From the NCBI GenBank assembly GCA_001794635.1, contig MGKE01000014.1, forward strand, positions 112,984 to 176,983: 64,000 nucleotides of DNA. The letters run 5' to 3'. Shown here piece by piece: positions 1-64,000 of the stretch. The stretch comes from Candidatus Yanofskybacteria bacterium RIFCSPLOWO2_01_FULL_39_28. GTDB lineage: Bacteria > Patescibacteriota > Minisyncoccia > 2-02-FULL-40-12 > GWA2-44-9. Made by a program: the position numbers and the translations under genes. Position 1 is the first letter of the stretch. The number at the start of each line of letters is the position of its first letter. The notes beneath the pieces are model-generated. The model had not been told where the DNA came from. It searched no databases and saw only the letters and a program-made list of their open reading frames with translations.

Positions 1-839
1 CTTACCCACTTCACCGGGATTACCTCTTGAGAGTAAAAACTTAACCCCACCATAAATAATCATTATAACAATCAGTGATCCAGCAATATTAGCCAACCAA
101 TTAATTATAAGAAGTACAGCCTCCAGAACATTTTGAGGGTTGCCAACTAATGGATTAGTAATGCGCCAGCTTAGTGGCTGATCACTACCACCAGTAATCG
201 GAGTAGTACTAGACGACTGTCCGCATCTAGCCCTATCTATCTCCACACAAGTCTTACCAGTGCACGCCGGGGCATCAGCACAAGTGCTTATATTTGACGG
301 GCTACAAGCAAATTTACTGTCATTAGCAACACATCCATATATCATTTGAGTTCCGCCACCAGTCGATCCACCACTAACAGTAACTGGAACATCACTAGAC
401 GTTGATATTATAGAAGGTATGGCTACACCACAATATATTTTGGCCGAAAATGTCCAATTTATTCCAGTAGGAACAGAGAAGAGTGGCTTGGGAAATGACA
501 GGTCTTTAGAAACGTTGTCAATAAATGAATTAAGTGGAACTTCTCCGCTTTGAAATGCACCGAAAGGACCATTTCCAATCTTTCGGCTAATGACCCACCT
601 AAGATTATTCTCAATCGGCCCACAGTCTCTATTAGAAAGGGTCACTCTGAAAATAAATTGGGCCGTCTGACCACCCTGAATAGTTCTTGGTTGAACATCA
701 AAATAAATAGTTCCCTCTGCTGCTTGAGCATTTTCATAGTTTAAAATAAAACCGACAATAAACAGAGTTAATACGACAAAAATAGCCAAGCCAAGATACT
801 TGCCACCAAGATTATTAATTTTGGCTAGGGGGTAGTTCA

Positions 840-840
<1 letters not shown>
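1..840 (-). CDS. secreted/membrane protein with T4SS-pilin-like C-terminal region (C-terminus runs off the window start)
   Basis: ATG at 840-838 (complement) overlaps the TAA of the upstream ORF (TAATG). My translation starts MNYPLAKINNLGGKYLGLAIFVVLTLFIVGF (TM/signal). It ends ...LEAVLLIINWLANIAGSLIVIMIIYGGVKFLLSRGNPGE, the same layout as the pilin-like ORF at 1676-2107. Absent from the ORF track because it is open at the window edge. Confidence 0.6.
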
Positions 841-1628
<788 letters not shown>

Positions 1629-1675
1629 TTTAATTTTTTACTTTACTAATATTATATCACAAAATTAATAGCATC

Positions 1676-2107
<432 letters not shown>

Positions 2108-2129
2108 TTTGACTTTTAAACTTTAACTT

Positions 2130-3458
2130 CTATCGGCTCATTAATGTTGTTACTTTTGCTTCAGCTGATTGAAGCGCGTCTCTAATTTTAAATTTCTTTA
2201 CATTAACATCCTCAATCATATCGGCAAAAATCTGGTCAATAGAATCGTTATCGGCCTGATACCAAGAGCGGGCTGATAAGGCCTGGACGGCAAAAACTCC
2301 TAACATTGGATCATTTCTTTGAAACTCTATCAAATCTCTTCTGGCTGATGGCCGTGAAGTTTTGGTTAAATAGGCCAAGGTCCCATCTTTTGAAGCCATA
2401 TAGCTTAAAAATCTCCAGGCCACACCTTGATTTTTTGATTGAGCTGAAACAGCCACGGCTAGAAAGTTTGCGTAATTCTTAGCATCTATTTCAGAAAATT
2501 GCGGCAAAGGAGCTATGCCAAAATTAAGTCTTTGATACCTCGCGCTAAGAGTTGGTATCTGATGGGAGTAATTAATCATCATTGCCGTATTACCTTCAAC
2601 AAAAGCATCTATTGAATAATGTTGTTCGTCATTCCATGAATAAACTGTTTTGGCCGGATTAGCAAAGTCGGTATAATACTGAAGAGCATTTTCTCCAGTC
2701 CTCTGACCGCTTACGTTCCTAGTAAAAGTTGCGGCAGTGTTGCCAGCATCCGTCATTTGAGTCCCGTTTTGAATCATCAAGGCAGCCAGGATATCGGTTG
2801 AACGATTTATGTTCCTAGCCGTCCCCATAGCTGCTCCTGATTGAGTAATATTACCCCTACCATCAAACTTAGTTAGTAATTCCGCATCTTGATTAAATTC
2901 TTCCCAGTTTTTTGGAGGACGAGTAATACCGGCTGTATTTAGCATGTCTTTATTATAAAAAATTGCCAAAGTATCAACATAAAGAGGCAAAGCATAAATT
3001 TTATTTTCAAAAACAAGATCCTTATAAGCAACGTCTACGAACTGACTCTGAAACTCAACTGGAGTCATGAATTTATAATCCTCTTTGCTTGATATCGTAG
3101 GCATTGGAGCCAATTTATCTCGATGTTTAGCCATCCAAGTGTGATGGATCATGAAAACATCCGGACCCGTCCCAGCGGCAAGAGAGTTAACCAACTCACG
3201 CTCATAGTCCTCAAAGGGAATTTGTTTATAATTAATTCTGACCCCTGGTTCTATTTGTCGGAACCCGTTTATAACATCCACCAAATCCTGCCTAGAGTCA
3301 AAGACGCCCCAAAACTCTAAGGTTGCCTGTTCTTGTTCGCCGCCTATATTACCGACTCTAAACACAATTAAAGCAACCAACGCGATAACAATAATTACCA
3401 CTAGCCCAGTCAGTAGGTAAAAAACCTTATTTGATCCAAATAGTCCAGTTAATGTCAT
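2130..3458 (-). CDS. extracellular solute-binding protein (ABC transporter family-1 type), membrane-anchored
   Basis: 442 aa. N-terminal TM, then LEFWGVFD...GTGPDVFMIHHTWM...YALPLYVDTLAIFYNKDML, typical of sugar-type SBPs. Confidence 0.7.
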   Translation of the reverse strand: MTLTGLFGSNKVFYLLTGLVVIIVIALVALIVFRVGNIGGEQEQATLEFWGVFDSRQDLVDVINGFRQIEPGVRINYKQIPFEDYERELVNSLAAGTGPDVFMIHHTWMAKHRDKLAPMPTISSKEDYKFMTPVEFQSQFVDVAYKDLVFENKIYALPLYVDTLAIFYNKDMLNTAGITRPPKNWEEFNQDAELLTKFDGRGNITQSGAAMGTARNINRSTDILAALMIQNGTQMTDAGNTAATFTRNVSGQRTGENALQYYTDFANPAKTVYSWNDEQHYSIDAFVEGNTAMMINYSHQIPTLSARYQRLNFGIAPLPQFSEIDAKNYANFLAVAVSAQSKNQGVAWRFLSYMASKDGTLAYLTKTSRPSARRDLIEFQRNDPMLGVFAVQALSARSWYQADNDSIDQIFADMIEDVNVKKFKIRDALQSAEAKVTTLMSR

Positions 3459-4039
3459 GATTTGCTGAAAGTTAAGCCAAAATGAAATTGACCAGCATCA
3501 ATTGGATATTCGGAGACAAAACCTTTATTTTTAACTAATTCTTCTATTTCAACAGGGTCTAATCTTTTTTCGTCAGGCGGACCAAACCCACCCGCTCCTT
3601 TTTTCCAGTCTATAAAAATTAATTTGCCCCCGCTTTTCAAAACTCGTTTGGCTTCATCTAAAATATTGTCTCTTTTATTTGACTGAAAAAGTATGTTTAC
3701 CAAAAGAACTATATCTTGAGATTCGCTGGCTAATCCAGAGCTGCCAATCATTTCGAGATTAGCCCTGATGGTTTCTATATTATTTAATCCATTAACCCTG
3801 GCCTTGGCTCTGACACTGTCCAGAGCGCTTTCCACCACATCAAGTCCATAGACTCTCCCTGATGGGCCAGTTCTTTGAGCAATAGAGATAGTGAAGTATC
3901 CTGCCCCACAACCAAAATCAGCTATTTTCATACCTTGAATAATTCCAAAAGTGTCCGCCACTTTGTCAGGATTCATAAAACCGCCAGTCCCAGCAGGTTT
4001 TGCTGGAAAAGTTATCGGCATAGCCATAACATAACTCAC
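3455..4039 (-). CDS. class I SAM-dependent methyltransferase
   Basis: 194 aa. Motif I IADFGCGAGYFT. 4-nt overlap with the downstream gene. Confidence 0.75.
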   Translation of the reverse strand: MSYVMAMPITFPAKPAGTGGFMNPDKVADTFGIIQGMKIADFGCGAGYFTISIAQRTGPSGRVYGLDVVESALDSVRAKARVNGLNNIETIRANLEMIGSSGLASESQDIVLLVNILFQSNKRDNILDEAKRVLKSGGKLIFIDWKKGAGGFGPPDEKRLDPVEIEELVKNKGFVSEYPIDAGQFHFGLTFSKS

Positions 4040-4098
4040 TTTTTAATTCTACCACAAAAGAAAACGGAGTTATCTACAAACAGCCATCAAGTTATAAA

Positions 4099-6540
4099 CT
4101 AGACTACGACGACCAAAGCCAACCCGTCACTGGAGTCAACTCTCATTATTCTGACTCCTTGAGTTGCCCGACCAAGAACAGAAATACTCCCAATATCAGT
4201 CCTGATAACTTGGCCCTTACGGGACACGGCCACAAGTTCTTTGTTTTCTTCGGAAGTAATATGAGCTGAAACGGCTTTGCCTGTTTTTGGAGTAATTTTT
4301 GCAGTCATAATTCCACGACCGCCACGATTCTGAACTTTATAAGCTTTGAGGTCGGTTCGTTTGCCATAACCATTAGCCATCACCACAAGAATATGCAATC
4401 CTTTTTCAATTCCCGAGGGCGCAACATCAGCTCCAATAACTTTTTCATCTTTTTCTATTCTTATTCCTATAACTCCCGAGGCCGCGCGCCCCATTGGCCT
4501 AACATCCTTCTCTTTGAATCTAATAGCATTGCCACCAGAAGTAACAAGAACTATCTGATCATTGCCCGACGTTGTAAATACCCAGCCTAATTCATCATCG
4601 CCTTTTAATTTAATGGCTACCATGCCACTTTTTCTAACCTGCGCAAAAGCATCCATGTCTATTTTTTTAACAACACCCCTAACTGTAATCATAAACAAAT
4701 AGTCGCCCTTGCTGTCTTTTGGAATTGGAACAACGGCAGTAATAATATCTGTCGGAGAAACCTGAAGAAAATTAACAATAGCTTTGCCTTTGGATTGGCG
4801 CGAGGTCTCCGGAACTTCATAACCCTTAGTTTGAAAAACTTTACCTGAATTAGTAAAGAATAGTAGGTTGTCGTGTGTGTTGGCCATGAAAAACTGGGAA
4901 ACCACATCTTCTTCTTTGGTTGCTATACCAACCGAGCCCTTCCCACCTCTTTTTTGGGATCTTATATCTTCCGGTGCCATTCTTTTTATATATCCTCCTC
5001 GGGTGAGCATAAACAAAGAATCTTCTTCTGGAACAAGCTCTTCTTCTCCAATTTCTTTCAAAGCTGACTTAACAACTTTGGTTTTGCGCTCATCTCCGTA
5101 TTTTTCCTTAACTTCTTTTAATTCTTCCTTTATCACGGCCAGAATCTTCTTGGGGCTGGCCAAAAGGTCTTCCAAAAAAGCAATCAGGTCTTTTTTCTCT
5201 TTAAGTTCGTCGTTAATTTTTTTTCTTTCAAGTCCGGCCAAGGCTTGAAGTTTCATTTCCAAAATAGCTGTGGCTTGTTTGTCAGAGAATTTGAATTTTT
5301 TAATTAAATTATTAAAAGCGTCGTCTTTTGAATCAGAGGCTCTGATTATTTTGATAATTTCATCAATATGATCCAAGGCCTTTTTAAGACCTTCAAGAAT
5401 ATGGGCCCGGTCTTTGGCTTTTTGAAGTTCAAACTTTGATCGACGAGTAATTACTTCTTGGCGATGTTCAATGAATTTTTCCAGAAGTTGTTTAAGTCCC
5501 AAAATTTGCGGCTGAATTCCATCCACCAGACCCAACATGTTGAAATGGAAAGATTTCTGAAGTTCAGTATATTTGTAGAGTTGGTTAAGAACTTTGCGAG
5601 GAAAAGCGTCTTGTTTAAGGTCAATGGCAATTCTCAAACCATCCTTGTCTGACTCGTCACGAATGTCTTTAATACCTTCTATTTTTTTATCTTTAACCAA
5701 TTCGGCCATATGGATAATGAGTTCGGCTTTGTTAACTTGATAAGGTATTTCGGTGACAATTATTTGAAACCCCTTCTTTCCTTCTACAATATCGGCTACT
5801 CCCCGCATTATGACCGGACCACGGCCGGTCGCATAAGCATTGAGTATTTCTTTTTCATTATATATTGTCCCGCCAGTAGGAAAATCAGGCCCTTTTATAA
5901 ATTGCATTAATTCATTGACATCTGCGTCTTTGTTTTCAATTAAATACATGGAGGCGTCCAAAACTTCAGTTAGGTTGTGAGGTGGGATATTGGTCGCCAT
6001 ACCAACGGCAATACCCATTGAGCCATTAATAAGCAGGTTGGGTATTTTGGACGGCAAAACCATTGGTTCCTTGGTAGAACCGTCAAAATTTGGAGCAAAA
6101 TTAACTGTATCTTTATCAATATCGGCCAAGAGTGGTTCGGCTATTGGCGCAAGCCGTGCCTCTGTATATCTGTAAGCTGCTGCCGAATCACCATCGATTG
6201 ATCCAAAATTTCCTTGACCATCAACCAAAGGATATCGCAATGAGAAATCTTGAGCCATACGAACCATAGAGTCGTAGGCAGCCGAGTCGCCATGAGGATG
6301 ATACTGACCCAATACATAACCGACGACCTTAGCTGATTTCTGATATTTAGCTCCCGGCCTTAATCCCATTTCGTGCATTGAATAAAGAATCCTCCGATGA
6401 ACCGGTTTTAATCCATCGCGGACATCAGGTAAAGCACGGGCAACAATAACGCTCATAGCGTATTCCAGATAAGACTTGCGCATTTCCTGGGTTATCTCCC
6501 TTTTTTGGATATGATCTTTTTTTGTTTGGTTATCAGTCAT
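4099..6540 (-). CDS. gyrA: DNA gyrase subunit A
   Basis: 813 aa. [20 protein letters not shown], the active-site region [10 protein letters not shown], and C-terminal beta-pinwheel repeats. Confidence 0.97.
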
Positions 6541-6548
6541 AAATAAAA

Positions 6549-6639
6549 TACTACTAATTACAAATCTATCTAATGTACGAATCTACAAATAAGATATTGG
6601 TAGATTAGTATATTCGTAAAAAATTCGTAATTAGTAGTA
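6549..6639. repeat. TACGAAT/TACAAAT hairpin repeat, copy H1
   Basis: tactactaattacaaat...tacgaatctacaaata / tattggtagattagta...attcgtaattagtagta form an imperfect ~40-bp inverted repeat. It lies between ORF 6642-6992 and the gyrA start. Confidence 0.85.
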
Positions 6640-6641
6640 GT

Positions 6642-6992
6642 CTATTTGTCTTCCGAAATCGGCAACTTATAGGCTTTTCCGCTTAAATCACTTTCTATAT
6701 TAATCACCCCTTTGGAACTATAATCATCAATAAAACCAAGGGTGCTATATATTGCCGCTCTCAACTCACCCATTGCTTTTGTCAGGTTGGCATAAATTGG
6801 TGCATTTTTTTCTCTTTCGGCGTAAAACTTAGCCTGAATGTTTTCATCTGTATTCAACATTACGAAAACATTTTCTTCAAAAGATCTAAACCAAATCATA
6901 CCGATAAAAAACACAGTGATAATTACACACAAACCAAACATTATTTCTCTAACGTGACGCGGTTGTTTGCGGATGTCGTTAAGTAAACTCAT
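6642..6992 (-). CDS. hypothetical membrane-anchored protein
   Basis: 116 aa with one N-terminal TM (IMFGLCVIITVFFIGMIWF). Overlaps the upstream gene by 4 nt. Confidence 0.5.
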   Translation of the reverse strand: MSLLNDIRKQPRHVREIMFGLCVIITVFFIGMIWFRSFEENVFVMLNTDENIQAKFYAEREKNAPIYANLTKAMGELRAAIYSTLGFIDDYSSKGVINIESDLSGKAYKLPISEDK

Positions 6993-7621
6993 TGGAACAA
7001 AATTAGTTTAGTTTCCTCTGCTGGTAATGTTTTCTTGTTTATCTTAAGTTTATCAGTTTTTTCAGGGGTTAGTCCAATTTCTTTCAGAAACTTCTCCGGC
7101 CCTTCTAAGTTAATATTGAGATCTTTAATCTTATAGTGCATGGGGATTACGATTTTGGGTTCTATTTGACTGATTACATTGATCGCTTCTTTATAATCAA
7201 TCGTATAAACACCTCCGACTGGAATCATCAAAATGTCTATATCTCCTATATCCTCCAACTGATGCTCTTCAAATTTATCCTGTCCAAAATCACCCAGATG
7301 ACAAACGATCATGTCTTCTACTTTAATTATATAAATTGTGTTAAGGCCCCTTTCTTTTCCACCGGATTTATCGTGAAAAGACTGAATGCCTCTGACTGAT
7401 ATGCCTTGTTTTTCATACTCTCCGGGACCATCAATCAGAAACGCTTCCGGATTTATTTCACCGACATTAGCGTGATCGTAATGATGGTGGCTCACCAAGA
7501 CAAGGTTGTCTTTAATTTTGGGCGGTTTTAAACCTATATCTTTTGAAAACGGATCAATCAAAATACTTCCCTCTTTAGCTTCAATCCTGAAACAGCTTTG
7601 CCCAAACCACGTAATAGTCAT
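6989..7621 (-). CDS. MBL-fold metal-dependent hydrolase (UPF0173-like)
   Basis: 210 aa. LVSHHHYDH metal-binding motif, and ITWFGQSCF at the N-terminus. Confidence 0.8.
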   Translation of the reverse strand: MTITWFGQSCFRIEAKEGSILIDPFSKDIGLKPPKIKDNLVLVSHHHYDHANVGEINPEAFLIDGPGEYEKQGISVRGIQSFHDKSGGKERGLNTIYIIKVEDMIVCHLGDFGQDKFEEHQLEDIGDIDILMIPVGGVYTIDYKEAINVISQIEPKIVIPMHYKIKDLNINLEGPEKFLKEIGLTPEKTDKLKINKKTLPAEETKLILFQ

Positions 7622-7736
7622 GATTAAATAATAACAAAAAAATCTAGTCTAAGCAACAAAAAACAAAAAACTTTACTGCTAATTGTCATCTAGCCAGCAG
7701 GGCAGGTATTTTTCGGACATGTTTTTATAAATTGCT

Positions 7737-7847
7737 ATCGGCAGAGTAAGCATTTTTTCGGGCACGGCGTAAATTCTTGCTAGAATTTCGCCTTTTACTC
7801 AGCTCGTCAGCTTCCGTAAATCCCTTAAAAATACTTACTCTGCCGAT
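7737..7847 (+). repeat. three-way-junction intergenic element, copy A
   Basis: The outer stem atcggcagagtaagcatttttt / aaaaatacttactctgccgat encloses the core ttcgggcac-ggcgtaaattcttgctagaatttcgcc-ttttactc-agctcgtcagct-tccgtaaatccct. Confidence 0.85.
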
Positions 7848-7880
7848 ATATAAGGTAATCCTTTTGTAAAAGTGAGCGAA

Positions 7881-7978
7881 ACCTTGGCCTTATTTGGGGA
7901 TTTGCGCAGGCTGGCTGAGCCGAGCAAAAGACAAAAAGTCAGCAGACTTTTATGGCGTGCCCCAAATAAGGATAAGGT
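7881..7978 (-). repeat. three-way-junction intergenic element, copy B (diverged); a further fragment lies at 7989-8010
   Basis: The outer stem accttggccttatttgggg / ccccaaataaggataaggt encloses gggatttgcgca-ggctggctgagcc-gagcaaaagac-aaaaagtcagcagactttt-atggcgtgcccc. The architecture matches the other copies, but the stem sequences differ. Confidence 0.7.
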
Positions 7979-8069
7979 GAAGCGATATATTTACATCGTG
8001 CCCGAAAAAGATTTGTCTCTGGTTATTTTCTTGCATTTAACTTGGTTATCCAGTATACTTCTAACCACT

Positions 8070-9167
8070 ATGCAAACGATTACTATGGACAATTCACAAA
8101 TAAAGTCAATGAAAGATCTCTTGGCCAAAGAGGATTTTGGTTTGCCAAAAGCTGGCCAACTGCTTCAAGGAGAAATAATCAATATTTCAAAGTCAAATGT
8201 TTTTATTGACCTTGGTCCCATAGGTATCGGCATTGTCTACCCTGGCCAGTTTTATGATAATCCTGACCGAATGAAGGGTCTCAAAAAAGGAGGTCATGTC
8301 TCCGTTATGCTTATTGAACTTGAAAATGATGAGGGTTACCGAGAATTATCTCTAAAAGCCGCTCAACTCACTACTGCTTGGGAAGATATCCGCGAGAAAA
8401 TGGAAAAAGGAGAACTTGTAAATACTACTATTGTAAATATAAACAAGGGTGGATTAATTGTTGAGTTAAGCGGTATTCAGGGTTTTCTTCCATTATCCCA
8501 GCTCTCCGGAGAACATTATCCAAAAGTTGAGGGCGGAGATACAACTAAAATCGTCCAGGCTCTTCAGAAATTCAAAGGTCAGGAGTTTAAGGTCAAGATA
8601 ATTGATTTTAATGAAGCAGAAAACAAACTCATTGTTTCAGAAAGAGCTATTAAGGAAGAGGCGGCCAAAGAAGAATTAGCTAAATTAACCGTCGGCCAAA
8701 TAATTGACGGTGAGATCACCGAAGTTACCGACTTTGGAGCTTTTGTTAGATTAAGCGATACTTTAGATGCTTTAATCCATTCATCCGAAATAGATTGGAA
8801 ATTTGTAGATAACCCGAAAGACATATTAAAAGCCGGCGAAAAAATAAAAGCTAAGATTATAAACTTAGATATGGCTACGGGTCGAGTTTTCCTTTCATTA
8901 AAAGCCCTCAAGGACGACCCTTGGTTAAAAATTGATGACAAATATCAAGCTGGTCAGAAAATAAAAGGCAAGGTTATAAAAATTCGCCAGAATGGAGCAT
9001 TCATTGAATTACCAGGCAACATAATTGGCCTTCTCCCTGCTTCTGAACTCGGTGATAAGTCTCCGGCCGAAATTCTTGAACAAGGCAAAGAGTATGATAT
9101 GGCCATCGTCTCAATAGACGCCAAGGACCACAAACTCTCATTGACTTTGGAAAAAACAACCGAATAA
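8070..9167 (+). CDS. 30S ribosomal protein S1-like protein (four S1 domains)
   Basis: I move the start to ATG 8070 (MQTITMDNSQ) because 7872-8069 of the tracked ORF translates the repeat elements. Four G-x-V/I...GAFV/GLIVEL S1 motifs are present. Confidence 0.8.
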   Translation: MQTITMDNSQIKSMKDLLAKEDFGLPKAGQLLQGEIINISKSNVFIDLGPIGIGIVYPGQFYDNPDRMKGLKKGGHVSVMLIELENDEGYRELSLKAAQLTTAWEDIREKMEKGELVNTTIVNINKGGLIVELSGIQGFLPLSQLSGEHYPKVEGGDTTKIVQALQKFKGQEFKVKIIDFNEAENKLIVSERAIKEEAAKEELAKLTVGQIIDGEITEVTDFGAFVRLSDTLDALIHSSEIDWKFVDNPKDILKAGEKIKAKIINLDMATGRVFLSLKALKDDPWLKIDDKYQAGQKIKGKVIKIRQNGAFIELPGNIIGLLPASELGDKSPAEILEQGKEYDMAIVSIDAKDHKLSLTLEKTTE

Positions 9168-9194
9168 ATTACTCAAAATTAAAAAGCCGGATGC

Positions 9195-10268
9195 TTAGTG
9201 CACCGGCTTATAATCTACCACGCGCTGGTCCTCGGAAAGGTCAAGAAACTCTTCCAACCAGGCAGCGTATTCTCGATCTTCTTGATTTCTCAACTCTTCA
9301 ACACTCGGAATGCCATCAGAGTCTTCAGAGTCTTCAATCTCTTCGGTTACCAGTAAGACTTCTTCCGATTCAACTGTCTCGGGTGTCCCCAACTCCACTT
9401 CTTCTCTCCTTAAAGCGTCATCGAGTTTTCTTCCCAAAAATTTAATCCAAAAATCTCTATCAACATATTCCATTTTTTGCGATACCGAAATATCAAAAAC
9501 ATCATACCATTCCGTAGGAGACGGTCTATATCCTCCGACCGGAAACCTTGGGTCACCGTTGCCAACTGAAAATATGCTCCACCACGAAGAATGAATTTTG
9601 TCGCGAATATCAGGGAGATACGGATCCATGGATCTTAAATGCCTGTAGAGCCTCAGAGTTGAAGCAAGCGTAGATCTGACATGAGACCAATAGGGCCGAT
9701 CGGGGTGAGTAAATCGATTAAAAAACTGCTTCGGCAAGGAAACCGCCAGGTCAAACCAGTCGCTTTTATCAACTTCGTGTTTTTCAATATGAAGATCGGG
9801 ATAAGAGATGAATGAGGTCATCTGTCCCCAGAGTGTTATTTTTCTATGTCCCCCTGGACAAATAATTCCTCTCTTGTTAACACGATCTTTGTATTTGTAA
9901 TCAAACAAAAAAACTCCTGGATAGTTGGTAATTATCTCAATGTCCCGATAACCAGTTTCACAAACAAATTCTCTTATTCCACCGGCAATGATCAACTTTT
10001 GAGTCTCGCTTAGTGAACGATCGGCAAGAATTGGATGATCGGGGCCATAAAGTTCTACTAATCTTTCTCGATCGTCTGCTTCAAGCCCACCGCCACCATT
10101 GCCCCAGCCGGCTTTTTTGGATTCATTATCGTAATACTCAAGATTAGGACTTTCCTGTTCTTCAAGGTTGTGAGCCCACCTAAACATAGTTGGGATATGA
10201 GGATGTCGAGCTAAAACTTGAACGGTTATACCTTTATTGTTGGGATCAACCCAGGATGGCAAGGCCAT
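9195..10268 (-). CDS. island gene 1: hypothetical protein with acidic C-terminal tail
   Basis: 357 aa, no motif I recognise. SD GGAG lies upstream. GC is visibly higher than in the flanks. Confidence 0.6.
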   Translation of the reverse strand: MALPSWVDPNNKGITVQVLARHPHIPTMFRWAHNLEEQESPNLEYYDNESKKAGWGNGGGGLEADDRERLVELYGPDHPILADRSLSETQKLIIAGGIREFVCETGYRDIEIITNYPGVFLFDYKYKDRVNKRGIICPGGHRKITLWGQMTSFISYPDLHIEKHEVDKSDWFDLAVSLPKQFFNRFTHPDRPYWSHVRSTLASTLRLYRHLRSMDPYLPDIRDKIHSSWWSIFSVGNGDPRFPVGGYRPSPTEWYDVFDISVSQKMEYVDRDFWIKFLGRKLDDALRREEVELGTPETVESEEVLLVTEEIEDSEDSDGIPSVEELRNQEDREYAAWLEEFLDLSEDQRVVDYKPVH

Positions 10269-10294
10269 GACAAAGAACTCCTTTCTTGGCTATA

Positions 10295-10323
10295 AGTATA
10301 TATTGAAAATAATATTTAGTCAA
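10295..10323 (-). promoter_or_regulatory. sigma70-like promoter for island gene 1
   Basis: The minus strand reads TTGACT-17 nt-TATACT, followed by GGAG and the ATG at 10268. Confidence 0.5.
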
Positions 10324-10330
10324 GTCAACC

Positions 10331-10364
10331 AAAAAAATTAAAACCCCGTCCTTTTGAGACGGGG
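10331..10364 (-). terminator. rho-independent terminator after island gene 2
   Basis: The minus strand reads ccccgtc-tcaaaag-gacgggg followed by ttttaattttttt. Confidence 0.7.
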
Positions 10365-10374
10365 TGGAACAAAT

Positions 10375-11295
10375 CTATCTTAGACTAACAGCTCTTTGAA
10401 TCATCTTCTCCACACTTCGGCGAAGATTATAATCCCGACGGACATGGGCAATTGTCCCATAGGCCGTTCGGAGTTTGCTTGAATAAGCCATCCAGCGACC
10501 ATATCCATTGCTAATCACGTAGCCAGGAACATGACGCTCGTGTGAAAGACGCAAGGTAATAGAAGATGCAATTACTAAATAGCGCCGGAATAATTCAAAC
10601 TCTTTCTCAATAGTCATATCGTTCTGCAACAACTCTTCATCCAATGATTTAGCCAATTCACTTACAACATCAAGAAAACCATACAAGTAAGCCTGGGTGT
10701 TGCCTTGGAAATTTTTCCAAGAGACTACCGCCGGTACCTGGTCAGTTCTTCCAACAATCACTGGCCAAATCTTGCCGAACAAGTTGGCTTCAAACGCTTC
10801 TTGCCAGATCGTCCGGCTGAAACGGTTACCAGTCTCGGCAATTTCACCGTTAACCGAGGCTTCATTGAGACCTAACGAAAGTCGCTCCATGTCATTTTCA
10901 AGAAAAGCCATTTCTTCTTCAGAATTTGCATCGCCCATCTGCGCTTCATTAATATAAGCCTTGCTCAAATCACTCATCAGGTTCTGGGATGAATAACCTA
11001 CTGTGCCATAATTTCTCCGCAGGCGGTCAAGGTGTTCATGCAAACCGTTCATGGCTTCATCCATTTTTTCATACATATGAAAGTCACCAACTGGATCAGG
11101 AATAACAACCCTCGGTTTTTTGATTCTGCGCAGAAATTCGTCAGCTCTTACATCTCTGGTATCTCTCTGTCTTTCTGCTGTTTGTTCTTTCGGGACTGAA
11201 TTAAGTGCCAAGAGATAACCTTCATCAAGTTGCCTTTTTCTGTCTTTGATTTCAGACAAAAAATCACCGGGTGGCACGCTCTGCCTTTCTTCCAT
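10375..11295 (-). CDS. island gene 2: hypothetical protein, possible translin/TRAX-like helical nuclease fold
   Basis: 306 aa. AYLYGFLDVVSELAKSL resembles the translin/TRAX DYLxGxxDxxGELxR helix, and QEAFEAN gives ExxE upstream. This is a recollection-based similarity only. Confidence 0.55.
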   Translation of the reverse strand: MEERQSVPPGDFLSEIKDRKRQLDEGYLLALNSVPKEQTAERQRDTRDVRADEFLRRIKKPRVVIPDPVGDFHMYEKMDEAMNGLHEHLDRLRRNYGTVGYSSQNLMSDLSKAYINEAQMGDANSEEEMAFLENDMERLSLGLNEASVNGEIAETGNRFSRTIWQEAFEANLFGKIWPVIVGRTDQVPAVVSWKNFQGNTQAYLYGFLDVVSELAKSLDEELLQNDMTIEKEFELFRRYLVIASSITLRLSHERHVPGYVISNGYGRWMAYSSKLRTAYGTIAHVRRDYNLRRSVEKMIQRAVSLR

Positions 11296-11452
11296 TGTCT
11301 GTCTCTCTCCTACCTTCCCGTACTTGTTAAATAGCTGTTAGGCAACAGCTGCTTAGGTTTTTATCGGGTTAAAACCTAAAAAGCTATCGCCTAAAAATAT
11401 AGTTATAAAATACACCATTTCACAAACCTTGTCAATAATTTGAGGGTTGGGG

Positions 11453-11481
11453 TTGACAAAATCAGTGTTTCTTGCTACAAT
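11453..11481 (+). promoter_or_regulatory. near-consensus sigma70 promoter for island gene 3
   Basis: TTGACA (11453-11458), a 17-nt spacer, then TGcTACAAT (-10 at 11476-11481). The -35 is the right half of the inverted repeat TTGTCAA(11429-11435)-N17-TTGACAA(11453-11459). Confidence 0.6.
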
Positions 11482-11589
11482 GTATCCATACGGTGCAGTC
11501 CCGCACCTTGACAACGACAATCACCGATTTGGCTATGAGTTTGAAGGTTTTACCCGATACTCATCCAAGTCAAAACAGGAGAAAAACAG

Positions 11590-13509
11590 ATGGAAACGAT
11601 GCAGCATGCTTTCAAAAATGTTGGCACTGGCAGGGGGCAGAGTGCGACCAAACGGGCCGCGAACGAACTCAAGCCAGTCCCCACCCCGGCCCAGTTCAAG
11701 GCCATGGTGGAGTCGCGGCTGGCCAGGTTACGTCAAAGGACGACCCAACAGGCCGATGAGGAGGTGACGGAATACATAGCCGCCCTCAAGGGCCAGGAAG
11801 AGGAAGTTCTCTCTGCTATCGAGCAGGAGAATGAGCTCAAGGAAACGTTCCGTCAGGGCACGGTTGACCGGACGGACGCCGACCGACGGATCGCCGAGTA
11901 CACCGCCCTCAAGAACGAGATACAGGGTCAACTCCGGCAGTACGCCGGAGATCCTGAATACGCTCAGGCCTATCAGGATGCCTCACAGCTGATGAACACG
12001 CGTCGCCAGGCACAGGCCGCAGCCGATCAGATCGCCGAAGATCATCGTCGGGCCTACGAAGGCACCGAGGATCGTCCCCAGCCGTATGGCAAAGGGACGG
12101 CCGATGTCATCAACGCCGATGTGGAATCGGCGGTGGCTTCCAACTTCGTCGTCAAGACGGAGAAGGGAGAAACGGCGACCTTCACCTGGAAGGGCGTCGG
12201 CTACCGCTCGGTTCGGCCCGCCGACTCGATCGTATCCGCCCCAGCTCTGGAACTCGCCAACTTCATCGGCGAGTCCCAGAAGTTCCGCAACGAGCGGAAC
12301 GATGAGGTGGAGAACCGAGTCAGGTGCGACGGCTTCCTGATCTCGTTCAAGAGCGAACCCGATGGAAAGGGTGGCAAGCTCCCCTCGGAACTGGATCTGA
12401 TCCAGGAAGAGGTGGGGGTTTTCGTCAAGACCCTGACCGCGCTTTGTGCCGGCAAGGGCGAGAAGACTCTCGTCCGCCTGCCAGATCGGCAGGGCGAAGT
12501 GCTTCTGGAGCGAGTTGCTCCGGGATCATCGGATGCGTTCCTGACCCGGGCGACAAACGCCAGGGTGGCGGATCAGCTCTTCTACTGGGATGACCGCAAC
12601 AACCCGGGGGCAAGGGCCAAGAGGAAGATGTACGCCATCAACCTCAACGATCTCACTTTTGAGAACGTTCGTCCGGGCTGGTTCGGCGACGCCATGGCGG
12701 AGCAGATCCGCCGGGAAGCGCAGTCCCAGGAAAACTGGAAGAGGGCCGACGGCTTGCGGGATGTCTCGCAGGTTAAGTACCTCATCCCAGCCAACGGGCT
12801 AGCCTACCTTCGGGAAGTCGGCACGTGCGTCGTGGACGCTCGTCCGACTTTGATGATTGGTGGCCGTGAGCATCAGCATGAGCTGACGCTCCACATCATT
12901 GGTCTGGACAACGACGAATTCCAGGTCACGGAGTTTGTTCCGGGGACGGTTGAAAGACTGGACCCGGCGAAGACCTGGCTGGTACCTGCCATTGAAAAGC
13001 CCCAGCCACGCCGGCTCCTCCGCGAGGTAGCCGAGTGGAAGGAAGTCGTCAAAGCCAACTCGTGGTCAGACCGCGATTGGCAGGTCAATCGGGAAGCGGC
13101 ACAGCGCGGAGCTGTCGCCATAACCCGGGAGAACCAGAACGACTTCTGGGGCATCAATGAGGGCGAAGGCAAGGACGGTTTCTACACCGTCCGCGGCAAC
13201 GCCCGAGGACGGTTCCTCGAAAACGATTCGGTCGGTCGGCCGCAGTTTGAGCAACACGCGGCCGGATTCATCGTCCAGCGGACTAGTTCGGAAACGGACC
13301 AGCCGATGTTAGAGATCGTCTGGCACGTGCCCTACGGCAAATCGGCTGAAATCGCCAAGGGTAACCGTGGCAAGCTCCCGCTTGCCAACATCCCGAACCA
13401 AATCCGAGGAGTCCTCGGAAACGTCTACTACTTGGTCAACCGGACCAAGGGTGGACCTCGGGTGGCCACGCCGGCTCACCTCATTCCCGTCAAGCAGGTC
13501 AAGGAGTAA
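11590..13509 (+). CDS. island gene 3: large GC-rich hypothetical protein
   Basis: 639 aa. AGGAG lies 8 nt upstream of the ATG. N-terminal coiled-coil-like region, no motif recognised. One sampled line (12001-12060) is 39/60 G+C, against 25/60 at 8101-8160. Confidence 0.7.
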   Translation: METMQHAFKNVGTGRGQSATKRAANELKPVPTPAQFKAMVESRLARLRQRTTQQADEEVTEYIAALKGQEEEVLSAIEQENELKETFRQGTVDRTDADRRIAEYTALKNEIQGQLRQYAGDPEYAQAYQDASQLMNTRRQAQAAADQIAEDHRRAYEGTEDRPQPYGKGTADVINADVESAVASNFVVKTEKGETATFTWKGVGYRSVRPADSIVSAPALELANFIGESQKFRNERNDEVENRVRCDGFLISFKSEPDGKGGKLPSELDLIQEEVGVFVKTLTALCAGKGEKTLVRLPDRQGEVLLERVAPGSSDAFLTRATNARVADQLFYWDDRNNPGARAKRKMYAINLNDLTFENVRPGWFGDAMAEQIRREAQSQENWKRADGLRDVSQVKYLIPANGLAYLREVGTCVVDARPTLMIGGREHQHELTLHIIGLDNDEFQVTEFVPGTVERLDPAKTWLVPAIEKPQPRRLLREVAEWKEVVKANSWSDRDWQVNREAAQRGAVAITRENQNDFWGINEGEGKDGFYTVRGNARGRFLENDSVGRPQFEQHAAGFIVQRTSSETDQPMLEIVWHVPYGKSAEIAKGNRGKLPLANIPNQIRGVLGNVYYLVNRTKGGPRVATPAHLIPVKQVKE

Positions 13510-13531
13510 CAACTCCAAGGCCTGAACACCA

Positions 13532-13576
13532 AACCCCTCATCCAGCACACAGCTGGATGAGGGGTTGTTCTTTTTT
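13532..13576 (+). terminator. strong rho-independent terminator after island gene 3
   Basis: aacccctcatccagc-acaca-gctggatgaggggtt followed by gttctttttt. Confidence 0.85.
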
Positions 13577-13584
13577 ATAAAGTA

Positions 13585-13593
13585 TGGTATAAT
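13585..13593 (+). promoter_or_regulatory. extended -10 promoter element for island gene 4
   Basis: TGgTATAAT, embedded in the palindrome ggtataatacc. Confidence 0.45.
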
Positions 13594-13679
13594 ACCACCA
13601 TCTATGAAAGGATTGTATCTTTAACAAAAAAGGCCTAAACGGCCGGACCAAGTAAAACTTGGCCCAAAGGAGAGACGGG

Positions 13680-14729
13680 TTGGAAACAGCACTGGCAGTT
13701 GAGACTGGGACAAAATTCGGTGGCGTTGTAACGCCCCACAATCCTAGAACTGATGAAATTTCTGCCATTGTTCTTTTGGAACGGCTTTCAGGAAATCCTG
13801 TCACTGAAATCAAGTTGTGGGGACATCCAGAATGTTCCTGGACCAAAATTGATGAATTTGTCGCTTCTGGACTTATGCCGATTGAAATTGGCGACCTTGG
13901 TTACCAATCTGTTAATCTTAGTTCGGCAGCAGAGGCGGTAGTAGCAATGCTGGGTTATGAGAAAGAACAACTAAAACCCAGCGAGGTCAATTTATTAGAC
14001 ATGCTGGCTCGACGCAACCGCGACGGCTACATGAACCAGTTTCATATGAGTCTGCCTCGTATCCTGAAAGATCTTTACGATCTGCCGGAATATGATGAGC
14101 TTGACCTCATCTCAAGGTTCAAAGATGTCGTCCACGCTTTTCTGGAAGATGAGGACCTGGAAGATTCGTACGAACAAGATAAAGCAGGTAGTGAGATTAC
14201 CCAGCTTCAAGATCTGGTTACAGCTACTGTTCGCTGCCAATTTACTCCACTAACTCCTGGCCGCTATCTGCGTGACCTGTGGCGCCGAGGCGAACCGGCC
14301 GACCAAATTCGGGTAAAAGTTGAATTCTGGATCAACGCTTGGAACCGCTGGCAGACAGAGTTCCGAAACGCCCAGCACGAGTGGCCGAGAGTGGATAAAC
14401 TCCGCTTCACCTTCAATGGTTTGGACGGAGCGGCGGCAATACAGACTGCCAACCGATTCTTCCCGAAGGTTTGTTTCGGTAAAGACCAGCCGGGAAAGGT
14501 TGACCTGTTGATCATTCAAGGTCCCAGCGGCCACACAGCTATCATGACCAAGAAAAGGAACGTCTCGGCCTTGTTCCAGGAGTTGAACAATCTAGAACCT
14601 GGACGATGGCATCTCCATCAGTCCGCCGGACAACTCATCAACGGCGGACCAATGTTCCCAGAAATTACACCGACGAGCTTGTCTCTTGCCCAGCTTGCCG
14701 GCTTGGTAGCAAAGTTTACGCCGAGATAG
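13680..14729 (+). CDS. island gene 4: degenerate paralog of the MYG1/DHH-like domain of gene 6
   Basis: I place the start at TTG 13680, 6 nt after AAGGAGA (the track starts at TTG 13659). It aligns by eye with the gene-6 C-terminal region: VVTPHNPRTDEISAIVLL vs IILPTRPQPDTIVAIFIL, LLDMLARRNRDG vs LLEYARRDDFFG, and W..LINGGPMFPEITPT vs W..IQNGGLNPKEINPT. It reads IGDLGYQSVN where gene 6 has DLGGGRFDHH. Confidence 0.6.
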   Translation: METALAVETGTKFGGVVTPHNPRTDEISAIVLLERLSGNPVTEIKLWGHPECSWTKIDEFVASGLMPIEIGDLGYQSVNLSSAAEAVVAMLGYEKEQLKPSEVNLLDMLARRNRDGYMNQFHMSLPRILKDLYDLPEYDELDLISRFKDVVHAFLEDEDLEDSYEQDKAGSEITQLQDLVTATVRCQFTPLTPGRYLRDLWRRGEPADQIRVKVEFWINAWNRWQTEFRNAQHEWPRVDKLRFTFNGLDGAAAIQTANRFFPKVCFGKDQPGKVDLLIIQGPSGHTAIMTKKRNVSALFQELNNLEPGRWHLHQSAGQLINGGPMFPEITPTSLSLAQLAGLVAKFTPR

Positions 14730-14738
14730 AACGACGAA

Positions 14739-14781
14739 GCCCCGACAGGTTTACATGAATCTCATGTAAACCTGTCGGGGC
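14739..14781. terminator. bidirectional hairpin terminator between convergent island genes 4 and 5
   Basis: Perfect 20-bp stem gccccgacaggtttacatga / tcatgtaaacctgtcggggc with a 3-nt loop. Confidence 0.75.
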
Positions 14782-14797
14782 ATTTAAATTGGTTCAA

Positions 14798-15946
14798 TCA
14801 CCAAATCTCCAGAAAATTAAGTGACTGAAGTGATTGGAGGTAGCGAACTTGGCAGTCTTTGCGAACCTGATTCATAACCTCATAAGAAAGATGGCGAATG
14901 AAGTTTAAGAAAAATAACAGCAAATTCTGATCGCTGGTCAAATCGTGTAACAATTTGACGTAATAAGTCTCCTCTTGCGGTGTCAGTTCCTTTCTCATTA
15001 AGGGTTTGTCCAAACAACCCTGGAGAGCTGGCCAAAAGCAGGACTCCATCGTTTTTTCAACCCAACTCATCTCACTCTGACTGCTTGCCAGTTTATCCAC
15101 AGCCAAAAGAAAGAGACTAACTTGACGACAAGGTATCCTGCCTTGAAGTTCTAAAAATATTTCGTTAAGTTTTGGTTTCAGCTTATCAATCAGCTTCAGG
15201 ATTAATAGTTCTAGCTTGGTTAATCGGCCTGGTCCAAACTTGGTTTCCGGCCTAAACTCGGGCCAAATCTGTTTTGCAATGAAAAGCGCCTCTTCGTAGC
15301 TAAACTCCAATTCAACCAGTTTCCATCCTTTAGGGATATCGTTCTTAAACCGAGTCGCTTCTCCAAAAGGAACAACAAGCACTCGCTCAAACTCCTCTGG
15401 AACAACCAGTTTTCTTTTCCTGAAAAAGTCGTGGGTCGCCTTGCCTCCTTCAAGATCCTGAGCAAAGTGACGAAGAGCGATTTCTTGACGCCCCGGCTGC
15501 CAGCGCCTCTCTCGAAAGGCTTCGTATGATGTCTTGACTTCGCCTATACCGCGAACGGTAATTCTTCGGCCGACATAGTCCAGCCAAATAAAGTCACTGT
15601 TGGCCTGACCCCCTTCGTGAAGAACAGAAGTAACCAGTTGGCTAGCTACCTCGCCACGATCAGTGTTGTGGGACAGCTTTGAAGAAAAGTGTGCCAACCC
15701 CTCAACCACAAAACCGAAACCCGAGAAGTCAGGTCTAGTAGGATCACAGCCAGTCGACCCAAACCGACTCTGGAGATAAGGAACCTCCTTCTTCCAGAAC
15801 TCCCTCAAAATATCCCATTTTGTCATAATCGGCGCGCTGTTGAAGCTGTAAGCCGATGATAACAAAAGGTCATTAAAACAAGACAATAAATCAGCTGGCA
15901 GTTGAACAGATACGGATCTAGACGCCACCGACGACTTTTCAGACAT
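14798..15946 (-). CDS. island gene 5: PD-(D/E)XK-type nuclease-like N-terminal domain plus unknown helical C-terminal domain
   Basis: 382 aa. FIWLDYVGRRITVRGIGEVKT gives the D...E-x-K spacing typical of restriction-endonuclease-like folds. GGAGGTG SD lies upstream. Confidence 0.6.
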   Translation of the reverse strand: MSEKSSVASRSVSVQLPADLLSCFNDLLLSSAYSFNSAPIMTKWDILREFWKKEVPYLQSRFGSTGCDPTRPDFSGFGFVVEGLAHFSSKLSHNTDRGEVASQLVTSVLHEGGQANSDFIWLDYVGRRITVRGIGEVKTSYEAFRERRWQPGRQEIALRHFAQDLEGGKATHDFFRKRKLVVPEEFERVLVVPFGEATRFKNDIPKGWKLVELEFSYEEALFIAKQIWPEFRPETKFGPGRLTKLELLILKLIDKLKPKLNEIFLELQGRIPCRQVSLFLLAVDKLASSQSEMSWVEKTMESCFWPALQGCLDKPLMRKELTPQEETYYVKLLHDLTSDQNLLLFFLNFIRHLSYEVMNQVRKDCQVRYLQSLQSLNFLEIW

Positions 15947-15974
15947 CTTTGGCCCACCTCCATGGGCTCTAAAA

Positions 15975-16003
15975 TTGACAAATTGCTTACTTTATAGTAT
16001 ACT
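15975..16003 (+). promoter_or_regulatory. near-consensus promoter for gene 6, in a shared divergent control region with gene 5
   Basis: TTGACA-17 nt-TATACT. The 10-bp palindrome TAGTATACTA (15995-16004) overlaps the -10. A TATAAT on the minus strand (16006-11) faces gene 5. Confidence 0.55.
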
Positions 16004-16052
16004 ACATTATACCCGACAAGGCAATAGTGCTATATTTTATAAGAATAAAGCC

Positions 16053-17564
16053 ATGTTTACTGCAAAACCAATTTTTAATCCAGAAAAAAACACCCTTCTT
16101 TTGGAAATAAAGGGAAATTTACCCGACCTTATTCTGGACGGTGATTTGGCGTTAAAAATTGAGCGCAAAGGATTTGAAAAAAGAAAAGAGCTCCACATAA
16201 CCGTTTTGGGGTTCAAAAGCGGAAAAAGGATTAGAGAGGCTTTGGAAAAAATACCGGACAAAGAAACAATAATTGAAGCACTGATCGGTATGGCCGAAAA
16301 CACCGAATGGACTTTTGACGTTAATCCTGAAAGATTCCATATCTCAAAAAATGAAAGGGAATCAATAATTCAGATGGTAAAACTGGATGGCATTGATAAT
16401 TTTTTTGACAGATTAAACGGATTATTAAACACCGACATAGAAACTCCTCCGCCTCACATAACTTTATATACCAAAGGTGTAGATGAAAGAAGTGGGATGA
16501 GCGGTATCGGCATAAATTCCCAAGAAGAATTTGAAAAACTAAATCCAAGGCCAGTCATTGCTCAAAAACCGGATAAGCCAGCCGGGGCAAAAGTTTATAC
16601 CAAAATCATTCTGCCGACTCGTCCGCAACCGGATACCATTGTTGCTATTTTCATATTGAAAAAATTCGGTGAAGAAATATTCCCCGGTATCAAAACAGCG
16701 TCTGTTGATTTCTGGCAAGTGCCGCCAGAAAAAGAAACGGAAGAATCACTGGACAAAAAGGGTATAATTTTGATTGACCTCGGCGGAGGCAGGTTTGACC
16801 ACCACGCCATAAAACCCCAGACAACCGCTTCTGACTTAATATCTTCTCATTTGGGAGTTGCTGATGATTCCGCCTTAGCTAAACTTTTAGAATACGCCCG
16901 CAGGGATGACTTTTTCGGCAAAGGAACTGTTTCCGAAGATCCGATAGATAGGGCTTTTGGCTTATCTTCAATGATAGCCGTCCTAAACAAAAGTTTGGTT
17001 AAAAATCCGGCCAAAGTTGTTGAACTTATCCTTCCTCTTCTGATTGCCCACTACAATGAAGAGGTGAAAAGAACTAAAGAACTGCCGGAAGAATTTGAAA
17101 AAAAACTTTCAAGTGGAGAAGCTGAAACTTTTCCAGTCAGACAGAGAGATAAAAAATTAAAAGTCGTTATTGTTAATTCAGAAAGCGGCAGTCTGGCCGG
17201 TTACCTGCGTTCCCAAAACGGTGGCCGGTTTGACGTCGTCGCCCAATGGCTGCCTTCCAGCCACGTAAACATTTTAACTCGCCCAACTAAAAGAATTGAC
17301 TTGAGGTCTCTTGCTGCTTTGTTGAGATTAGAGGAAGCCACTGCTTCGGGTCTAGATTTAACTTTGAGTGTCCGAAGTTTAGCCGGTTACGGAAGAATAA
17401 AAGAAATCCCTGAATGGTATTATGATCCAGCCACCAACTCTATTCAAAACGGCGGACTAAACCCAAAGGAAATAAACCCGACCAAAATACCCAGAGATAA
17501 ATTTAAAAAAATAATAGAACTTGGGCTTTCCGAACAGCTTTGGAGCCCAAGAGAACAATATTGA
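16053..17564 (+). CDS. gene 6: 2H phosphoesterase (LigT-like) domain fused to a MYG1/UPF0160 (DHH-type)-like domain
   Basis: Start moved to ATG 16053 (MFTAKPIF). It has two H-x-T motifs, LHITVLG and PHITLYT, about 85 aa apart. The later ILIDLGGGRFDHHA and TASDLISSHLG resemble MYG1 DVGGxYDxxxxRYDHHQ...SSAGLIY. Confidence 0.65.
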   Translation: MFTAKPIFNPEKNTLLLEIKGNLPDLILDGDLALKIERKGFEKRKELHITVLGFKSGKRIREALEKIPDKETIIEALIGMAENTEWTFDVNPERFHISKNERESIIQMVKLDGIDNFFDRLNGLLNTDIETPPPHITLYTKGVDERSGMSGIGINSQEEFEKLNPRPVIAQKPDKPAGAKVYTKIILPTRPQPDTIVAIFILKKFGEEIFPGIKTASVDFWQVPPEKETEESLDKKGIILIDLGGGRFDHHAIKPQTTASDLISSHLGVADDSALAKLLEYARRDDFFGKGTVSEDPIDRAFGLSSMIAVLNKSLVKNPAKVVELILPLLIAHYNEEVKRTKELPEEFEKKLSSGEAETFPVRQRDKKLKVVIVNSESGSLAGYLRSQNGGRFDVVAQWLPSSHVNILTRPTKRIDLRSLAALLRLEEATASGLDLTLSVRSLAGYGRIKEIPEWYYDPATNSIQNGGLNPKEINPTKIPRDKFKKIIELGLSEQLWSPREQY

Positions 17565-17598
17565 TTAAAGTTTATTTTTTAATATAATAACTGTCTAT

Positions 17599-19410
17599 AT
17601 GAAAATCTTCGTTAAATATGTTTCAATTGTTTTTCTTATCCTTTTGGCGGCCACATCATTGGTTGTACTTTTTGAATCGTCCCAAAAAGAAAAGGCGGTC
17701 ATTCCCCTTTCCGAACTGGTGGCCAAAATAAATGCAGGTGAAGTTAGGCAGATAGATGTCAAGGGGGAGTCGCTGGAAATAATCTTAAATAACGACGAAA
17801 CTATCCTAGCCAAAAAAGAAGTGGGTGTTTCTGTTTTTGAAACCTTATTAAACGTCGGGGCCGAAAGAGAAAAACTTGCCCAGACCAAAATAGAAATCAA
17901 AGAGCCCTCCGGAACAATGGTTGTATTGTCTAATGTTTTGCCGGCTATTTTGCCTTTTGCTTTAATAATTTTCATCTTCTGGTTCATGTTCCGCCAGGCC
18001 CAAAAAGGTTCAATGCAAGCGTTCAGTTTTGGAAAAACAAAAGCCCGTTTGGCCGGTTTAACCAACGGCAAGAAAACTATGTTCAAAGATGTGGCTGGTT
18101 TGGTTGAAGCCAAAGAAGAAATATCCGAAGTAGTTGAATTCTTGAAAGACCCTAAAAAATTCCACAAACTCGGTGCCCGTATTCCAAGAGGGATACTTCT
18201 CATCGGCACTCCCGGCACCGGCAAAACCATGCTGGCCAAAGCCGTCGCCAACGAAGCCAATGTCCCCTTCTACTTCGTATCCGGTTCGGAATTTGTTGAA
18301 ATGTTCGTCGGTGTCGGCGCCAATCGCGTCCGCGATACTTTTGAAATGGCCAAGAAAACCGCTCCCTCAATTATTTTTATTGACGAGATAGACGCTGTCG
18401 GCCGGCACCGAGGTGCCGGTCTTGGCGGAGGCCACGACGAAAGAGAACAAACCCTCAACCAAATCTTAGTTGAAATGGATGGTTTTGAAACTAATGATGC
18501 TTGTATAGTCATGGCCGCAACTAACCGACCGGATATTCTTGATCCGGCCTTACTAAGGCCTGGGCGTTTTGACCGAAGAGTTATTCTTGACGATCCCTCA
18601 ATGAAAGACCGAGAAGCTATTTTGAAAATACACACCCTTGATAAGCCACTGGCAAAAGATGTAAATCTCAAAGTTGTCGCCGAGCGAACACCGGGATTTT
18701 CTGGAGCTGACTTAGCTAACCTAGTCAATGAAGGCGCCATTCTAGCCGCTCGCAAAAATAGAAACGATATAACCCAGGAGAATATGCTTCAAGCCATAGA
18801 AAAAGTAATGCTTGGCCCCGAAAGACGCTCCCATGTTTTCAGTAAAAAAGAAAAAGAAATCGCCGCCTATCATGAGGCCGGCCATGCTATTGTTGCCACC
18901 TTCCTCCCTCATACTGACCCCGTCCACAAAGTCTCTATTATCTCCCGAGGCCGGGCCGGAGGTTATACTTTAAAACTTCCGACCGAAGACAAGCATCTCC
19001 GCTCTCGTTCCGAATTTGAATCAGAATTGGCTGTTTTACTTGGCGGTTATACGGCTGAAAAATTAGTTTTTAAAGAACTGACCACCGGCGCTTCCAATGA
19101 TCTTAAAGTCGCCTCCGAACTTGCCCGTAAAATGGTTACTCAATATGGCATGTCGGACAAGCTTGGACCGGTAAATTACAAGCAAGGCGAAGAACTTGTT
19201 TTCTTGGGCAAAGAAATGGCCGGTGAAAAACTATATTCCGAAACAATTGCTTTTGAGATTGACAAGGAGATCAAAAGATTAATAGTTGATGGCATGAAAA
19301 AAGCTAAAGAAGTTATTACTAAAAAAATGGATACTCTGACCAAAGTTGCCAAAACACTAATTGAAAAAGAAACTCTGGAACAAAAAGAGTACTTCGCTTT
19401 GGTAAAATAG
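17599..19410 (+). CDS. ftsH: ATP-dependent zinc metalloprotease FtsH
   Basis: 603 aa. Walker A GTPGTGKT, the SRH region, and the HEAGHA zinc motif. Confidence 0.97.
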
Positions 19411-19415
19411 TTACT

Positions 19416-19513
19416 CAGCTTCGCCCGTTCAGGGCACGATGTAAATTTTTGCTAAAATTTCATCTTTTACTCGGCCCAGTCGGCCTCCGTAAATCCCTTC
19501 ACGGGCTGGAAGC
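19416..19513 (+). repeat. three-way-junction intergenic element, copy C
   Basis: cagcttcgcccgt...agggcac-gatgtaaatttttgctaaaatttcatc-ttttactc-ggcccagtcggcc-tccgtaaatccct...acgggctggaagc. Starts 6 nt after the ftsH stop. Confidence 0.85.
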
Positions 19514-19582
19514 CTCGTACTATTTTACATAATTTTTCGTTGACCAGATATAATTTTGGCGGTAAAATAAAGGATGTTTTGA

Positions 19583-19656
19583 GGGTGTGTAGCTCAGCTG
19601 GTTAGAGCATTTCACTTATAATGAAAAGGTCCCTGGTTCAAATCCAGGCACACCCA
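19583..19656 (+). tRNA. tRNA-Ile(UAU)
   Basis: Hand-folded cloverleaf with acceptor gggtgtg/cacaccc, anticodon stem tttca/tgaaa and loop cuUAUaa. No encoded CCA. Confidence 0.85.
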
Positions 19657-19660
19657 CATT

Positions 19661-19733
19661 GGGCGGTTAGCTCAGTTGGTAGAGCGCTTCCTTTACACGG
19701 AAGATGTCGAGGGTTCGAGTCCTTCACCGCCCA
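19661..19733 (+). tRNA. tRNA-Val(UAC)
   Basis: Acceptor gggcggt/accgccc, anticodon stem cttcc/ggaag, loop ttUACac. Confidence 0.9.
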
Positions 19734-19791
19734 CTTTGTTTTTAATAAATTAACCGAGTCCCGCAGTGCGCACTAGAAGTAACTTTTTATA

Positions 19792-20190
19792 ATGATCATT
19801 TTATTAGCTGATGCCCTAACAGCAATTCATACCATTCTAATCTTGTCTGTTTTTATCGGAATATTTCTGAGTATCAGAATAAAAAGGTTCCGACCCATTG
19901 AAGCTCTAGTTTTATTGGTCGCCATAGTTATTTGGTCTCTTTACGAAGAATGTCCACTTACTTCAGCAGAAGTCTACCTAAGAAATTTATCCGGACAAGT
20001 TACTTCATTAGGCGAAGTTGGTTTTATTGCTTATTATTTAAGCATTTGGTTTAATCTATCAATTTATCCAACAACAATAACTTTTCTTACCTATGTAATT
20101 GCTTTTATATTTCTCTTATTAAGCATAGCGTGGGAATTGCCCTATCTTAAGAGACTACGACAACAAATACATAGATCGGAAAAACCATGA
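19792..20190 (+). CDS. integral membrane protein, function unknown
   Basis: 132 aa with four hydrophobic segments. Confidence 0.5.
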   Translation: MIILLADALTAIHTILILSVFIGIFLSIRIKRFRPIEALVLLVAIVIWSLYEECPLTSAEVYLRNLSGQVTSLGEVGFIAYYLSIWFNLSIYPTTITFLTYVIAFIFLLLSIAWELPYLKRLRQQIHRSEKP

Positions 20191-20906
20191 AACCAAATCT
20201 TACTACTATCTACGAAGACTCAAATATTATCGTTATCAACAAACCGGCAGGATTGATTACTCATCAGAAAAACATTGACGACAAACAGCCAAGCGTTGTT
20301 GACTGGGTTATTCAAAATTATACCGAGCTGAAAGATATCGGCGAGCCTTTTATTGCTTCAGGTGCTGAAGTCACGCGAGCCGGCATTGTTCATCGCTTAG
20401 ACAAAGATACTTCCGGTCTAATGATAATCGCCAAAAATAATGAGACTTTTTTTTATTTCAAACACCTATTTCAAACACGAAAAATTAAGAAACATTATCT
20501 TGCTCTCGTTCACGGTCAACCTAAAAATATAACGGGTATAATTTCCTCCCCTCTTGGTCGTATTGGCATGAAAAGAACGACCAAAATAATTGGTAAAAAA
20601 ATGATAGATCAAAAAGAGGCCGAGACTGAATACAAAACAATTAAAAACTATGGGCACTTCGCCCTATTGGAACTGACTCCCAAAACAGGACGAACCCACC
20701 AGCTCCGAGTCCACCTTAACTCAATCGGTCACCCCATTGCCGGAGACCCAGTTTACGGATTCAAAAAACTGCCTCCACCGCCCGGACTTAATCGTCTTTT
20801 CCTTCATGCCTATAAACTAGAGTTTATTACTCCTGACGGCAGAGCTCTAACCCTTGAGACAGACCTGCCGGAGGATTTACAAAAAGTCATAAATAATATA
20901 GAATAG
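20187..20906 (+). CDS. RluA-family pseudouridine synthase
   Basis: 239 aa. HRLDKDTSGLMI catalytic motif and the later GRTHQLRVH. Confidence 0.85.
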   Translation: MKPNLTTIYEDSNIIVINKPAGLITHQKNIDDKQPSVVDWVIQNYTELKDIGEPFIASGAEVTRAGIVHRLDKDTSGLMIIAKNNETFFYFKHLFQTRKIKKHYLALVHGQPKNITGIISSPLGRIGMKRTTKIIGKKMIDQKEAETEYKTIKNYGHFALLELTPKTGRTHQLRVHLNSIGHPIAGDPVYGFKKLPPPPGLNRLFLHAYKLEFITPDGRALTLETDLPEDLQKVINNIE

Positions 20907-20912
20907 AGTGTC

Positions 20913-21050
20913 ATGAATCCCCACACTCAGAAAGCATATTTTCTGAAGTGGCGGGGTATAAAACAAGTAACACAGCGAGTATACGGCACGTTGTAAGTGG
21001 GACACAAGATCCCAAAACATGAAGCCAAATGCTTTCTGAATGTGGGGATG
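20913..21050 (+). promoter_or_regulatory. CCCCACACTCA hairpin element on the rplS start codon (copy 1)
   Basis: ATGAATccccacactcagaaagcat (20913-20937) pairs with atgctttctgaatggggg... precisely atgctttctgaatgtggggATGAAT (21029-21053). An upstream mini-ORF MNPHTQKAYFLKWRGIKQV starts at the first ATG. Confidence 0.7.
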
Positions 21051-21410
21051 AATAAACTAGACCTATTCAATTCAAAACACGCCATAGAAAGCAAGCTAAA
21101 AGACCTGCGAGTTGGTTGGTCCGTTAAGATTCACCAAAAGATTAAAGAAGGAGAGAAGACCAGAACCCAAGCTTTTGAAGGCATAATAATCAGCAAAAAA
21201 CACGGCAATGAAGCCGGTGGAACAATAACTGTCAGGAAAGTATTCGGTGGTTTTGGTGTTGAGAAAACCTTTCCGATTTATTTGCCTTCAATAGAAAAAG
21301 TTCAAATCCTCAAAAAATCAAAAGTTCGCCGAGCTAAACTCTATTATCTCCGCGATAAAACCTCTAGAGAAATCCGGAAAAAGATGAAACAGACAGTTAT
21401 TACTTCTTAG
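21048..21410 (+). CDS. rplS: 50S ribosomal protein L19
   Basis: Start set at ATG 21048 (MNKLDLFN). RTQAFEGIIISKKHGNEAGGTITVRK...VRRAKLYYLR matches L19. Confidence 0.92.
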   Translation: MNKLDLFNSKHAIESKLKDLRVGWSVKIHQKIKEGEKTRTQAFEGIIISKKHGNEAGGTITVRKVFGGFGVEKTFPIYLPSIEKVQILKKSKVRRAKLYYLRDKTSREIRKKMKQTVITS

Positions 21411-21439
21411 TTTTTCTCTGTTTGATATACTTAGAAAAT

Positions 21440-21524
21440 GCGGACGTGGTGGAACTGGTATACACGTGCGTTCGAGGGGCGCATGCCGCAAGGCTTGGGG
21501 GTTCAAATCCCCCCGTCCGCACCA
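21440..21524 (+). tRNA. tRNA-Leu (type II, long variable arm); anticodon loop ambiguous (GAG with C33, or CGA in an alternative fold)
   Basis: gcggacgtggtggaactggtatacac is a Leu-type acceptor and D-arm. A73 and an encoded CCA are present. Anticodon region tgcgt-tcgaggg-gcgca. Confidence 0.75.
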
Positions 21525-21604
21525 AAGTTTCTGAGCGCTGTGCGCTTCGAAGCTTTCCTGGCCTTCGTAGTCGAAGTTATCTCGACGAAGTAGGTAGCGA
21601 AGAA

Positions 21605-21677
21605 GCGCGCTTAGCTCAATTGGTAGAGCATCCCCTTGACGTGGGGAGGGTTGTAGGTTCAAGTCCTGCAGCGCGCA
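21605..21677 (+). tRNA. tRNA-Val(GAC)
   Basis: Acceptor gcgcgct/agcgcgc, anticodon stem tcccc/gggga, loop ttGACgt. Confidence 0.9.
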
Positions 21678-21679
21678 CT

Positions 21680-22036
21680 ATGGAAAAATCTAAAGAAATA
21701 GCAATAGAAACAAACCAGTATAAAAATAACCCTGAAGATTTTGTTGAGGAACAGGATGCCATAGAAGAATCTATTTCAACAATGCATAAACTGGTTTTTG
21801 GTAAACAAACTAAAGTTGAGATTAGACTCAACGCTTTAGGTGACAAAACTGCAATAGTAAGACATGCGGGTAAGATAATTTATTCAACAGATATACCTGA
21901 TGAGGTAGCCGGTTTTGAATTATTCTTGAAAAACCCTGAAGCCGCTATTGAAGAATATATTAAAAATGAAGGGCTTAAAAAAGCTTTGAAAACAATGTAT
22001 GACCCGATGATAGAAACAGGAGAAATAGATAAATAG
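21680..22036 (+). CDS. hypothetical protein
   Basis: 118 aa from ATG 21680 (MEKSKEIAIE). The tracked ORF 21422-22036 reads through two tRNA genes, so I trimmed it. Confidence 0.5.
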   Translation: MEKSKEIAIETNQYKNNPEDFVEEQDAIEESISTMHKLVFGKQTKVEIRLNALGDKTAIVRHAGKIIYSTDIPDEVAGFELFLKNPEAAIEEYIKNEGLKKALKTMYDPMIETGEIDK

Positions 22037-22072
22037 ATAAAATTAAAACTGATAGGATGTCCGATCAGAAAA

Positions 22073-22099
22073 CTAAAAACCCTAATATAGGGTTTTTAG
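22073..22099. terminator. bidirectional hairpin terminator
   Basis: ctaaaaaccc-taatata-gggtttttag lies between the convergent ORF 21680-22036 and tRNA-Phe. Confidence 0.7.
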
Positions 22100-22104
22100 T
22101 TTTC

Positions 22105-22402
22105 TGGTGCCGCGGGAGGGAGTTGAACCCCCGACGCCAGCCTCTTCCAAAGCTGAATTGGACTATATCATCACCCCCTTAGAATTTATATAAAGAGGGG
22201 CTGGGCGCTTATATAGGATTATCGTTGGGACTCACCTATTAGTCTCTACACCTGCCGGAAAATCAAAGCCCCTTCCGGATCGGCTCGGGATTGTTTCTGT
22301 TAAAGAAGTTTCCCCCGAATTCACCCAGTTTTTCTCAGAACTCATTACTAAGTTCGGCCCCAAAGAATTTAGGGCTGCGCTCTACCGCTGAGCTACCGCG
22401 GC
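22105..22402 (-). tRNA. tRNA-Phe(GAA) interrupted by a group I intron
   Basis: 5' exon gccgcggtagctcagcggtagagcgcagccct (22402-22371). 3' exon gaagaggctggcgtcgggggttcaactccctcccgcggcacca (22147-22105). Joined, they give the anticodon loop cuGAAga with A73. Confidence 0.8.
22148..22370 (-). ncRNA. group I intron (IC3-like, tRNA-type), ~223 nt, no internal ORF
   Basis: P1 pairs gcccu with ggggc, with the U.G pair at the 5' splice site. ucuuu next to the guide pairs with the 3' exon gaaga (P10). The terminal residue is G. ggtgaattcgggggaaac and aggtgtagagacta match my memory of the Azoarcus tRNA-Ile intron core (GGUGUAGAGACUA). Confidence 0.75.
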
Positions 22403-22605
22403 ATTAATCTATGCTTATTATATCAAAATCTGAAATATTTTCAATACTTATTCTATCTTCCCCGTTTAGAGGTAAGAAGTTATCGACATTAGCTTATCCA
22501 CAAAAACAAAAAATAATTAATACGTTGTGCGACTATTTAGTTGTACACACCCAGTTATTAACAAATTATATTGAAAAGTGAACTGCTGTGCTATACTTAT
22601 AGGTA

Positions 22606-23301
22606 ATGAGGTCCGATAAATTTAAGGCCTACAAATTACGTCTAGCTGGTCGGAGTTATAATGAAATAACTCGGCTTCTTAAGGTGCCCAAGAGTACCCT
22701 CTCTGGATGGTTCGCTGATTTAGAATTAACCGAAAAAGCAACAAAGAGACTTAAAGATCGGGTACATGTCGCCTCTCTTCGTGGCCTAATCGCAAGAAAT
22801 AAAAACCAAACAGCCCTAGCTGAAACAAGGTCAAGAGAGATGTATGACAGAGGGGAGAAGTTAATCAAAGATATTAGCAAAAGAGATTTATTAATTATCG
22901 GCACAGCTTTATATTGGGCAGAAGGATATAAAAGGCCGGTGGTTATCAGGGGTAAGACTAGAACATCTCACAGGGTATCCTTAACTAATTCAGACCCCGA
23001 CCTTATTTGCATATTCCTTAAGTTTTTAAGAGAGGTGTGTAAAGTTCCTAATGAAAAAATAACCATTTGGATTAGATATTTTGAACACCAAGATCCAACT
23101 TATCTGTTGAACTTTTGGCAAAAAAAGTGTAATATTCCATATAGTAATTTTAGAAATACATTACAGACCGTCAGTATTTCTAGTCAGCGAAAAAAATCCT
23201 ACAACTCTCTTTCATTTGGAGTAGCCCAAATATCTGTGAACAATACTAATTTATATCATGAGATAATGGGTATGATTTCTGGAGTTGCCAAAAATAAATA
23301 A
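22606..23301 (+). CDS. HTH plus LAGLIDADG-like homing-endonuclease-like protein (free-standing)
   Basis: 231 aa. N-terminal SYNEITRLLKVPKSTLSGW (HTH). LLIIGTALYWAEGYK resembles a single LAGLIDADG motif with an acidic residue. Confidence 0.4.
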   Translation: MRSDKFKAYKLRLAGRSYNEITRLLKVPKSTLSGWFADLELTEKATKRLKDRVHVASLRGLIARNKNQTALAETRSREMYDRGEKLIKDISKRDLLIIGTALYWAEGYKRPVVIRGKTRTSHRVSLTNSDPDLICIFLKFLREVCKVPNEKITIWIRYFEHQDPTYLLNFWQKKCNIPYSNFRNTLQTVSISSQRKKSYNSLSFGVAQISVNNTNLYHEIMGMISGVAKNK

Positions 23302-23303
23302 TT

Positions 23304-23377
23304 GCGGGTATCGTATAATGGCATTACGGCCGGTTGCCAATCGGTCGACAGGGGTTCGATTCCCCTTACCCGCTCCA
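23304..23377 (+). tRNA. tRNA-Gly(GCC)
   Basis: Acceptor gcgggta/tacccgc, loop ttGCCaa, encoded CCA. Confidence 0.88.
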
Positions 23378-23404
23378 ATGTTCCCATTTTTTATATTTTC
23401 AAAA

Positions 23405-23863
23405 ATGAAGAGTTCAATCCGATGGCGGGTTATTCACCACGCACACGAACTCTATCTTTATATAATCTTTCCAATTGCAATAGCGTTTCTTTTGACTTTT
23501 ATTGGCTCAAGAATAATTAGTTCCATTGCTCCAAATTTTTATATTCCCTGGACAGACTATAGAGTCCACCATTTTGCTTATGGTTTTTTTGTTCTGGCTG
23601 CTGCCGGATACTTGGCTTTAGTATTTTCCGGACCGAGAGCAAAATATCTTATTGCCCTTCTTAACGGCTTCGGTCTTGGTCTTGCTTTTGATGAATTCGG
23701 AATATGGCTTCACTTAAACGATAATGATCCAGCTCGTTGGAGTTATGATGGCTTTATAATTATCATCGGTATAATTTTTCTAATAATTACAGCTAAATCT
23801 GGATTCAAATTCGTCAAAAATCACTTCTTTTTCTTCCGCTCTCACGGAAAAGACCAATCTTGA
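23405..23863 (+). CDS. integral membrane protein, function unknown
   Basis: Start set at ATG 23405 (MKSSIRW) because the tracked ORF overlaps tRNA-Gly. Four hydrophobic segments. Confidence 0.5.
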   Translation: MKSSIRWRVIHHAHELYLYIIFPIAIAFLLTFIGSRIISSIAPNFYIPWTDYRVHHFAYGFFVLAAAGYLALVFSGPRAKYLIALLNGFGLGLAFDEFGIWLHLNDNDPARWSYDGFIIIIGIIFLIITAKSGFKFVKNHFFFFRSHGKDQS

Positions 23864-24059
23864 CCCCTGGCACCCCCCCCCTTGATTTTTTGACCCAGAT
23901 TTGCTATAATTAATAAGTAGCCTGGAATAAGGGCTAAATAACAAAGGAATGGCTTGATAGGCCGTTTTTTGTTGGAAATAAGGCTTTATTTAGACCAGGG
24001 CTGTGCTACAAACTTGGCAAGCCTCGCAAGGTTAATACCAGTCTAAATGAGCTACAAAA

Positions 24060-24653
24060 ATGGGTAAACGTATAGAAAAGGCCTTAGTCTTTGCTATCGT
24101 TCTTTTATATCCTATGTCTTTGGCCGGTGTAGCTGAGGCCGGATTCTATGATTGGTTAGTAAGTAAAAACCAACCAAACAATCTCCTTGTTAGCTCGCCA
24201 ATTATTGATGGGGGAAATACTTCCTTCAATAAAATATTCTCTTGGGATAATAGGAAACCGGAAAGTATTGATCCGATACCGAGTATTGTAGAGGAACAAA
24301 AAGAAAAACCTAAACCTGAATTTAAAGTTACAAAAACTTACACTGTCAGGGCAACAGCATATTCTTCAACTCCTGACCAAACTGATAATACTCCTTGTCA
24401 CACCGCAACAAACTATAATGTTTGTACTGGAGATAAGAATGTCATCGCAGCTAACTTCTATATAAATGGCTACAGAGTTCCTTTTGGAACCTTAGTCAGA
24501 ATACCGGAAGTTTATGGAGACAAGATATTCGTAGTTGAGGACAGGATGAATTCCAGATATACCAACAATATAGACATTTGGTTTCCGGAAAGATCTCTAG
24601 CTCTAGAATTCGGAGCCAAACATGTAACTATTGAAATTGTTGAAGAGTCTTAA
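24060..24653 (+). CDS. 3D-domain (MltA/RlpA-like double-psi barrel) cell-wall-associated protein
   Basis: 197 aa. Signal peptide, then VRATAYSSTPDQTDNTPCHTA...GTLVRIP...FVVEDRMN...IDIWF. Confidence 0.75.
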   Translation: MGKRIEKALVFAIVLLYPMSLAGVAEAGFYDWLVSKNQPNNLLVSSPIIDGGNTSFNKIFSWDNRKPESIDPIPSIVEEQKEKPKPEFKVTKTYTVRATAYSSTPDQTDNTPCHTATNYNVCTGDKNVIAANFYINGYRVPFGTLVRIPEVYGDKIFVVEDRMNSRYTNNIDIWFPERSLALEFGAKHVTIEIVEES

Positions 24654-24683
24654 AACCAAAGACCCCGTGAGGGGTTTTTGGTT

Positions 24684-25004
24684 TTAACTGTGCCAAAGAA
24701 TCAAGATAATAGAAACCACCCCTAGTGTCATACCCACAAGCTCTATTTTGCCAATACTTTCTTTATAAAATACGACTCCGATAATCATGGCGGCTAACGC
24801 CGAACCGACAGAAAACAAAACTGCTCCCCTACCCAAACCAGAACCCAAACGAATCGCCTTTAACCAAAAAATATTTGCTACTATGTAACCAGAGAGAGCC
24901 AGGGTCCAAAATAAAATACGTCCACTAAGAGACCATTCTTTAGAAAAAACATCCGCTATAATCTCAAACACTATTAAGAGTCCTATAAATATTAACCAGT
25001 GCAT
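24684..25004 (-). CDS. small 4-TM transporter (SMR/EamA-like)
   Basis: About 106 aa from ATG 25004 (MHWLIFIGLL). Four TM segments. The tracked start at 25067 is less plausible. Confidence 0.5.
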   Translation of the reverse strand: MHWLIFIGLLIVFEIIADVFSKEWSLSGRILFWTLALSGYIVANIFWLKAIRLGSGLGRGAVLFSVGSALAAMIIGVVFYKESIGKIELVGMTLGVVSIILILWHS

Positions 25005-25126
25005 ATTGTCCGCCTCGTGTGTGATAATTGGAACCAGCTTATCCAAGAACTGAAAGCTTGGCAACAACTACAAACCGAGGCTTCGTTTAGTTTATCTATG
25101 TAAATTTTACCCCACCCAGTCACTCA

Positions 25127-25765
25127 CTATATATTTTTATGTATCGTTAGTCTGTATTCTTGTTGTCCACCGTCTTCCCATTCTTTTCCTCTTACTAACT
25201 CCGTTTTAAATTCTATTGCTCCAGAAAAATCTTCTAGAACAGCTTTGATTACCCCTGTTTGATCTCCTCGAATTGGATAGAGGTAGGCCGTACCACCTGT
25301 TTTTAGCGTTCTTATTATTTCCTGAAAGCCCTTCTTCAATCCTATTTCAGATTCGGGTATATGAAACGGGAAAGCGAATAAAGAAACTTCGACATCAAAC
25401 ACCCCGTCTTCAAAAGGAAGTTCCTGAACTACACCAGCTACAGATTTTTTCTGCCATTTAAATCTATTAATTAGACCCTTGGTCAACTGTTCTCTAACTT
25501 CTTCTCTGTTAAGATCGGGACTCAGTGATATTACTTCAATATCAAATTTAGCTGCCTGCTTTGAAAATGATTCTTTTTGACCAGATCCAATATCAAGAAC
25601 ACGCTTGCCTCTTAAATTTTCAAGCGGTAAGCCAAGATAACTTTTATATTCTTCTAACGTTCTATCGGTAACTTGAGTGTTGGTATTCTCGTAATAATTT
25701 ATTTCTTTCTCCTCTTCATTATTATTGGCTTGTATATGATATTCAAATTCTAATTTTCCTTTCAT
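25127..25765 (-). CDS. class I SAM-dependent methyltransferase
   Basis: 212 aa. VLDIGSGQ motif I and a later DVEVSLFAF. Confidence 0.7.
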   Translation of the reverse strand: MKGKLEFEYHIQANNNEEEKEINYYENTNTQVTDRTLEEYKSYLGLPLENLRGKRVLDIGSGQKESFSKQAAKFDIEVISLSPDLNREEVREQLTKGLINRFKWQKKSVAGVVQELPFEDGVFDVEVSLFAFPFHIPESEIGLKKGFQEIIRTLKTGGTAYLYPIRGDQTGVIKAVLEDFSGAIEFKTELVRGKEWEDGGQQEYRLTIHKNI

Positions 25766-25896
25766 AAATACTTGGTTCCAAATAGATTAACTTTTACTGA
25801 TATTATCATAATCAAAAATTTAAGGATTTGGAACCGCTAAGTTAGGGCTCGTTTACGAGCTTATTGAGCAATCTCACGGCTCGGAAACACATTTAG

Positions 25897-25969
25897 TCCG
25901 CCCACCAGGACTCGAACCTGGGACCGTTTGCTTAAGAGGCAACTGCTCTACCAGCTGAGCTATGGGCGG
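25897..25969 (-). tRNA. tRNA-Lys(CUU)
   Basis: ccgccca/tgggcgg acceptor (C1:G72), loop ctCTTaa, T-arm ccagg-ttcgagt-cctgg. Confidence 0.85.
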
Positions 25970-25983
25970 ATGTTTAATTTTTG

Positions 25984-26055
25984 TGTCCCTGGAGGGAATC
26001 GAACCCCCATCAACAGCTTCGAAGGCTGCTGCTTTATCCGTTAAGCTACAGGGAC
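25984..26055 (-). tRNA. tRNA-Arg(UCG)
   Basis: gtccctg/cagggac acceptor, anticodon stem gcagc/gctgt, loop ctTCGaa. Confidence 0.88.
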
Positions 26056-26098
26056 AATTTTACCTATTAGCCTAGCAGAAAATTGACACTTTTTCAAT

Positions 26099-27271
26099 TT
26101 ATTTCTTATATCTTTGTTTTAAATTTGCCATTATTTTAGGTAAAACTTCCAATACATAATCTATGTTTTTTTTGGTTGTTTGTCGGCCCAGACTAAACCT
26201 CAAAACCCCGCTTAAATATTCGTTCTTAACACCAATAGCTTTAAGAACATGAGATGGCTCAACTAAATGAGCAGTACAAGCCGAACCGGCGCTAGCATAT
26301 ACGCCGTACTTATCTAATTCTAAAAGTATATTTTCACTGTCCAAACCTGGAACTGAAATGTTTATATTATTAGCTAGCCTCGCACCACCCCTAGGTCCGT
26401 TTATTTTAACAGGTAAAATTTGAGTAACTTTATCTAAAAAATAATCTCTCAACTTCATGACTTTTAACCCCTCGTTTTTATCTATTAAAAATACTGCCTT
26501 AGCCAAACCGGCTACAGCTGGCAAGTTCTCCGTTCCAGCCCTTAAGCCATATTCTTGGTCTCCGCCGTGGATCAAAGGGTTAAGCTTAACCACCCTTTTT
26601 TTACATAAGACACCGACACCTTTTGGTCCATAAATTTTGGCGCCATTAAAAGTCATCAAATCAACGCCCAAATTGTTTACATTCATATCCAAATAACCAG
26701 CGGCCTGACAAGCATCAATGTGAAAAATTGGTTGTAGGTTGTAGGTGGTAGGTGGTAGGTTTTTTTTGAAGTCATTAATTATTTTAGAAATCTTAACAAT
26801 TGGTTGGATTGTGCCTATTTCATTATTAGCATAAATAATGGATACCAAAACAACTCTTGGATTCAGCTTCTGTTTAAGATCCTCCAAATCAACTAGACCA
26901 CCATGATTGACCTTAAGGTAGGTAATCTTCCAACCCAAATTTTCTAATTTTTTAAGAGGTCCTAGAACTGATGGGTGCTCAATAGGTGTTGAGATTATTT
27001 CTCCTTTTTTTGAACTCAAGCTAGCCAAACCAAAGATGGCTAAATTATTAGCTTCCGAGCCCGATGAGGTAAATATAGCTTCCTCCGTCCTTACTCCAAT
27101 AAACCGAGCGATGGTTAATCGGCACTCTTCTAATTTATTCCTTGCTTCCCTACCGGCGTTATTAAAAGACGATGGGTTGCCGTAAAGCTTAGATGTTTCA
27201 ACCATTTCTTTTAAAACTTCTGGGTCAATTGGCGTAGAGGCAGAATTATCTAAATACACCCCCACACTCAT
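26099..27271 (-). CDS. cysteine desulfurase (NifS/IscS family)
   Basis: MSVGVYLDNSASTP is the canonical N-terminus, so I prefer ATG 27271 over the tracked 27355. FHIDACQAAG and SAGSACT motifs are present. Confidence 0.88.
   Translation of the reverse strand: MSVGVYLDNSASTPIDPEVLKEMVETSKLYGNPSSFNNAGREARNKLEECRLTIARFIGVRTEEAIFTSSGSEANNLAIFGLASLSSKKGEIISTPIEHPSVLGPLKKLENLGWKITYLKVNHGGLVDLEDLKQKLNPRVVLVSIIYANNEIGTIQPIVKISKIINDFKKNLPPTTYNLQPIFHIDACQAAGYLDMNVNNLGVDLMTFNGAKIYGPKGVGVLCKKRVVKLNPLIHGGDQEYGLRAGTENLPAVAGLAKAVFLIDKNEGLKVMKLRDYFLDKVTQILPVKINGPRGGARLANNINISVPGLDSENILLELDKYGVYASAGSACTAHLVEPSHVLKAIGVKNEYLSGVLRFSLGRQTTKKNIDYVLEVLPKIMANLKQRYKK
26731..26760. repeat. heptanucleotide array GTTGTAG x2 + GTGGTAG x2 inside the cysteine desulfurase CDS
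   Basis: gttgtag gttgtag gtggtag gtggtag gt. Encodes LPPTTYNLQP just upstream of the conserved FHIDACQ segment. Confidence 0.85.
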
Positions 27272-27327
27272 TTTAGATTTTTTAAACTTTAAACCTTTTG
27301 GTTTATATCCAAAATGAGTGTGGGGGT
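27258..27327 (-). promoter_or_regulatory. CCCCACACTCA hairpin element on the cysteine desulfurase start codon (copy 2, short form)
   Basis: The minus strand reads acccccacactcatttt-36 nt-aaaATGagtgtgggggt. The start codon lies inside the 3' arm. Confidence 0.7.
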
Positions 27328-27581
27328 AAATTGTCTTTTTTAATACTCTTGACATTTGTATTTAACTATGATATCATATAAATATAGTGTTACTCCTGAT
27401 TTCGTAGGTTCGCGTTTACAAACCGAGCACTCAATTTATTGAGTGCTCGGCCAACCTTTTCCTTATTATACAAGGAATTTCAGTAACCGCAACCCTCACG
27501 GGTTAATTGCCTATCGGATCGGGGGTTTCGCCCGCCTTGACTGAACTATTAGTTTGGTCGGGTAAAATCAGACAGTAAAAC

Positions 27582-27611
27582 AAAACCCCGCCTTCTATAG
27601 GGCGGGGTTTT
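27582..27611. terminator. hairpin terminator after tig (T-runs on both strands)
   Basis: aaaaccccgcc-ttctatag-ggcggggtttt. Confidence 0.8.
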
Positions 27612-27626
27612 GTTTTGTACAGAGAA

Positions 27627-28907
27627 TTATACAGAATATCTTTTCTCCAAAAACTCAAATACTTTTTCATTAGTGAGTTCGGCCAGTGCCGCTTCTCTTG
27701 TGTTCGCCAAATTAATATTTTCTGGATTAACCTCGCCTTTTGATGTCATTGCTTGAATTAAATTATTGGCCATTTCTTCAATCTCTTCTGGGGTTGGTTT
27801 TATATTATTATCCTTGGCTATCTTTTTTAGAATTAAGGCGAAAGCAACTTGTTTTTCAGCTTCCGGCCGCCAGTCTTTTCTGAGGTCATCTTCGGTTTTA
27901 TTTAAATGAGCTAGATGTATTGATAATTCCATTCCTTTCAAGTGGAGATCGTTATCAAATTTAACAACCATCTCATTTAGCCGTTCATTGATCATGTCTT
28001 TCGGCAAATCAATTTTGGATTTAGCTAAAATACCTGAAAGAATTTCTATCCTCAATCTTTGCTGTTCTTTGTTTTTTTTCTCATCCAAAATACCCTCGCT
28101 TACATTCCGCTCCAAATCATGCAGTCCTTCAAATTGGCCTAGACTCCTGGCAAATTCATCACTCAAAGCCGGTTTTTGGATTTCTTCAACTTTAATCACT
28201 TTGACCTCAAAGTCCAATTCTTTACCGGCAACGGCTTTGTGGAAATAATCTTTGGGAGCAATGAGTGAGAACTTTTTTTCCTCCCCTTCTTTCATCCCCA
28301 AAAGTTGGTCTTCAAATCCTGGAATAAATTTGTTATCCCCAACCACAACGGGGTGGTTTTTACTAACTCCGCCTTCAATCGGCAAGCCGTTTTGGGTTAC
28401 TTCAAAATCAACCTCAGCCCTATCACCCTTCTCTATTGATTTATGCTTACGAATAAACTTAGAACGTGATATTCTTATAAACTCCAAAGCGTCATCTATT
28501 TCTTTTTTATCTACCGAAACTTCTTTTTTCTTTACTTTAAAACCGATTAAGTTACCGAACGTAACTGGTGGGAAAATCAAAAGATTGACGATATATAATA
28601 GTTTGGAAGCTGAGTTTTCTTTAATTTTTAAATCTGAAACTTTTAATACCTCCAAGCCCTCTTTTTCCAGAGTTTTAGCTAGACTATCTTGAAGAGCTAT
28701 ATTCAATCCTTCTTCAAGAATACCCTCATTTCCAACTTCCTGCCGAACCTTATCCCGGGGGACTTTGCCTTGGCGAAAACCATCAACTTTAATTTCTTTG
28801 GCAAACTTGTCTTCAGCAGCTTGAACATAACGCTTTAAGTCGTCGTGGCCGACTTCCACTGTGAGTTCATATCTGTTTTGTTCTAATTTCTTTAGAGTAG
28901 ATTCCAC
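27627..28907 (-). CDS. tig: trigger factor
   Basis: 426 aa with a GTG start after AAGGAG. GFRQGKVPR motif and a central FKBP-type region (FIPGFEDQLLGMKEGE). Confidence 0.9.
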   Translation of the reverse strand: MESTLKKLEQNRYELTVEVGHDDLKRYVQAAEDKFAKEIKVDGFRQGKVPRDKVRQEVGNEGILEEGLNIALQDSLAKTLEKEGLEVLKVSDLKIKENSASKLLYIVNLLIFPPVTFGNLIGFKVKKKEVSVDKKEIDDALEFIRISRSKFIRKHKSIEKGDRAEVDFEVTQNGLPIEGGVSKNHPVVVGDNKFIPGFEDQLLGMKEGEEKKFSLIAPKDYFHKAVAGKELDFEVKVIKVEEIQKPALSDEFARSLGQFEGLHDLERNVSEGILDEKKNKEQQRLRIEILSGILAKSKIDLPKDMINERLNEMVVKFDNDLHLKGMELSIHLAHLNKTEDDLRKDWRPEAEKQVAFALILKKIAKDNNIKPTPEEIEEMANNLIQAMTSKGEVNPENINLANTREAALAELTNEKVFEFLEKRYSV

Positions 28908-29004
28908 TTCTTCGCTCCTTGCGGAGCTTCAAAGTGCAGGCATTTCTTCATTAGAGCGAAGAAGTGCCCTTCCGAAGCTTTAGCGAAGGAGGGCTATATT
29001 AATT

Positions 29005-30267
29005 CTATATCGTTTTATTTTCTTCTGTCTTTTCTTCTGCTTCAACCTCTTTTTCAACTTCTTTATATTCTAAATTCTCTTTCGGTGATCTGACATCTAT
29101 TTTCCAAGCAGTAAGTTTAGCTGCCAAACGAACATTTTGGCCTCTTTTTCCGATAGCCAAAGAGAATTGGTCGTCAGAGACCTCAACCAGAGCATGTTTT
29201 CTTTTTTCATCAACAATCTTAACGTCAATAACTTTAGCTGGTGAAAGAGAGTTGGTTATAAAATCTTTAGGTTTTTCACTCCATAGTATAATATCTATTT
29301 TTTCACCCGACAACTCATTGATAACCGTCTGAACACGAACACCCTTCTGGCCAACCAGTGAACCAATTGGGTCAACCCCTTCTTCGCTTGAAGTAACAGC
29401 TATTTTGGTTCTTGAACCTGCTTCACGGGCAATTGCTTTAACTTGGACTGTTCCAGTATCAATTTCCGGAACCTCCATTCTAAAAAGTTCTAAGACCAAT
29501 TTAGGATGAGCTCTGGATAAAAGAACCACTGGTCCCCTGGATGTTTCATCAACTTTAAAAATAATCATCCTGAAGCGCTGACCAATCCGATAATTATCGC
29601 CGTAAACTTGTTCAACCGGAGTTAAAAGTCCGTTAGTTTTACCTAGATCAATAAAAACTAATGGGCCTTCTTTGCGCTGAACCACGCCACTAACAATCTC
29701 ACCTTCCCGTTTTTTGAACTCAGCAAATATAGCTTCCCTTTCGGCTTCTCTAAGGCGTTGGATAACTACTTGTTTAGCTGTTTGGGCAGCAATTCGTCCA
29801 AAATCAGTGTGGCTCTCCAAAGGAACCACTAATTCATCGCCGACTTTAATTTTTTTATTTTTCTTTTTTGCATCTGCTAAGAGTATGTGTTTTTCTGGGT
29901 TAAATTTTACTTTCAACTCTCCCTCATCTTCTTTTTTTAACCCACTTTCTTCGGGAACAGGTTCTCCTTTTCTCCTTGGTTTTTCTGTTTCCAAGTCTTG
30001 TTTGTCTTCAGCCACCTTGAGAGGCAGTGATCCGGTTATATTTTCCTCTTCATCAACCCCCTCAACTACATAAAAAATCTGGGTCATATCAAGACCACCT
30101 GATTCCGTATCAAGTTTTGATTTAATTATTTGTCCCTTTTTGCCATAGTCCCTTTTGTAAGCCGCGGCAATGGCCGCTTCAATTGTTTCTATAACGCTTT
30201 GTTCGGCTATGCCTTTTTCTTCTGAAATCTGCTTGATGGCAGATAAAAATTGCTTGGTATCTAACAT
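29005..30267 (-). CDS. nusA: transcription termination/antitermination factor NusA
   Basis: Start set at MLDTKQFLSAIKQISEEKGI. S1 domain GEIVSGVVQR and KH domains (AIGKRGQNVRLA). An acidic insertion lies in the N-terminal domain. Confidence 0.9.
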   Translation of the reverse strand: MLDTKQFLSAIKQISEEKGIAEQSVIETIEAAIAAAYKRDYGKKGQIIKSKLDTESGGLDMTQIFYVVEGVDEEENITGSLPLKVAEDKQDLETEKPRRKGEPVPEESGLKKEDEGELKVKFNPEKHILLADAKKKNKKIKVGDELVVPLESHTDFGRIAAQTAKQVVIQRLREAEREAIFAEFKKREGEIVSGVVQRKEGPLVFIDLGKTNGLLTPVEQVYGDNYRIGQRFRMIIFKVDETSRGPVVLLSRAHPKLVLELFRMEVPEIDTGTVQVKAIAREAGSRTKIAVTSSEEGVDPIGSLVGQKGVRVQTVINELSGEKIDIILWSEKPKDFITNSLSPAKVIDVKIVDEKRKHALVEVSDDQFSLAIGKRGQNVRLAAKLTAWKIDVRSPKENLEYKEVEKEVEAEEKTEENKTI

Positions 30268-30518
30268 TATAAAAGAGACGAGCAACAAGCTACCAAGGAA
30301 CAAGAAAGAAAAATTAGACTTGATCGCATGGCCTCTTGTTTCTTGTCGCTATTTAAAATTTAAGGCCCGCTCCAGCGGACCTTGAACAGAAATACTTAAC
30401 CCTATCATCTTATCAAATTATACAAAACGAGTCAAGGGGTAAACGCTTTGTGGTATAATTTATTATAGATATCCACAAATTTTATTTACAAAACCAGCAC
30501 ATTCGCTAATACAAATAC

Positions 30519-31925
30519 ATGCCTTCACAATCACCTGCTCAAAAACACGAAGAAGTGTTAGAAAAAAAATTAAGTGAGATCAGAAAATCTAACCAACCCA
30601 AACCAGCTCAGAAACCAGCTGTTCCCTCTTCATCTGCTCCAAAAACTTTTCAAATTGGCGCTATAGAAATAAATGAAGACGAATTAAACCATCTTGGGAA
30701 CCAGATTAAAGATATTAGCGACATCAAAAACAAACTCCAGACAGTATCAGCTACTAAGCTTCTGGAAATATTGGTTGCTGGAGCTTTAAAAACTAAATGC
30801 TCTGATATTCACCTTGAACCGGAAGCCGATAAAACTCGCGTCCGGTATCGTTTAGATGGTGTTCTGCACGATATTTCGTTTTTTGAAAAAAGTTCTTATA
30901 ACAAAGTTTTGAACAGGATAAAGATTCTGTCCAAAATGAAAATAAACATCCACGATTCTCCCCAAGATGGAAGATTTACCATTAAACAGAAAAGTGTGGA
31001 TATAGAAGTCAGGGTATCAATAATACCAAGTGAGTTTGGTGAAACAATTGTAATGCGGCTCCTTGATCCGAGAACTATCAAGGGAACATTGGAAGATTTG
31101 GGTCTGCGTCAAGATCTCTTACTAATTATTCGCGAAGAATTAAAAAACAAAACCGGAGCTATCTTAACCAGTGGTCCGACCGGTTCCGGTAAAACCACCA
31201 CTCTTTACGCCTTTGTTAACACTCTAAACGAATCGGGGACCAAAATAATTACCATTGAAGACCCTATTGAATATCATATTCCCGGCATATCTCAAACCCA
31301 AGTAGACCAAAAGAAAAAATATACCTTTACCAACGGACTTAAAGCTATTATCAGACAAGATCCTGATATTATTCTGGTTGGCGAAATCAGGGATAAAGAA
31401 ACAGCTGAAATTGCTTTAAATGCCGCTTTAACCGGACATCTGGTTTTATCAACTATTCACACCAATAATGCTGCTGGGATAATACCTCGTCTTATTGATT
31501 TGGGGGTTAAGCCACAAATTATCGCCCCGGCAATTAACTTATCTATAGCCCAAAGATTATTGAGAAAACTCTGTCCAGCTTGTAAAAAACAAGTCCAAGC
31601 AACAGATAAAGAGTTAGAAAAAATTAAAAAAGTCCTTGAGCCGATAAGTAAAAAGGTTGATTTTCCAAAACTTACTTCTTCCTTGAAATTATATACCGCC
31701 GGCCAGTGTCATAAGTGTAACTCTTCAGGGTATCTGGGCCGAACTGGTATCTTTGAGTTATTCCAAATTTCAGAAAATATTGAGAGATTAATACTGACAT
31801 CGCCATCAATTTTAGACATTGAAGAAACAGCTTTAAAAGAAGGGCTAACGACAATGCTGCAAGATGCTTACCTTAAACTTTTAGAGGGTATCACATCAAT
31901 AGAAGAAATAGAAAGTGTGCTTTAG
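30519..31925 (+). CDS. type II/IV secretion ATPase (GspE/PilB family)
   Basis: 468 aa. Walker A SGPTGSGKTTT, DPDIILVGEIRD, a His box, and a tetracysteine CPAC...CHKC. Confidence 0.88.
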   Translation: MPSQSPAQKHEEVLEKKLSEIRKSNQPKPAQKPAVPSSSAPKTFQIGAIEINEDELNHLGNQIKDISDIKNKLQTVSATKLLEILVAGALKTKCSDIHLEPEADKTRVRYRLDGVLHDISFFEKSSYNKVLNRIKILSKMKINIHDSPQDGRFTIKQKSVDIEVRVSIIPSEFGETIVMRLLDPRTIKGTLEDLGLRQDLLLIIREELKNKTGAILTSGPTGSGKTTTLYAFVNTLNESGTKIITIEDPIEYHIPGISQTQVDQKKKYTFTNGLKAIIRQDPDIILVGEIRDKETAEIALNAALTGHLVLSTIHTNNAAGIIPRLIDLGVKPQIIAPAINLSIAQRLLRKLCPACKKQVQATDKELEKIKKVLEPISKKVDFPKLTSSLKLYTAGQCHKCNSSGYLGRTGIFELFQISENIERLILTSPSILDIEETALKEGLTTMLQDAYLKLLEGITSIEEIESVL

Positions 31926-31940
31926 ACCTGTTATTTAATA

Positions 31941-32116
31941 AATAAGTGGTTCTCTTTAATCTGTAGGCAAATCCATCTACCAAAGGCGGACGGGGCAGGA
32001 TAGTTCCGAGGAGTAGTCCAGTCGAAACCGAGCTATCCAACTAAGATTATATCCCAATTAGGCCAACAAGATAAATCCCTGGCCTAATTGCCTACAGATT
32101 AAAGGTAACCACTTAT
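31941..32116 (+). repeat. 176-nt element closed by a ~29-bp near-perfect terminal helix (candidate structured ncRNA or MITE)
   Basis: aataagtggttctctttaatctgtaggcaa pairs with ttgcctacagattaaaggtaaccacttat. Internal hairpins ggatag...ctatcc and aattaggcc...ggcctaatt. Confidence 0.6.
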
Positions 32117-32161
32117 CTAAAGTTCCACACAAAAAGCTCCTATATTTTAAGCTAAAACAAT

Positions 32162-33172
32162 ATGAATGTCAACCCAAAATTAACGCCTCAAACAACCGCT
32201 GATGATCAAGTTCTTGATCAAGCTTTGCGTCCAAAAACATTTACCGAGTATGTCGGCCAAATCAAAATCAAAGAAAATCTGAAAATACTCATCGGGGCCG
32301 CCAAAAAAAGAAACGAACCCATAGAACATATTCTGCTTCACGGCCCTTCCGGACTAGGTAAGACCACTTTGGCCTATTTGATCGCCAAAGAGTTGGGTTC
32401 TAGTTTAAAGGTTACTTCGGGCACCGCTCTTGAGAAAGCTGGTGATGTCGGCTCAATTCTGACGGGTTTAAACGACGGTGATGTTTTGTTTATTGACGAA
32501 GTTCATCGTTTAAACAAAGCCGTAGAAGAAGTTATTTATCCGGCCATGGAGGGTTTTAAGCTGGATATTATTATCGGCAAAGGCAACTCGGCTAAAACCT
32601 TGCAAATAGACCTGCCTAAATTCACTCTTATTGCCGCCACTACAAAAATATCAATGCTTTCCAGCCCCTTTCGTTCACGATTTGGCATGAACTTTCGCCT
32701 TGATTTTTACAATCAAGAAGATATAGAAAAAATAATTGCCCGTTCGGCCAAACTTTTAAATGTATCCATCCAGTCCCAAGCAATTAAACTAGTAGCCCAA
32801 GCTTCCCGCTTTACTCCTCGCATTGCCAACAGACTCCTCAAAAGAGTCCGTGATTACGCTCAAATGGCCGACCAAGACATTATTAACCCAGAAACAGCGC
32901 AAAGTACCTTAAAAATGCTTGAAGTTGATGACAAGGGTCTTGAGGACACGGATCGCAAAATACTCTCAACCATCGCTGAAACTTTTGACGGCGGACCGGT
33001 TGGCTTAAAAGCTGTCGCCGCCGCCATCTCCGAAGAAGAAAACACCATAGAAGATGTCTATGAACCCTATCTCATCCGAGCCGGCCTTATAGCCAGAACC
33101 TCCAAAGGCCGGATAATCACCCAACAAGGTTTAAAACATTTAGGGCTCAAGAAATCTCTGTTGGATTTTTAA
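32162..33172 (+). CDS. ruvB: Holliday junction branch-migration helicase RuvB
   Basis: 336 aa. LRPKTFTEYVGQ, GPSGLGKTT, and Walker B VLFIDEVHRL. Confidence 0.95.
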   Translation: MNVNPKLTPQTTADDQVLDQALRPKTFTEYVGQIKIKENLKILIGAAKKRNEPIEHILLHGPSGLGKTTLAYLIAKELGSSLKVTSGTALEKAGDVGSILTGLNDGDVLFIDEVHRLNKAVEEVIYPAMEGFKLDIIIGKGNSAKTLQIDLPKFTLIAATTKISMLSSPFRSRFGMNFRLDFYNQEDIEKIIARSAKLLNVSIQSQAIKLVAQASRFTPRIANRLLKRVRDYAQMADQDIINPETAQSTLKMLEVDDKGLEDTDRKILSTIAETFDGGPVGLKAVAAAISEEENTIEDVYEPYLIRAGLIARTSKGRIITQQGLKHLGLKKSLLDF

Positions 33173-33173
33173 A

Positions 33174-33286
33174 AAGCCAGAGAGCGGTTATTCTTCGGGC
33201 ACGACGTAAATTTTTGCTAAAATTTCGTCTTTTACTCGCACCGGACCGTGCTCCGTAAATCCCTCAGAATAACCGCTCTCTGGCTT
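33174..33286 (+). repeat. three-way-junction intergenic element, copy D
   Basis: The 21-bp outer stem aagccagagagcggttattct / agaataaccgctctctggctt encloses the conserved core. Starts 2 nt after the ruvB stop. Confidence 0.9.
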
Positions 33287-33294
33287 AAAATCAT

Positions 33295-33801
33295 ATGTCC
33301 GGTCATTCGCGCTGGTCGCAGATAAAACACAAGAAAGGAGCAAATGACAAAAAGAGGGCCCAGTTGTTTTCTAAACTTTCAAAACTAATTTCCTTAGCCG
33401 CCAGAAAAGGCGCCAATCCGGAAACAAATATGGAATTGAAAAATGCTATTGAGCAAGCCCGTTCTTTTGATGTACCTAATGATAATATTGAAAGAGCTAT
33501 AAAAAAAGCCTCCGATAAGTCAGCCACCCAACTTGAAGAGTTGTCTATTGAAGCAATCGGACCAGGTGGTATCGCTTTAAAAATTAAGGCCATTACCGAT
33601 AATCGTAATCGGACTATTGTTGAAGTTAAACATATTTTGAGCGAAAACAATTCTAAACTAGTCCCGCCTGGGACTATTTCCTGGATGTTTAACCAAAAGG
33701 TTTCCATTACTGACCTAGAAACACAAAACCGGATAGACAAACTTTTTGAAGCATTAGATGATCAGAATGATGTGGAAAATGTTGAATCTAATTTAAAGTA
33801 A
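33295..33801 (+). CDS. YebC/PmpR-family protein, short form
   Basis: 168 aa. MSGHSRWSQIKHKKG...DNRNRT matches YebC, but about 75 aa of the usual middle/C-terminal domain is missing relative to the ~245-aa proteins I remember. Confidence 0.8.
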   Translation: MSGHSRWSQIKHKKGANDKKRAQLFSKLSKLISLAARKGANPETNMELKNAIEQARSFDVPNDNIERAIKKASDKSATQLEELSIEAIGPGGIALKIKAITDNRNRTIVEVKHILSENNSKLVPPGTISWMFNQKVSITDLETQNRIDKLFEALDDQNDVENVESNLK

Positions 33802-33907
33802 CAAGAAGTAGGGTCTTTTGAGGGATTTACGGAGCGCGACTGGCGCGAGTAAAAGACGAAATTTCAGTAGAAATTTACGTCGTGCCCGAAAAAGACTTAC
33901 TTCTTGT
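33801..33907 (-). repeat. three-way-junction intergenic element, copy E (inverted relative to D)
   Basis: The outer stem acaagaagtagggtctttt / aaaagacttacttcttgt begins at the last base of the yebC stop codon. Confidence 0.9.
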
Positions 33908-33914
33908 TATGTAA

Positions 33915-34370
33915 ATGATAATCCTAGGAATTGACCCGGGTACAACTAGAATCGGTATCGGTGTTATCAAAAAAGATAGAAACAAACTATCTTGCCTTTA
34001 TTACGGCCTGATTAAGCAACCCTCCCCCGCTTTAATAACTTCGGAAATTTCTGAATTAATTAGGAAGTATAGGCCAGAAGTAGCCGCTGTAGAAAAAATA
34101 TTTTTCTTTAAAAACCAAAAAACCATAATATTGGTCAGTGAGATGAGGGGGGTAATTTTGGCAGCTCTGGCTGTTAATGGTATCCCAACTAGAGAATTTA
34201 CCCCCCTTCAAGTTAAACAAGCCGTATCCGGTTATGGTCGCTCTGGGAAGCATCAGGTTGAACTTATGGTTAGGATGATCTTAGGGCTAAATCAAGAAAT
34301 TAAACCAGATGATGCTGCTGATGGTTTAGCTATTGCAATTTGTTGCGCAAATACTATTATACGAGAATAA
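33915..34370 (+). CDS. ruvC: crossover junction endodeoxyribonuclease RuvC
   Basis: 151 aa. ILGIDPGTTRIGIGVI and a C-terminal DAADGLAIAIC. Confidence 0.9.
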   Translation: MIILGIDPGTTRIGIGVIKKDRNKLSCLYYGLIKQPSPALITSEISELIRKYRPEVAAVEKIFFFKNQKTIILVSEMRGVILAALAVNGIPTREFTPLQVKQAVSGYGRSGKHQVELMVRMILGLNQEIKPDDAADGLAIAICCANTIIRE

Positions 34371-34635
34371 AATAGGACTTACGCGTGAGTCCTATAAAAT
34401 TTAACCTAAAGTTCCCGTTTGTATCTATTAAGGTAGCTTATGAATACCTTAGTAATCCGAACCGGAAAGAATCGGTATAATGATTGAGGAAAAAGAAATA
34501 TTTTCTCTTCACGCCGAAGAAGACGACAGCGAAATAGAAAAAACCAAAGAAGAAGAAATGGCTGAAGAAGATACTGAGGAAGATGACAAGGATGAAGAAG
34601 ATGATACTGAGGGTGATGATTTTGAGAGCTAACTT

Positions 34636-35820
34636 TTATTTAACTTTATAAAATTTCCGAGGACCGATTTGGACTATATCCCCGCTTTGTGTTGGGTGAT
34701 CCCATTTTTCAATCACCACGTCGTTAATTTTCACAGCTTTCTGGTCTACTAATCTTTTCATCTCAGAATTTGATTCAACCAGACCAGCTGAAACAGATGT
34801 TTGAATAATATTTCCCTTGTTCTCAACCTCCATAATCTCTTCAGGTTTTTCACCTTTAGAAAAAACTCTCTCAAATTCTTTCCTAGCTTTTTGGGCCTCT
34901 TTTTCTCCATAAAATCTCTTAACAATATCTTGGGCAACAACTATTTTAGCGTCTCTTGGCCCCATTTTAAGAATCTTCTCTTTATCCGATAAAGGAATTC
35001 TCGTAACATTAACAAGTAACACTTCTGTCATTTCGTCTGGTTGAGCCATAATTGCTCCGAACATTTCTTTTGGCGAAAAAGATAGGAAGACGCCTGTTCC
35101 ACGACTCTTAGACATTAACTCGCCTGTTTTAGGATTTTCCATTAAATTCACGGCAACTATAAATTTTTCTTTGTTTTTTAACTTTTTCAATAAAGTACGG
35201 CCAACAAGAGCATTAAATATCTGGTCTGTTCCACACAATTCTACATCAACATCCATAGCAACACTGTCATATCCTTGCATTAATGGATACTGAAATTCAT
35301 GGGAATAAATAGGAATATTACTCTTAAGTCTCTTCTGAAACATATCTCTCTCTTGAAGTTGTTGGACAGTTATGTTGGCTGCCAGTTCAATCTCATCTTC
35401 CCAGGTCATTTTTGAAAGCCAGGCGCTGTTATACAAAACATGGGGTGGATTATCTTTATCATCAAAATCCATTAAAGGTTTTATCTGGGAAATCCAACTC
35501 TTAACATTATTGTCTACTTGTTCTTTTGAGAGTTTGACTCTGGTGGCAGTCTTATCTGACGGATCACCGATTCTAGCAGTAAAATCACCCATCAGAATAA
35601 TAACTTCATGGCCGAGTTGTCTAAACTCTTCCAACAACATGTAGTTTTTAGCATGGCTAAGGTGAAGTGAGTTTGAGGTTGGGTCTACTCCAATATAAAT
35701 TTTTAATCTATTCCCGGCAGTCATTCTTTCAATTAACCGTTCTTTGGTTGGCAAAATTTCAACGACAACACCTCGGTTAATAATTTCTTCTATCCTCTTT
35801 TTATCGGTAATAACTTTCAT
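34636..35820 (-). CDS. tyrS: tyrosine--tRNA ligase
   Basis: 394 aa. HIGH-type motif SLHLSH, KMSKS-type LMSKSRG, and a C-terminal S4-like domain. Confidence 0.85.
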   Translation of the reverse strand: MKVITDKKRIEEIINRGVVVEILPTKERLIERMTAGNRLKIYIGVDPTSNSLHLSHAKNYMLLEEFRQLGHEVIILMGDFTARIGDPSDKTATRVKLSKEQVDNNVKSWISQIKPLMDFDDKDNPPHVLYNSAWLSKMTWEDEIELAANITVQQLQERDMFQKRLKSNIPIYSHEFQYPLMQGYDSVAMDVDVELCGTDQIFNALVGRTLLKKLKNKEKFIVAVNLMENPKTGELMSKSRGTGVFLSFSPKEMFGAIMAQPDEMTEVLLVNVTRIPLSDKEKILKMGPRDAKIVVAQDIVKRFYGEKEAQKARKEFERVFSKGEKPEEIMEVENKGNIIQTSVSAGLVESNSEMKRLVDQKAVKINDVVIEKWDHPTQSGDIVQIGPRKFYKVK

Positions 35821-35876
35821 AAATTAAAAGCTTATACTACAGCTTATAATTTATGCCGCATCTTTTCAACTTATCG

Positions 35877-35992
35877 TTAGTAGCTGGGGTGGGTGTCTTA
35901 AGGGATTTACGGACCGCGACCGGCGGGAGTAAAAGACAAAATTCTAGCAAGAATTTATGTCGTGCCCGAAAAACACCCACCCCAGCTACTAA
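35877..35992 (-). repeat. three-way-junction intergenic element, copy F
   Basis: The outer stem ttagtagctggggtgggtgt / acacccaccccagctactaa encloses the core. It lies between the divergent tyrS and PBP genes. Confidence 0.9.
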
Positions 35993-36032
35993 TCTTGAAA
36001 AAAACTAAGGTTGTGTTAAGATTTAAACTACT

Positions 36033-38186
36033 TTGATACCGCAATTTACAGTAGAAAAATTGAAGAATAGGAAGAAAAAAGTTAAGAAGGTTATTAAATC
36101 CTTAGTCACACTGGCCGTGTGGTTTTTTGTAGTTGGTATAATTGTTTTCTTGTCTTACTTTATCTACCTTCAAAGAACTATCCCCGATCCGGAAACTCTT
36201 ATTTCAAGAAAGGTGGGGGAATCAACTAAAATATACGACTCTACCGGCACAGTTTTGCTTTATGACATCCACGGCGAAGAAAAAAGAACCATCATTCCTT
36301 GGGAAGATATCACCAGTTATGTTAAGTGGGCCACTTTGGCTTCAGAGGATAGTGATTTTTATAAGCATCGCGGAGTTGATTTTAATGGTATCGCCCGAGC
36401 TTTTTTAAAAAACCTAATGGAGGGTGGTATATCTCAGGGCGGATCAACGATTACTCAACAACTGGTTAAAAAAGCTCTCTTGGGTGATGAGCGAGCTTCC
36501 ACTTTTCGTCTGGTTACCAGAAAAATAAAAGAGATTATTCTAACAGTTGAAATTGAGAGAAAATATAGCAAAGATGAATTATTTTGGATGTATTTAAACC
36601 AAATACCTTATGGTTCTAGCGCTTATGGTATTGAGGCGGCTAGTAAAACATTTTTTGATAAACCAACCAAGGATCTTACTTTAAACGAAGCGGTTGTTCT
36701 TGCTTCTCTGCCCAAGGCTCCGACTTTTTATTCTCCTTATGGCAGTCATGTTGAAGAGTTAGTGGTTAGAAAAAATCACACCTTATCCAGAATGCTTGAT
36801 CTGGGGCATATAACCCAAGAAGAATATGATCAAGCAAAAAAAGAAGAGGTTGTCTTTCAGCCAAGCGTTGACAAAATTACCGCTCCTCATTTTGTTATTA
36901 TGGTCAGGGAATATTTGGTTTCTAAATACGGCGAAGACGCTGTTGAAAAAAATGGTCTTAAGGTGATAACCACCTTAGACACCGAGCTCCAAAAAATAGC
37001 TGAGGAGGCTGTTACAAAATATTCTGAAATAAACAAAGAAAAATATAAAGCCACCAATGCCGCTTTGGTGGCCATAAACCCCAAAAACGGAGAAGTTGTA
37101 GCTATGGTCGGCTCAAGTAATTATTTTGATATTGAAAACGAAGGTAATTTCAACGTAACAACTGCTAAAAGGCAACCTGGTTCGGCTTTTAAACCCTTTG
37201 CTTACGCTGTTGCTTTTCAAAAAGGATATCCCGATGGAACTATTGTCTTTGACACGAAAACAGAGTTTAATCCAAACTGTAAACCTAACGCTTTGGAGGA
37301 AAAAGATGAGTTTGGTTTAGACTGTTATCATCCCGAAAATTATGACGGCCGTTTCCGCGGACCGGTTACTCTAAGAAATGCTTTGGCTCAATCATTAAAC
37401 GTCCCTTCTGTTAAAACACTTTATTTGGCTGGAGTTGAGGATACTATAAAACTGGCTGAATCTATGGGCATAAGCACCCTCCAAGACCGGTCCAGATTTG
37501 GCTTATCTCTTGTTCTTGGTGGTGCAGAAGTAAGGCCGATTGACCTTGTCTCAGCTTATGGAGTTTTTGCTAATGATGGAATTAGGAATCCTTGGAATTT
37601 TATTAGAAAAATTGAATCTGGTAGCGGTGAAATTCTTGAGGAACAAAAACTAAAGCCCGAAAGAGTTATTGATTCTTCTGCGACTCGGCTTGTAACTGAT
37701 GTATTGTCGGATAACAATGCCCGCTCCTCTGTCTTTGGTTATTCAAGCTCTCTTTATATTCCCTCCAGAGAAGTTGCTGCAAAAACAGGAACGACCCAAG
37801 AAAACAGAGACGCTTGGGTTGTTGGTTATTCTCCAAATATTGCTGTTGGCGTTTGGACAGGTAACAATAAAAATGAATCTATGACAAGAGAAGGTGCTGG
37901 TATCAGCGCTTCTGGGCCTATGTGGAAAGAGTTTATGGTTAAGGCGTTAGAAAAATATCCTTTTGAGGGCTTCCAAAGACCTGATCCTGTTTTCTCAAAC
38001 AAAATAATGCTAAGTGGCCAATATTTTGATCCAGACCACGAAGTTCACAACATTCTCCACTATATTAACCGCTCCCAACCCGCTGGATCAATTCCATCAA
38101 ATCCGTTAGAAGATACTCAATATATAAACTGGGAATGGTCAGTTAGAAATTATTTCGGTTTGTCTTTGCCTAATTTACCTAATTAG
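36033..38186 (+). CDS. bifunctional penicillin-binding protein 1A-type (glycosyltransferase + transpeptidase)
   Basis: 717 aa with a TTG start. GT51 motifs EDSDFYKHRGVD and GGSTITQQL, plus SAFKP (SxxK), SLN and KTGTT. Confidence 0.9.
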   Translation: MIPQFTVEKLKNRKKKVKKVIKSLVTLAVWFFVVGIIVFLSYFIYLQRTIPDPETLISRKVGESTKIYDSTGTVLLYDIHGEEKRTIIPWEDITSYVKWATLASEDSDFYKHRGVDFNGIARAFLKNLMEGGISQGGSTITQQLVKKALLGDERASTFRLVTRKIKEIILTVEIERKYSKDELFWMYLNQIPYGSSAYGIEAASKTFFDKPTKDLTLNEAVVLASLPKAPTFYSPYGSHVEELVVRKNHTLSRMLDLGHITQEEYDQAKKEEVVFQPSVDKITAPHFVIMVREYLVSKYGEDAVEKNGLKVITTLDTELQKIAEEAVTKYSEINKEKYKATNAALVAINPKNGEVVAMVGSSNYFDIENEGNFNVTTAKRQPGSAFKPFAYAVAFQKGYPDGTIVFDTKTEFNPNCKPNALEEKDEFGLDCYHPENYDGRFRGPVTLRNALAQSLNVPSVKTLYLAGVEDTIKLAESMGISTLQDRSRFGLSLVLGGAEVRPIDLVSAYGVFANDGIRNPWNFIRKIESGSGEILEEQKLKPERVIDSSATRLVTDVLSDNNARSSVFGYSSSLYIPSREVAAKTGTTQENRDAWVVGYSPNIAVGVWTGNNKNESMTREGAGISASGPMWKEFMVKALEKYPFEGFQRPDPVFSNKIMLSGQYFDPDHEVHNILHYINRSQPAGSIPSNPLEDTQYINWEWSVRNYFGLSLPNLPN

Positions 38187-38462
38187 TATCTTGTTCAGTT
38201 TAATCTTGTTTTCTTTAAAAAACGAGTTGATACTTAATAGCTGAAGGGTTAGCTCGTTGGCTATAACTTTATTGTCTGTGTTTATTGTTAAGCTGTTCTC
38301 TTTGGCGTCATAGTTTAAAACAAAAGAAAAACCCATAATATCGTCTCCGAATTTGTTTTTTAAAAAAGAATAGAAGCTGGTTTTTATAATAGCTAATTTA
38401 TCTTGTGATTTGCTGAGATAATTTTTTCTTTTTTCAAAAAGATTATTAATACTTTTCAGCAT
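38175..38462 (-). CDS. DUF721/DciA-like small protein
   Basis: 95 aa immediately downstream of dnaN. SLTINTDNKVIANELTLQ resembles the DUF721 'GTLTV...AWAQEL' segment. Confidence 0.5.
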   Translation of the reverse strand: MLKSINNLFEKRKNYLSKSQDKLAIIKTSFYSFLKNKFGDDIMGFSFVLNYDAKENSLTINTDNKVIANELTLQLLSINSFFKENKIKLNKILIR

Positions 38463-38466
38463 GTTT

Positions 38467-39558
38467 TTACCTTCTAAGTGGCATTATAAGATAGGTGAGG
38501 TCTTTGGATTCATGTTCTGGTCTTAAAACTAAGGGGCTTCCTTGGCCGGTATATTCTATAATTACATGCTCGGTCGGTATTATTTTTAAACCGTCCAATA
38601 AGTAGTGGTGGTTTAAAGAGATATCAAACGGCTCGTTTTTAAGCAGAGCTTCCGTATTTATTTGAATCTCTCCTTTGTCTGCATTCTTAGCTGTAATTGT
38701 AAGTTGTTTTTCATTACAACTTAATTTAATATCGGCAATATTAGATGAGAAAATACCAGCTAAACGCACATTTTTGTCTAAGTCTTCTTTTTTAACCAAC
38801 ATTCTTGAAATATATTTATCTGGAATTACTTTCTTATAGTCGGGGTAATTACCGTTAACCAATCTAGAAACAAGCTCTATTGCGTCAGTAGAAAAAGAGA
38901 CCTGATTATCATCGTATCTGACAATAACATCTTCGTTAATATCCCCTAAAAATCTTATTAACTCCAAAACAGTTGATCTTGGTAAAATAAAAGAATTATT
39001 ATTTTTATTTTTTAAATCAATAATTCTTTCGGATAATCTAAAACTATCCGTTGAAGAAAATATCAATTGTTTATCGTTAAACTGAATAAATACCCCGGCT
39101 AATTCTGGTCTTGTTTCAGAAACAGCAACAGAATCAAAGACAGAATTTAATCCTGATTTTAATATTTTTGAAGGAATTGTAGAAAATATCTCTTTTTTAA
39201 TTTTTGGTATAATCGGAAAGTCTTTAGTGTCAAAACCTAATATTTGAGTCTTATATTTTTCGGTATTTATTGTTAAAATATTGTTTTTAGTAGTTAGGGT
39301 TATTTTTTCTTCCCCGGTGTTATTTACAAAATCGGAAAATATTTTTGCCGGAACAGCTATTTCACCTGTTTCTTCTACTTTAGCTCCTAATAAACCACTG
39401 ATTCCTATCTCTAAATTAGTAGCTATTAATTTAAGCCGTCCATTTTCTGTTTTCAGTAAAATATTATTTAAAATAGGCAAAGAAGGGTTTCTTGAGATAA
39501 CCCTTTCAATTACAGAAATAATTTTAGTTAAATTTTTATGATTAGTAGTAATCTTCAT
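38467..39558 (-). CDS. dnaN: DNA polymerase III beta sliding clamp
   Basis: 363 aa. PILNNILLK, the three-domain length, and position after dnaA. Confidence 0.9.
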   Translation of the reverse strand: MKITTNHKNLTKIISVIERVISRNPSLPILNNILLKTENGRLKLIATNLEIGISGLLGAKVEETGEIAVPAKIFSDFVNNTGEEKITLTTKNNILTINTEKYKTQILGFDTKDFPIIPKIKKEIFSTIPSKILKSGLNSVFDSVAVSETRPELAGVFIQFNDKQLIFSSTDSFRLSERIIDLKNKNNNSFILPRSTVLELIRFLGDINEDVIVRYDDNQVSFSTDAIELVSRLVNGNYPDYKKVIPDKYISRMLVKKEDLDKNVRLAGIFSSNIADIKLSCNEKQLTITAKNADKGEIQINTEALLKNEPFDISLNHHYLLDGLKIIPTEHVIIEYTGQGSPLVLRPEHESKDLTYLIMPLRR

Positions 39559-39789
39559 TAGATATATAAATACTTATTATTACTATTATTAAGGAAGTAT
39601 ATTTTGTTTATAAGTTTTTAAAATGAATTTATGAATGACGTATTACTTGGAGTATTTTAAAAAATACTGGTTTAACATCTTGTTTATAATTTTATATATA
39701 ACTCTGGATAAGTAGCGGACAACTTTTTAATAAAATACTAATAACTAATGAATAATTATAATTAAATCATCATCAAAACAATTAATCCA

Positions 39790-41160
39790 CTACTTATCAA
39801 AAGAATTATAAACACGTTCTCTAATCATAACCAACTCTTGTTTTACAGACTCATCATTATTCTCTTCCCTTTTGATTTTTTCACAAGCATGAATCACTGT
39901 TGAGTGATCGCGACCACCCAACTTTTGCCCTATTTCAGGAAAAGATAATTTAGTCTCTTCTCTTAATAAGAACATGGCCATTTGTCTCGGTCTGACTATT
40001 TCTTTTTTCCTACTTCTTTTGATTAGATCACTTGGGGAAATATTATAGAAATCAGCAATATTTTTTAAAACAACCTGGGACGATGCTTTTTTGTAAGGAT
40101 TGTTCAAATAGGTAGCTAGAATATTTTTGACCTCTTTTGTGCCAGGAGGTTTGTTGTATATTTGGCTAAAAGCAATAACCCTATTTAAAGCACCCTCAAG
40201 TTCCCTAACATTTTTCTGGATATTTGTGGCTATATAAGTCACGGTTTCATTGTCCAACTCCTGATTTTTTTCCAGCATTTTTAATTTTAGTATAGCCAGC
40301 CGTGTTTCAAAGTCAGGAATACCAATATCGGCTATCATGCCGCCCTCAAAACGTGATTTGAGCCGTTCTTCTAAAGCAGGAATAGCTTTTGGGGGACGGT
40401 CAGAAGACAGGACGACTTGTTTGTTTTTCCCATGAAGCTCGTTAAATATTTGAAAGACCACTTCTTGGGTCCTTTCTTTTCCGGCAATAAATTGAATATC
40501 ATCAATAATCAGAAGATCTAGTTTTGAATAGGTGTTTTTTAGGTCCTCTATTGTTCTGTTGCGGATAGATTCAATCAGGTCAGCTGTAAGTTTTTCAGCA
40601 GATATGTATAAAACATGACTGTCTTTATATTCTGCAGATATTTTATTGCCGATTGATTGGAGAAGGTGGGTTTTACCTAAGCCTACTCCACCATAAATAA
40701 ATAAGGGATTATAAAGTTTGCCTAAATTTTTAACTATTGCTAACGAAGCCGCGTGAGCTAGTTCATTATTGGATCCAACAACAAACGATTCAAAAGAGTA
40801 CTTTTTATTAAGGTTGGTATATTTATCTATATCTTTTAAAGAATCAGGTATTACCTTTTCCTCTAAGTCACGATCTAAGAAAGGTTTAGGAGTTGTTTTT
40901 AGCTCAATTTTGGGTGTTCCCACCACATACCTGACCTCCCTTACTTCAGGAGAAAACCCCCTAATTGAGTCCAGAATGCGTTTATTAAATTTATTCTGTA
41001 ACCATTCTCTAATAAAACCATTAGGAACACTCACCACTATTGATTGACCGTCCTTAGACAAAATCAAAGTATTCTTAAACCAGGTCGTAAAATTCGCCTT
41101 AGTTAATGAAAGCTCCATCTCACCCAATACTGCTTTCCATAATTCTTCATTGGTCATCAT
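39790..41160 (-). CDS. dnaA: chromosomal replication initiator DnaA
   Basis: ATG 41160 preferred (MMTNEELW). Walker A GGVGLGKTHL, Walker B LLIIDDIQF, and the C-terminal DNA-binding GGRDHSTVIHA. Confidence 0.95.
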   Translation of the reverse strand: MMTNEELWKAVLGEMELSLTKANFTTWFKNTLILSKDGQSIVVSVPNGFIREWLQNKFNKRILDSIRGFSPEVREVRYVVGTPKIELKTTPKPFLDRDLEEKVIPDSLKDIDKYTNLNKKYSFESFVVGSNNELAHAASLAIVKNLGKLYNPLFIYGGVGLGKTHLLQSIGNKISAEYKDSHVLYISAEKLTADLIESIRNRTIEDLKNTYSKLDLLIIDDIQFIAGKERTQEVVFQIFNELHGKNKQVVLSSDRPPKAIPALEERLKSRFEGGMIADIGIPDFETRLAILKLKMLEKNQELDNETVTYIATNIQKNVRELEGALNRVIAFSQIYNKPPGTKEVKNILATYLNNPYKKASSQVVLKNIADFYNISPSDLIKRSRKKEIVRPRQMAMFLLREETKLSFPEIGQKLGGRDHSTVIHACEKIKREENNDESVKQELVMIRERVYNSFDK

Positions 41161-41287
41161 GGGTTTAATTATAACCAACGTAATAAAAATAACATAAGCA
41201 CTGAAAGTTTATATGATGTTTATAACAAGTGGATAAATGTTTACAATATTGACTATGGCATAAAACATGTATATACTACAAATTAAT

Positions 41288-41426
41288 ATGAATCCCCACA
41301 CTCAGTTAGGATTTGCGACCTAGTGTTTTATGGGTTTGTGGGAAAAACATGTGTATAAATTTAATTTTGGTTAGAATATTATTCCAAAATCGCAATGGAA
41401 ACATATCCTAACTGAGTGTGGGGATG
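41288..41426 (+). promoter_or_regulatory. CCCCACACTCA hairpin element on the rpmH start codon (copy 3), directly after a TTGACT-17-TATACT promoter
   Basis: ATGAATccccacactcagttaggat (41288-41312) pairs with atcctaactgagtgtggggATGAAG (41405-41429). Mini-ORF MNPHTQLGFAT. The promoter is at about 41250-41278. Confidence 0.7.
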
Positions 41427-41561
41427 AAGATTACCTTATATCGTCCAAAAAAGAAGAAAAGAAAAAGAAAACACGGCTTTTTTAAACGATCACAATCCAG
41501 ATATGGCAGAAGAGTTTTAACGCGCCGAAGAAGAAAAGGGAGACGTAAACTAACAGTTTAG
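41424..41561 (+). CDS. rpmH: 50S ribosomal protein L34
   Basis: My translation is [45 protein letters not shown] (45 aa). It is below the ORF-track length cutoff. Confidence 0.9.
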
Positions 41562-41563
41562 AT

Positions 41564-41914
41564 ATGCCCCTCCCCAGAAAGAATCGCCTAACTGATAAAA
41601 AGGACTTTGATATGGTTTTTAAGGAAGGAAATGCTGTAAAAGGCAATTTTTTGTTTATAAAATACAAAAAAAACACTTTAACTAATTCGCGAGTTGCCTT
41701 TATTGTTCCCATTAAAGTTGCTGGTAATGCTGCCAATAGAAACAGGATAAAAAGAATATTTTCCGAACAAATTCGTAAAAAAATTACCGACTTTAAAAGT
41801 AAGTATGACATTGTAATCACACTTAAACGTAAAGAAAAAGAAGATAGTCTAAAACATGAATTAATGGATTTATTAAATCGAACTAGAATACTAAATGAAA
41901 AAAACAGTAATTAA
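41564..41914 (+). CDS. rnpA: ribonuclease P protein component
   Basis: 116 aa. [17 protein letters not shown] and NRNRIKR, positioned after rpmH. Confidence 0.9.
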
Positions 41915-42119
41915 ATTTATTAAAGGCTACCAATATTTTTCCCACACCTTGCTTAGGCACAATGCCTTACCTTTATTTTTCCCCTCTGTTTGTAGATTTT
42001 ACCCAAGCTGTTCAGAGTATACCATTGAGATGATTGATAAGTGCGGCCTTTGGAAAGGCTTGCTTAAAGGTTTAAACAGAATATTGAAATGTAACCCCCT
42101 TACTACTAATTACAAATAG
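41895..42119 (+). CDS. yidD: membrane protein insertion efficiency factor YidD
   Basis: 74 aa. [11 protein letters not shown] motif. The last codons (TTNYK) are supplied by hairpin repeat H2. Confidence 0.88.
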
Positions 42120-42192
42120 ACCCAAATATACAAATTTACGAATTAAATTTATTTGTAGATTTGTACATTAGATAAAATTAGTAATTAGTAGA
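42101..42192. repeat. TACGAAT/TACAAAT hairpin repeat, copy H2
   Basis: tactactaattacaaat...tacaaatttacgaatt / atttgtagatttgtac...gtaattagtagat. It overlaps the yidD 3' end and ends 6 nt before the yidC ATG. Confidence 0.8.
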
Positions 42193-42197
42193 TAAAA

Positions 42198-42902
42198 ATG
42201 ATGGAATTATATAATACAATTTTATACGAACCACTTCTTAATGCTGTCGTTTTTTTGTATAATATTTTGCCTGGCAACGATTTTGGTTTAGCCGTGATTG
42301 CCCTTACTATTATTATCCGATTAATATTCTTCCCCCTTACTGTTAAAACCATTCTTTCCCAAAGAGCTCTTAGTAGAATCAACCCGCAAATGAAGGCCAT
42401 CAAGGACAAATTCAAAAATGACGTCCAAGCCCAGTCAGCTGCAATAATGAAGTTGTACAAAGAAAATAATGTTAACCCATTATCGGGTTGCTTACCCTTG
42501 TTGATACAACTACCGATACTCATAGCCTTGTATCAAGCTTTTGGGGCTGGATTTAAACCGGACAACCTCGGACTTATCTATAATTTCATAACTAAACCGG
42601 AAAATATTAATCCTATTTCTTTTGGTTTTTTGAATATTACTTCAAGGAGTGTTATTTTAGCTATAATAACTGGCGCCTTTCAATTTATCCAACTTCGTCA
42701 AAACCAAAATTTAATGCAAAACAACTCCGACGGTGTCCAGAAAGAAATGCAGGCACTTAATAAGCAAATGTTGTATATTTTCCCGGTAATGATTATAATT
42801 ATTGGTTGGAACTTGCCGGCCGGTTTACTGCTTTATTGGGTGACTACGACCTTGTTCTCAATGGGAGAACAGACGTATATTAGAATGAGATATAAAAACT
42901 AG
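42198..42902 (+). CDS. yidC: membrane protein insertase YidC (short Gram-positive-type)
   Basis: 234 aa. GLAVIALTIIIRLIFFPLT, NPLSGCLPLLIQLPI, and GLLLYW. Confidence 0.9.
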   Translation: MMELYNTILYEPLLNAVVFLYNILPGNDFGLAVIALTIIIRLIFFPLTVKTILSQRALSRINPQMKAIKDKFKNDVQAQSAAIMKLYKENNVNPLSGCLPLLIQLPILIALYQAFGAGFKPDNLGLIYNFITKPENINPISFGFLNITSRSVILAIITGAFQFIQLRQNQNLMQNNSDGVQKEMQALNKQMLYIFPVMIIIIGWNLPAGLLLYWVTTTLFSMGEQTYIRMRYKN

Positions 42903-42938
42903 AAATTTAAAATTCAGCTTGGATATAAGAATTAAAAC

Positions 42939-43421
42939 ATGGAAAATGAAAATAGTAACAATATAAAAGAAAGAGTTATGGAAACCGTTCAAGGGATGGC
43001 TGGCTTTATGAACTTAGAATGCCAAGTTAACCTAAAAGAAGAAATAGACGATCGTAACAACAAATCCCTACTCGTGTCTGTCTACACACCCGAAAACGCC
43101 AGTCTTCTTATAGGCAAAAATGGTCAAAACTTAAAGGCCCTAGAACAGATTTTAAGAAGTATTTTTTTGAAAAAAATCACTGATATTAATAATATCGTTG
43201 TTGATGTAAATGATTATCGCAAATCTCAAACTAACCATCTGGTTGATTTGGCCAAACAGACCGTAACTCGAGTCCGCAGTACCCAAAAAGCCGAAGCCAT
43301 GTTTCCTATGTCGCCTTATGAAAGGAGAATTGTTCATATGGAACTTGCTTCTTGCCCAGATATTACCACAGAGAGTATCGGTGCAGAACCAAATCGTAGA
43401 ATAGTAGTAAAACCACTTTAA
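42939..43421 (+). CDS. Jag/KhpB-type KH + R3H RNA-binding protein
   Basis: 160 aa. GKNGQNLKALEQIL (KH) and ERRIVHMEL (R3H), positioned after yidC. Confidence 0.8.
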   Translation: MENENSNNIKERVMETVQGMAGFMNLECQVNLKEEIDDRNNKSLLVSVYTPENASLLIGKNGQNLKALEQILRSIFLKKITDINNIVVDVNDYRKSQTNHLVDLAKQTVTRVRSTQKAEAMFPMSPYERRIVHMELASCPDITTESIGAEPNRRIVVKPL

Positions 43422-43885
43422 TCATTACTTCTCTTCAGGATTACAGGTTTTTTAAGTTGGTCAATTTCAATAATAACCTCATCCTCCTTTGTCCAGCTAA
43501 TACTTAAATTTACAACCCTGGTTTTAAAGACAGATTTTTGATTTGAACCGTCAAGATTAGAAACAAAGACACCCCCCTCCCTGCCCTTTTTAGGAGGAAT
43601 AAAATAAGCAATTTTCTTGTTGTCTGGCGAGATTGCATAGATACTGATATTGGGACTTAAGTTTAAAAACATCCTCGTTGTTATTTCTGGCAAGGATGGC
43701 CTTTGTTGGGTAGATATTTCTTTGGTGGAATCAACAACCCTTTCTTCAAAACGATCTAAAAGTGTTCCAGTTTTTTGTTTGGCATTAGCTTTTACTTCGT
43801 GTCCAACTAAAATATAACCTCCCAAAAAAGAAGTCAAAGCGAGAGACGCCATTAAAAACAAAAAGAATACCTTATTACTGACCAT
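43418..43885 (-). CDS. hypothetical membrane-anchored protein (last gene of the T4SS-like cluster)
   Basis: 155 aa with an N-terminal TM. Confidence 0.5.
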   Translation of the reverse strand: MVSNKVFFLFLMASLALTSFLGGYILVGHEVKANAKQKTGTLLDRFEERVVDSTKEISTQQRPSLPEITTRMFLNLSPNISIYAISPDNKKIAYFIPPKKGREGGVFVSNLDGSNQKSVFKTRVVNLSISWTKEDEVIIEIDQLKKPVILKRSND

Positions 43886-43893
43886 TAGTTTAT

Positions 43894-44616
43894 TTAAACT
43901 TCGGTCAAAACAGCCGAAGCAGATTCTTCTGACGATTGGCGAGCCTCTTTAAATGTTTTTCTTTCGTCCAGATAGGCTAGAAGTATAGACAGACTGGCCC
44001 AGGGAAAGATTGATAAAAAAGGAATAAACTCGGCTACTGCCCCTGCCACAACTTTCATGGTCGGATTTTTTCTGAAAAATCGGGCTATTCTAAAAGCCGT
44101 TTTGGTGGTGCGTATGGCTGTTCTTCTATACTCCTCAACTTGTTTCATAAAACCCTCGGCTCTTTTTTGCTCCTGATCGGTAAACCACATAATCAAAACG
44201 GTTGATATTGAAAGAAAAAAAGATACAAACCAAGCTACTATAGCCAAAAATCCGGTAAGTTCAATTGCATCTACCAAATCATTCGGGACCGCTAAAACAA
44301 AAAATAATAAAAAGTATTTTATAAAAGACGGGCGACCAAACGATCGGCCTTCTTTTTGAATTGAATCAGCTGTTTGCGCTCCTTGTTCCTGTTGTTCTCG
44401 CTCTAAAACCAGTCGGTTGGCGTAGTCAATTTCTTTAGCTTGTTGTTCTGGAGCAGGAAATTTTTCTTTTATTTGCCTATTGATTTGTCCAACCACCCTG
44501 TTTTTATAGCCGGGAACATAACCTTTCCAGCCCAAATTTATTTTTTGGACCTTATTTTCTAGTTTTATTGGTCCCCATTCTTTTATTTGTTCTAGTTCCT
44601 GTTTTTTTTCGGCCAT
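43894..44616 (-). CDS. hypothetical polytopic membrane protein (T4SS-like cluster)
   Basis: 240 aa with three to four TM segments. Starts 1 nt after the VirB4-like stop. Confidence 0.5.
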   Translation of the reverse strand: MAEKKQELEQIKEWGPIKLENKVQKINLGWKGYVPGYKNRVVGQINRQIKEKFPAPEQQAKEIDYANRLVLEREQQEQGAQTADSIQKEGRSFGRPSFIKYFLLFFVLAVPNDLVDAIELTGFLAIVAWFVSFFLSISTVLIMWFTDQEQKRAEGFMKQVEEYRRTAIRTTKTAFRIARFFRKNPTMKVVAGAVAEFIPFLSIFPWASLSILLAYLDERKTFKEARQSSEESASAVLTEV

Positions 44617-44617
44617 A

Positions 44618-46375
44618 TTATTGGTTAGCTTTAGCCCACTCCTCTTTTGCCTTCTCTACTTCAAGAATTTGCCTTGGATCAGAGGTGATAATTTGATCTT
44701 CAGCGTAAGAAGCCACAACCCGGATACCGATATGGTTTTGACCAAGGAAAAATAAGCCAAAACCAACCCTTGCTTCAAGGAGATAGTATTTTTCGGCGTC
44801 AGTCAGGTTAAACGTTTCTTTTACAACCTCAATTGCTGCTGGTGATTGTTTCATTAAAATCTGCATTGAGGAGTTGGTGACGATGGATTTGCCTTGCGGC
44901 GTAGCCATAAAATCAGGAATATCCTGGGTTATAGTGGTTAGGCCCAGATAATATTTCCTCGCTCTTTTGGCAATATTAAACAAAAACTCAGCTCCCAGAG
45001 GATATTTCATTAGCCACCAGGCCTCGTCAACCACCATGATTCTTTTCTTCAGGTTTCGGCGAACTTGGGTCCATATATGATTTAAAACTAGATACATAGC
45101 AATCGGTCGTAACTCATCTTCCATATCACGGATACTGAAAACAACAAACCTAGCATCAAGAGCAACATTAGTTGGATTGTTTAAAAACCCGGCAAAAGTT
45201 CCTTGAGTGAATTTTTTCATCCTGACAGCCATTGATTCAGCGCCAGTCAGTCCTTCCAAAACATTCTGGAAGTCTGATAAAATCGGCGGTTCAGATTTAG
45301 TAAAGTCGCTTTCCGGAGCTATGTCTTTAATGGCATAAGTCTGAATTATGGCCTCATCAAGAATGTTTGACTCTTCCGGAGTTAGATCGCCCATCATTAA
45401 TCTAAACAAACCGGTAAGACTTAAGGTGTGAGATTTGAAAACATCAGCCGGAGACTCATCCTCTTTAGGGATAGGTAAGTCAAAAGGATTTATGTGATTA
45501 GGAGAGTTGACTGATATTTTGACATTGGAACCGCCAACAGTTTCAGCCAGGTATTTATACTCATCCTCCGGGTCAATAACAAGAACTTGCGTACCAAAAA
45601 CAAGACTACGCAATATCTCCAGTTTAACCGTATAACTTTTACCACCACCACTTTTTCCAAAAACAACTGAATTTGCATTTTCAAGGTCAAACCGGTCAAA
45701 AAGAACTAAAGAATTATTATGGGTGTTAATTCCATAAAGTATGCCCGAGTCCGAAGTCAGGTCAAAAGATACAAAAGGGAAAATTGAAGACAAAGGCTCT
45801 GTATTTAGGGATGTATAGACATTTAATTTGTCACTGCCTAGGGGCAAGGTAGACATGAAGCCCTCGGACATTCTAAAAGTTGCCGGCCGAGAAAATATAA
45901 GCTGATACTCAAGCAGGCCTTTCAGTTTATTCTCTGTTTCATCCAGAGTTTGCAAGGAACCTTCGTAAAAGGTTATATAAACTCCCAGTTCAAAAAAACG
46001 ATCTGTCCCCTGCTGGAGCCTATCCCTTAGACTTTCAATGTCTTGTATGGCTGTCTCAAGAAGAGGATTTCTTACTTTGCCGGCCGCTGACTCTTCCATA
46101 ACCTGGGCTTCCAAGCGAGCCAATTGGTCGCGGAGCTGTTTTAATATTTGAGCGGTGTTTTTGGGGTTAGTGTAAATTGAAATATCAAAAACCCGATCCA
46201 GATTGATTATCGGAGAAAACCAGCTAGTATGCAAAAATCTAGGATAAGTGGCCAAGAAGATCGTTCGGGCATACTGACTGCCGATTCTTATGTGATTTGG
46301 CGCCACACTAAAAGCCGACGGAGCCAAGAAGGCGTCAATCTCGGTTGACTTAATTGTATCGGCCGATTTTGACAT
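44618..46375 (-). CDS. VirB4/TraC-type T4SS ATPase, ATPase portion
   Basis: 585 aa. Walker A GKSGGGKSY and Walker B IMVVDEAW. Confidence 0.8.
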   Translation of the reverse strand: MSKSADTIKSTEIDAFLAPSAFSVAPNHIRIGSQYARTIFLATYPRFLHTSWFSPIINLDRVFDISIYTNPKNTAQILKQLRDQLARLEAQVMEESAAGKVRNPLLETAIQDIESLRDRLQQGTDRFFELGVYITFYEGSLQTLDETENKLKGLLEYQLIFSRPATFRMSEGFMSTLPLGSDKLNVYTSLNTEPLSSIFPFVSFDLTSDSGILYGINTHNNSLVLFDRFDLENANSVVFGKSGGGKSYTVKLEILRSLVFGTQVLVIDPEDEYKYLAETVGGSNVKISVNSPNHINPFDLPIPKEDESPADVFKSHTLSLTGLFRLMMGDLTPEESNILDEAIIQTYAIKDIAPESDFTKSEPPILSDFQNVLEGLTGAESMAVRMKKFTQGTFAGFLNNPTNVALDARFVVFSIRDMEDELRPIAMYLVLNHIWTQVRRNLKKRIMVVDEAWWLMKYPLGAEFLFNIAKRARKYYLGLTTITQDIPDFMATPQGKSIVTNSSMQILMKQSPAAIEVVKETFNLTDAEKYYLLEARVGFGLFFLGQNHIGIRVVASYAEDQIITSDPRQILEVEKAKEEWAKANQ

Positions 46376-46378
46376 AAA

Positions 46379-47023
46379 TTATGTTTTCTTTTCTTCTACA
46401 CTTTTTGTTTCGGGGTTGTAGAAATTATAAAATATTTTTTTAAGCTCTTCCTCTTCAAGTAATTTGGATTTTAAGCTGAGTCCGGCCAATCCCCCAAAAA
46501 CAAGCTCCACCCTCTGCATGAGCTGGTTTTTATATGTTTCAAACTTTTCAGGAGTTAAGTCCTTGGCGGCCGTTGTCGGAGTAACTGTGCTTTTGAAACT
46601 TTGGAGTAAACCGGTTTTTAAAGGCGATTCAAAAATATAAAAAGGAACAATTGTATAAAACTTTTTGGACATTATGTTGCTTAACACCGACAACTCTTGA
46701 ACAAATTTCAAATATTCATTGGCCTGGATTCTTAGAAGTTCGTTGTCTAGTTGACCAGTTGCTTCACTGGCGTATTTTAAATAGTCTTCAATAAACAATC
46801 GGCGTGAAACGACTGAAATTTGCAGAGGAAAATCAACGGAGTTTATAAAATTCTGGAAATTTTGAGTGATGGCTATTTGCTCATCTTCTGATCTCAGCTC
46901 AAAATTAATTGCCGAGGTTTCAATAACCGCCCTCATTGACCCATCTTTAAGAAGGAGAATACCGTCTCTTATTTCTTGAATATTGACTAAGTTTTGGGTT
47001 GAAGGGGTAACGGGTGTAGCCAC
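46379..47023 (-). CDS. VirB4-type N-terminal domain encoded as a separate ORF
   Basis: 214 aa. NIQEIRDGILLLKDGSMRAVIETSAINFELRSEDEQ is the usual VirB4/TrbE N-terminal pattern. It is in the same frame as 44618-46375, separated only by TAA TTT ATG. Confidence 0.65.
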   Translation of the reverse strand: MATPVTPSTQNLVNIQEIRDGILLLKDGSMRAVIETSAINFELRSEDEQIAITQNFQNFINSVDFPLQISVVSRRLFIEDYLKYASEATGQLDNELLRIQANEYLKFVQELSVLSNIMSKKFYTIVPFYIFESPLKTGLLQSFKSTVTPTTAAKDLTPEKFETYKNQLMQRVELVFGGLAGLSLKSKLLEEEELKKIFYNFYNPETKSVEEKKT

Positions 47024-47026
47024 GGG

Positions 47027-47124
47027 AATTACTACGAATTACTAATTAAACAAATATACGAATCTACTAATAAAGAATCTGGATTTGTAGATTAGTACAT
47101 TTGAACGGTTTGTAATTAGTAGTT
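47027..47124. repeat. TACGAAT/TACAAAT hairpin repeat, copy H3
   Basis: aattactacgaattactaatt...tacgaatctactaat / atttgtagattagtac...tttgtaattagtagtt. Confidence 0.85.
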
Positions 47125-47127
47125 ATA

Positions 47128-47448
47128 TTATTTATCTGACACGATTACCTCATTTAATTTTAAGCCATCCCCCTCTTTTTTAAAAATATATTGTTTCGGC
47201 CCTATAAAGTAATTGAGCCCGTACATAATGTAATTTACTAAAGGGGTTTCGTTGATTTTGACGAAAGCTAAAGAAACAGCTATTCCCCCGATAGGGATGG
47301 CTAAAACAAAAAACGCATAACTTGGCAGAATCATATACATCAAAAACAAAATCGCTCCACCCGAAGCCAGCCACAAAAACTGCTTTAGCGTGAACGGACC
47401 GATTAATTTAGTCTCGGTTTCAATGAATTGGGGGACTTGGAATTTCAT
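47128..47448 (-). CDS. PrgI/VirB3-like small two-TM T4SS protein
   Basis: 106 aa. MKFQVPQFIETETKLIGPFTLKQFLWL, then two TM segments. Confidence 0.6.
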   Translation of the reverse strand: MKFQVPQFIETETKLIGPFTLKQFLWLASGGAILFLMYMILPSYAFFVLAIPIGGIAVSLAFVKINETPLVNYIMYGLNYFIGPKQYIFKKEGDGLKLNEVIVSDK

Positions 47449-47450
47449 TA

Positions 47451-47556
47451 AATCTACGAATTACGAATCTAAACGAATGTACGAATCTACAAATCCAGAG
47501 TCTTTATTTTCTTTATTCGTAGATTTGTATATTTGAATAATTTGTAATTAGTAGTT
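47451..47556. repeat. TACGAAT/TACAAAT hairpin repeat, copy H4
   Basis: aaatctacgaattacgaatctaaacgaatgtacgaatctacaaat / attcgtagatttgtatatttgaataatttgtaattagtagtt. Confidence 0.85.
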
Positions 47557-48169
47557 AGGGTTTATTGCGAAGATCAATAATACTGGCAACTTTTTCCAAC
47601 TCCTCTTCTAATGGTCTGTTACCAGGTTTTTGGACAGGTGGGGGCGGTGTTTGAGGAGGCATTACAGGTCTTGGCTGGATTGGAGTTTGAGTGGGTTGCG
47701 GTGGAGGGTCGGTTTTCATTTGGCTTATCCTTTCTGGGAACTTTGCTCTCTGGACGGCTTTAACTGATTCAAGAGCCGGCGATAATAACTCCCCCACTAT
47801 CATTGAGGCGATATCTTTGGATTTACCTTCATCTAAATTTAATTTTTCCTGAATGGACTTGGTGAAATCGCCGATAAAAATATTTCCCAACAAAACCTCT
47901 CGAATTAAATTGGCGATTTCTTTTTTCTGTATCTCATCTAACCCGAACTTGGTTCCCAGTTTCTCTTCAATAAATTCTGCTGTGGAGAAATCAAAAATAA
48001 CTTTTCTTACGGGGACGGAAATGAAATTAAACTTGGTATTATAGTTTATAAAATCATTTTTATCTCTAAATTCAACTATCCCAGCTCTGTAAGGAGTAAA
48101 ATAATCTCCGCCAGTATAGTTAGTGTCTTCTAGGGTCAAATCTTGTGTTGGGTTGATGGCTTCATCCAT
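47555..48169 (-). CDS. hypothetical protein with Pro-rich C-terminal region (T4SS-like cluster)
   Basis: 204-aa ORF. DPPPQPTQTPIQPRPVMPPQTPPPPVQKP. Confidence 0.5.
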   Translation of the reverse strand: MDEAINPTQDLTLEDTNYTGGDYFTPYRAGIVEFRDKNDFINYNTKFNFISVPVRKVIFDFSTAEFIEEKLGTKFGLDEIQKKEIANLIREVLLGNIFIGDFTKSIQEKLNLDEGKSKDIASMIVGELLSPALESVKAVQRAKFPERISQMKTDPPPQPTQTPIQPRPVMPPQTPPPPVQKPGNRPLEEELEKVASIIDLRNKP

Positions 48170-48180
48170 GGGGGGTTTAT

Positions 48181-50328
48181 TTAAATGTTGTTTTGAATAC
48201 TCTCGAATATAGTCTGTTTTTCAGCTCTTTCTGTCGGATTTTTGACATTATTTATCTCTTTGTCCAGGTCAGCAATATAGGTCGTGTAAGCTTTTTTGTT
48301 TTTTCTGGTTTTTAGACCCCTAAGATGGTTAGTCAAAGCAGTCTGAAATTCTGGCCTATTCCATACTTTAGGAGGTTTGGTTGGATCAGTCTCGGCTGGC
48401 ATTTGTGCCAATTTCTGGGCACCAACCGTAACGGCTCCGGCGTAGTGTCTTTCTCTGATTTCAGCGTCAATCTGAGCATCTGTTTTACCAGCTGTTTGGA
48501 TACTAAATCCTTGTATGGTCTTGTTTCTTATCTCTTCGTGGGCGTAGGTGCCATCAGGTTTCTTAACAAAGTTATATTCAACAGCCAGATCCGGCCTACT
48601 GTCACCAACATCTTTAATGAAACTTTTACCGTCAGCATTGGTAGCCGAACCCAGTATATCAATGGATCGGTTGAATTGTTCTTGAGTTAAACCAGAACGA
48701 ATCCTCTCGTCTTGTTGGACAAATTTAACCATTTCCTTTTTTGCTGGGTTAAGATTGTTAGCCCTTAGATTTGTATATTTATCATTACCATCTTTGTCTA
48801 TACTGGTGGACATTTCTATAAGCTGGGAACCGCTCATGTTTGAGTATTTGGCTTCTTTTCCGGCTTGAACGAAATCTTTAGCAGCTAGAGGATTGTCCGA
48901 AAGTTCTTCAAGTGTTTTAGCAAAGACATCGCCATTTGGATCAAGTTCACCGAGTTTGGCCATCATTTTGCGATAAGCGTAAATCTTGGGATCAGTAGCT
49001 ATGCCCTTCTCTGCTCCTAGTTTTATTTGATCAGCAGTAATTGCTCGAACATCAAATTTATCCTGAATATCCTTGTATTCTTTCTCTGTCTTGGTTAAAA
49101 ACTCTCTTTGTTGCTGGAGTTCCATTCCCCTAACTCCCAACATAGCTCCAATTCTGGCTGATCTTTCCCTGTGGCCTTGTTCACCACTGGTAACCTTGAA
49201 CCCGCCCAGACTAAGACCCTCTTCTCTTATTTGTTTTCTCTTTGCCTCTACTCCGGTACCTATATCTCTGGCACTATAGCCACCAAATATTGGCACTCTT
49301 GATCCGGCGAACTTTGCCGCAGTTCGGCCCCTGGCCCAGACTCCCATTGCCACTCCGCCGGCGCCGGCGGCCATACCGGCTGACATAGCCATTTTAGCCC
49401 CGCCAATTAGAACAATGCCGATCAAGATAAAGAAAAATAAGCTCTGAAAAGTAATTCCAAGGCCGGAACTCGTCCCGCTGTTTATTCCAGTTAAAATAGC
49501 ATCTTTTCTTTGTAAAAACAGGGTGCCAAAATAAATAAAGAACAAATAAAAGGGCATAAACACATTCCAACCGATAAAATATTTCCACCAATCCTGATTT
49601 ATTTTTTTTGTTGAGGGAAGGATATAAGTAATCCAAGCAACCGGTGAAAAGATTAGCAACGCCCACAAAACAGGAACACGAAGCATGGAAAAGAAAAACA
49701 AAACGGCCATGCTAAAAAATACTATAGACAGCAGTATTATGGTGGCAAAGAAAGAGATTGTTTTCTGCCATAAATTTGCATCAACTGTAGCTACTGCCGA
49801 AGTAGATAGATCTCCCACCACCGAGTCAGCTATTTGTGTTCCTTGGGCTATTCGGTGTCCAATATCGCCGATAGAGTTAATAAAGACATTACTCAATGTC
49901 TGGCTTATATCAATAATATATTCACCTATGACCAAACTGAAGTTTATAAGCAAAGCGGCAACAATAAATCTGCCGATCAGAGATTTGAAATCGTAGCCTC
50001 CGATGTCAAATATTGTGTAAAAAGCCATGATAACCAAAATGACAATGAAGAACATGTTGGCGAACTGTCTTACCAGATTCCAACTCTCTTGGACCACCGG
50101 AACGTTAGTGGCGCTTAAGGCGAGAATAGAAGTTGTGCCGTCGGCTAAAAGAGCAATTAGGGCTACCAAAATAGCCTTTATAATAACCAGAAGACCACCG
50201 ACTATGGCTAAAATAGAAACCCCAGCGATAGCTTCAAAAATAAATGCATTAGCAAAATGAAAAGGAGCTGAGATTAAAATCAGGGTTATGATAGCGAAAG
50301 TTACAAACTTTTTATTAAATCGTTTCAT
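48181..50328 (-). CDS. VirB6/TrbL-like polytopic membrane protein with a large soluble C-terminal domain
   Basis: 715 aa. About 8 TM segments in the first ~330 aa, as in TrbL/VirB6. The C-terminal half is hydrophilic. Confidence 0.55.
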   Translation of the reverse strand: MKRFNKKFVTFAIITLILISAPFHFANAFIFEAIAGVSILAIVGGLLVIIKAILVALIALLADGTTSILALSATNVPVVQESWNLVRQFANMFFIVILVIMAFYTIFDIGGYDFKSLIGRFIVAALLINFSLVIGEYIIDISQTLSNVFINSIGDIGHRIAQGTQIADSVVGDLSTSAVATVDANLWQKTISFFATIILLSIVFFSMAVLFFFSMLRVPVLWALLIFSPVAWITYILPSTKKINQDWWKYFIGWNVFMPFYLFFIYFGTLFLQRKDAILTGINSGTSSGLGITFQSLFFFILIGIVLIGGAKMAMSAGMAAGAGGVAMGVWARGRTAAKFAGSRVPIFGGYSARDIGTGVEAKRKQIREEGLSLGGFKVTSGEQGHRERSARIGAMLGVRGMELQQQREFLTKTEKEYKDIQDKFDVRAITADQIKLGAEKGIATDPKIYAYRKMMAKLGELDPNGDVFAKTLEELSDNPLAAKDFVQAGKEAKYSNMSGSQLIEMSTSIDKDGNDKYTNLRANNLNPAKKEMVKFVQQDERIRSGLTQEQFNRSIDILGSATNADGKSFIKDVGDSRPDLAVEYNFVKKPDGTYAHEEIRNKTIQGFSIQTAGKTDAQIDAEIRERHYAGAVTVGAQKLAQMPAETDPTKPPKVWNRPEFQTALTNHLRGLKTRKNKKAYTTYIADLDKEINNVKNPTERAEKQTIFESIQNNI

Positions 50329-50345
50329 TCAGTTGATAAGAATAA

Positions 50346-51638
50346 TTATGGACAAGGAAAAGCTTCGGCTAAGCGGCCTTCATCACCCGGATTGGCTTCA
50401 AGAAATGCTGCAATTTCTTCTGCTGTTGCGTTTGGAGGGGTGCAACTACCACCACCATCGTCTCCACCTCCGCCATCATCACCACCATCGCCAGGGACAT
50501 ACCAGTCAGGCGCTCCTGGATCAAGAGAACCAGGATCACCCGGGATCGTACCCCCACCGCTGTTGTAACAGCTATTAATACAGGATTGATAAGTGCTTCC
50601 GTTTTGTCCTCGGCAATTATTTAAACAAGCTTGGACACTTGAACCTGTGTCAGTAGCTGGAGCTGGTGTTGGTTCTGAACCACCAAAATTAGTTAACCTA
50701 CCAACAAGTCCGGTAACCAAGTTAAAAATTACCTCGGTCAGTTCGTCAGATGTTACCATCCAACCCAAGTTCTTATCTACATAATTTGCTGCTGATTCAC
50801 CTAATACATCAGCTGGAGTGGTAACATTGCCAAGAAAGGTGCAGCGAGCTTGAGCGTTTAGAACTGCACATTCTGAGGTTGCTACACAGGTTTGTCCGTT
50901 AAGTGGTCCGCCCACACAGCGATTATTTGTACAAATACCACCGGACCCTAAACTTTGACACCCCCCGGCTCTGATACCGGTATAACCTCTCCTGGCTTCG
51001 TTTTGATCGGCCGCAATATCAACAGCTCTTTGAGCGCTTAATTCACCCAGTGACATTAGAGTGGCGCCATAGAAATTGTTTTGAGGCTCAGAAAGGCGCA
51101 CCAAAGCATCCCAGCCGCCATTGCCGGCAAAATCTTGTTTGTAATTCACAGAATTCCATCCAGCTGGCATAGTGCATCTAGCTCTTCTGGAAAATGGGTC
51201 AAGATTGTTGACTCTGGTGTTTTGAGGAATTGTTTGACCAGGAGGGGGCGCACCAAATTGGGCTCTCAGGCCGTTTCTGAAATCAAGGCACGTTTCTGTG
51301 TTGCCAAGTTGAACTCTGAATACATCCTCACCTCGGTAGGTGGCATCAAGGAGGAAATTTCTCCAATTTTGGACATAAGCCGGTTGATTTCCTCTACCTC
51401 CAGCAGGACCACTAACTCGTTGAACAATGGAATCAAGATATTGAGAAAGAATCCTTCTAGCTAAAAGACGAGCCAAGGGATCTAGGACAAACTCTTTTAA
51501 ATTATATTGAAAAAATTGGGCCCAACTACCCCCCCCATCAAGAGCTTTGGCTGGCGAAGCTTGGTAAACATAAAGAAAGGCAAATAAAATACCTAGAATT
51601 ATAAAAAGACTGACGGCCTTTTTGAATTTTAAAAACAT
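50346..51638 (-). CDS. secreted Cys-rich hypothetical protein with Gly/Asp-rich C-terminus
   Basis: 430 aa. Signal peptide ending AKA, many Cys, and a C-terminal GDGGDDGGGGDDGGG. Confidence 0.55.
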   Translation of the reverse strand: MFLKFKKAVSLFIILGILFAFLYVYQASPAKALDGGGSWAQFFQYNLKEFVLDPLARLLARRILSQYLDSIVQRVSGPAGGRGNQPAYVQNWRNFLLDATYRGEDVFRVQLGNTETCLDFRNGLRAQFGAPPPGQTIPQNTRVNNLDPFSRRARCTMPAGWNSVNYKQDFAGNGGWDALVRLSEPQNNFYGATLMSLGELSAQRAVDIAADQNEARRGYTGIRAGGCQSLGSGGICTNNRCVGGPLNGQTCVATSECAVLNAQARCTFLGNVTTPADVLGESAANYVDKNLGWMVTSDELTEVIFNLVTGLVGRLTNFGGSEPTPAPATDTGSSVQACLNNCRGQNGSTYQSCINSCYNSGGGTIPGDPGSLDPGAPDWYVPGDGGDDGGGGDDGGGSCTPPNATAEEIAAFLEANPGDEGRLAEAFPCP

Positions 51639-52589
51639 TTAATCTTTGTAAAGAAGATCTAAAATTTGGTAAAAACTACTGTCTAAAACTAAGTTTTCCG
51701 AAGAAATTTTTGTTTGAACAGATTTGATTAATGATTTTGTTTCCAGACTTAAAGTACCAATTTCGTTTAACGCCACGATGGCTTTAAGGGCATCGGTTTG
51801 ATAATTTGCTATTTGGTGATAGGTCAAAGAAAGGCGGCCAAGAAGATTTAAAATGTTTTTATGGACATCAACCCAATTGGCCGGAACTTTTAAAGTTGTT
51901 GTTTTTTCCAAAGAAGATTTAAACTTTTCTGATTTGGCTGAGAAATAAGGAGTTTGTTGTTCTATAGTTGATCCAAGATTTGGTTGCTGGTCAAAACTTA
52001 GAAGATCGTCTTGAATTATCTGAGCCAAGCTGATTAAATATTCAATCTGATTTGTTTTGGAAGTTTCCACGGTAATTATGGTCGGTAAAGGAACTGAATC
52101 CTGTATTTTGTAAAAGTCGTCTATTATTGAGTAAGAAAGAGCGGCCAAGGCGTTATCTTTTGTGTTATCCGAAGCCTCACGTGTTAAATCTCCGGAACCG
52201 ATTGCTCCGGCGACGAGGGCTAGTGTCTTATCGGTTAAATTGAGCGAAGCTAAATCCGGCTCGGCAATTGGCGGAGGTGTATTGAAAGCGGTATCAAGCC
52301 GGTCGTCACCTGATGAAGAAACTCTCGGATCATGACCAGAGGCCACCTCTTCCCCATCAAGAAAACCATCACCATCAGTGTCGGGGTTTAAAAAATCAGT
52401 ATTCCAGTAGGATTCTTCAGAGTCAGTTAAACCATCTCCGTCGACGTCGTCTTTTAGTGGAGGTAATGATTTAGCCGATTCAAATAAGGAGGCCGAGCGG
52501 ACACCATGAAAAACATCAAAGAAAGAAAAAACTGAAAATATAGCCAAAACAGCCAATAGGGATATAAAAGTTTTAATATTGTTTGACAA
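51639..52589 (-). CDS. secreted protein with thrombospondin-type-3-like calcium-binding repeats
   Basis: 316 aa. DVDGDGLTDSEE and DTDGDGFLDGEE repeats after the signal/TM segment. Confidence 0.6.
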   Translation of the reverse strand: MSNNIKTFISLLAVLAIFSVFSFFDVFHGVRSASLFESAKSLPPLKDDVDGDGLTDSEESYWNTDFLNPDTDGDGFLDGEEVASGHDPRVSSSGDDRLDTAFNTPPPIAEPDLASLNLTDKTLALVAGAIGSGDLTREASDNTKDNALAALSYSIIDDFYKIQDSVPLPTIITVETSKTNQIEYLISLAQIIQDDLLSFDQQPNLGSTIEQQTPYFSAKSEKFKSSLEKTTTLKVPANWVDVHKNILNLLGRLSLTYHQIANYQTDALKAIVALNEIGTLSLETKSLIKSVQTKISSENLVLDSSFYQILDLLYKD

Positions 52590-52590
52590 A

Positions 52591-52693
52591 CAATTACTAC
52601 GAATTACTAATCAAACTAATTTACAAATCTACGAATAAATAATTTGTAGATACGTATATTGGTAAAATACGTAATTTGTAGTTGTATAATTCC
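52591..52693. repeat. TACGAAT/TACAAAT hairpin repeat, copy H5 (supplies the C-terminal codons and stop of lnt)
   Basis: caattactacgaattactaat...tttacaaatctacgaat / atttgtagatacgtat...acgtaatttgtagttg. The lnt tail ...ITYFTNIRIYKLFIRRFVN is a translation of the repeat. Confidence 0.75.
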
Positions 52694-54151
52694 TAAGCCG
52701 AAAAAGGCCAACGATATCAATAAAATCGGCCAATCACCTACATAATTATACCACGTTCTATTTTTGTTGGGGACAATAACGCCTGTTAATAACTCGTAGC
52801 TTTTAAAATCAGTCATTTTTTCTATTTTTCCATGTCGGTTTATGACATATGATTTGCCCCCATTTGAGGCAAAAGCCAAGTATTTATCGTTTTCAATTGC
52901 CCGGAAACGAAGTATCGGCTCAGCTTGCTGGACAACCCATCGTCCACCACCCCAAACAGAGAAACTTCCTAGAGATAAAATAAAATCAGACTGTCCTCGG
53001 TTTGATTTGGTTGGAGAAATGAAGTCAGAGCAAACCAGGGTTTTTATTTGATTATTTTTGTAGGAAATAATATTTGTTTTTTCTCCAGCCGAATACTCTC
53101 TATAAGATTTGAATTTTTCTCCTAGCGATGGATTCAGTAGGATTAAAGGAAACTTTATTAAATAAGGCAAAAACTCTCCGCCTGGAACAAGAACCTCCTT
53201 ATCATAAAAGTCAATAACTCCGGCTTGGGAACTTATAAAAGTTGCTTTGGACTTATAATGACCATCTTCTAATGATCTGATACTGTCTACTATGAGCAAC
53301 TCTTTGTCTGAAAGACTATTGAAATACTGACCAATGCTGGTAACGTCAAGAATTTTACCTAGAGATGTCGAAAATCCTATCCCCTCTGGTAAAAGTATTA
53401 TTCCACTCTCGGGCCTAAGTATATTCGCCCCCTCTTGTATGAGGTTCAATTTATTTTTTAAGTCTTCAAGCAAGGCAACATTATTTGCAAATCCAACAAA
53501 AGGTGAATTGGTCTGTATGATCGCTATTGGAACGGAAACGGACTCACTCGGGTTCTTGTTGCTGGTTATAGAGTTGGCAGTAGAAACCAAGATCGCAATA
53601 ATGATCAAATTTATCAGAAAAAGTTTCTTATTAATTGTTTTAACAAACAATAATAAAACAGATGAGAAAAACGAAACCAAAACAAAATCAATTCCATAGA
53701 TTCCCCAAATGGAAGCGGTTGTGGCCAGAAAATCAAAATCAATAAACCAATAAGCAATATTTCCCATTGTCCAATGAGGCCCGATTTTACCTCCATCTCC
53801 GTAAAGAACAACAGAGAAAAGTATCGCTCTAGAATATTCAGCCAAAGTAAATATGCTGGCGATTAAAAATGGAACCAGGTTTCTTGAGCGGATTTTCTTA
53901 ATAAATTTCACTAGGATCAAACTAGAAATTCCCCAGGGCAAAGCCATAGTCGCAACATAAAGAATGAAGGCAATTATTAAAATTATGCCAGCAATCAACT
54001 TGCTCTCTAGGCCAAATTCATCAAGTGGATATAAATCCCAAAACCACCAAAAAATAAAGCCGAAATAAAAAAAACCGGCCGAAAAGCCGGGCCAGAATCC
54101 TTGAGGTTTAAAGTTAGTTATTTTAACAAATAAGTATTTAACATTTCCCAT
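52616..54151 (-). CDS. lnt: apolipoprotein N-acyltransferase
   Basis: 511 aa. N-terminal polytopic region plus a CN-hydrolase domain with a candidate E/K/C triad (LLPEG, YDKEVLVPGGEFLP, LVCSD). Confidence 0.8.
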   Translation of the reverse strand: MGNVKYLFVKITNFKPQGFWPGFSAGFFYFGFIFWWFWDLYPLDEFGLESKLIAGIILIIAFILYVATMALPWGISSLILVKFIKKIRSRNLVPFLIASIFTLAEYSRAILFSVVLYGDGGKIGPHWTMGNIAYWFIDFDFLATTASIWGIYGIDFVLVSFFSSVLLLFVKTINKKLFLINLIIIAILVSTANSITSNKNPSESVSVPIAIIQTNSPFVGFANNVALLEDLKNKLNLIQEGANILRPESGIILLPEGIGFSTSLGKILDVTSIGQYFNSLSDKELLIVDSIRSLEDGHYKSKATFISSQAGVIDFYDKEVLVPGGEFLPYLIKFPLILLNPSLGEKFKSYREYSAGEKTNIISYKNNQIKTLVCSDFISPTKSNRGQSDFILSLGSFSVWGGGRWVVQQAEPILRFRAIENDKYLAFASNGGKSYVINRHGKIEKMTDFKSYELLTGVIVPNKNRTWYNYVGDWPILLISLAFFGLGIIQLQITYFTNIRIYKLFIRRFVN

Positions 54152-54918
54152 TGTTCAAGCGATAAGTTCTCTGCCCTTATTATAGGATTAAGATTCAATT
54201 TTTCAAAGATTTCAACTATTTTTTCTTTGCGAGTTTTGAGTTGTTTAGCTAAATTACTGGCCAACTGTTTTCTTTTACCACCAAATCCAGCTTTAATTAA
54301 TCTGAATAAGTCTTCTGTTTCTTGTTTGGTCGCTTGTTGCTTGTCTCTTGTCGCTAACTTTATTATTGCCGAATCAACTTTTGGGATTGGACGGAAGTTG
54401 TTTTTGGAAACATAACTGATTATTTCTGGCTCAGTATAGTATTGCACCGAAAGGGCAAGCAGATTCGTATGAGGAGGTTTAGCCATTATTCTTTGAGCGA
54501 CTTCTTTTTGAATTGTAAGAACAATAAGTTGTGGTTGGGCCATCCGCCAGCTGGCGGACTCGAATATTGTTCTCAATAAGTTGGAAGTAATGTAGTAAGG
54601 AATATTGCCAATTACTTTGTAGCGACCAGCAACAAGAGACAAGCGACAAGGATCGAATTCTAATATATCAGCCTCAATTATTTTGACGTTGGCTTGGTTT
54701 TTGAACTTTTCATTTAGATAGTCAATGAGGCGGCGGTCTTTCTCAATTCCAATAACAGTCCCGGCTTTTTGGACAAGTTTTATGGTTAAATTACCAGTGC
54801 CAGGGCCAATCTCAACGACAATATCGTTACTGTTTAATTCAGCGGCAGAAATAATCTCGTCTAATATTCGTGGGTTAATTAGCCAATTCTGGCCAAGTGA
54901 TTTTTTGGGAGTAAACAT
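54118..54918 (-). CDS. rsmA: 16S rRNA (adenine1518/1519-N6)-dimethyltransferase
   Basis: 266 aa. KKSLGQNWLINPRILDEI and EIGPGTGNLT. Confidence 0.92.
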   Translation of the reverse strand: MFTPKKSLGQNWLINPRILDEIISAAELNSNDIVVEIGPGTGNLTIKLVQKAGTVIGIEKDRRLIDYLNEKFKNQANVKIIEADILEFDPCRLSLVAGRYKVIGNIPYYITSNLLRTIFESASWRMAQPQLIVLTIQKEVAQRIMAKPPHTNLLALSVQYYTEPEIISYVSKNNFRPIPKVDSAIIKLATRDKQQATKQETEDLFRLIKAGFGGKRKQLASNLAKQLKTRKEKIVEIFEKLNLNPIIRAENLSLEQWEMLNTYLLK

Positions 54919-55372
54919 ACTACGAATTACTAATTTTACGAATTTACAAATCTACGAATTAAGATTTAAAATTCTTTTGAATTTGATTCCATCAGAAGTA
55001 AAATTGGCTAGAATTCCCAATTTTAAATTTGATGACCTTAAGTAACTAAAGATTTGATCAATATTTCTTTTAGGAAATCTATCCCCTACTTTAATCTCCA
55101 AAACCACCTTGTTATCAATCAAAAAGTCTATAAAATAGTGACCCACTTTCTTTTCTTTATAATACAAGGGAATAAAAAGTTATTTTTGAAAGTTAATACT
55201 AGCATCAGACAGGGAGTTGTTTATAGCATTACAATAATACTTTTCTTTATGTCCTGAACCAAGGTTATTATATACGTCAAATAATATTCCGACCAACTTG
55301 TAACTTAATTCAGGGTAAACAAGTTCTTTATTTGTAGATTTGTACATTTGATAGATTTGTAATTAGTAGTAA
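54917..55372. mobile_element. hairpin-repeat element carrying a GxxExxY ORF in its loop (arms 54917-54960 and 55329-55372)
   Basis: The left arm atactacgaattactaattttacgaatttacaaatctacgaatt matches the reverse complement of the right arm (actactaattacaaatctatcaaatgtacaaatctacaaat) at most positions. The arms are the same family as H1-H5. Confidence 0.6.
54952..55347 (-). pseudogene. GxxExxY (PD-(D/E)XK superfamily) protein gene interrupted by an in-frame TAA
   Basis: My translation is MYKSTNKELVYPELSYKLVGILFDVYNNLGSGHKEKYYCNAINNSLSDASINFQK*LFIPLYYKEKKVGHYFIDFLIDNKVVLEIKV...GILANF. The stop is at 55182-55180. Confidence 0.7.
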
Positions 55373-57396
55373 ATTTTGTCGTCTGCGTCAAAATCGTCAA
55401 TCATTTGCCAATCGGCGCAAGCTACGGGTATTTCACCGATAAACCTGGAAGGTAAAGTTGCCGAAGATGAGCCGAAAATTCTGCGATATTTTGTATAAGT
55501 TAGGATAAGGTGGTCCTTTGCTCTGGTTATAGCAACATAACAAAGGCGGCGTTCTTCTTCTAGTTCGTGAGGATTATAAGTGGTTCGGCTATGAGGAAAC
55601 AGCCCTTCTTCCATACCGATAATAAATACAACAGGAAATTCTAACCCCTTTGAAGCGTGGATTGTCATCAGGGTTATTCTATCAGGATCATTTCTTAATT
55701 TGTCCGTGTGTTGCAGGAGAGCCACTTCTTCCAAAAATTTCTCCACCCCCTCTTTACCCGAAAGATCATCATATTTGGAAGCAACAGTTTGCAGTTCTTT
55801 TAAATTTTCCATTCTGTCTTCCAGGTTTTCATAGTCGCCTGTTTTTGAAAGACTGAACTCTCTTAGATAGTCTTCGTAATTTATCTTCTTAATTATGTAT
55901 TTTATTATTTCTCGGAGATTTTTCTTTTCTGATATCTCGCCAATATCGGTCAAAAGTTTATGAAAATCAGTTACGGCTGTGAGTTGTCGCGGCGGCAAGT
56001 TTTTTGATTCCAAAGAAACAGCCAAAGCAGCTACAATATTTTTTTCGCTATTATTTCTGACTTTTTCAATTATGCTTTTACCGATTCCCCGCGTTGGAAC
56101 ATTGTATATTCTCTCCAGGGCAAGTGAGTCTGTTGGATTAACAACTAACTTAAGATAGGCCAAGATGTCTTTTATCTCCTTTCTCTCATAGAATTTAAGA
56201 CCGCCGATAATTTGATAAGGGAAACCACTCATAATCAGAGCTTCTTCTATGGCTCGGGACTGTGCATGGGTCCGATAAAGAACGGCAAAATCTTTTGCGC
56301 CCAGACCGCTCTTCATCAAATCTTCCATCCTTGATATTACAAAACCAGCCTCGTGGCGTTCGTTAATAGTTTCGGCAACTAATATTTTTTCTCCGTGGTT
56401 ATTTTCAGTCCAGAGTGATTTCTGGATCTGGTTTTTGTTTTTTGAAATTATTTCCTGGGCGGCGGTGATAATGTTTTTGGTTGAACGATAATTTTGTTCA
56501 AGCATAACTACTTTTGCCTCCGGATAGTCTTTTTGGAAGTTGAGAATATTTCTGATATCAGCTCGACGGAACTGATAGATTGACTGGGCGTCATCGCCGA
56601 TACAGAACAAGTTTCTGTATTTTTGGGCCAGCAAACTTATTAAAACATACTGGTCATGACTAGTGTCTTGATATTCATCAACAAGGATATATTTCCACAT
56701 CTCCTGGTATTTAGTCAGTGTTTCGCTGTTTTGTTTGAATATTTTAACCGGCAAAACTATAAGATCGTCAAAATCAACGGCGTTTAAATCTTTTAGTTCC
56801 TGTTGGTACTTTTTGTAGATTTTAGCAAGGATTTCGGAATAGTAATCTTTGGGCTCATGGTTTTCTGGAAAAATAAGCTGGGTTTTTAACTCTGATATTT
56901 TGTACAAAATTATTTTAGGATTGAAGCTTTTCGCATCTATTTCTAAATCACCCATCACCCTTTTTAATAATCCCAACTGATCATCCTCATCAAAGACTGT
57001 GAAATTTCGGCGGTAACCAAGTTGAGGTGCTTCATTGCGTAATATTTTAAGGCCAATTGAATGAAAAGTTCCAATTTGCGGCGTAGTCATAAATCGTCCT
57101 GAGCTTGCTTGCTCTGAGCTTGTCGAAGATGCCGAAGGACTACCTAAAAGTTTTTCTACTCTTTCTCTCATCTCCCCCGATGCTTTATTTGTGAAAGTTA
57201 CGGCCAGAATATTCTCCGGCAGAATGCCTTGATAAATTAGGTAAGCAACTCGGTGGGTCAAACACCTTGTTTTACCTGAACCCGGGCCGGAAATAACCAA
57301 AACCGGTCCGTCAGTAATTTTGACAGCTTCAATTTGTTTTTCGTTTAAACCCTTGATTATTTCTTTCACATTAATTAAGGTATCAGAATCGTTCAT
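55363..57396 (-). CDS. pcrA: UvrD/PcrA-type ATP-dependent DNA helicase
   Basis: 677 aa. GPGSGKT, DEYQDTS, and the later helicase motifs. The last codons and stop (tactactaa) come from the hairpin repeat. Confidence 0.92.
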   Translation of the reverse strand: MNDSDTLINVKEIIKGLNEKQIEAVKITDGPVLVISGPGSGKTRCLTHRVAYLIYQGILPENILAVTFTNKASGEMRERVEKLLGSPSASSTSSEQASSGRFMTTPQIGTFHSIGLKILRNEAPQLGYRRNFTVFDEDDQLGLLKRVMGDLEIDAKSFNPKIILYKISELKTQLIFPENHEPKDYYSEILAKIYKKYQQELKDLNAVDFDDLIVLPVKIFKQNSETLTKYQEMWKYILVDEYQDTSHDQYVLISLLAQKYRNLFCIGDDAQSIYQFRRADIRNILNFQKDYPEAKVVMLEQNYRSTKNIITAAQEIISKNKNQIQKSLWTENNHGEKILVAETINERHEAGFVISRMEDLMKSGLGAKDFAVLYRTHAQSRAIEEALIMSGFPYQIIGGLKFYERKEIKDILAYLKLVVNPTDSLALERIYNVPTRGIGKSIIEKVRNNSEKNIVAALAVSLESKNLPPRQLTAVTDFHKLLTDIGEISEKKNLREIIKYIIKKINYEDYLREFSLSKTGDYENLEDRMENLKELQTVASKYDDLSGKEGVEKFLEEVALLQHTDKLRNDPDRITLMTIHASKGLEFPVVFIIGMEEGLFPHSRTTYNPHELEEERRLCYVAITRAKDHLILTYTKYRRIFGSSSATLPSRFIGEIPVACADWQMIDDFDADDKIYY

Positions 57397-57412
57397 TGAA
57401 AGGAAGAAGATT

Positions 57413-57850
57413 GTGGAGCAGTCCAGGAAAATAGAGAAGGAACCGACCGACTTAATAATTCAGGAGACTTCTTTAAGAGCTAAGAAAAGCAATTTTGGTA
57501 ACGCAAATACTGACGTGATTCAATGTTTGTACTTTAGACTTCAGAGTTTGGTTAAAGCAGAGCTACCCGACTCATCAGAAGAAATGACATTGTTTATGAA
57601 GCAATATGTCACTCTTGATATTATTTCCCTTGGCTCTGGAGCTATTTTCAACATGCAAGGTTTTCTTGAAAACAAAAATGTCCCAGATGAGATTAAGGAT
57701 TTGATAAACAGAATTTTTGCCAAACTTGACCCACGAGATCTTAATTATAGATTTGGTCCATGCCCTTGTGTATCTTGCGCGAATCCAGCGTTAGCTCTCG
57801 CAATGCATATATTTCTAGAAGATCAAGATTATTCTAAAACCGTTCACTAA
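57413..57850 (+). CDS. hypothetical protein
   Basis: GTG 57413 lies 6 nt after AGGAAG. The tracked start at 57320 overlaps the pcrA 5' end. 145 aa with no recognised motif. Confidence 0.4.
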   Translation: MEQSRKIEKEPTDLIIQETSLRAKKSNFGNANTDVIQCLYFRLQSLVKAELPDSSEEMTLFMKQYVTLDIISLGSGAIFNMQGFLENKNVPDEIKDLINRIFAKLDPRDLNYRFGPCPCVSCANPALALAMHIFLEDQDYSKTVH

Positions 57851-57873
57851 CCGCTTTGGCGGTTTTTTCAATA

Positions 57874-58116
57874 CTACTCATTATAAAAATGAGACATAAG
57901 TTCTGATTCGGAAATATATTTTGATGCTTGATTAAAAATAGCCCGAAGAGTTCCTTTATCCAATTCTTTATGATTTGGAATAGTAAGTGTTTGATTATTT
58001 TTCTTTATAGTTCTGCGAAGTTTAACATGACTTCCCCTTTGGGAAATTATGGCAAAATTAAAAGACTCAAGAATCTTTATCACATTTTCACCTGATAAGA
58101 CCTTGAGTCTAGGCAT
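57874..58116 (-). CDS. hicA: HicA-family mRNA interferase toxin
   Basis: 80 aa. KILESFNFAIISQRGSHVKLRR...TIPNHKELDKGTL. Confidence 0.8.
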   Translation of the reverse strand: MPRLKVLSGENVIKILESFNFAIISQRGSHVKLRRTIKKNNQTLTIPNHKELDKGTLRAIFNQASKYISESELMSHFYNE

Positions 58117-58333
58117 GAATCTGAGGGAGTTCGAAATTCATTAAAACAGAGGGATTTGGAGCAATATCAAAATCGGCAGGATTTTCTCCTTCTAAATGTA
58201 GGTCAACCGCCTCTTGAATATTTACCGCTAATTCATCTAGGGTCTTACCTTGAGTAACCACAGGTAAATCTACCCCCTCAGCGGTATAGTATTTATCACC
58301 TTTAGAAATACGGAACTGTATGATTCTTTTCAT
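58109..58333 (-). CDS. hicB: HicB-family antitoxin (UPF0150-like)
   Basis: 74 aa. YYTAEGVDLPVVTQGKTLDELAVNIQEAVDLHLE. 8-nt overlap with hicA. Confidence 0.75.
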   Translation of the reverse strand: MKRIIQFRISKGDKYYTAEGVDLPVVTQGKTLDELAVNIQEAVDLHLEGENPADFDIAPNPSVLMNFELPQIHA

Positions 58334-58613
58334 AAGGCAATCATAGCAAATTAAACTCGGATTTACAATGTTGTTGTAGGTTCTTACCCTACCTCGTAAT
58401 TCACAACCTATTAAGGGGTCTGCTCTCTAAAGCTTTTTTTGAACGGATAACGATTAGTAATGGCCAAATTGTTTCAGCAAAACTCAATGCGCCATTAGAT
58501 TTTATCTGTAAAAATCGTGTTAAAAACAGTCCTCCGTTCAAGCTTAACTATCAGGGTGGACCTGGCGGTAATCTAAACCGCGTTCCGGCAACTCGCCCCG
58601 TTAGACATTTGTG

Positions 58614-58684
58614 TGGACCTAGGCGGAATCGAACCGCCGTCTCGTCAATGCGAATGACGTGTTCTGCCACTAGACCATAGGCCC
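58614..58684 (-). tRNA. tRNA-Ala(CGC)
   Basis: Acceptor gggccta/taggtcc with G3:U70, anticodon stem cgtca/tgacg, loop ttCGCat, and a weak D-stem. Confidence 0.75.
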
Positions 58685-58750
58685 ATGCCCATGTCTAACG
58701 GGGTGAAAATGCCGTATATTACCACTATACGACGGACCCATTTTGAATTG

Positions 58751-58822
58751 TCGGGCTGGTGGGAGTTGGACCCACTATTTCTTGGACCCGAACCAAGCGT
58801 GTTACCGGTACACTACAGCCCG
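58751..58822 (-). tRNA. tRNA-Pro(CGG)
   Basis: C1:G72 acceptor cgggctg/cagcccg (Pro-typical), loop ttCGGgt, and an unusual T-loop tccaact. Confidence 0.8.
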
Positions 58823-58828
58823 CCTAAC

Positions 58829-59227
58829 CTATTTTTTACCAGTACTCCCAAATCCTCCCCTAGTCTTGCTTTTCATTCTTGAAACTTCATGCCAGGTAGC
58901 TTTTACAAATTTAACAAATAATCCCTGCGCGATTCTTGTTCCGCGCTCAACTCTAACAGAATTTTTGGTGAAATTTAATAATGGTATTTTGTACTCATCT
59001 TTATTTCCCCTGAAATCTGAATCCCCTATTCCTATACCATGTGCCGGCATTAAACCTAACTTGTGGGTTGAGCTCCGAGAGGCTAGAAGAAAAAAATAAT
59101 CTTTTGGTGTTTCAACCGCAACATTTAACGGGACATAGCCAATTGTTTGAGGATTAATAACCATGGTCTCTCTGGCTACTAAGTCAAAACCAGCTGCCCC
59201 AATGGTCTTATATTCTGGCAGAGGCAA
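58829..59227 (-). CDS. dut: dUTP diphosphatase
   Basis: AAGFDL, RSS, GIGDSDFRG, RIAQ and RGGFGSTG motifs. The tracked start is TTG. The frame stays open upstream (IKKIKIKRFDKS), so the true start may be a non-ATG codon near 59260. Confidence 0.85.
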   Translation of the reverse strand: MPLPEYKTIGAAGFDLVARETMVINPQTIGYVPLNVAVETPKDYFFLLASRSSTHKLGLMPAHGIGIGDSDFRGNKDEYKIPLLNFTKNSVRVERGTRIAQGLFVKFVKATWHEVSRMKSKTRGGFGSTGKK

Positions 59228-59321
59228 ACTTTTATCAAATCGTTTTATTTTAATCTTTTTAATATGGGTTTATTATAACTTTCTGCGTTTGCGCTAAGAT
59301 TGAGGCAAAATTGAGCATTGG

Positions 59322-60761
59322 TTATACATAATATTTTTTCATACGGTCTTTTTCTTCTTCTTCAAGAGCTTTTTCTATTTTTTCAAGAGATTGTTTGAGT
59401 TCTTCGGGAGACTTTTTGTCTAGTTCGTGGATGCGTTGTTTCAAATATTCTTTTTTATTTCTTGCTGGATCGTCTAGAACTTCAGCCAGAAGAGAGTTTA
59501 GAATAAGTCCAATTTTTGGTCCTGGTTTTATACCGAGTTCGTTCATAAGCTCATTGCCGTTTACTTTAAGCATTTTAACCGATATTGGATCATTGGAAAC
59601 TTTATCAACAATATATTTGAGATGTCTTAATTTATACGGCACCGCTTTGGGGCGGCCGGATCCAATTCTGTCTGCTTCCCTGACCTTGATTAAGTCTTCA
59701 ATGTTTTCTAGACCAATGTTTGCTAAAAGTCGTCTTACTGACGATTCAGTAACCTCTTCGGGATTATAGTAAAACATGTGATATCGGACGAGTCTAATAA
59801 TTTTATCCGATTTTTCTTTAGGAAATTTTAATCGTTCAAGAATTTGGGCCACCATTTTTGCGCCGACAACTTCATGGCCATAGAAAGTAGATGTTTCATG
59901 GGATTGCCCTCTCTTTGTTCTGGGTTTACCAATATCATGGAACAAAGATGCCAAACGAACTTCTAACGAGTATTCTTTTTCCACGGTATATTTTAAGGCT
60001 CGAGTCAAATGTTCCCAGACTGTATATATATGATGAAGATTCTGATCCACCCCCATACCCTCTCGTAATTCAGGGACTATATATTGCAGAAGACCAGTTT
60101 CTTCAAGAAGCAGAACCCCGTCATAAGCGTTATCTGATTCTACTATTTTTATAAATTCATCTCTTATTCGTTCTTTGGAGATGTTTTTTAGCCAACCCGA
60201 ACGCTCTTTCATATAATACAGAGTTTTTTCCTCTATCTTAAATCCTAAAACAGTTGCAAACCTCACTGCCCTAAGAAGTCTAAGTGCATCATCCGAGAAA
60301 CATGTATTAGGATTTTCAACTGTTTTGATTATCTTGTTTTTTATATCATGCTCTCCTCCCCAGGGATCAATCCGCTGTTCACTATTTGGTGATAGGGCAA
60401 TAGCATTGATAGTAAAATCTCGACGCCCCAAATCATCGACTATATTATTTACAAATGTTACTTCTTCCGGATGTCGAGAATCCGTGTACTTGCCCTCTAC
60501 TCTGTATGGAGTGATCTGAACTTCTTTTAGACTTGATTCTTCTGAGCCAGTCTTCACAGTTACGGTACCGAAAGTATTAGTATAGAAATTTTCGGGAAAT
60601 ATTTTTTGTATTTCTTCTGGTTTGGCGTTGGTAGTAATATCCCAGTCTTTGGGAGTTTTTTTCATCAGCAAATCCCTAACGCAACCGCCCACAATATAGC
60701 CCTCATAACCGGCTTTTTGTAACTTTTCTAATATATTTTTTATTTCTTGAGGCAGTTGCAT
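59322..60761 (-). CDS. cca: CCA-adding tRNA nucleotidyltransferase with HD domain
   Basis: 479 aa. GGCVRDLL, RRDFTINA, and HDIGK. Confidence 0.88.
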   Translation of the reverse strand: MQLPQEIKNILEKLQKAGYEGYIVGGCVRDLLMKKTPKDWDITTNAKPEEIQKIFPENFYTNTFGTVTVKTGSEESSLKEVQITPYRVEGKYTDSRHPEEVTFVNNIVDDLGRRDFTINAIALSPNSEQRIDPWGGEHDIKNKIIKTVENPNTCFSDDALRLLRAVRFATVLGFKIEEKTLYYMKERSGWLKNISKERIRDEFIKIVESDNAYDGVLLLEETGLLQYIVPELREGMGVDQNLHHIYTVWEHLTRALKYTVEKEYSLEVRLASLFHDIGKPRTKRGQSHETSTFYGHEVVGAKMVAQILERLKFPKEKSDKIIRLVRYHMFYYNPEEVTESSVRRLLANIGLENIEDLIKVREADRIGSGRPKAVPYKLRHLKYIVDKVSNDPISVKMLKVNGNELMNELGIKPGPKIGLILNSLLAEVLDDPARNKKEYLKQRIHELDKKSPEELKQSLEKIEKALEEEEKDRMKKYYV

Positions 60762-60779
60762 TTTGTTTTTGCTTGCATT

Positions 60780-61283
60780 TCGTAGTTTTAGCGAACAAGT
60801 TACTACTGGTGCCCAAAGGGGAATTGAATTGGAACGGAATACTCCGAAATATCCGAGAGATTAAAGACCTTTTGGAGCTCGTCCTGCCGGAGGCAGGCAT
60901 AATTCCGGACTTTTCAACGCTTTATGCCTAAACACATGGAACTCACCTTTTACAACCGTAATTTTATCAGAAAAATCTGGATCATTCCAGACCACATCGG
61001 CTCCCAATTAAACGCCCCGATTGTTGCCACGTGTGTGCCCTTGTGGCGAGCTTTGTGCCGAGAGTAAGAGCTTTGACCAATTGCGATACTGACGAGCCGT
61101 AAAACCAAATTTGAGAGCGTGGGACGATTTGCTTAACTTTTCAAAGATTAAGCAAATATGACTCACTTCTCCGACTTACCCTTTTGCTTAACAGAATCCG
61201 GATCGGGTAAGGCAACCAGCAAATCCCAAAGTTGGCGTACTCGGTCTTTCTTGTCCGGCACGTCTTTATAAATCACTTCAACC
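60780..61283 (-). pseudogene. decayed coding remnants (frameshifted fragments), GC-richer than the flanks
   Basis: Minus-strand fragments lie in different frames: VEVIYKDVPDKKDRVRQLWDLLVALPDPDSVKQKGKSEK*, KVKQIVPRSQIWFYGSSVSQLVKALTLGTKLATRAHTWQQSGRLIGS, and VVWNDPDFSDKITVVKGEFHVFRHKALKSPEL. There is no intact ORF of 60 aa or more with a plausible start. Confidence 0.4.
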
Positions 61284-61466
61284 TTAAATTTTGGGTTCCT
61301 CTTTTTTCTCATTGTTTTTAGCTTTGAGCTTTTGCTCGTGTTGGTAATCTAAATCCATGACGATAAGATTGGCTAAACGATCGAGGAAGATTTCCTCCAT
61401 TTGCGCCAAGGTCATACCCTCTGGCAATTTGCGTGGTTCCCAATTCTTTTTAGTTGTTTTTGCCAT
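61284..61466 (-). CDS. small hypothetical protein (last gene of the ATPase operon)
   Basis: 60-aa ORF starting 2 nt after the upstream stop. Confidence 0.4.
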   Translation of the reverse strand: MAKTTKKNWEPRKLPEGMTLAQMEEIFLDRLANLIVMDLDYQHEQKLKAKNNEKKEEPKI

Positions 61467-61468
61467 GT

Positions 61469-61894
61469 TTATTTTTCAGCGTGGGCGGTTATTTCCAAAT
61501 TACAACTGTGGTGTTCTTTACACCATGCTTCGCAGGCTTTTGCCCACTTCTTTTCTCGATACTTCAGTTTGCACTCCGGACATTCATACAAAGGCGATTG
61601 AGATTGATGTTCCAGCAATTTCTCGGCCGGGGAGATACCGCCAAGCATCTTGTGGGGAAAATAATTCCAGGCGTCGGTTACTAGCTCAAGCACATTGCTC
61701 AATTCTGAAGCGTCTCCGCCACGATCAAACATGGCTACCACTTTCATCATGTCGTCGTTGTCTTCCTCGTTATAAATGGCATCCCGAACATGATCCAAAG
61801 TAAAATCGCTCTCGGTTTCCTTGAACATATCGGTAAGCTCCTGCTCGATCTCTTTTCGCCGTTCAAGAATTTCTTGTTTTGATTCGATTTCCAT
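61469..61894 (-). CDS. hypothetical protein with a C-terminal Cys/His zinc-ribbon-like motif
   Basis: 141 aa. YECPECKLKYREKKWAKACEAWCKEHHSCN. Confidence 0.5.
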   Translation of the reverse strand: MEIESKQEILERRKEIEQELTDMFKETESDFTLDHVRDAIYNEEDNDDMMKVVAMFDRGGDASELSNVLELVTDAWNYFPHKMLGGISPAEKLLEHQSQSPLYECPECKLKYREKKWAKACEAWCKEHHSCNLEITAHAEK

Positions 61895-61896
61895 AA

Positions 61897-62271
61897 TTAA
61901 AATGGGATGTCTTCTGGGTTTACTTCTTCTTCGTCATTACTACTTTCTAAAGCATCATTATCATCAAGATTTTCACCCTGAACATCAGCAGAATATTTAC
62001 CTATTGCCTCATTGTACAAGTTAGCAACCTCCGTATTGAATTGGTCTTTGTCGGTTAAAAATTGTCCAAACTTTGTATGAACATTCTCGTAAATTACTTG
62101 ATGAGCTTTATTCCCTAAAAGATTTTCATCGTAAGCATCTAACTCAAAGCTATCTGTTTCCGCCGCATTCAACAATGCAAGTAATCCATTCTTATCAATT
62201 TTGTCTATCTCTTGGTATTCTTTTCCATCCCAATAGAAACCTTTATTATTTTCAATCTTTAAATATTTCAT
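61897..62271 (-). CDS. acidic hypothetical protein
   Basis: 124 aa. ATGA overlap with the ATPase gene. Acidic C-terminal tail. Confidence 0.5.
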   Translation of the reverse strand: MKYLKIENNKGFYWDGKEYQEIDKIDKNGLLALLNAAETDSFELDAYDENLLGNKAHQVIYENVHTKFGQFLTDKDQFNTEVANLYNEAIGKYSADVQGENLDDNDALESSNDEEEVNPEDIPF

Positions 62272-64000
62272 ATTATTTTTTTGAAGCTGTCATATAATCC
62301 TTTTCGAGTGCTATATGCCTCTTGACCAGCTTCCAATGTGTCCAAAAGGGTATCATAGCTACCTATTGATTCGGTTCCATTTGCAGTTTTAAACTCTTTT
62401 TCTCCTGGTGAACCAGAAAATATTCTATATTCATCTTTGCCGTTAACTATTTTTCTTTGCGTATAGAGCACATAATCAGGCTCCATAAGCATACCTACTG
62501 TATTATTGTGAGTTACAACGATGACAGGCATTTCTTTTGAGATATCTTTTATCTCTTTGTTTACATTTTTCTTTAAGAACAAGTTGTCAAAAGAAGATTC
62601 AGGCTCATCTATTAACAACATCTCGTATTGACGAGCATCCTGTAAAACTCTAAGCAAATTAAATTCCGCCATTTCACCCCCAGACACTTTCTTGTCGTAC
62701 TCATTCAGAACCTGATAGGTTACTTTGCAAAAATATCGATATAATTCAGTTTTTTCGAGACTTTCAATAATTTTTAATTCCTCAAGAAAAGCAATTGGTA
62801 AGTTGTATTTTACGAATGCGTTAGTGAAGGATACTTGTTTTCCAGATTCGTCGTGTAGTCCCTGTGCCCCCACATAGGGGCTCGCGATTGCTCTGATTTT
62901 GAATTTTCCGAACGACTCCGTTTTCTTAATCTCAGTTTCTTTCTTTATCGAATTTGCAACAGCATTAAATCTTCTTATCCGTTCTCTCTCTAGTTTAATG
63001 CGATAAAAATCTATGTCGTCATCATCAATCTTGGGACTGGAGGTCTTACTCTCAAGTTGTTGTCTTATCTCACTAACAAGTTCATTTATCCATTCTTTCT
63101 TTAGGCGTGCCTCTAATAACTTTTTATACTGCTTTGCCAGATCATTAGATAAATTTTTTAGATTATCATCAGAAATATACTTACTGATCGTGCTTTTATA
63201 AGTATGATTATTTAGCAACAACATTACCGCTTTTAACAAGCGTTTCAATTCTTCCTCTTGGGTTTTTCGTACCTGGTATTTTGTTTCTTTGAACAGTTTT
63301 GCTTTAGAAAATTCATCCTGAAGTTTCTCACTGGAAGCAAAATCTAACAATGTCTCGATATACTTTTCCAATTGGTGATTCGTTGCTCTACGATCTATCT
63401 CGATGACGTCCTCTACGACCTTACGAAATTCTTTCAAGTGCTCTTCTCTTATTGCACTTTTGTCCTTTTCCACCCTTTCATTAAATTTCTTCTCGTCATC
63501 TCTTACCAAATCAAATTGTTTTATGTATTTAATGGATTTTTCTTCGGTTTCGTAAATATCCTTTAATTTATCAAGAAAATAGGTTTTCCCCGATGATCTT
63601 CCACCAATAATAATATTTAACCCGCTTGATAACTCCTGTCCGTCACTAAAGACTTGAAAGAATCCGTGCCTACCGGTATTTGATAAGAAAACTTTGTTTT
63701 TATCTCTTAGAGCTGTCTTAATAGCGCTAAGTGTTAGCGGATTGGAATTTGTGTTAATAAAAGTGTGCTTACCTTGGTGCCTTTCAGCATCCAGGTCGAC
63801 ACTGATCCGTGCATCACTAAATACAACAGGCGTTAGAGAGTTTGTTTCTTTTATAATTCGGTAAAATTTTTTTGGACTTTGAACTTCGCCGGCAAAGATA
63901 CAGTCTGAGAGTGAATCGATCGCACTTTGGCGAACTTTTGGCCTTTTGTCGTAATGGGGAATCAGTAGATATCCGCCCAAATCAACAAAGATTTCTTTTA
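62268..64000 (-). CDS. SMC/ABC-type ATPase with a coiled-coil insertion (N-terminus beyond the window end)
   Basis: Walker A GGRSSGKT, about 300 aa of charged helical sequence, signature VSGGEMAEF, Walker B MLLIDEPESSFD, and H-loop VVTHN. The frame stays open from 63980 to 64000 (..KEIFVDLGGYLLIPHYDK). Confidence 0.75.
   Translation of the reverse strand, partial: KEIFVDLGGYLLIPHYDKRPKVRQSAIDSLSDCIFAGEVQSPKKFYRIIKETNSLTPVVFSDARISVDLDAERHQGKHTFINTNSNPLTLSAIKTALRDKNKVFLSNTGRHGFFQVFSDGQELSSGLNIIIGGRSSGKTYFLDKLKDIYETEEKSIKYIKQFDLVRDDEKKFNERVEKDKSAIREEHLKEFRKVVEDVIEIDRRATNHQLEKYIETLLDFASSEKLQDEFSKAKLFKETKYQVRKTQEEELKRLLKAVMLLLNNHTYKSTISKYISDDNLKNLSNDLAKQYKKLLEARLKKEWINELVSEIRQQLESKTSSPKIDDDDIDFYRIKLERERIRRFNAVANSIKKETEIKKTESFGKFKIRAIASPYVGAQGLHDESGKQVSFTNAFVKYNLPIAFLEELKIIESLEKTELYRYFCKVTYQVLNEYDKKVSGGEMAEFNLLRVLQDARQYEMLLIDEPESSFDNLFLKKNVNKEIKDISKEMPVIVVTHNNTVGMLMEPDYVLYTQRKIVNGKDEYRIFSGSPGEKEFKTANGTESIGSYDTLLDTLEAGQEAYSTRKGLYDSFKKII

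Follow-up and report, generated by a model that had tools for sequence, protein, structure and literature searches.

An intergenic hairpin repeat family with a conserved three-way junction and covarying stems in a small group of groundwater candidate-phyla bacteria

What kind of element recurs between the housekeeping genes of a candidate-phyla (CPR) bacterium, in either orientation, with stems that change in sequence and yet remain paired? The window analyzed here, a 64-kb stretch of the genome of Candidatus Yanofskybacteria bacterium RIFCSPLOWO2_01_FULL_39_28, contains six such copies (A to F) and a fragment, all found where an earlier note, made from the sequence alone, had placed them (Table 1); the gene context (FtsH, RuvB, YebC, RuvC, an MBL-fold hydrolase, and S1) was verified as well. 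A covariance model built from copies A to F scores these copies at 94-106 bits (E from 1e-26 to 1e-30), and the next-best model matches in the window, at 16 bits or less, are plain hairpins. The motif TCCGTAAATCCCT occurs exactly 5 times in the window, a number of matches reached in 0 of 100 shuffles, and every window copy folds well below its shuffles (z from -4.5 to -10.7). All window copies are equally well preserved, with no half-decayed intermediates among the model matches in the window. Other intergenic hairpins in the window, similar in size, are plain and perfect over 12-20 bp (at 13532, 14739, 22066, 27423, and 27577).

Table 1. Copies of the repeat and the associated shell piece; positions are counted from the first nucleotide of the window.
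Feature	Subtype	Positions	Strand	Score (bits)	MFE	z	Remarks
Copy A	a	7737-7847	+	98.2	-47.2	-8.4	
Copy B	c	7881-7978	-	94.2			
Shell piece and linker beside copy B		7980-8010	-				CTTTTTCGGGCACGATGTAAAT plus linker ATATCGCTT
Copy C	c	19416-19513	+	98.4			Directly after ftsH
Copy D	a	33174-33286	+	103.1	-55.1	-10.7	
Copy E	a	33801-33907	-	101.1			
Copy F	a	35877-35992	-	106.1	-62.8	-9.6	

Copies A and B are the left and right partners, respectively, of one convergent pair. Copy A has its core at 7760-7824, a 2x2 loop of the form UC/UU beside GGG/CCC, and an outer stem of ~21 bp; copy B, with the core at 7897-7962, is the most divergent of the window copies. The fragment next to copy B (7987-8010, minus strand) is indeed present but represents the 5' part of a "shell", the remnant of an outer copy around B. 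The 3' counterpart of this shell piece is lacking in the window, and the same layout recurs at L077:231-369, in L099, at L039:137-225 and, in 2-4 layers, in MGJK01 (L numbers denote examined loci). For copy C, the position held and the extent had to be widened: pairing reaches 19402-19528, and the distal stem, GTAAAATAG(T)TA / TACTATTTTAC, takes in the last two codons of ftsH together with the stop codon. Copy D, the 21-bp outer stem of which is perfect, lies between ruvB and yebC in the sense orientation relative to the operon; copy E follows in the yebC-ruvC spacer, in the antisense orientation, with the yebC stop codon within the outermost base pairs of its stem. Copy F (outer stem of ~22 bp) occupies the divergent spacer between tyrS and a penicillin-binding protein gene, and a promoter-like site of the downstream gene begins right behind it, at 35995.

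The repeated unit is a long hairpin that is capped by a conserved three-way junction and is kept by matched double mutations. An outer stem (P1, ~20 bp) is joined by a conserved 2x2 mismatch that adjoins GGG/CCC, and the junction, CAC / U / U, carries two hairpins: P2, in which a bulged U separates 4 bp from 7 bp below a UGCU loop, and P3, in which UUUAC/GUAAA is followed by an internal loop and then by a tip of 4 bp. The copy-specific sequences that had been listed for these two inner hairpins, and their co-variation, are present as described; the blocks TTTTACTC and TCCGTAAAT, called single-stranded in the earlier note, are so only in part because UUUAC pairs with GUAAA, the P3 of copy B carrying the compensatory version UUUGC/GCAAA. 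The proposed selection on a fold is borne out across 70 distinct copies: 94.5% of the cells are paired compared with 73% in shuffles, and 26 of the 33 pairs show changes on both sides. The junction sequence is near-invariant over the 70 copies and the stems are saturated, which, along with the lack of half-decayed copies in the window, looks like purifying selection on each copy.

The composition of the pairs bears on the nature of the folding strand. Among the 2293 cells, there are 20 G-U (0.9%) and 63 A-C combinations (16 and 49, respectively, after collapse to 25 clusters), and pairs that switch between G-C and A-U do so with no G-U intermediates. The tandem G.A mismatches noted previously exist only on the strand opposite to the copy D orientation; on the D strand itself, the 2x2 loop adjoining GGG/CCC is UC/UC or UC/UU. 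Given the near-strict Watson-Crick helices and a UC/UC loop that corresponds to GA/GA on the other strand, a DNA palindrome fits better than a typical RNA, and the A-C excess together with the GA/GA loop points to folding of the opposite strand. The folding strand is probably DNA, and it is probably complementary to the copy D orientation.

The window copies are members of an undescribed family of ~100-base intergenic DNA repeats from a small group of groundwater candidate-phyla bacteria. Pattern scans combined with the model produced 104 matches, 70 of these distinct, all on contigs of Ca. Yanofskybacteria/Paceibacteria (CPR); the five matches that the patterns gave in other phyla were not upheld by the model. 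The 64-kb window has 6 copies and MGJK01 at least 20, and all copies are intergenic (0 of 73 inside an ORF). Full-text literature searches turned up no account of a repeat of this kind in CPR. As previously suspected, the family has no counterpart in Rfam: searches of Rfam 15 with copy D, A/B, and the MGJK01 "onion" gave no match to the elements, at the gathering threshold or at E up to 10, apart from junk miRNA-precursor matches with 10-20 bits against thresholds of 88-245, and only tRNAs and a group I intron passed in the window. The apparent uniqueness of the outer stems, in contrast, turned out to be a small-sample effect. The 70 copies group into subfamilies, with the proximal 8-14 nt of the stem in common; the stem ends vary between copies such that only the proximal stem is common within subtypes, and paralogues show compensatory differences even in the distal stem. 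In MGJK01, the copies form 2-4 concentric shells that fold as predicted, and five near-identical paralogues have a common shell sequence, which points to recent expansion; loop insertions were detected at L024:4498, L008:1060, and L039:173. A second foldback repeat family is present in the same genome, with two half-copies flanking a pseudogene of the GxxExxY PD-(D/E)XK family, so that hairpin repeats are a habit of this genome.

Comparison of orthologous sites reveals both gain and loss. At the site of copy D, the spacer is 11 nt long in L104 and 5 nt in L030, and at the site of copy E, 10 nt and 2 nt, respectively, with the copy absent in each case; D and E are missing in L104 (where YebC is 88% identical), L030, and L029. 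L109 lacks copies A and B, its spacer being 73 nt long compared with 448 nt in the window, and the spacer that harbors copy F (212 nt here) is 89 nt in L029 and 71 nt in L030, with no model match in either. In 53 kb of relatives with FtsH 89-96% identical, the model detected no intact copy. Because copies D, E, and A/B are absent from the orthologous sites together with their stems, the whole hairpin is the DNA that was gained, and these differences between species suggest that the element is mobile. Copies are lost by internal deletion between the two CGTAAAT direct repeats of the core: at the ftsH site, where copy C is intact in the window, L109 and L110 carry a CGTAAAT-to-CGTAAAT deletion relic, and L106 carries a different relic.

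With a probability of roughly one half, we interpret the family as a lineage-specific, REPIN/MITE-like, non-coding foldback repeat, the folded single strand of which would serve as the substrate of a putative copying machinery. The behavior of the copies is more like that of a REP/REPIN-type genomic repeat than that of a classical regulatory RNA. The copied unit is the whole hairpin: complete hairpins are gained in tiny intergenic spacers, the copies lie in either orientation and nest within one another's hairpins, and they last until every free stem position has turned over by compensatory change. The fold would matter inasmuch as the folded single strand is what a putative trans-acting enzyme recognizes as its substrate when copying or moving the element; effects on the host, such as on mRNA processing or stability, are possible by-products. 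Counterpoints are that the most conserved part of the unit is the asymmetric tip and not the ends, which is unusual for a MITE, that each copy looks to be under purifying selection, and that the orientation between co-directional genes is biased (see below). All-against-all BLAST of ~400 distinct ORFs of the examined loci revealed no transposase, RAYT, or multi-copy protein family, and no recurrent protein family was found beside the copies in ~650 kb of loci. A search for autonomous, cargo-carrying versions (halves 250-4000 nt apart with complementary flanks) returned only L039, which is explained by paralogous pairs, and the core pattern had 0 matches in viral contigs.

The alternative that survives best is a functional structured RNA, perhaps an element of 3'-UTRs or intercistronic regions or else a small RNA, in which the junction binds a protein or is catalytic, the long stem is an RNase III or stability determinant, and the multiple copies reflect recruitment at many genes. 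The very strong covariation, the invariant junction nucleotides, and the even preservation of the window copies all fit such an RNA, as does the retention of orthologous copies across species (the orthologue of copy A, L099:1240, has its P2 tip replaced and differs in the stem by compensatory changes). Furthermore, many copies begin 0-20 nt from a stop codon, and those between co-directional genes are oriented 27:7 toward one strand, a bias that a co-transcribed RNA element would predict as well; this count includes some non-independent copies and stays uncollapsed because flank clustering by orthologous locus merged almost nothing. However, about a fifth of the copies between co-directional genes are antisense, copies D and E have opposite orientations within one operon, and the mismatches favor the strand antisense to most neighboring genes, which, along with the scarcity of G-U pairs and of G-U intermediates, weakens the RNA version of the fold proposed in the earlier note. 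Nor do the copies carry a promoter or U-tract signal. Of the 59 hairpins, 6 have 5 or more T among the 8 nt that follow the 3' arm, against a background of 10.6%, an A-run precedes the 5' arm in 2 of 59, and no terminator-like site was detected by the scan at the copies, so an intrinsic terminator was rejected. A promoter role of the upstream RTGCTAAT and of TGCTAAAAT in the P2 loop was rejected too, these being poor hexamers that the scan did not support; RTGCTAAT lies 0-10 nt 5' of the hairpin in some subtypes, is part of the stem in some copies, and is absent at copies D, E, and F. The nested, truncated, and loop-invaded copies, the free decay of the ftsH-site copy in sister lineages, and the lack of an Rfam match also speak against a structured RNA, which we consider tentative and somewhat unlikely.

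The junction could also serve for recognition or catalysis in a new kind of single-strand nucleic-acid element of CPR bacteria. If made of RNA, it would be a novel ribozyme or protein-binding RNA produced from the strand with the tandem G.A pairs; if made of DNA, it would represent a new class of substrates for single-stranded DNA transposition or recombination, with its own putative enzyme. Either way, the stems would be free to vary and would possibly capture foreign sequence (compare the 25-nt phage match of copy D below). We deem this unlikely.

Also improbable is the alternative raised in the earlier note, in which the loops of pre-existing hairpins, for instance terminators, take up a small mobile core (~65-90 nt), so that the outer stems would be host sequence. 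This agrees with copy C and with the nested copies. Copy C and the relics at the ftsH site lie inside a terminator-like A-run/stem/T-run hairpin that has a compensatory change of its own between L109 and L106, the P2 and P3 loops of older copies hold other copies and small hairpins, and the plain perfect hairpins of the window point the same way. It does not agree with copies D, E, and A/B, given that the relatives have bare spacers of 2-11 nt or 73 nt without a hairpin at these sites. Moreover, distal stem sequence is common to paralogues at different loci (L039:358 and L039:1964; L039:1831 and L057:1417), which implies that the stem travels with the element.

Finally, it is highly improbable that the outer stem is captured foreign DNA acting as a spacer-like guide on a constant scaffold in RNA-guided defence or targeting: the stems are guide-like in length (20-27 bp), and the 5' arm and flank of copy D (33170-33194) match exactly, over 25 nt, the interior of an ORF beside a terminase gene in viral contig IMGVR_UViG_3300023184_000969 (chance expectation roughly estimated at ~1e-4 per query), but the four other stems scanned in viral contigs (five in all) had no match, 31 concatenated stems had none in GenBank phages, searches of stems against all examined loci recovered only orthologues and paralogues, the stem subfamilies reflect common descent with compensatory changes and not independent captures, and no associated protein gene was found among ~400 distinct ORFs.

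The genomes of CPR/Patescibacteria are ~1 Mb in size and tightly packed, as the spacers of 2-11 nt seen here attest; despite this packing, the lineage tolerates or keeps dozens of structured repeats of 100 nt, even within the ruvB-yebC-ruvC operon. The family offers a clean, covariation-supported structure without a known relative and, through its gain, nesting, and decay, a natural setting in which to follow the spread of hairpin repeats in the absence of a visible transposase. For these uncultured organisms, it is also a practical strain-typing marker and a hazard in assembly. Should the junction turn out to be a ribozyme or to be acted on by a new enzyme, it would be a candidate for a new molecular tool; if it is neither, the family extends the REPIN-like "resident replicator" idea to CPR.

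How does the family compare with known systems? A CRISPR array was rejected: the copies are scattered across 28 kb among housekeeping genes and point both ways. Hammerhead and twister-sister ribozymes resemble the family in having a three-way junction at which the nucleotides are invariant while the stems co-vary freely, and they likewise occur in multiple copies, in either orientation and sometimes clustered; in contrast, no Rfam model matches here at E values as high as 10, the copies lack the CUGAUGA and GAAA core, and wobble pairs are nearly absent. The attC sites of integrons are recognized as a folded single DNA strand, with one strand active. As in attC, the structure is conserved while the sequence is not, and copies lie right after stop codons, whereas no integrase was seen beside the copies in the annotated stretches, there is no one-orientation cassette array, and the tip is conserved in sequence. 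Foldback MITEs, Correia, ERIC, and BOX elements are small non-coding intergenic repeats that occur in both orientations, and the present family resembles them in these respects as well as in the nested or mosaic arrangement, the subfamilies, and presence or absence between close relatives. The previous argument against a simple MITE nevertheless stands: inspection of the flanks of all copies showed no target-site duplication or fixed terminal inverted repeats, and no autonomous parent was found. Also unlike these elements, conservation peaks at the center (the tip) and falls outward, and the variation is structured by compensatory change, not random.

The likeness to REP/REPIN is one of behavior rather than of size. 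REP sequences are imperfect palindromes of 20-40 nt, whereas the hairpin unit here, ~100-125 nt long, combines a 20-bp stem with an asymmetric 65-nt three-way junction; furthermore, most copies are single (~53 of 73), the members of a pair are usually of different subtypes, a GTAG-type flanking motif is not evident, and no RAYT (Y1 HUH transposase) was found in the sequence examined. RAYT transposases mobilise REP/REPIN, and 93% of REP doublets are inverted (Bertels & Rainey 2011, PMC3116915); here, all 10 of the 10 distinct adjacent pairs are convergent, usually joining subtype a with b or c (~20 of 73 copies are paired). Both are extragenic, multi-copy, and lineage-restricted, both form hairpins with frequent compensatory changes in the stem, and both combine long vertical persistence with the decay of single copies.

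All six copies of the intergenic element and the fragment that an earlier note had located in the window are present (see the table), next to the genes for FtsH, RuvB, YebC, RuvC, an MBL-fold hydrolase, S1, TyrS and a penicillin-binding protein. The conserved block TCCGTAAATCCCT occurs five times exactly and seven times with at most two mismatches (2.0 expected; 0 of 100 shuffles reached 7). A covariance model built from the six copies scores them at 94–106 bits and the rest of the window, with filters off, at 16 bits or less, so that the window contains six intact copies, no more, and none that is half-decayed. A gapped pattern of three conserved blocks matched 27 stretches in species-representative genomes and another 71 on metagenome contigs; the covariance model accepted 104 matches, of which 70 are distinct. 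These come from Ca. Yanofskybacteria RIFCSPHIGHO2_01_FULL_44_24 (contigs MGJK01, at least 20 copies), Yanofskybacteria RIFOXYD1_FULL_42_10, one Paceibacterota MAG, two MAGs labelled Saccharibacteria, and metagenome contigs, mostly of two samples. The model rejected the hits of the pattern in Bacteroidales, Saprospiraceae, Pusillimonas and other phyla, which are due to chance; searching viral contigs with the core pattern produced no matches.

Coordinates of repeat copies and other features (window positions unless a compared locus, L-, is named)
Feature	Position	Strand	Remarks
Copy A	7737-7847	+	
Copy B	7881-7978	-	
Fragment	7989-8010		
Copy C	19416-19513	+	
Copy D	33174-33286	+	
Copy E	33801-33907	-	
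Copy F	35877-35992	-	
Second family	6550-6638		
Second family	42099-42195		
Second family	47031-47122		
Second family	47454-47557		
Second family	52594-52683		
Second family	L064 2799-2891		
Second family	L052		
Second family	L066		
Second family, half-copy	54919-54967	+	
Second family, half-copy	55324-55376	-	
GxxExxY gene	55347-54952	-	TIGR04256, 102 bits; PD-(D/E)XK type; one in-frame TAA
Similar stretch	28903-29002		
Similar stretch	L064 2180-2275		
Group I intron	22138-22380	-	Rfam RF00028, 65 bits
Split tRNA, exon	~22381-22412		
Split tRNA, exon	22107-22137		
Plain hairpin	22066-22106		19 bp, after split tRNA
Plain hairpin	13532-13566		
Plain hairpin	14739-14781		
Plain hairpin	27423-27450		
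Plain hairpin	27577-27616		
tRNA-Ile	19583-19657		Anticodon TAT
Exact 25-nt match	33170-33194		5' arm and flank of copy D stem
Exact 25-nt match	L105 13129-13153		Viral contig
LAGLIDADG-like gene	L106 12675-13355	-	Weak domain match

All six window copies adopt one fold, with z-scores of -4.5 to -10.7 relative to dinucleotide-shuffled sequences. Its long outer stem (P1) is followed by a 2x2 internal loop, GGG/CCC and a three-way junction (CAC / U / U) from which two hairpins emerge, P2 (4 bp, bulged U, 7 bp, UGCU loop) and P3 (UUUAC/GUAAA, internal loop UC/UCC, variable 4-bp tip). The blocks originally taken to be single-stranded are partly paired, as in the P3 helix UUUAC/GUAAA, which is replaced by compensatory UUUGC/GCAAA in copy B. 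Selection on a fold, as originally proposed, is borne out across the 70 distinct copies, where standard pairs make up 94.5% of pair cells (72.9% in shuffles, 33-56% with partners slid), both partners have changed in 26 of the 33 pairs, and the covariation score is 0.56 versus 0.17 in shuffles. The junction and some paired blocks (GGGCAC, CTTTTnCTC, TCCGnAAATCCC) are nearly invariant. The outer stem has a median length of 20 bp, some reaching about 27 bp or more, and stem similarity between copies drops with distance from the core. Contrary to the earlier note, the stems are not unique; the 70 copies sort into subtypes a (...(T/C)A(A/G)G(C/T)nTTTTTC-GGG / CCC-TCAAAA...), b (...AGAGCTTGATTTCTG-GGG / CCCC-AGAAATCAACTC...) and c (...GCTTCGCC-TTRRCCnAT-TCA-GGG). 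In this scheme, A, D, E and F of the window are divergent subtype a copies.

With a probability of about one half, we favor the interpretation of this family as a REP/REPIN/MITE-like foldback repeat restricted to its lineage, in which the whole hairpin is copied and the folded single strand is the substrate of an enzyme. Six lines of evidence support this reading: complete hairpins have been gained in tiny spacers, the family has expanded in particular lineages, copies are nested, doublets are convergent, deletions have left relics, and the stems are strictly Watson-Crick. Mobility of the element is inferred from its presence or absence in different species. A putative trans-acting enzyme would act on the folded single strand, probably DNA, with the three-way-junction tip and the conserved mismatch as its recognition features.

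In the relative L104 (YebC 88% identical), only 11 nt separate the ruvB TAA from the yebC ATG at the D site, and 10 nt the yebC TAA from the ruvC ATG at the E site; the respective spacers are 5 and 2 nt in L030 (78% identical), and unrelated, with zero model matches, in L029 (81% identical). These bare spacers imply that D and E were gained together with their stems and did not enter an older hairpin. The MBL/S1 spacer, 448 nt in the window with A, B and the fragment, is 73 nt in L109 (FtsH 89% identical, syntenic from gyrA to L19), with only a promoter inside. At the ftsH site, L109 and L110 carry a relic of copy C, P1 and GGGCGC-GCCGTAAAT joined straight to TCC-P1', a deletion between the two CGTAAAT direct repeats of the core; L106 (FtsH 94% identical) has a different relic. 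An outer hairpin (A-run, stem, T-run) holds each relic in its loop; the stems of this hairpin, AATAATCTCGC/GCGAGATTATT in L109 and AATATCGC/GCGATATT in L106, form a compensatory pair. Thus, copy C is old, is located in what looks like the ftsH terminator, and undergoes free decay in sister lineages. Across 53 kb of these FtsH relatives, the model detects no intact copy, so that copy number is lineage-specific. Insertion into pre-existing hairpins, suggested in the earlier note, holds for copy C and for copies that are nested, but fails at D, E and A/B. In L106, the tRNA region that follows the decayed relic contains the LAGLIDADG-like gene, about 860 nt downstream from ftsH.

Compensatory distal-stem changes between paralogues on one contig (AAATCCTCATCAG/CTGATGAGGATTT at L039:358, GAATCATCATCAG/CTGATGATGATTC at L039:1964) indicate that the whole hairpin is inherited upon copying. 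The MGJK01 copies are arranged in 2-4 concentric shells, with 5' pieces (P1-5', GGGCAC, GnnnTAAA and a few bases) upstream of a full copy and 3' pieces (GGTCAGC, YSCGCAAATCC, P1-3') in mirror order downstream, and whole arrays fold as an onion. The inner copy and first shell are common to five near-identical paralogues, which points to recent expansion. The window fragment is a 5' shell piece around B, a composite also found in L077, L099 and L039. Other small hairpins are inserted in P2 or P3 loops (L024:4498, L008:1060, L039:173), and in L099 the P2 tip of the orthologue of A is swapped for an unrelated helix of equal length. Adjacent copies form 10 distinct pairs, every one convergent and usually combining subtype a with b or c.

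A serious, if rather unlikely, rival is that the element functions as an RNA. The junction is invariant, all window copies are equally well preserved, and where the flanking genes are co-directional, the copy D strand is sense 27 times and antisense 7 times, counts that are not fully independent. However, wobble pairs are lacking: G-U fills 20 of 2293 pair cells, and pairs alternating between G-C and A-U (for example, 32 versus 30 at one pair) show zero G-U intermediates. The mismatches point to the opposite strand: A-C exceeds G-U 63 to 20 (49 to 16 after collapse to 25 clusters), and the conserved 2x2 loop beside GGG/CCC reads UC/UC on the copy D strand and as tandem GA/GA on the opposite one, where alone (in the minus-strand copies) the G.A mismatches reported previously exist. 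Because of these two features, we would say that the functional folding strand, if there is only one, is that opposite to copy D. Furthermore, sense and antisense copies occur in one operon, and decay at the ftsH site is free. Overall, the helices behave more like DNA palindromes than typical RNA helices. We consider it unlikely that the junction represents a categorically new entity, be it an RNA (ribozyme or protein-binding) or a novel single-stranded DNA substrate for recombination.

All 73 copies with assessed location are intergenic, many starting 0-20 nt from a stop codon; promoter and terminator scans gave nothing consistent at the copies. In the approximately 650 kb examined, there was no recurrent protein family adjoining copies and no transposase-like multi-copy gene; a cargo-carrying version of the main family was searched for and not found. 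The window also contains plain perfect intergenic hairpins with 12-20-bp stems, some flanked by A/T-runs, that appear to be ordinary terminators of this genome; their stems match the outer stems of the repeat in length. The 25-nt match of the D stem lies inside an ORF adjoining a terminase gene in viral contig IMGVR_UViG_3300023184_000969 (37% GC) and could be chance or captured sequence; four other stems had zero matches in viral contigs.

A second, unrelated family of intergenic foldback repeats consists of AT-rich hairpins of 90-105 nt with a periodic TAC-nAAT motif, whose ends read CTACTAATTAC...GTAATTAGTAG; the end motif is similar to RTGCTAATTA/TACTAATTA, found 5' of many main-family copies in other genomes. 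Two inverted half-copies flank the broken GxxExxY gene, a single instance that may represent an autonomous or cargo-carrying form. A 100-nt intergenic stretch, 81% identical between otherwise unrelated contigs, could be a third repeat or else a conserved leader/trailer. The tRNA-Ile gene immediately follows copy C and a canonical promoter (TTGACC-17-TAAAAT); isoleucine tRNAs with a UAU anticodon are uncommon in bacteria. The group I intron splits a tRNA gene missed by ARAGORN (acceptor stem GCCGCGG/CCGCGGC, CCA end encoded) within its anticodon loop, in agreement with tRNA group I introns reported in Patescibacteria (PMC13011429).

The element has no match in Rfam 15, even at E up to 10, and a full-text literature search did not find such a repeat described. 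It differs from REPs, defined by a short palindrome and RAYT, in having neither (RAYT in the sequence examined); from MITEs in the lack of terminal repeats and target-site duplication; from intrinsic terminators in the lack of the defining U-tract (seen after 6 of 59 hairpins, same as background); and from CRISPR arrays in their defining features. The convergent adjacent pairs resemble the inverted REP doublets contained in REPINs (PMC3116915), and we file the main family, itself without an Rfam match, under the already known kind of structured intergenic repeats.

Follow-up and report, generated by a model that had tools for sequence, protein, structure and literature searches.

We found that the most G+C-rich stretch of the window, a DNA segment of 64,000 nt from the chromosome of a Candidatus Yanofskybacteria (Patescibacteria), is a real gene that is native to this chromosome. 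Its composition fits a stable equilibrium and not a decay towards AT, its alleles have been exchanged between lineages and its coding sequence folds more stably than expected, with a bias for the sense strand. As a whole, we give about an even chance of being right to the reading that this is a native, exchangeable gene whose high G+C content is actively maintained, likely through selection on its mRNA, and whose product has a structural or binding role. Candidatus Yanofskybacteria are ultra-small parasites of a CPR lineage with archaeal hosts, in which host-interaction genes are actively sought.

The open reading frame (ORF) encodes 639 aa and reaches a GC content of 0.606 and a GC3 of 0.741, relative to 0.395 and ~0.34 for the window. 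An earlier reading of the sequence alone had singled it out by eye for its GC-richness; indeed, the other 54 ORFs range in GC3 from 0.22 to 0.50, the second-highest value being that of the downstream neighbour (0.504). The same reading had noticed many shadow ORFs, and we counted 10 that are 60 aa or longer and overlap the gene, with both strands represented. Values of dN/dS between 0.17 and 0.33 reveal purifying selection, and the ORF is therefore real, which settles the doubt raised earlier about its coding signal. Contaminant sequence had also been considered, but we found the identical protein, in the same gene arrangement, on 13 independent contigs. The start codon ATG 11590, located 7 nt downstream of a Shine-Dalgarno sequence, is preferable to the database start (ATG 11599, 636 aa). 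The rise in GC is uniform along the CDS, apart from a dip over the first ~40 nt, and is limited to the CDS: the 60-nt bins beyond its ends, which are intergenic and hold promoters and terminators, fall to a GC of 0.25-0.28. GC1 and GC2 are shifted as well and amino-acid usage moves towards GC-rich codons.

Table 1. Features of the family gene and its module in the 64,000-nt window (position 1 is the first letter of the window).
Feature	Position	Strand	Remarks
Module genes i357 (9195-10268) and i306 (10375-11295)	9195..11295	-	
Left repeat arm TTGTCAA	11429..11435	-	Minus strand reads TTGACAA; plausible -35 of the divergent 306-aa gene
Sigma-70-type promoter	11453..11481	+	-35 TTGACA, 17-nt spacer, extended -10 TGcTACAAT
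Predicted 5' leader, ~102 nt	11488..11589	+	Transcription start placed from the position of the -10
5'-proximal stem-loop GGTGC / AGTCCC / GCACC	11492..11507	+	4 nt from the predicted 5' end
Leader boxes TTGACAAC (11508-11515) and GATTTGGCT (11526-11534)	11508..11534	+	Conserved
Shine-Dalgarno AGGAGA	11577..11582	+	7 nt upstream of ATG
CDS of the 639-aa (71 kDa) family protein	11590..13509	+	GC 0.606, GC3 0.741
Intrinsic terminator	13532..13576	+	15-bp stem, 5-nt loop, T run
Extended -10 TGgTATAAT of the downstream partner gene	13575..13583	+	Directly after the terminator
Partner gene, 356 aa	13659..14729	+	GC3 0.50; follows the family gene in every locus
Module gene i382	14798..15946	-	GC3 0.47; hypervariable

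The protein belongs to a family of ~23 clusters, all from Yanofskybacteria-like genomes. Across 11 loci spanning 27-100% protein identity, the family gene occupies the same chromosomal slot in a recurrent order: gyrA - MBL-fold - S1 - i357 - (beta-CASP) - family - partner - i382 - FtsH. A few relatives lack the module. The true start of the partner gene is probably TTG 13680. In most relatives, the position of i306 holds a beta-CASP RNase, which the genome of the window does not possess. The order of the module genes is conserved and all of their proteins are uncharacterised; we saw neither integrases and transposases nor repeat boundaries in the module. The interval between S1 and ftsH varies among genomes, from empty through short to a maximum of ~8 kb, which reflects both presence/absence and replacement. 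Between genomes that are ~90% identical in the flanking genes, i382 presents 40% identity. The identity of the family proteins is uncorrelated with that of S1 (rho = -0.04), and the divergence profile across the module forms a valley with its minimum at the family gene. Divergence within this hypervariable module, which is swapped between lineages, is thus greatest at the family gene. The same chromosomal interval is filled in other genomes by unrelated genes that also form GC spikes, an observation that could mean a locus-level process, not gene-by-gene selection. The locus is absent from the one available Yanofskybacteria metatranscriptome MAG, that of Kuroda et al. 2024; the relevant cultured-enrichment MAG seems to have lost it.

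The atypical composition had been attributed earlier either to independent, recent acquisition or to strong codon or structural constraints. The synteny of the 11 loci, the persistence of the GC3 spike down to ~27% protein identity (0.65-0.77 relative to 0.33-0.50 for the neighbours) and a composition at equilibrium refute the first of these options. Parsimony inferred 64 GC-to-AT changes relative to 28 AT-to-GC changes in the family gene. This excess could be taken for decay, but simulations showed that it is an artefact expected at equilibrium: stationarity predicts a ratio of 2.2-2.4, while a model of decay to the genomic value predicts a GC3 of ~0.5. Moreover, at equal divergence the dS of the family gene is lower than that of its neighbours (0.94 vs 1.4-1.6 and 1.23 vs 3.6), which supports the conclusion that its synonymous sites are constrained and evolve more slowly than those of neighbouring genes. 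Together with the excess of secondary structure in the transcript described below, these slowed synonymous sites support the second option, that of codon or structural constraints.

All of the regulatory elements that the sequence-only reading had placed at this gene were present (Table 1). The promoter (TTGACA at 11453-11458, TGcTACAAT at 11473-11481) matches the consensus at 11 of 12 positions and is the top promoter match in a 9-kb scan. All eight family loci examined share this architecture, including a spacer length of precisely 17 nt, and by eye the loci L087-L089 do so too. The inverted repeat TTGTCAA-N17-TTGACAA, located at 11429-11459, was observed once relative to 0.01 expected by chance, and three of the window's 10 TTGACAA heptamers lie within 86 bp at the family promoter and leader. 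This repeat had been described as operator-like. It is indeed non-random, but a fixed-geometry operator is unsupported because the gap between the arms varies from 4 to 17 nt (17, 4, 4, 16 and 13 nt), the partner arm is absent in three of eight loci and, in the window, the left arm also serves as a plausible -35 of the divergent gene. A regulatory role is still conceivable because the repeat is non-random and a third copy of TTGACAA is conserved in the family leader. The left arm is kept in the loci L002 and L003, where it stands just 4 nt from the -35; in the window, the -10 that would match it as a divergent -35 is TATTTT at 11412-11407 (minus strand). Profile searches detected no HTH or other DNA-binding domain in the module proteins.

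With a predicted start near 11488, the leader has about the length proposed earlier (~100 nt), and leaders measure 78-152 nt at all family loci. The 5' stem-loop is conserved: across six loci, 89% of cells are paired relative to 14-50% in slid controls, and two pairs present compensatory GC-to-AU changes. The boxes TTGACAAC and GATTTGGCT are found even where the family proteins are only ~30% identical. For whole leaders, RNAalifold predicted zero consensus pairs across six loci and the folding z-score is only -1.3. A search of a 9-kb stretch against Rfam yielded no match in the leader and three sub-threshold matches (E 0.1-0.17), at the terminator and within i382. A strong Shine-Dalgarno sequence and a terminator are present at every family locus, the terminator stems differing in sequence; in the window, the perfect 15-bp stem spans 13532-13566 and the T run extends through 13576. 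The strength of promoter, Shine-Dalgarno sequence and terminator is judged here from consensus matches only. The -10 of the partner gene, TATAAT, is invariant in four close loci and was found in all of the distant loci too.

We compared the folding of the coding sequences to shuffles that keep the protein and the dinucleotides, with genes of phage L5 as an outside GC-rich baseline. The family CDSs fold 12-21% more stably than their shuffles (z-scores of -6.3 to -11.2), and the same test applied to gyrA and FtsH yielded an excess of ~0. The GC-rich genes of phage L5 present a mean excess of ~6% and a maximum of 12% (Mann-Whitney p = 0.0007), such that the excess of the family gene is 2-3 times the baseline of ordinary GC-rich genes. 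This excess is quantitative and not unique, as ordinary GC-rich genes show some of it. A naive synonymous shuffle with AT-rich controls only was discarded, as it overstated how unusual the family gene is. In all 11 loci, the sense strand presents a larger excess than the antisense strand (Wilcoxon p = 0.0005), and the CDSs are depleted in UA dinucleotides and A/U runs. Most of the pairing differs from one ortholog to another (mean structure conservation index of 0.43).

The sequence-only reading had called the protein an orphan with no recognisable motif. Profile and structure searches agree that it has no known domain or fold; the word orphan holds only in part, however, given the ~23 clusters of relatives within Yanofskybacteria-like genomes. 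Neither the 639-aa protein nor its five neighbours matched Pfam, NCBIfam, PHROGs or PADLOC, and the absence of PADLOC matches at E < 0.1 for these six proteins indicates no homology to catalogued defence proteins. A search of PDB sequences with a 19-member profile returned coiled-coil noise only, and PDB searches with three neighbour proteins were negative. The 529-aa and 356-aa neighbours were considered as DHH/MYG1-like proteins, but this motif-level resemblance was confirmed by no profile. An alignment of four sequences gave a useless AlphaFold model (pLDDT 40), while 19 sequences yielded a confident one (pLDDT 84.6). The long helices of this model at residues 33-156 correspond to the coiled-coil-like N-terminal region that had been noted earlier. 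With Foldseek, nothing was found below E = 0.02 in PDB and BFVD (TM scores of ~0.1), and based on this model the protein appears to have a new fold.

With the family alignment as query, a word-index search for homologs recovered the same four proteins only, pattern scans with the close alignment found nothing in GTDB genomes, IMG/VR or JGI metagenomes, and megablast and tblastn searches revealed no relatives in phages and plasmids. Overall, no relatives were found in 50,697 phage records, 72,556 plasmids, IMG/VR or the 185,579 GTDB species representatives outside the clade. The protein presents no signal peptide or transmembrane segment, its maximum 19-residue hydropathy being at most 1.3 relative to 2.3-2.5 for membrane controls. 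Its composition is rich in Arg, Glu and Gln and cytoplasmic-looking, and the family alignment contains no invariant residues that look catalytic. These properties indicate a protein that is predicted to be soluble and is probably non-enzymatic.

Several processes could generate such a GC-rich gene. If the interval between S1 and ftsH is a hot spot of frequent homologous recombination, GC-biased gene conversion, through mismatch repair that favours G/C, would raise GC at all sites and make the RNA structure a mere by-product of GC-richness; we regard this as an unlikely explanation. It would account for the exchange of alleles between lineages and for the valley of divergence centred on the family gene, for the GC3 shoulders of 0.45-0.59 on adjacent module genes, for the shift of all codon positions and of amino-acid usage, and for the GC-richness of the unrelated genes in the same interval; homing-endonuclease genes are found near some of the loci, and codons ending in G or C are favoured whether or not they are optimal, as predicted by Lassalle et al. 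(PMC4450053). At the scale of genes, the effect reported for bacteria is slight, however (R2 of 0.03-0.09, PMC4450053), relative to a shift in GC3 of ~+0.4 here. The boundaries of the GC rise are sharp and coincide with the ends of the CDS, although the GC-poor bins beyond them hold promoters and terminators, and in the locus L089 a gene with a GC3 of 0.295 directly abuts the spike. In addition, alleles that are 30-60% identical form no heteroduplex within the gene, so that the observed replacements would give no conversion bias. Finally, an excess of folding that is 2-3 times the GC-rich baseline and biased to the sense strand is not predicted by a process acting on DNA.

The gene might instead be re-imported repeatedly from an unsampled pool of ~60% GC (virus, plasmid or organism), its copies being too young to have decayed, which we consider improbable. 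Allelic classes do move between lineages, the GC content of the family is nearly constant (0.57-0.62) whatever the GC content of the host (0.39-0.48) and codons are used much as in a genome of ~60% GC. No such pool was found, however, in the phage, plasmid and IMG/VR sets or in the GTDB representatives outside the clade, and in all 11 loci the gene sits in one and the same chromosomal slot, with a promoter of host type. Within one allelic class the family gene has co-diverged with its neighbours to a dS of ~1 and its GC3 is still 0.71-0.75.

Ordinary translational selection on an extremely highly expressed gene, with codons matched to the tRNA pool, is very improbable. In its favour, the promoter, Shine-Dalgarno sequence and terminator point to high expression, the window encodes tRNAs with C34 anticodons (Lys-CTT, Ala-CGC and Pro-CGG) and two-fold families show a strong preference for codons ending in C. 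Yet the ribosomal protein L19 (GC3 of 0.384) and S1 (0.363), the only two such genes available, do not present this bias; every G/C-ending codon is preferred in the family gene, including the usually rare CGG, TCG, ACG and CCG, and its amino-acid composition is shifted too. Recent horizontal acquisition or assembly contamination, which would be in line with the strongly atypical composition and the lack of homologs of known function, can practically be dismissed given the synteny over 11 loci to ~27% identity, the equilibrium composition, the native and conserved promoter, leader and terminator, the identical arrangement on 13 independent contigs and the fact that no mobility genes, repeat boundaries or donor lineage were found.

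We infer that selection acting on the mRNA most likely explains the high GC content. The family gene is vertically resident, yet exchangeable by recombination, and is predicted to be transcribed alone from a near-consensus extended -10 promoter. Its high GC content represents a gene-specific equilibrium (GC3 of ~0.7 in genomes of ~0.35-0.5), which would be actively maintained, and not the relic of an import. A GC-rich body with few A/U runs and UA dinucleotides, extra pairing, a hairpin at the 5' end and a terminator at the 3' end may render the message resistant to ribonucleases, and such an mRNA would be long-lived and high-yielding. The 5' hairpin, the strong ribosome-binding site and the strong terminator fit a stabilised mRNA. 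Self-protection from the beta-CASP RNase is not a general reason, because the window genome lacks that RNase. The gene is the fastest-diverging member of a four- or five-gene module, located between an S1-domain gene and ftsH, that is swapped between lineages, usually with a beta-CASP ribonuclease. Because it is hypervariable and swapped between lineages, the module may play a role in an arms race, either in defence or in host interaction, and the 639-aa protein could be an abundant structural or binding component of it.

A broader version of this scenario is speculative, and we hold it with low confidence. The hot spot of Yanofskybacteria might keep exchangeable cassettes whose messages are GC-rich, base-paired and nuclease-resistant, encoding members of the family as well as unrelated Arg/Gly-rich proteins. 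Such messages might let a beta-CASP conflict or host-interaction module stay expressed while AU-rich RNA of the cell or of invaders is destroyed, and the 71-kDa protein might be a structural or RNA-associated part with a new fold. If true, these GC-rich cassettes would parallel, in nature, the superfolder mRNAs obtained by engineering.

Atypical composition is routinely read as a sign of recent horizontal transfer, and the family gene constitutes a clear counter-example. What is new here is the excess of folding with its sense-strand bias and the position of the family gene as the peak of a hypervariable, exchanged module. If confirmed, this would be the strongest natural case known to us of gene-specific selection on the G+C content and structure of a bacterial mRNA, and it would call for caution in composition-based inferences of horizontal transfer and in binning. 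It would also flag a hypervariable, uncharacterised module, including a protein without fold relatives, in a CPR lineage that parasitises archaea.

The family gene resembles several known systems without coinciding with any of them. S-layer genes (Lactobacillus slpA, Caulobacter rsaA and the slpA cassette of Clostridioides difficile) are monocistronic: a very strong promoter drives them, their long 5' leader opens with a stabilising stem-loop and a strong terminator ends the unit. Their proteins are hypervariable and their alleles are swapped by recombination in conserved flanks. The family gene appears to be alike in its monocistronic unit, promoter, leader stem-loop, terminator and allele swapping. 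In contrast to S-layer proteins, its product lacks a signal peptide, a transmembrane segment and any known secretion signal, neither SLH nor other S-layer domains were found (Pfam), and its composition looks like that of a cytoplasmic protein. A GC shift of comparable size is not known from S-layer genes. Variable defence or conflict islands likewise occupy a fixed hot spot between core genes (here S1 and ftsH), with contents that are replaced, a nuclease that is usually present and uncharacterised proteins. The family module differs by its lack of PADLOC matches and of mobility genes, by its conserved gene order and by its GC-richness, foreign islands being usually AT-rich.

Selection on mRNA structure acts genome-wide, native CDSs folding more stably than synonymous shuffles with small effects, and GC-rich variants can gain favour independently of codon adaptation. 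Katz and Burge in 2003 and Raghavan, Kelkar and Ochman in 2012 reportedly described such selection for local mRNA structure or G+C content in bacterial genes. The family gene shares with these cases a native CDS that folds more stably than its shuffles, but the effect is concentrated in one gene, with a GC3 shift of +0.4 and an excess of 12-21%, across the clade and next to AT-rich neighbours. Finally, Lassalle et al. 2015 (PMC4450053) found that recombining genes of bacteria present a higher GC3 and an enrichment in non-optimal G/C-ending codons; relative to this pattern of GC-biased gene conversion, the family gene stands apart by a far larger magnitude, by boundaries that coincide with the CDS and by the sense-biased structure of its RNA.

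The family gene, a 639-aa open reading frame at window 11590-13509 (+), has a GC content of 0.606 against a window mean of 0.395. Its GC3 of 0.741 lies far above that of the 54 other ORFs of the window (0.22-0.50), among which its downstream neighbour ranks highest (0.504). Binned at 60 nt, the GC rise is even along the coding sequence and confined to it, with flanking bins down to 0.25-0.28 and a dip across the first ~40 coding nucleotides. The sequence-only reading had described a GC-rich outlier with shadow ORFs on both strands, and ten ORFs of at least 60 aa indeed overlap the gene on the two strands. Of 776 ORFs surveyed across related loci, just four lie more than 0.3 above the median GC3 of their own locus; the window gene is second among these outliers, most of which lie between the S1-domain gene and ftsH. 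An outlier of the opposite type, the AT-richest stretch of the window (38000-43000, GC 0.27-0.34), is a more conventional candidate for foreign DNA than the family gene.

Two artefacts considered by the sequence-only reading, an ORF devoid of coding signal and contaminant sequence, can be set aside. Pairwise dN/dS is 0.17-0.33 among close homologs (n = 4; 100, 81, 71 and 51% identity), and the identical protein is found in the same context on 13 contigs, and is therefore neither chimera nor contaminant. Because the window GyrA is 84% identical to that of Candidatus Yanofskybacteria MAGs, the host belongs to the class Paceibacteria of the Patescibacteria (CPR). The Shine-Dalgarno sequence AGGAGA, 7 nt upstream of ATG 11590, favours the 639-aa reading over the database start call (ATG 11599). 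Elsewhere, the window carries type IV secretion-like genes (T4SS pilin, TraG/VirB4-like ATPase and PrgI; 1676-2107, 44618-46375 and 47128-47448), which CPR genomes typically contain and which may have a bearing on host interaction, and a tRNA-Ile with anticodon UAU predicted by ARAGORN (19583-19657), adjoining tRNA-Val(UAC).

The family gene occupies the same chromosomal slot in all 11 loci with readable context, which are partly non-independent and represent about six distinct lineages. From gyrA, the order runs through a 116-aa gene, an MBL-fold gene, S1, an oppositely oriented ~360-aa gene, the gene of a beta-CASP RNase, the family gene, its ~340-aa partner and an oppositely oriented ~390-aa gene to ftsH; in the window and in the related locus L002, the place of the RNase gene is taken by a 306-aa gene. 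GC3 of the family gene is 0.65-0.77 in all 11 loci, against 0.33-0.50 for neighbours and flanks, and the spike persists in members with as little as 27-32% identity to the window protein. In locus L089, a GIY-YIG gene with a GC3 of 0.295 sits directly between the RNase gene (0.47) and the spike (0.75). Polarised synonymous changes (GC-to-AT versus AT-to-GC, 64:28) fit the ratio of 2.2-2.4 that simulated parsimony bias predicts at stationarity with a GC3 of 0.74, and not a decay towards 0.35, under which GC3 would already be about 0.5; the gene is therefore at its own long-term compositional equilibrium. The shared slot, the persistence of the spike and this equilibrium rule out the recent, independent acquisition that had been proposed.

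The genes between S1 and ftsH, including the family gene, form a hypervariable module, and in some relatives S1 adjoins ftsH without it. Family identity between genomes is uncorrelated with that of flanking genes (Spearman rho = -0.04). Compared with locus L087, the window has flanks at ~90% identity and a much more divergent module, in which identity is lowest at the family gene, whereas L002, at the same housekeeping distance (S1 ~0.90), has a family identity of 81%. Between loci L087 and L088, the RNase (0.81) is more similar than the flanks (0.72-0.74), and the family genes (0.65) are twice as similar as those of the window and L087. These discordant identities indicate that the module has been exchanged between lineages as allelic classes.

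Pairwise identities across the module and its flanks (L087 and L088, related loci in other genomes)
Gene	Window vs L087	L087 vs L088
gyrA	0.90	
S1	0.90	0.72
357-aa gene	0.56	0.52
beta-CASP RNase	absent in window	0.81
family gene	0.32	0.65
356-aa partner	0.62	0.60
382-aa gene	0.40	0.63
529-aa gene	0.81	
FtsH	0.94	0.74

The 529-aa gene (window 15975-17564) varies far less from genome to genome (81%) than the core module does; the C-terminal half of its product ('LIDLGGGRFDHH') resembles DHH/MYG1-type phosphoesterases by eye, with no profile support even at E < 5. Relatives carry homing-endonuclease-type genes in the surroundings of the locus (L089:7478-7741; L087:16696-17376; L086:356-3955), with the GIY-YIG gene directly upstream of the family gene and a LAGLIDADG gene downstream of ftsH, and gyrA contains an intein in several genomes.

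Synonymous sites of the family gene are constrained: dS is 0.94 versus 1.4-1.6 in neighbours, and 1.23 versus 3.6 at a deeper split. Under strict shuffles that keep the protein, codon usage and all dinucleotides, the CDS of divergent orthologs presents a folding excess of 12-21% (z -6.3 to -11.2), and that of gyrA and FtsH is about 0; naive shuffles yielded z of -5.8 to -12.3 in 10/10 orthologs and -3.2 to +1.4 in eleven window genes. Since this test could favour any GC-rich gene, we added an outside baseline of ten genes of mycobacteriophage L5 (62% GC), whose excess is -2 to +12% (mean ~6%). The family exceeds this baseline two- to threefold (p = 0.0007), a difference of degree rather than a unique signal. 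UA dinucleotides and A/U runs are depleted in its CDS. The structure conservation index of orthologs averages 0.43 and most base pairs are not conserved; a few windows score high, and the top one overlaps the most conserved peptide. The conserved property is the amount of structure, as computed rather than probed. Lower dS and excess folding support the strong codon or structural constraints that the sequence-only reading had offered as its alternative to acquisition.

The main rival, that GC-biased gene conversion at a recombination hot spot sets the composition, appears unlikely to us. It would fit with alleles moving between lineages, with the GC3 shoulders of adjacent genes and with the shifted amino-acid composition, as well as with the recurrence of GC-rich genes at the level of the locus: relatives without the family gene carry unrelated, even more GC-rich genes (GC3 0.65-0.88) in the S1-ftsH interval. 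However, the effect is far larger than that reported for bacteria (PMC4450053), and its boundaries are sharp at the CDS. Moreover, the folding excess is greater in the sense than in the antisense strand in 11/11 loci (6.4 versus 4.4 kcal per 120 nt, p = 0.0005). Such a bias is expected if selection acts on the transcript, because G·U pairs count only in sense RNA, and a symmetric DNA-level process predicts none. A hidden GC-rich gene pool as the source is more doubtful still, as searches of phages, plasmids, IMG/VR and GTDB genomes found no trace of one. The GC-rich interval CDSs have a folding excess of 5-17% over strict shuffles, and their products (~200-355 aa) bear CxxC...H...C motifs and/or Arg/Gly-rich (RGG-like) tails and have no Pfam match.

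Translational selection is an unlikely cause of the high GC3. L19 and S1, the only two classical highly expressed genes compared, have GC3 of 0.38 and 0.36; the family gene favours every G/C-ending codon, including CGG, TCG, ACG and CCG, and its amino acids are shifted (GARP 0.31 versus 0.21; FYMINK 0.21 versus 0.31; R/K 1.7 versus 0.6).

Features of the family gene and of related loci (L-numbers, loci in other genomes)
Feature	Location	Strand	Remark
promoter	TTGACA 11453-58, 17-nt spacer, TGcTACAAT 11473-81	+	11/12, best promoter match in scan
leader hairpin	11492-11507	+	
conserved leader boxes TTGACAAC and GATTTGGCT	11508-11534	+	
terminator, 15-bp stem	13532-13576	+	
partner gene mechanical start	TTG 13659	+	own Shine-Dalgarno (AAGGAGAG, 13667-13674) lies inside
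hairpin, 20-bp perfect stem	14739-14781		between convergent partner gene and 382-aa gene
GC-rich interval gene	L007:4903-5721	-	adjoins beta-CASP RNase gene
GC-rich interval gene	L018:4795-5646	-	adjoins beta-CASP RNase gene
GC-rich interval gene	L010:5370-6170	-	adjoins beta-CASP RNase gene
GC-rich interval gene	L067:5149-5970	-	adjoins beta-CASP RNase gene
GC-rich interval gene	L005:4678-5745	+	
GC-rich interval gene	L014:2243-2860	-	

The consensus promoter, leader hairpin and terminator first noticed by eye were all recovered. All loci examined share a -35 TTGAC[A/T] with a spacer of exactly 17 nt (and nearly all an extended -10), a leader of 78-152 nt from the predicted transcription start with a strong Shine-Dalgarno, and a strong terminator of variable stem sequence, directly followed by the partner gene's extended -10 promoter. 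The partner more likely starts at TTG 13680 (GTG in L002; ~349 aa), and the 20-bp hairpin beyond it looks like a bidirectional terminator. In six loci of two subfamilies, a 5'-proximal hairpin has 89% of cells paired against 14-50% in slid controls, with compensatory GC-to-AU changes at two positions; it is not evident in L004, L084 and L085. The leader boxes recur in L002, L003, L004, L084, L085 and L087, across alleles whose proteins are only ~30% identical, and TTGACAAC repeats the -35 sequence at about +21 from the predicted start. They could serve a regulator or autoregulation, or provide homology for cassette exchange. The leader has no Rfam match and no alignment-wide fold.

The operator-like inverted repeat TTGTCAA-N17-TTGACAA (11429-11459) is present well above chance (1 versus 0.01 expected), but the inverted partner of the -35 was found in only 5/8 loci, at gaps of 4, 4, 13, 16 and 17 nt, and this variable spacing argues against a classical dimeric operator. 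The inverted partner coincides with a plausible -35 of the divergent 306-aa gene in the window and with the other arm of the upstream terminator in L085. Of the ten TTGACAA heptamers in the 64-kb window, three cluster here within 86 bp, and the copy in the leader is conserved, which makes a regulatory use of these sites possible.

Neither the family protein nor its five neighbours matched Pfam, NCBIfam, PHROGs or PADLOC, and for the family protein a profile search against PDB sequences found nothing and Foldseek searches of its AlphaFold model against PDB and BFVD nothing significant, in agreement with the lack of a recognisable motif. It is an orphan in having no known relative but not a singleton: exhaustive profile searching across 1.84 billion representative proteins yielded 23 members, mostly full length (590-650 aa). 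In an alignment of 19 sequences, motifs including LPSELD, GEVLLER, ERDWQ and VPG.S recur, and the residues that never vary (G, W, N, Y, P) are of a structural kind, with no conserved catalytic-looking set. The AlphaFold model built from this alignment (mean pLDDT 84.6) starts with a disordered, basic N-terminus, followed by long helices (residues 33-156) and then mixed alpha/beta domains; the suggested coiled-coil-like region followed by a mixed region is thus retained in outline, the former as long helices. No signal peptide or TM segment was detected in the family or the module partners. With low confidence, we infer a non-enzymatic, abundant, cytoplasmic protein with a structural or binding role.

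The only published Paceibacteria metatranscriptome MAG (Ca. Yanofskyibacterium) is without the family locus; its gyrA is a 159-nt contig-end fragment and ftsH is missing (PMC10936435, supplementary Table S2), and in such MAGs this GC-anomalous locus may therefore disrupt assembly or binning.

The reading best supported by these results is that of a native, monocistronic and probably highly expressed gene, whose GC content would be maintained by selection for mRNA stability and structure and whose protein would be the fastest-evolving component of a hypervariable, conflict-type module. Long-lived bacterial mRNAs classically owe their stability to a stem-loop at the 5' end, a strong ribosome-binding site, a GC-rich, structured body and a hairpin at the 3' end, and by analogy these determinants would apply to the family transcript.

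What the first reader, a model, noticed from the sequence alone, without database searches (positions are those of the whole stretch)
13680..17564. Paralog pair: an intact-looking 2H + MYG1/DHH-like fusion and a stand-alone copy that has lost the DHH metal-binding motif
Gene 4 and the C-terminal two-thirds of gene 6 align along their length. Matches include VVTPHNPRTDEISAIVLL / IILPTRPQPDTIVAIFIL and LLDMLARRNRDG / LLEYARRDDFFG. Another match is WHLHQSAGQLINGGPMFPEITPT / WYYDPATNSIQNGGLNPKEINPT. Where gene 6 has DLGGGRFDHHA, gene 4 has IGDLGYQSVNL. An enzyme plus a catalytically dead paralog flanking a PD-(D/E)XK gene is a pattern seen in sensor/effector or enzyme/regulator pairs. The two copies also differ in GC, so one may be the resident gene and the other imported.
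Basis: partly seen in the sequence, partly recalled or inferred. Interest (0 to 1): 0.6.

Follow-up and report, generated by a model that had tools for sequence, protein, structure and literature searches.

The report
DHH-fold enzyme and degenerate paralog pair
In this candidate-phyla-radiation bacterium, a conserved two-domain RNA-end phosphoesterase (2H + DHH-like) lies one gene away from a fast-evolving, GC-rich relative that has lost the DHH metal-binding motif, and the same gene pair recurs in many related genomes.

Summary
Gene 4 (13680-14729) and the C-terminal 330 residues of gene 6 (16053-17564) are true but distant homologs. Pairwise BLASTP is not significant (E 0.15). Profile methods are: hhalign gives 95.5% probability over 273 collinear columns, and a gene-4 superfamily HMM scores gene-6 relatives at 82-104 bits. 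Both predicted structures (pLDDT 87.5 and 90) match DHH/DHHA1 proteins such as RecJ, pAp phosphatase, GdpP and RecJ-Cdc45.

Gene 6 keeps DLGGGRFDHH. Gene 4 has IEIGDLGYQSV at the same place. Neither belongs to the Pfam MYG1 family.

Gene 6's N-domain has two invariant HxT motifs. Its relatives carry Pfam-recognised 2H domains in the same position.

New findings:
- The gene-4 type is a large family absent from Pfam (215 clusters), and no member examined has a DHH triad.
- A gene-4-like gene lies next to a gene-6-like gene in 9 distinct loci, 5 as direct tandems. The pairing is not obligatory.
- Gene 4 evolves much faster (35% vs 61% mean identity).
- Gene 4 is always more GC-rich than its partner (GC3 0.50-0.85 vs 0.36-0.53).

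Most likely this is an active RNA/nucleotide phosphoesterase plus a non-catalytic paralogous partner.

The parts
13680..14729 (+). Gene 4: stand-alone DHH/DHHA1-fold protein (349 aa from TTG 13680) without the DHH triad. It belongs to a large family absent from Pfam.
   Evidence: ORF. Start site from SD AAAGGAG 13666-13672 and homolog starts. AlphaFold model pLDDT 87.5. Foldseek matches pAp phosphatase 8a8k, RecJ, RecJ-Cdc45 and GdpP with probability 0.9-1.0. 215 clusters in the representative library. No Pfam hit for it or for 93 relatives.
13881..13916 (+). Gene 4 segment IEIGDLGYQSVN, the counterpart of gene 6's DLGGGRFDHHA. The motif-II acidic residue is kept as Glu and DHH is replaced by QSV.
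   Evidence: Translation. hhalign register. Column counts: position 83 is K/Q/R/S in 28/28 of the close clade and His in 43/94 of the wider family, with no DHH anywhere.
13585..13593 (+). Extended -10-like TGGTATAAT upstream of gene 4, downstream of the preceding terminator-like hairpin.
   Evidence: Read directly from the sequence. Not reported by the two-hexamer scan. Function not shown.
14739..14781 (.). 20-bp perfect hairpin between the convergent genes 4 and 5. It is terminator-like, possibly bidirectional.
   Evidence: Terminator scan: 20 pairs, 11 G-C.
14798..15946 (-). Gene 5: 382-aa protein with a PD-(D/E)XK-type motif set, fast-evolving. It is inserted between the two paralogs in this lineage only.
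   Evidence: Invariant E82, D118, E136-V-K138 and Q150 in 9 homologs. D118..K138 = 15533-15595. No Pfam, NCBIfam, PADLOC, PHROGs or PDB profile hit. 36.5% identity to the L001 ortholog.
15975..16003 (+). Promoter-like site TTGACA-17-TATACT upstream of gene 6. The TTG that the ORF listing used as the start codon is its -35 hexamer. A weaker minus-strand site lies at 16024-15996, which is upstream of the gene 5 start.
   Evidence: Promoter scan, 11 of 12 matches. Sequence.
16053..16571 (+). Gene 6 N-domain: putative 2H phosphoesterase with two HxT motifs (H-I-T at 16194-16202 and 16455-16463).
   Evidence: H48, T50, H135 and T137 are invariant in 19 homologs. Coordinates checked. Relatives of the C-domain carry PF02834/PF13563 or PF08302 2H domains at the same position. 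Only weak PF22547 2H-SAK hits in 2 of 19. hhalign to LigT-type domains is not significant.
16572..17564 (+). Gene 6 C-domain: DHH/DHHA1-like domain with an intact DLGGGRFDHH (16776-16805; DHH at 16797-16805).
   Evidence: Model pLDDT 90. Foldseek matches 6mtz (E 3.9e-4) and RecJ-Cdc45 7bih (E 0.017). Invariant D21, D69, D76-H77-H78, D112-D113, H231, W282 and N293-G294-G295 in 36 sequences. More than 400 relatives, as stand-alone ~325-aa forms or N-terminal 2H fusions.
11590..13509 (+). ~630-aa protein of unknown function with extreme GC (0.61, GC3 0.74). It is the gene immediately upstream of gene 4 in every locus of this clade that extends that far.
   Evidence: Synteny. Composition. Promoter-like site at 11453-11481 and terminator-like hairpin at 13532-13566.
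9195..10268 (-). 357-aa protein of unknown function. It is the first gene of the conserved block between rpsA (S1) and ftsH.
   Evidence: Orthologs at the same position in L001, L003, L007 and L018-L021.
10375..11295 (-). 306-aa protein found only in this window. It occupies the slot held by a metallo-beta-lactamase/beta-CASP gene in all related loci.
   Evidence: Only a weak NCBIfam hit, NF011157, E 0.006.

Best explanation
Genes 4 and 6 are an ancient paralog pair from a distinct, unclassified branch of the DHH/DHHA1 phosphoesterase superfamily found in Parcubacteria.

Gene 6 is the conserved, presumably active member. Its DHH-like domain keeps the acidic residues and the DHH triad. In this genome it is fused to a 2H-type domain. 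Inferred mechanism: the 2H domain opens 2',3'-cyclic phosphate ends on RNA fragments or nucleotides. The DHH/DHHA1 domain then removes the resulting phosphate or degrades the short oligonucleotide, by analogy with the nanoRNase and pAp-phosphatase activities reported for NrnA (background knowledge). The role would be RNA turnover and nucleotide salvage.

Gene 4 descends from the same ancestor, probably by tandem duplication, because the usual arrangement is gene-4-like directly upstream of gene-6-like. It has lost the DHH triad but keeps the C-terminal DHHA1-type motifs (GH, EPxxW, NGG). It most likely no longer hydrolyses and instead acts as a nucleotide- or RNA-binding partner or regulator of gene 6, possibly as a heterodimer.

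In this lineage the locus has been expanded by a PD-(D/E)XK-motif gene and a GC-rich ~630-aa gene.

Shown: homology, fold, motif status, recurrent adjacency, unequal rates, GC contrast. Inferred: substrates, loss of catalysis, physical partnership.
For: - Homology: hhalign 95.5% probability over 273 columns; superfamily HMM 82-104 bits on gene-6-like proteins; reciprocal weaker HMM hits; whole-library recovery.
- Fold: Foldseek gives DHH/DHHA1 matches for gene 4 at probability up to 1.0 and for the gene 6 C-domain at 0.94 and 0.57. The two models have the same order of secondary-structure elements.
- Motifs: DHH is invariant in gene 6 relatives and absent in 28/28 close and 94/94 wider gene 4 relatives. 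W317, N328-G329, E313 and G291 are shared with gene 6's W282, N293-G294, E255 and G230.
- Link between 2H and this DHH-like domain: three different 2H-type N-domains are fused to it. A stand-alone LigT gene lies next to a stand-alone gene-6-like gene in L013.
- Pairing: gene-4-like is adjacent to gene-6-like in the window, L001, L014, L024, L008, L022, L023, L025 and L026. This includes different neighbourhoods and a 4-bp overlap in L026.
- Asymmetric divergence: 35% vs 61% mean identity, with gene 4 lower in 36 of 36 locus pairs.
- RNA theme in the neighbourhoods: S1, beta-CASP, cold-shock-domain genes.
Against: - No enzymatic or binding data exist.
- Gene 6's own N-domain is not recognised by Pfam or by hhalign against LigT-type domains.
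- The pairing is not universal. One clade has gene 4 with gene 5 and then ftsH directly, with no gene 6 at the locus. Three loci have gene-6-like genes without gene 4.
- In this window the two genes have separate promoter-like and terminator-like signals and are separated by an opposite-strand gene.
- Gene 4 keeps motif-I Asp and motif-II Glu, and 46% of the wider family keep one His at the DHH position, so residual or altered catalysis is possible.
- The higher GC of gene 4 is not explained by simple in-place duplication.
Confidence: 0.5

Rival explanations
1. Gene 4 works with the ~630-aa protein, the PD-(D/E)XK-motif protein, the beta-CASP nuclease and the 357-aa protein. Together they form a separate nucleic-acid-processing or conflict module. 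Its position next to gene 6 is incidental, because both sit upstream of ftsH.
For: The block 357aa(-) / beta-CASP(+) / ~630aa(+) / gene 4(+) / gene 5(-) is intact without gene 6 in L003-L007 and L017-L021. Its members evolve fast (29-52% identity against 81-88% for gene 6 and S1). They are compositional outliers. One slot is swapped in this window: a 306-aa gene replaces beta-CASP.
Against: Five direct gene-4-like/gene-6-like tandems lack gene 5 and beta-CASP. There are no PADLOC hits and no phage hits. L008 keeps a probable ~630-aa relative together with both paralogs.
Confidence: 0.25
2. Gene 4 is still an enzyme. It uses a remodelled site (D32, E76, E92, H292) with a different metal geometry or substrate, so the pair is two enzymes rather than an enzyme plus a pseudoenzyme.
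For: D32, E76, S89, E92, N120 and H292 are invariant in the close clade. Asp is kept at motifs I and II across the family, and His follows Y82 in 43 of 94.
Against: All three DHH residues are replaced in this clade. The position aligned with gene 6's invariant D113 is Asn in 91 of 94, though the register there is ambiguous. The much faster evolution fits relaxed catalytic constraint.
Confidence: 0.2
3. Gene 4 is a recent horizontal import into this genome (a xenolog), which would explain the GC difference.
For: Gene 4 has GC3 at z = +3.9 and sits in a GC-elevated block.
Against: The same GC excess and the same synteny are found in every related lineage. Gene 4 proteins diverge to 26-42% identity between lineages other than the window's closest relative, which argues against a single recent import. 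No closer relatives were found outside this context.
Confidence: 0.07
4. The similarity is chance, or the folds are unrelated.
For: Pairwise BLASTP E 0.15.
Against: Profile-profile, HMM and structure evidence all agree.
Confidence: 0.01

Closest known systems
NrnA / pAp phosphatase / GdpP-type DHH-DHHA1 phosphoesterases
   Same: Two-domain DHH + DHHA1 architecture. The best Foldseek matches of gene 4 include pAp phosphatase 8a8k and GdpP 5xt3. Gene 6 has acidic motifs plus DHH and a GH motif in the second domain.
   Different: No Pfam DHH or DHHA1 hit at E <= 1. Motif I is a single Asp in LPTRPQPDT rather than DXD. A family-specific C-terminal EPxxW...NGG...PT signature is present. Gene 4 lacks DHH.
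MYG1 / UPF0160 (PF03690) 3'-5' RNA exonuclease (PMC6582341)
   Same: Local DxGG...(F/Y)DHH arrangement and similar size (~330 aa).
   Different: No PF03690 hit. hhalign to human MYG1 aligns only 46 columns at 38% probability for gene 6 and nothing for gene 4. The N-terminal THxGxFHxDE motif is absent.
RecJ-Cdc45 / eukaryotic Cdc45 (DHH-fold proteins; Cdc45 is known from the literature as a non-catalytic helicase subunit)
   Same: A precedent for a DHH-fold protein kept as a non-catalytic partner. Both models match RecJ-Cdc45 7bhi/7bih, and gene 4 weakly matches Cdc45.
   Different: No replisome context here. The partner is a paralogous enzyme gene rather than a helicase.
LigT/ThpR and Trl1-CPD 2H cyclic phosphodiesterases (PMC4201822, PMC7145591)
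   Same: Two HxT motifs about 87 residues apart in a ~175-aa domain. Relatives of gene 6 carry PF02834/PF13563 or PF08302 domains in the same place.
   Different: Gene 6's own N-domain is not detected by those models. Fusion to a DHH-like domain was not found in the papers searched.
Alanyl-tRNA synthetase C-terminal DHHA1-like domain
   Same: A DHHA1-type domain in a non-hydrolytic protein. By background knowledge it binds tRNA. Gene 4's model matches 3wqy over 166 columns at probability 0.89.
   Different: Only the second domain is comparable. No synthetase context.

Membership tests
DHH/DHHA1 phosphoesterase superfamily | Two-domain DHH + DHHA1 fold | tested here: met
   Gene 4 model: 8a8k, RecJ (5f54, 2zxo, 1ir6), RecJ-Cdc45 7bhi and GdpP 5xt3, probability 0.6-1.0, TM 0.31-0.45. 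Gene 6 C-domain: 6mtz E 3.9e-4 and 7bih E 0.017, which is weaker. It also follows from the HMM homology to gene 4.
DHH/DHHA1 phosphoesterase superfamily | DHH triad (motif III) with acidic motifs I and II | tested here: met
   This row is for gene 6 only: D21, D69 and D76-H77-H78 are invariant in 36 sequences; nucleotides 16797-16805. Gene 4 is tested in the next row.
DHH/DHHA1 phosphoesterase superfamily | DHH triad in gene 4 | tested here: not met
   QSV stands at the aligned positions. No DHH in 28/28 close or 94/94 wider relatives. Motif I Asp and motif II Glu/Asp are retained.
DHH/DHHA1 phosphoesterase superfamily | Match to Pfam DHH (PF01368) or DHHA1 (PF02272) models | tested here: not met
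   No Pfam family at E <= 1 for either protein. None in 94 gene 4 relatives.
MYG1 / UPF0160 (PF03690) | Match to the family model along its length | tested here: not met
   No PF03690 hit. The control human MYG1 sequence hits it at 1e-137. hhalign against it gives 46 columns at 38% (gene 6), and nothing significant for gene 4 or the wider gene-4 family (probability below 1%).
2H phosphoesterase superfamily | Two H-x-T/S motifs in a ~170-aa domain | tested here: met
   H48-I-T50 and H135-I-T137 are invariant in 19 homologs. Coordinates verified.
2H phosphoesterase superfamily | Profile or fold match to a known 2H family | tested here: inconclusive
   No Pfam hit for gene 6. PF22547 2H-SAK appears in 2 of 19 relatives at E 0.017. 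hhalign to LigT-type domains gives E 0.051, not significant. No PDB profile hit. Indirect support: relatives with PF02834/PF13563/PF08302 at the same position.
PD-(D/E)XK nuclease superfamily (gene 5) | E ... D ... (D/E)xK ... Q motif set on an alpha-beta-beta-beta core | tested here: inconclusive
   E82, D118, E136-V-K138 and Q150 are invariant in 9 homologs. There is no profile, PDB or family hit, and no structure was predicted.
Enzyme plus pseudoenzyme paralog pair | Loss of catalysis in one member and physical or functional coupling | not testable with these tools
   Only indirect evidence: motif loss, recurrent adjacency, unequal rates.

The most novel reading that the evidence does not exclude
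The gene-4-like genes, and the ~630-aa genes beside them, are held at GC3 of 0.5-0.85 inside AT-rich to mid-GC Parcubacteria genomes by a gene-specific process. Candidates are a recombination hot spot with GC-biased conversion, or continual replacement from a GC-rich gene pool. This would mark a hypervariable pseudoenzyme cassette attached to a conserved RNA-end phosphoesterase. The cassette could be an arms-race interface such as a guard, decoy or specificity subunit for an enzyme targeted by phages or by the host of these episymbionts.
Probability: 0.15. Interest if true: 0.8.

Novelty: new variant of a known kind. Interest (0 to 1): 0.55.

Why it matters
Parcubacteria have tiny genomes and, as far as is known, depend on salvaging nucleotides, yet much of their RNA-turnover machinery is unidentified. 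This work defines two unannotated families. One has more than 400 relatives in the first search and the other at least 215 clusters. Together they form a new branch of the DHH superfamily. The work links one family to 2H cyclic phosphodiesterases through three independent fusions, which gives a directly testable enzyme hypothesis. The partner is a clean natural example of an enzyme/degenerate-paralog gene pair. Its persistently elevated GC and rapid divergence next to a slowly evolving, genome-typical neighbour are unexplained and could report on recombination or conflict in these organisms.

Tried and rejected
- Pairwise BLASTP of the two proteins: not significant.
- Pfam, NCBIfam, PADLOC and PHROGs on genes 4, 5 and 6 and their neighbours: no informative hits.
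- PDB sequence and profile searches with single sequences and alignments A1-A5: nothing.
- MYG1 membership: tested with a recalled human MYG1 sequence. The sequence was validated against PF03690 and against PDB 'MYG1 exonuclease' entries. Membership rejected.
- hhalign of gene 6's N-domain against LigT-type N-domains and a recalled, unvalidated E. coli ThpR sequence: not significant.
- The search for related loci with the broad alignment A4 failed because no conserved stretch was available. With A1 it gave 2 genome loci and 6 metagenome loci.
- tblastn of gene 4 and the gene 6 C-domain against phage records: no match.
- Literature searches for 2H+DHH fusions and for 6MTZ: nothing relevant. One paper id was not held.
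- The 356-aa gene next to beta-CASP in L013 is not gene-4-like.
- The ~270-aa genes upstream of gene-6-like in L009 and L011 are unrelated to gene 4 and to each other.
- Longer members of the gene-4 family showed no informative fused domains, apart from one weak cold-shock-domain hit.
- Cluster look-ups gave no taxonomy for distant family members.
- A Nudix-like reading of the 357-aa protein was considered from the sequence and dropped because the spacing does not fit the Nudix box.

Full report
**What is there.** The window comes from a Parcubacteria (candidate phyla radiation) genome. Gene 6 is identical to a hypothetical protein of a Candidatus Yanofskybacteria genome bin. The background GC is about 0.39.

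The region holds three genes:
- Gene 4 runs 13680-14729 on the + strand. The ORF listing starts it at TTG 13659. However, a strong Shine-Dalgarno sequence (AAAGGAG, 13666-13672) precedes TTG 13680, and homologs begin ME.. at that point.
- Gene 5 runs 14798-15946 on the - strand.
- Gene 6 runs 16053-17564 on the + strand. The TTG at 15975 is the -35 hexamer of a TTGACA-17-TATACT promoter-like site.

A 20-bp perfect hairpin (14739-14781) separates the convergent genes 4 and 5.

**Check of the observation.** BLASTP between gene 4 and gene 6 is not significant: the best E is 0.15, and the long N-terminal piece has E 34. I therefore built family alignments.
- A1 holds gene 4 and 27 relatives.
- A2 holds the gene 6 C-domain and 35 stand-alone relatives.

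hhalign of A1 against A2 gives 95.5% probability and E 1.4e-8 over 273 collinear columns covering almost the whole of both proteins.

A search of 1.84 billion representatives with the A1 profile found 215 clusters at E <= 1e-3. Among them are gene-6-like proteins at E 5.6e-9 to 6.2e-8. I built an HMM from 94 diverse gene-4-like proteins (A4), none of them gene-6-like. It scores gene 6 at 85 bits (E 1.6e-25) and other gene-6-like proteins at 82-104 bits. Weaker reciprocal hits also occur. The homology is therefore real.

**Fold.** Both proteins gave confident AlphaFold models from their alignments.
- Gene 6 C-domain: pLDDT 90.0, pTM 0.80.
- Gene 4: pLDDT 87.5, pTM 0.83.

Both models have the same order of elements: a beta-alpha-beta N-domain, a long linker helix and a beta-rich C-domain. 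Gene 4 carries an extra helical insert.

Foldseek against the PDB places gene 4 among DHH/DHHA1 proteins at probabilities of 0.6 to 1.0. The matches are pAp phosphatase 8a8k, RecJ, archaeal RecJ-Cdc45 and GdpP. It also matches Cdc45 weakly and the DHHA1-like C-domain of AlaRS. The gene 6 C-domain matches an uncharacterised H. pylori protein (6mtz, E 3.9e-4) and RecJ-Cdc45 (E 0.017). TM-scores are modest (0.2-0.45), as expected for two-lobed proteins with a flexible hinge.

**MYG1 or DHH?** Neither protein hits any Pfam or NCBIfam model at E <= 1, and 94 relatives of gene 4 have no Pfam hit. As a control I used a human MYG1 sequence recalled from memory and validated it with tools. It hits PF03690 at 1e-137 and is essentially identical to PDB 'MYG1 exonuclease' chains. 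hhalign of the gene 6 family against it aligns only the DxGG...DHH segment (46 columns, 38% probability). The gene 4 families align to nothing. So 'MYG1-like' is valid only as a motif resemblance. The supported statement is 'a distinct branch of the DHH/DHHA1 superfamily'.

**Motif status.** The following residues are invariant in gene 6 relatives:
- D21 (in LPTRPQPDT)
- D69 (in IDLGGG)
- D76-H77-H78
- D112-D113
- H231
- W282
- N293-G294-G295

Gene 4 has D32, E76 and G78, then Y82 followed by Q-S-V where gene 6 has D-H-H. In the close clade the position after Y82 is K, Q, R or S in 28 of 28 sequences. In the wider family it is His in 43 of 94, and a DHH triad never occurs.

The residue aligned with gene 6's D113 is Asn in 91 of 94. 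The register there differs between hhalign and hmmalign, so I rate this point only as probable.

The C-terminal motifs are shared by both families. These are G-H, E...W (W317 is invariant in all 94) and N-G. Gene 4 thus keeps the substrate-binding-domain signatures but not the canonical metal site. Loss of catalysis is inferred, not shown.

**The 2H domain.** Gene 6's N-terminal ~175 residues have two H-x-T motifs, ELHITV at 16188-16205 and PPPHITL at 16446-16466. They are invariant in 19 homologs. Direct profile evidence is weak:
- no Pfam hit for gene 6 itself
- PF22547 (2H-SAK) in 2 of 19 relatives at E 0.017
- hhalign to LigT-type domains not significant

The indirect evidence is strong. 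Among the top 120 relatives of gene 6, the same C-domain (55-76% identical) is fused at the same end to three kinds of N-domain:
- 17 proteins carry PF02834, most also with PF13563 (LigT-type).
- A small group has DHLTIHF...HPHITLS domains; one member (P0102) is scored PF08302 (tRNA-ligase CPD).
- The rest of the fusions carry the gene 6 type.

In L013 a stand-alone LigT gene lies divergently beside a stand-alone gene-6-like gene. Three independent fusions plus one adjacency argue for functional coupling of a 2H cyclic phosphodiesterase with this DHH-like domain.

**Gene 5.** Nine homologs share invariant E82, D118, E136-V-K138 and Q150. This is the classical PD-(D/E)XK pattern. No profile or PDB search supports it, and I had no structure quota left.

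**Comparative context: the window's clade.** In related genomes the order is S1 / 357-aa (-) / metallo-beta-lactamase beta-CASP (+) / ~630-aa (+) / gene 4 (+) / gene 5 (-) / [gene 6] / ftsH / rluA / rplS. In this window the beta-CASP gene is replaced by an unrelated 306-aa gene on the other strand. Gene 6 is present in the window, L001/2, L014/15 (without the 2H domain) and L024. It is absent from L003-L007 and L017-L020, where ftsH directly follows gene 5; contigs L016 and L021 end at gene 5, so they are uninformative.

**Comparative context: more distant genomes.** A gene-4-like gene lies directly upstream of a gene-6-like gene, on the same strand and with no gene 5, in five loci:
- L008, with a 75-bp gap and housekeeping neighbours unrelated to ftsH
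- L022
- L023
- L025, followed by ftsH
- L026, with a 4-bp overlap, followed by ftsH

Contig-length matches had predicted four of these adjacencies before they were fetched. Gene-6-like genes without a gene 4 neighbour also exist: L009/10, L011/12 and L013. In L011/12 and L013 a cold-shock-domain gene lies immediately upstream on the same strand; in L009/10 one lies two genes upstream on the opposite strand. The pairing is therefore frequent and found in independent contexts, but it is not obligatory. Gene 5 and the ~630-aa gene are additions specific to some lineages.

**Unequal evolution and composition.** I compared nine loci that carry both genes. Mean pairwise identity is 35% for gene-4-like proteins and 61% for gene-6-like domains. 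Gene 4 is lower in all 36 locus pairs.

Gene 4 is also always the more GC-rich of the two.

| Locus | Gene-4-like GC3 | Gene-6-like GC3 |
|---|---|---|
| Window | 0.50 | 0.36 |
| L008 | 0.78 | 0.53 |
| L022 | 0.79 | 0.38 |
| L023 | 0.77 | 0.47 |
| L025 | 0.85 | 0.53 |
| L026 | 0.65 | 0.45 |

The window figure for gene 6 covers the full gene from 16053; in the other loci the gene-6-like gene is a stand-alone homolog of the C-domain only (the window's C-domain GC3 is 0.37). GC1, GC2 and the share of Gly/Ala/Arg/Pro residues are raised as well.

The ~630-aa gene is more extreme. In the window its GC3 is 0.74, z = +9.6 against 44 other ORFs. Its orthologs have GC3 of 0.59-0.81 although the proteins are only about 29% identical. 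It is a conserved property of the gene family, not the mark of a recent import into this genome. I have no tested explanation for it.

**Most likely mechanism.**
- Gene 6 is a conserved phosphoesterase for RNA ends or nucleotides. The 2H domain opens 2',3'-cyclic phosphates. The DHH/DHHA1 domain removes the resulting phosphate or degrades short oligonucleotides.
- Gene 4 is its ancient paralog, probably from a tandem duplication. It has lost the DHH site and most likely acts as a non-catalytic nucleotide- or RNA-binding partner or regulator.
- Shown: homology, fold, motifs, adjacency, rates and composition. Inferred: substrates, inactivity and physical partnership.
- Main rival: gene 4 belongs functionally to the fast-evolving block with the ~630-aa protein, gene 5 and beta-CASP, and only neighbours gene 6.

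**Novelty.** I found no family model or paper that covers either family or a 2H-DHH fusion. These are new, sizeable branches of a known superfamily, arranged as an enzyme/degenerate-paralog pair with an unusual and conserved compositional asymmetry.

Noticed in passing
window 11590-13509 (+); orthologs L001:7987-9858, L003:7941-9854, L015:1568-3454, L024:1419-3245; probable short relative L008:35-1213: A ~630-aa protein of unknown function has GC 0.61 and GC3 0.74 in a 0.39-GC genome (z = +9.6). Its orthologs keep GC3 at 0.59-0.81, although the proteins are only about 29% identical and sit in the same syntenic slot. This persistent, gene-specific GC excess is unexplained.
   Followed up: partly
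window 10375-11295 (-): A 306-aa gene with no detected relatives in any fetched locus occupies the slot held by a metallo-beta-lactamase/beta-CASP nuclease gene (opposite strand) in every related locus. Its only hit is a weak NCBIfam match, NF011157, E 0.006.
   Followed up: partly
window 22138-22380 (-), with 22116-22133 (-): A group I intron (Rfam RF00028, 65 bits, above the gathering score) lies in an apparently non-coding stretch. Directly downstream on the same strand is a short match to the tRNA-like 3' end of the tmRNA model (E 0.006). This suggests an intron-interrupted tRNA-like gene.
   Followed up: partly
window 19583-19657 (+): A tRNA-Ile with anticodon UAU lies directly downstream of ftsH. 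In many bacteria tilS and hpt sit upstream of ftsH (recalled from general knowledge, not tested). Here that position is taken by the gene 4 / gene 6 locus.
   Followed up: no
L004:1-1033 (gyrA); L025:4468-10209 (ftsH): Homologous loci carry inteins in housekeeping genes. GyrA has an intein in L004. The FtsH gene in L025 encodes more than 1,900 residues and has several intein-splicing hits plus a LAGLIDADG hit.
   Followed up: no
L007:6235-7296 and 7447-8133: The ~630-aa gene is split into two ORFs in this genome bin. The cause could be a frameshift, a pseudogene or an assembly error.
   Followed up: no
L009:3966-4847, L011:5038-5871, L013:4560-5312; protein P0260: Cold-shock-domain genes lie near gene-6-like genes that have no gene 4 neighbour: immediately upstream on the same strand in L011 and L013, and two genes upstream on the opposite strand in L009. 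One 660-aa gene-4-like protein has a weak cold-shock-domain hit after the DHH-fold region (E 0.0036). Both observations point to RNA.
   Followed up: partly
L022:3313-4371 and L022:209-628: Other genes flanking the gene-4-like/gene-6-like pair in L022 are also very GC-rich (GC3 0.84 and 0.66), while the gene-6-like gene between them has GC3 0.38. Composition alternates gene by gene.
   Followed up: no
window 38000-42000: A low-GC stretch (0.29-0.34 against about 0.39 for the window). It was not examined.
   Followed up: no
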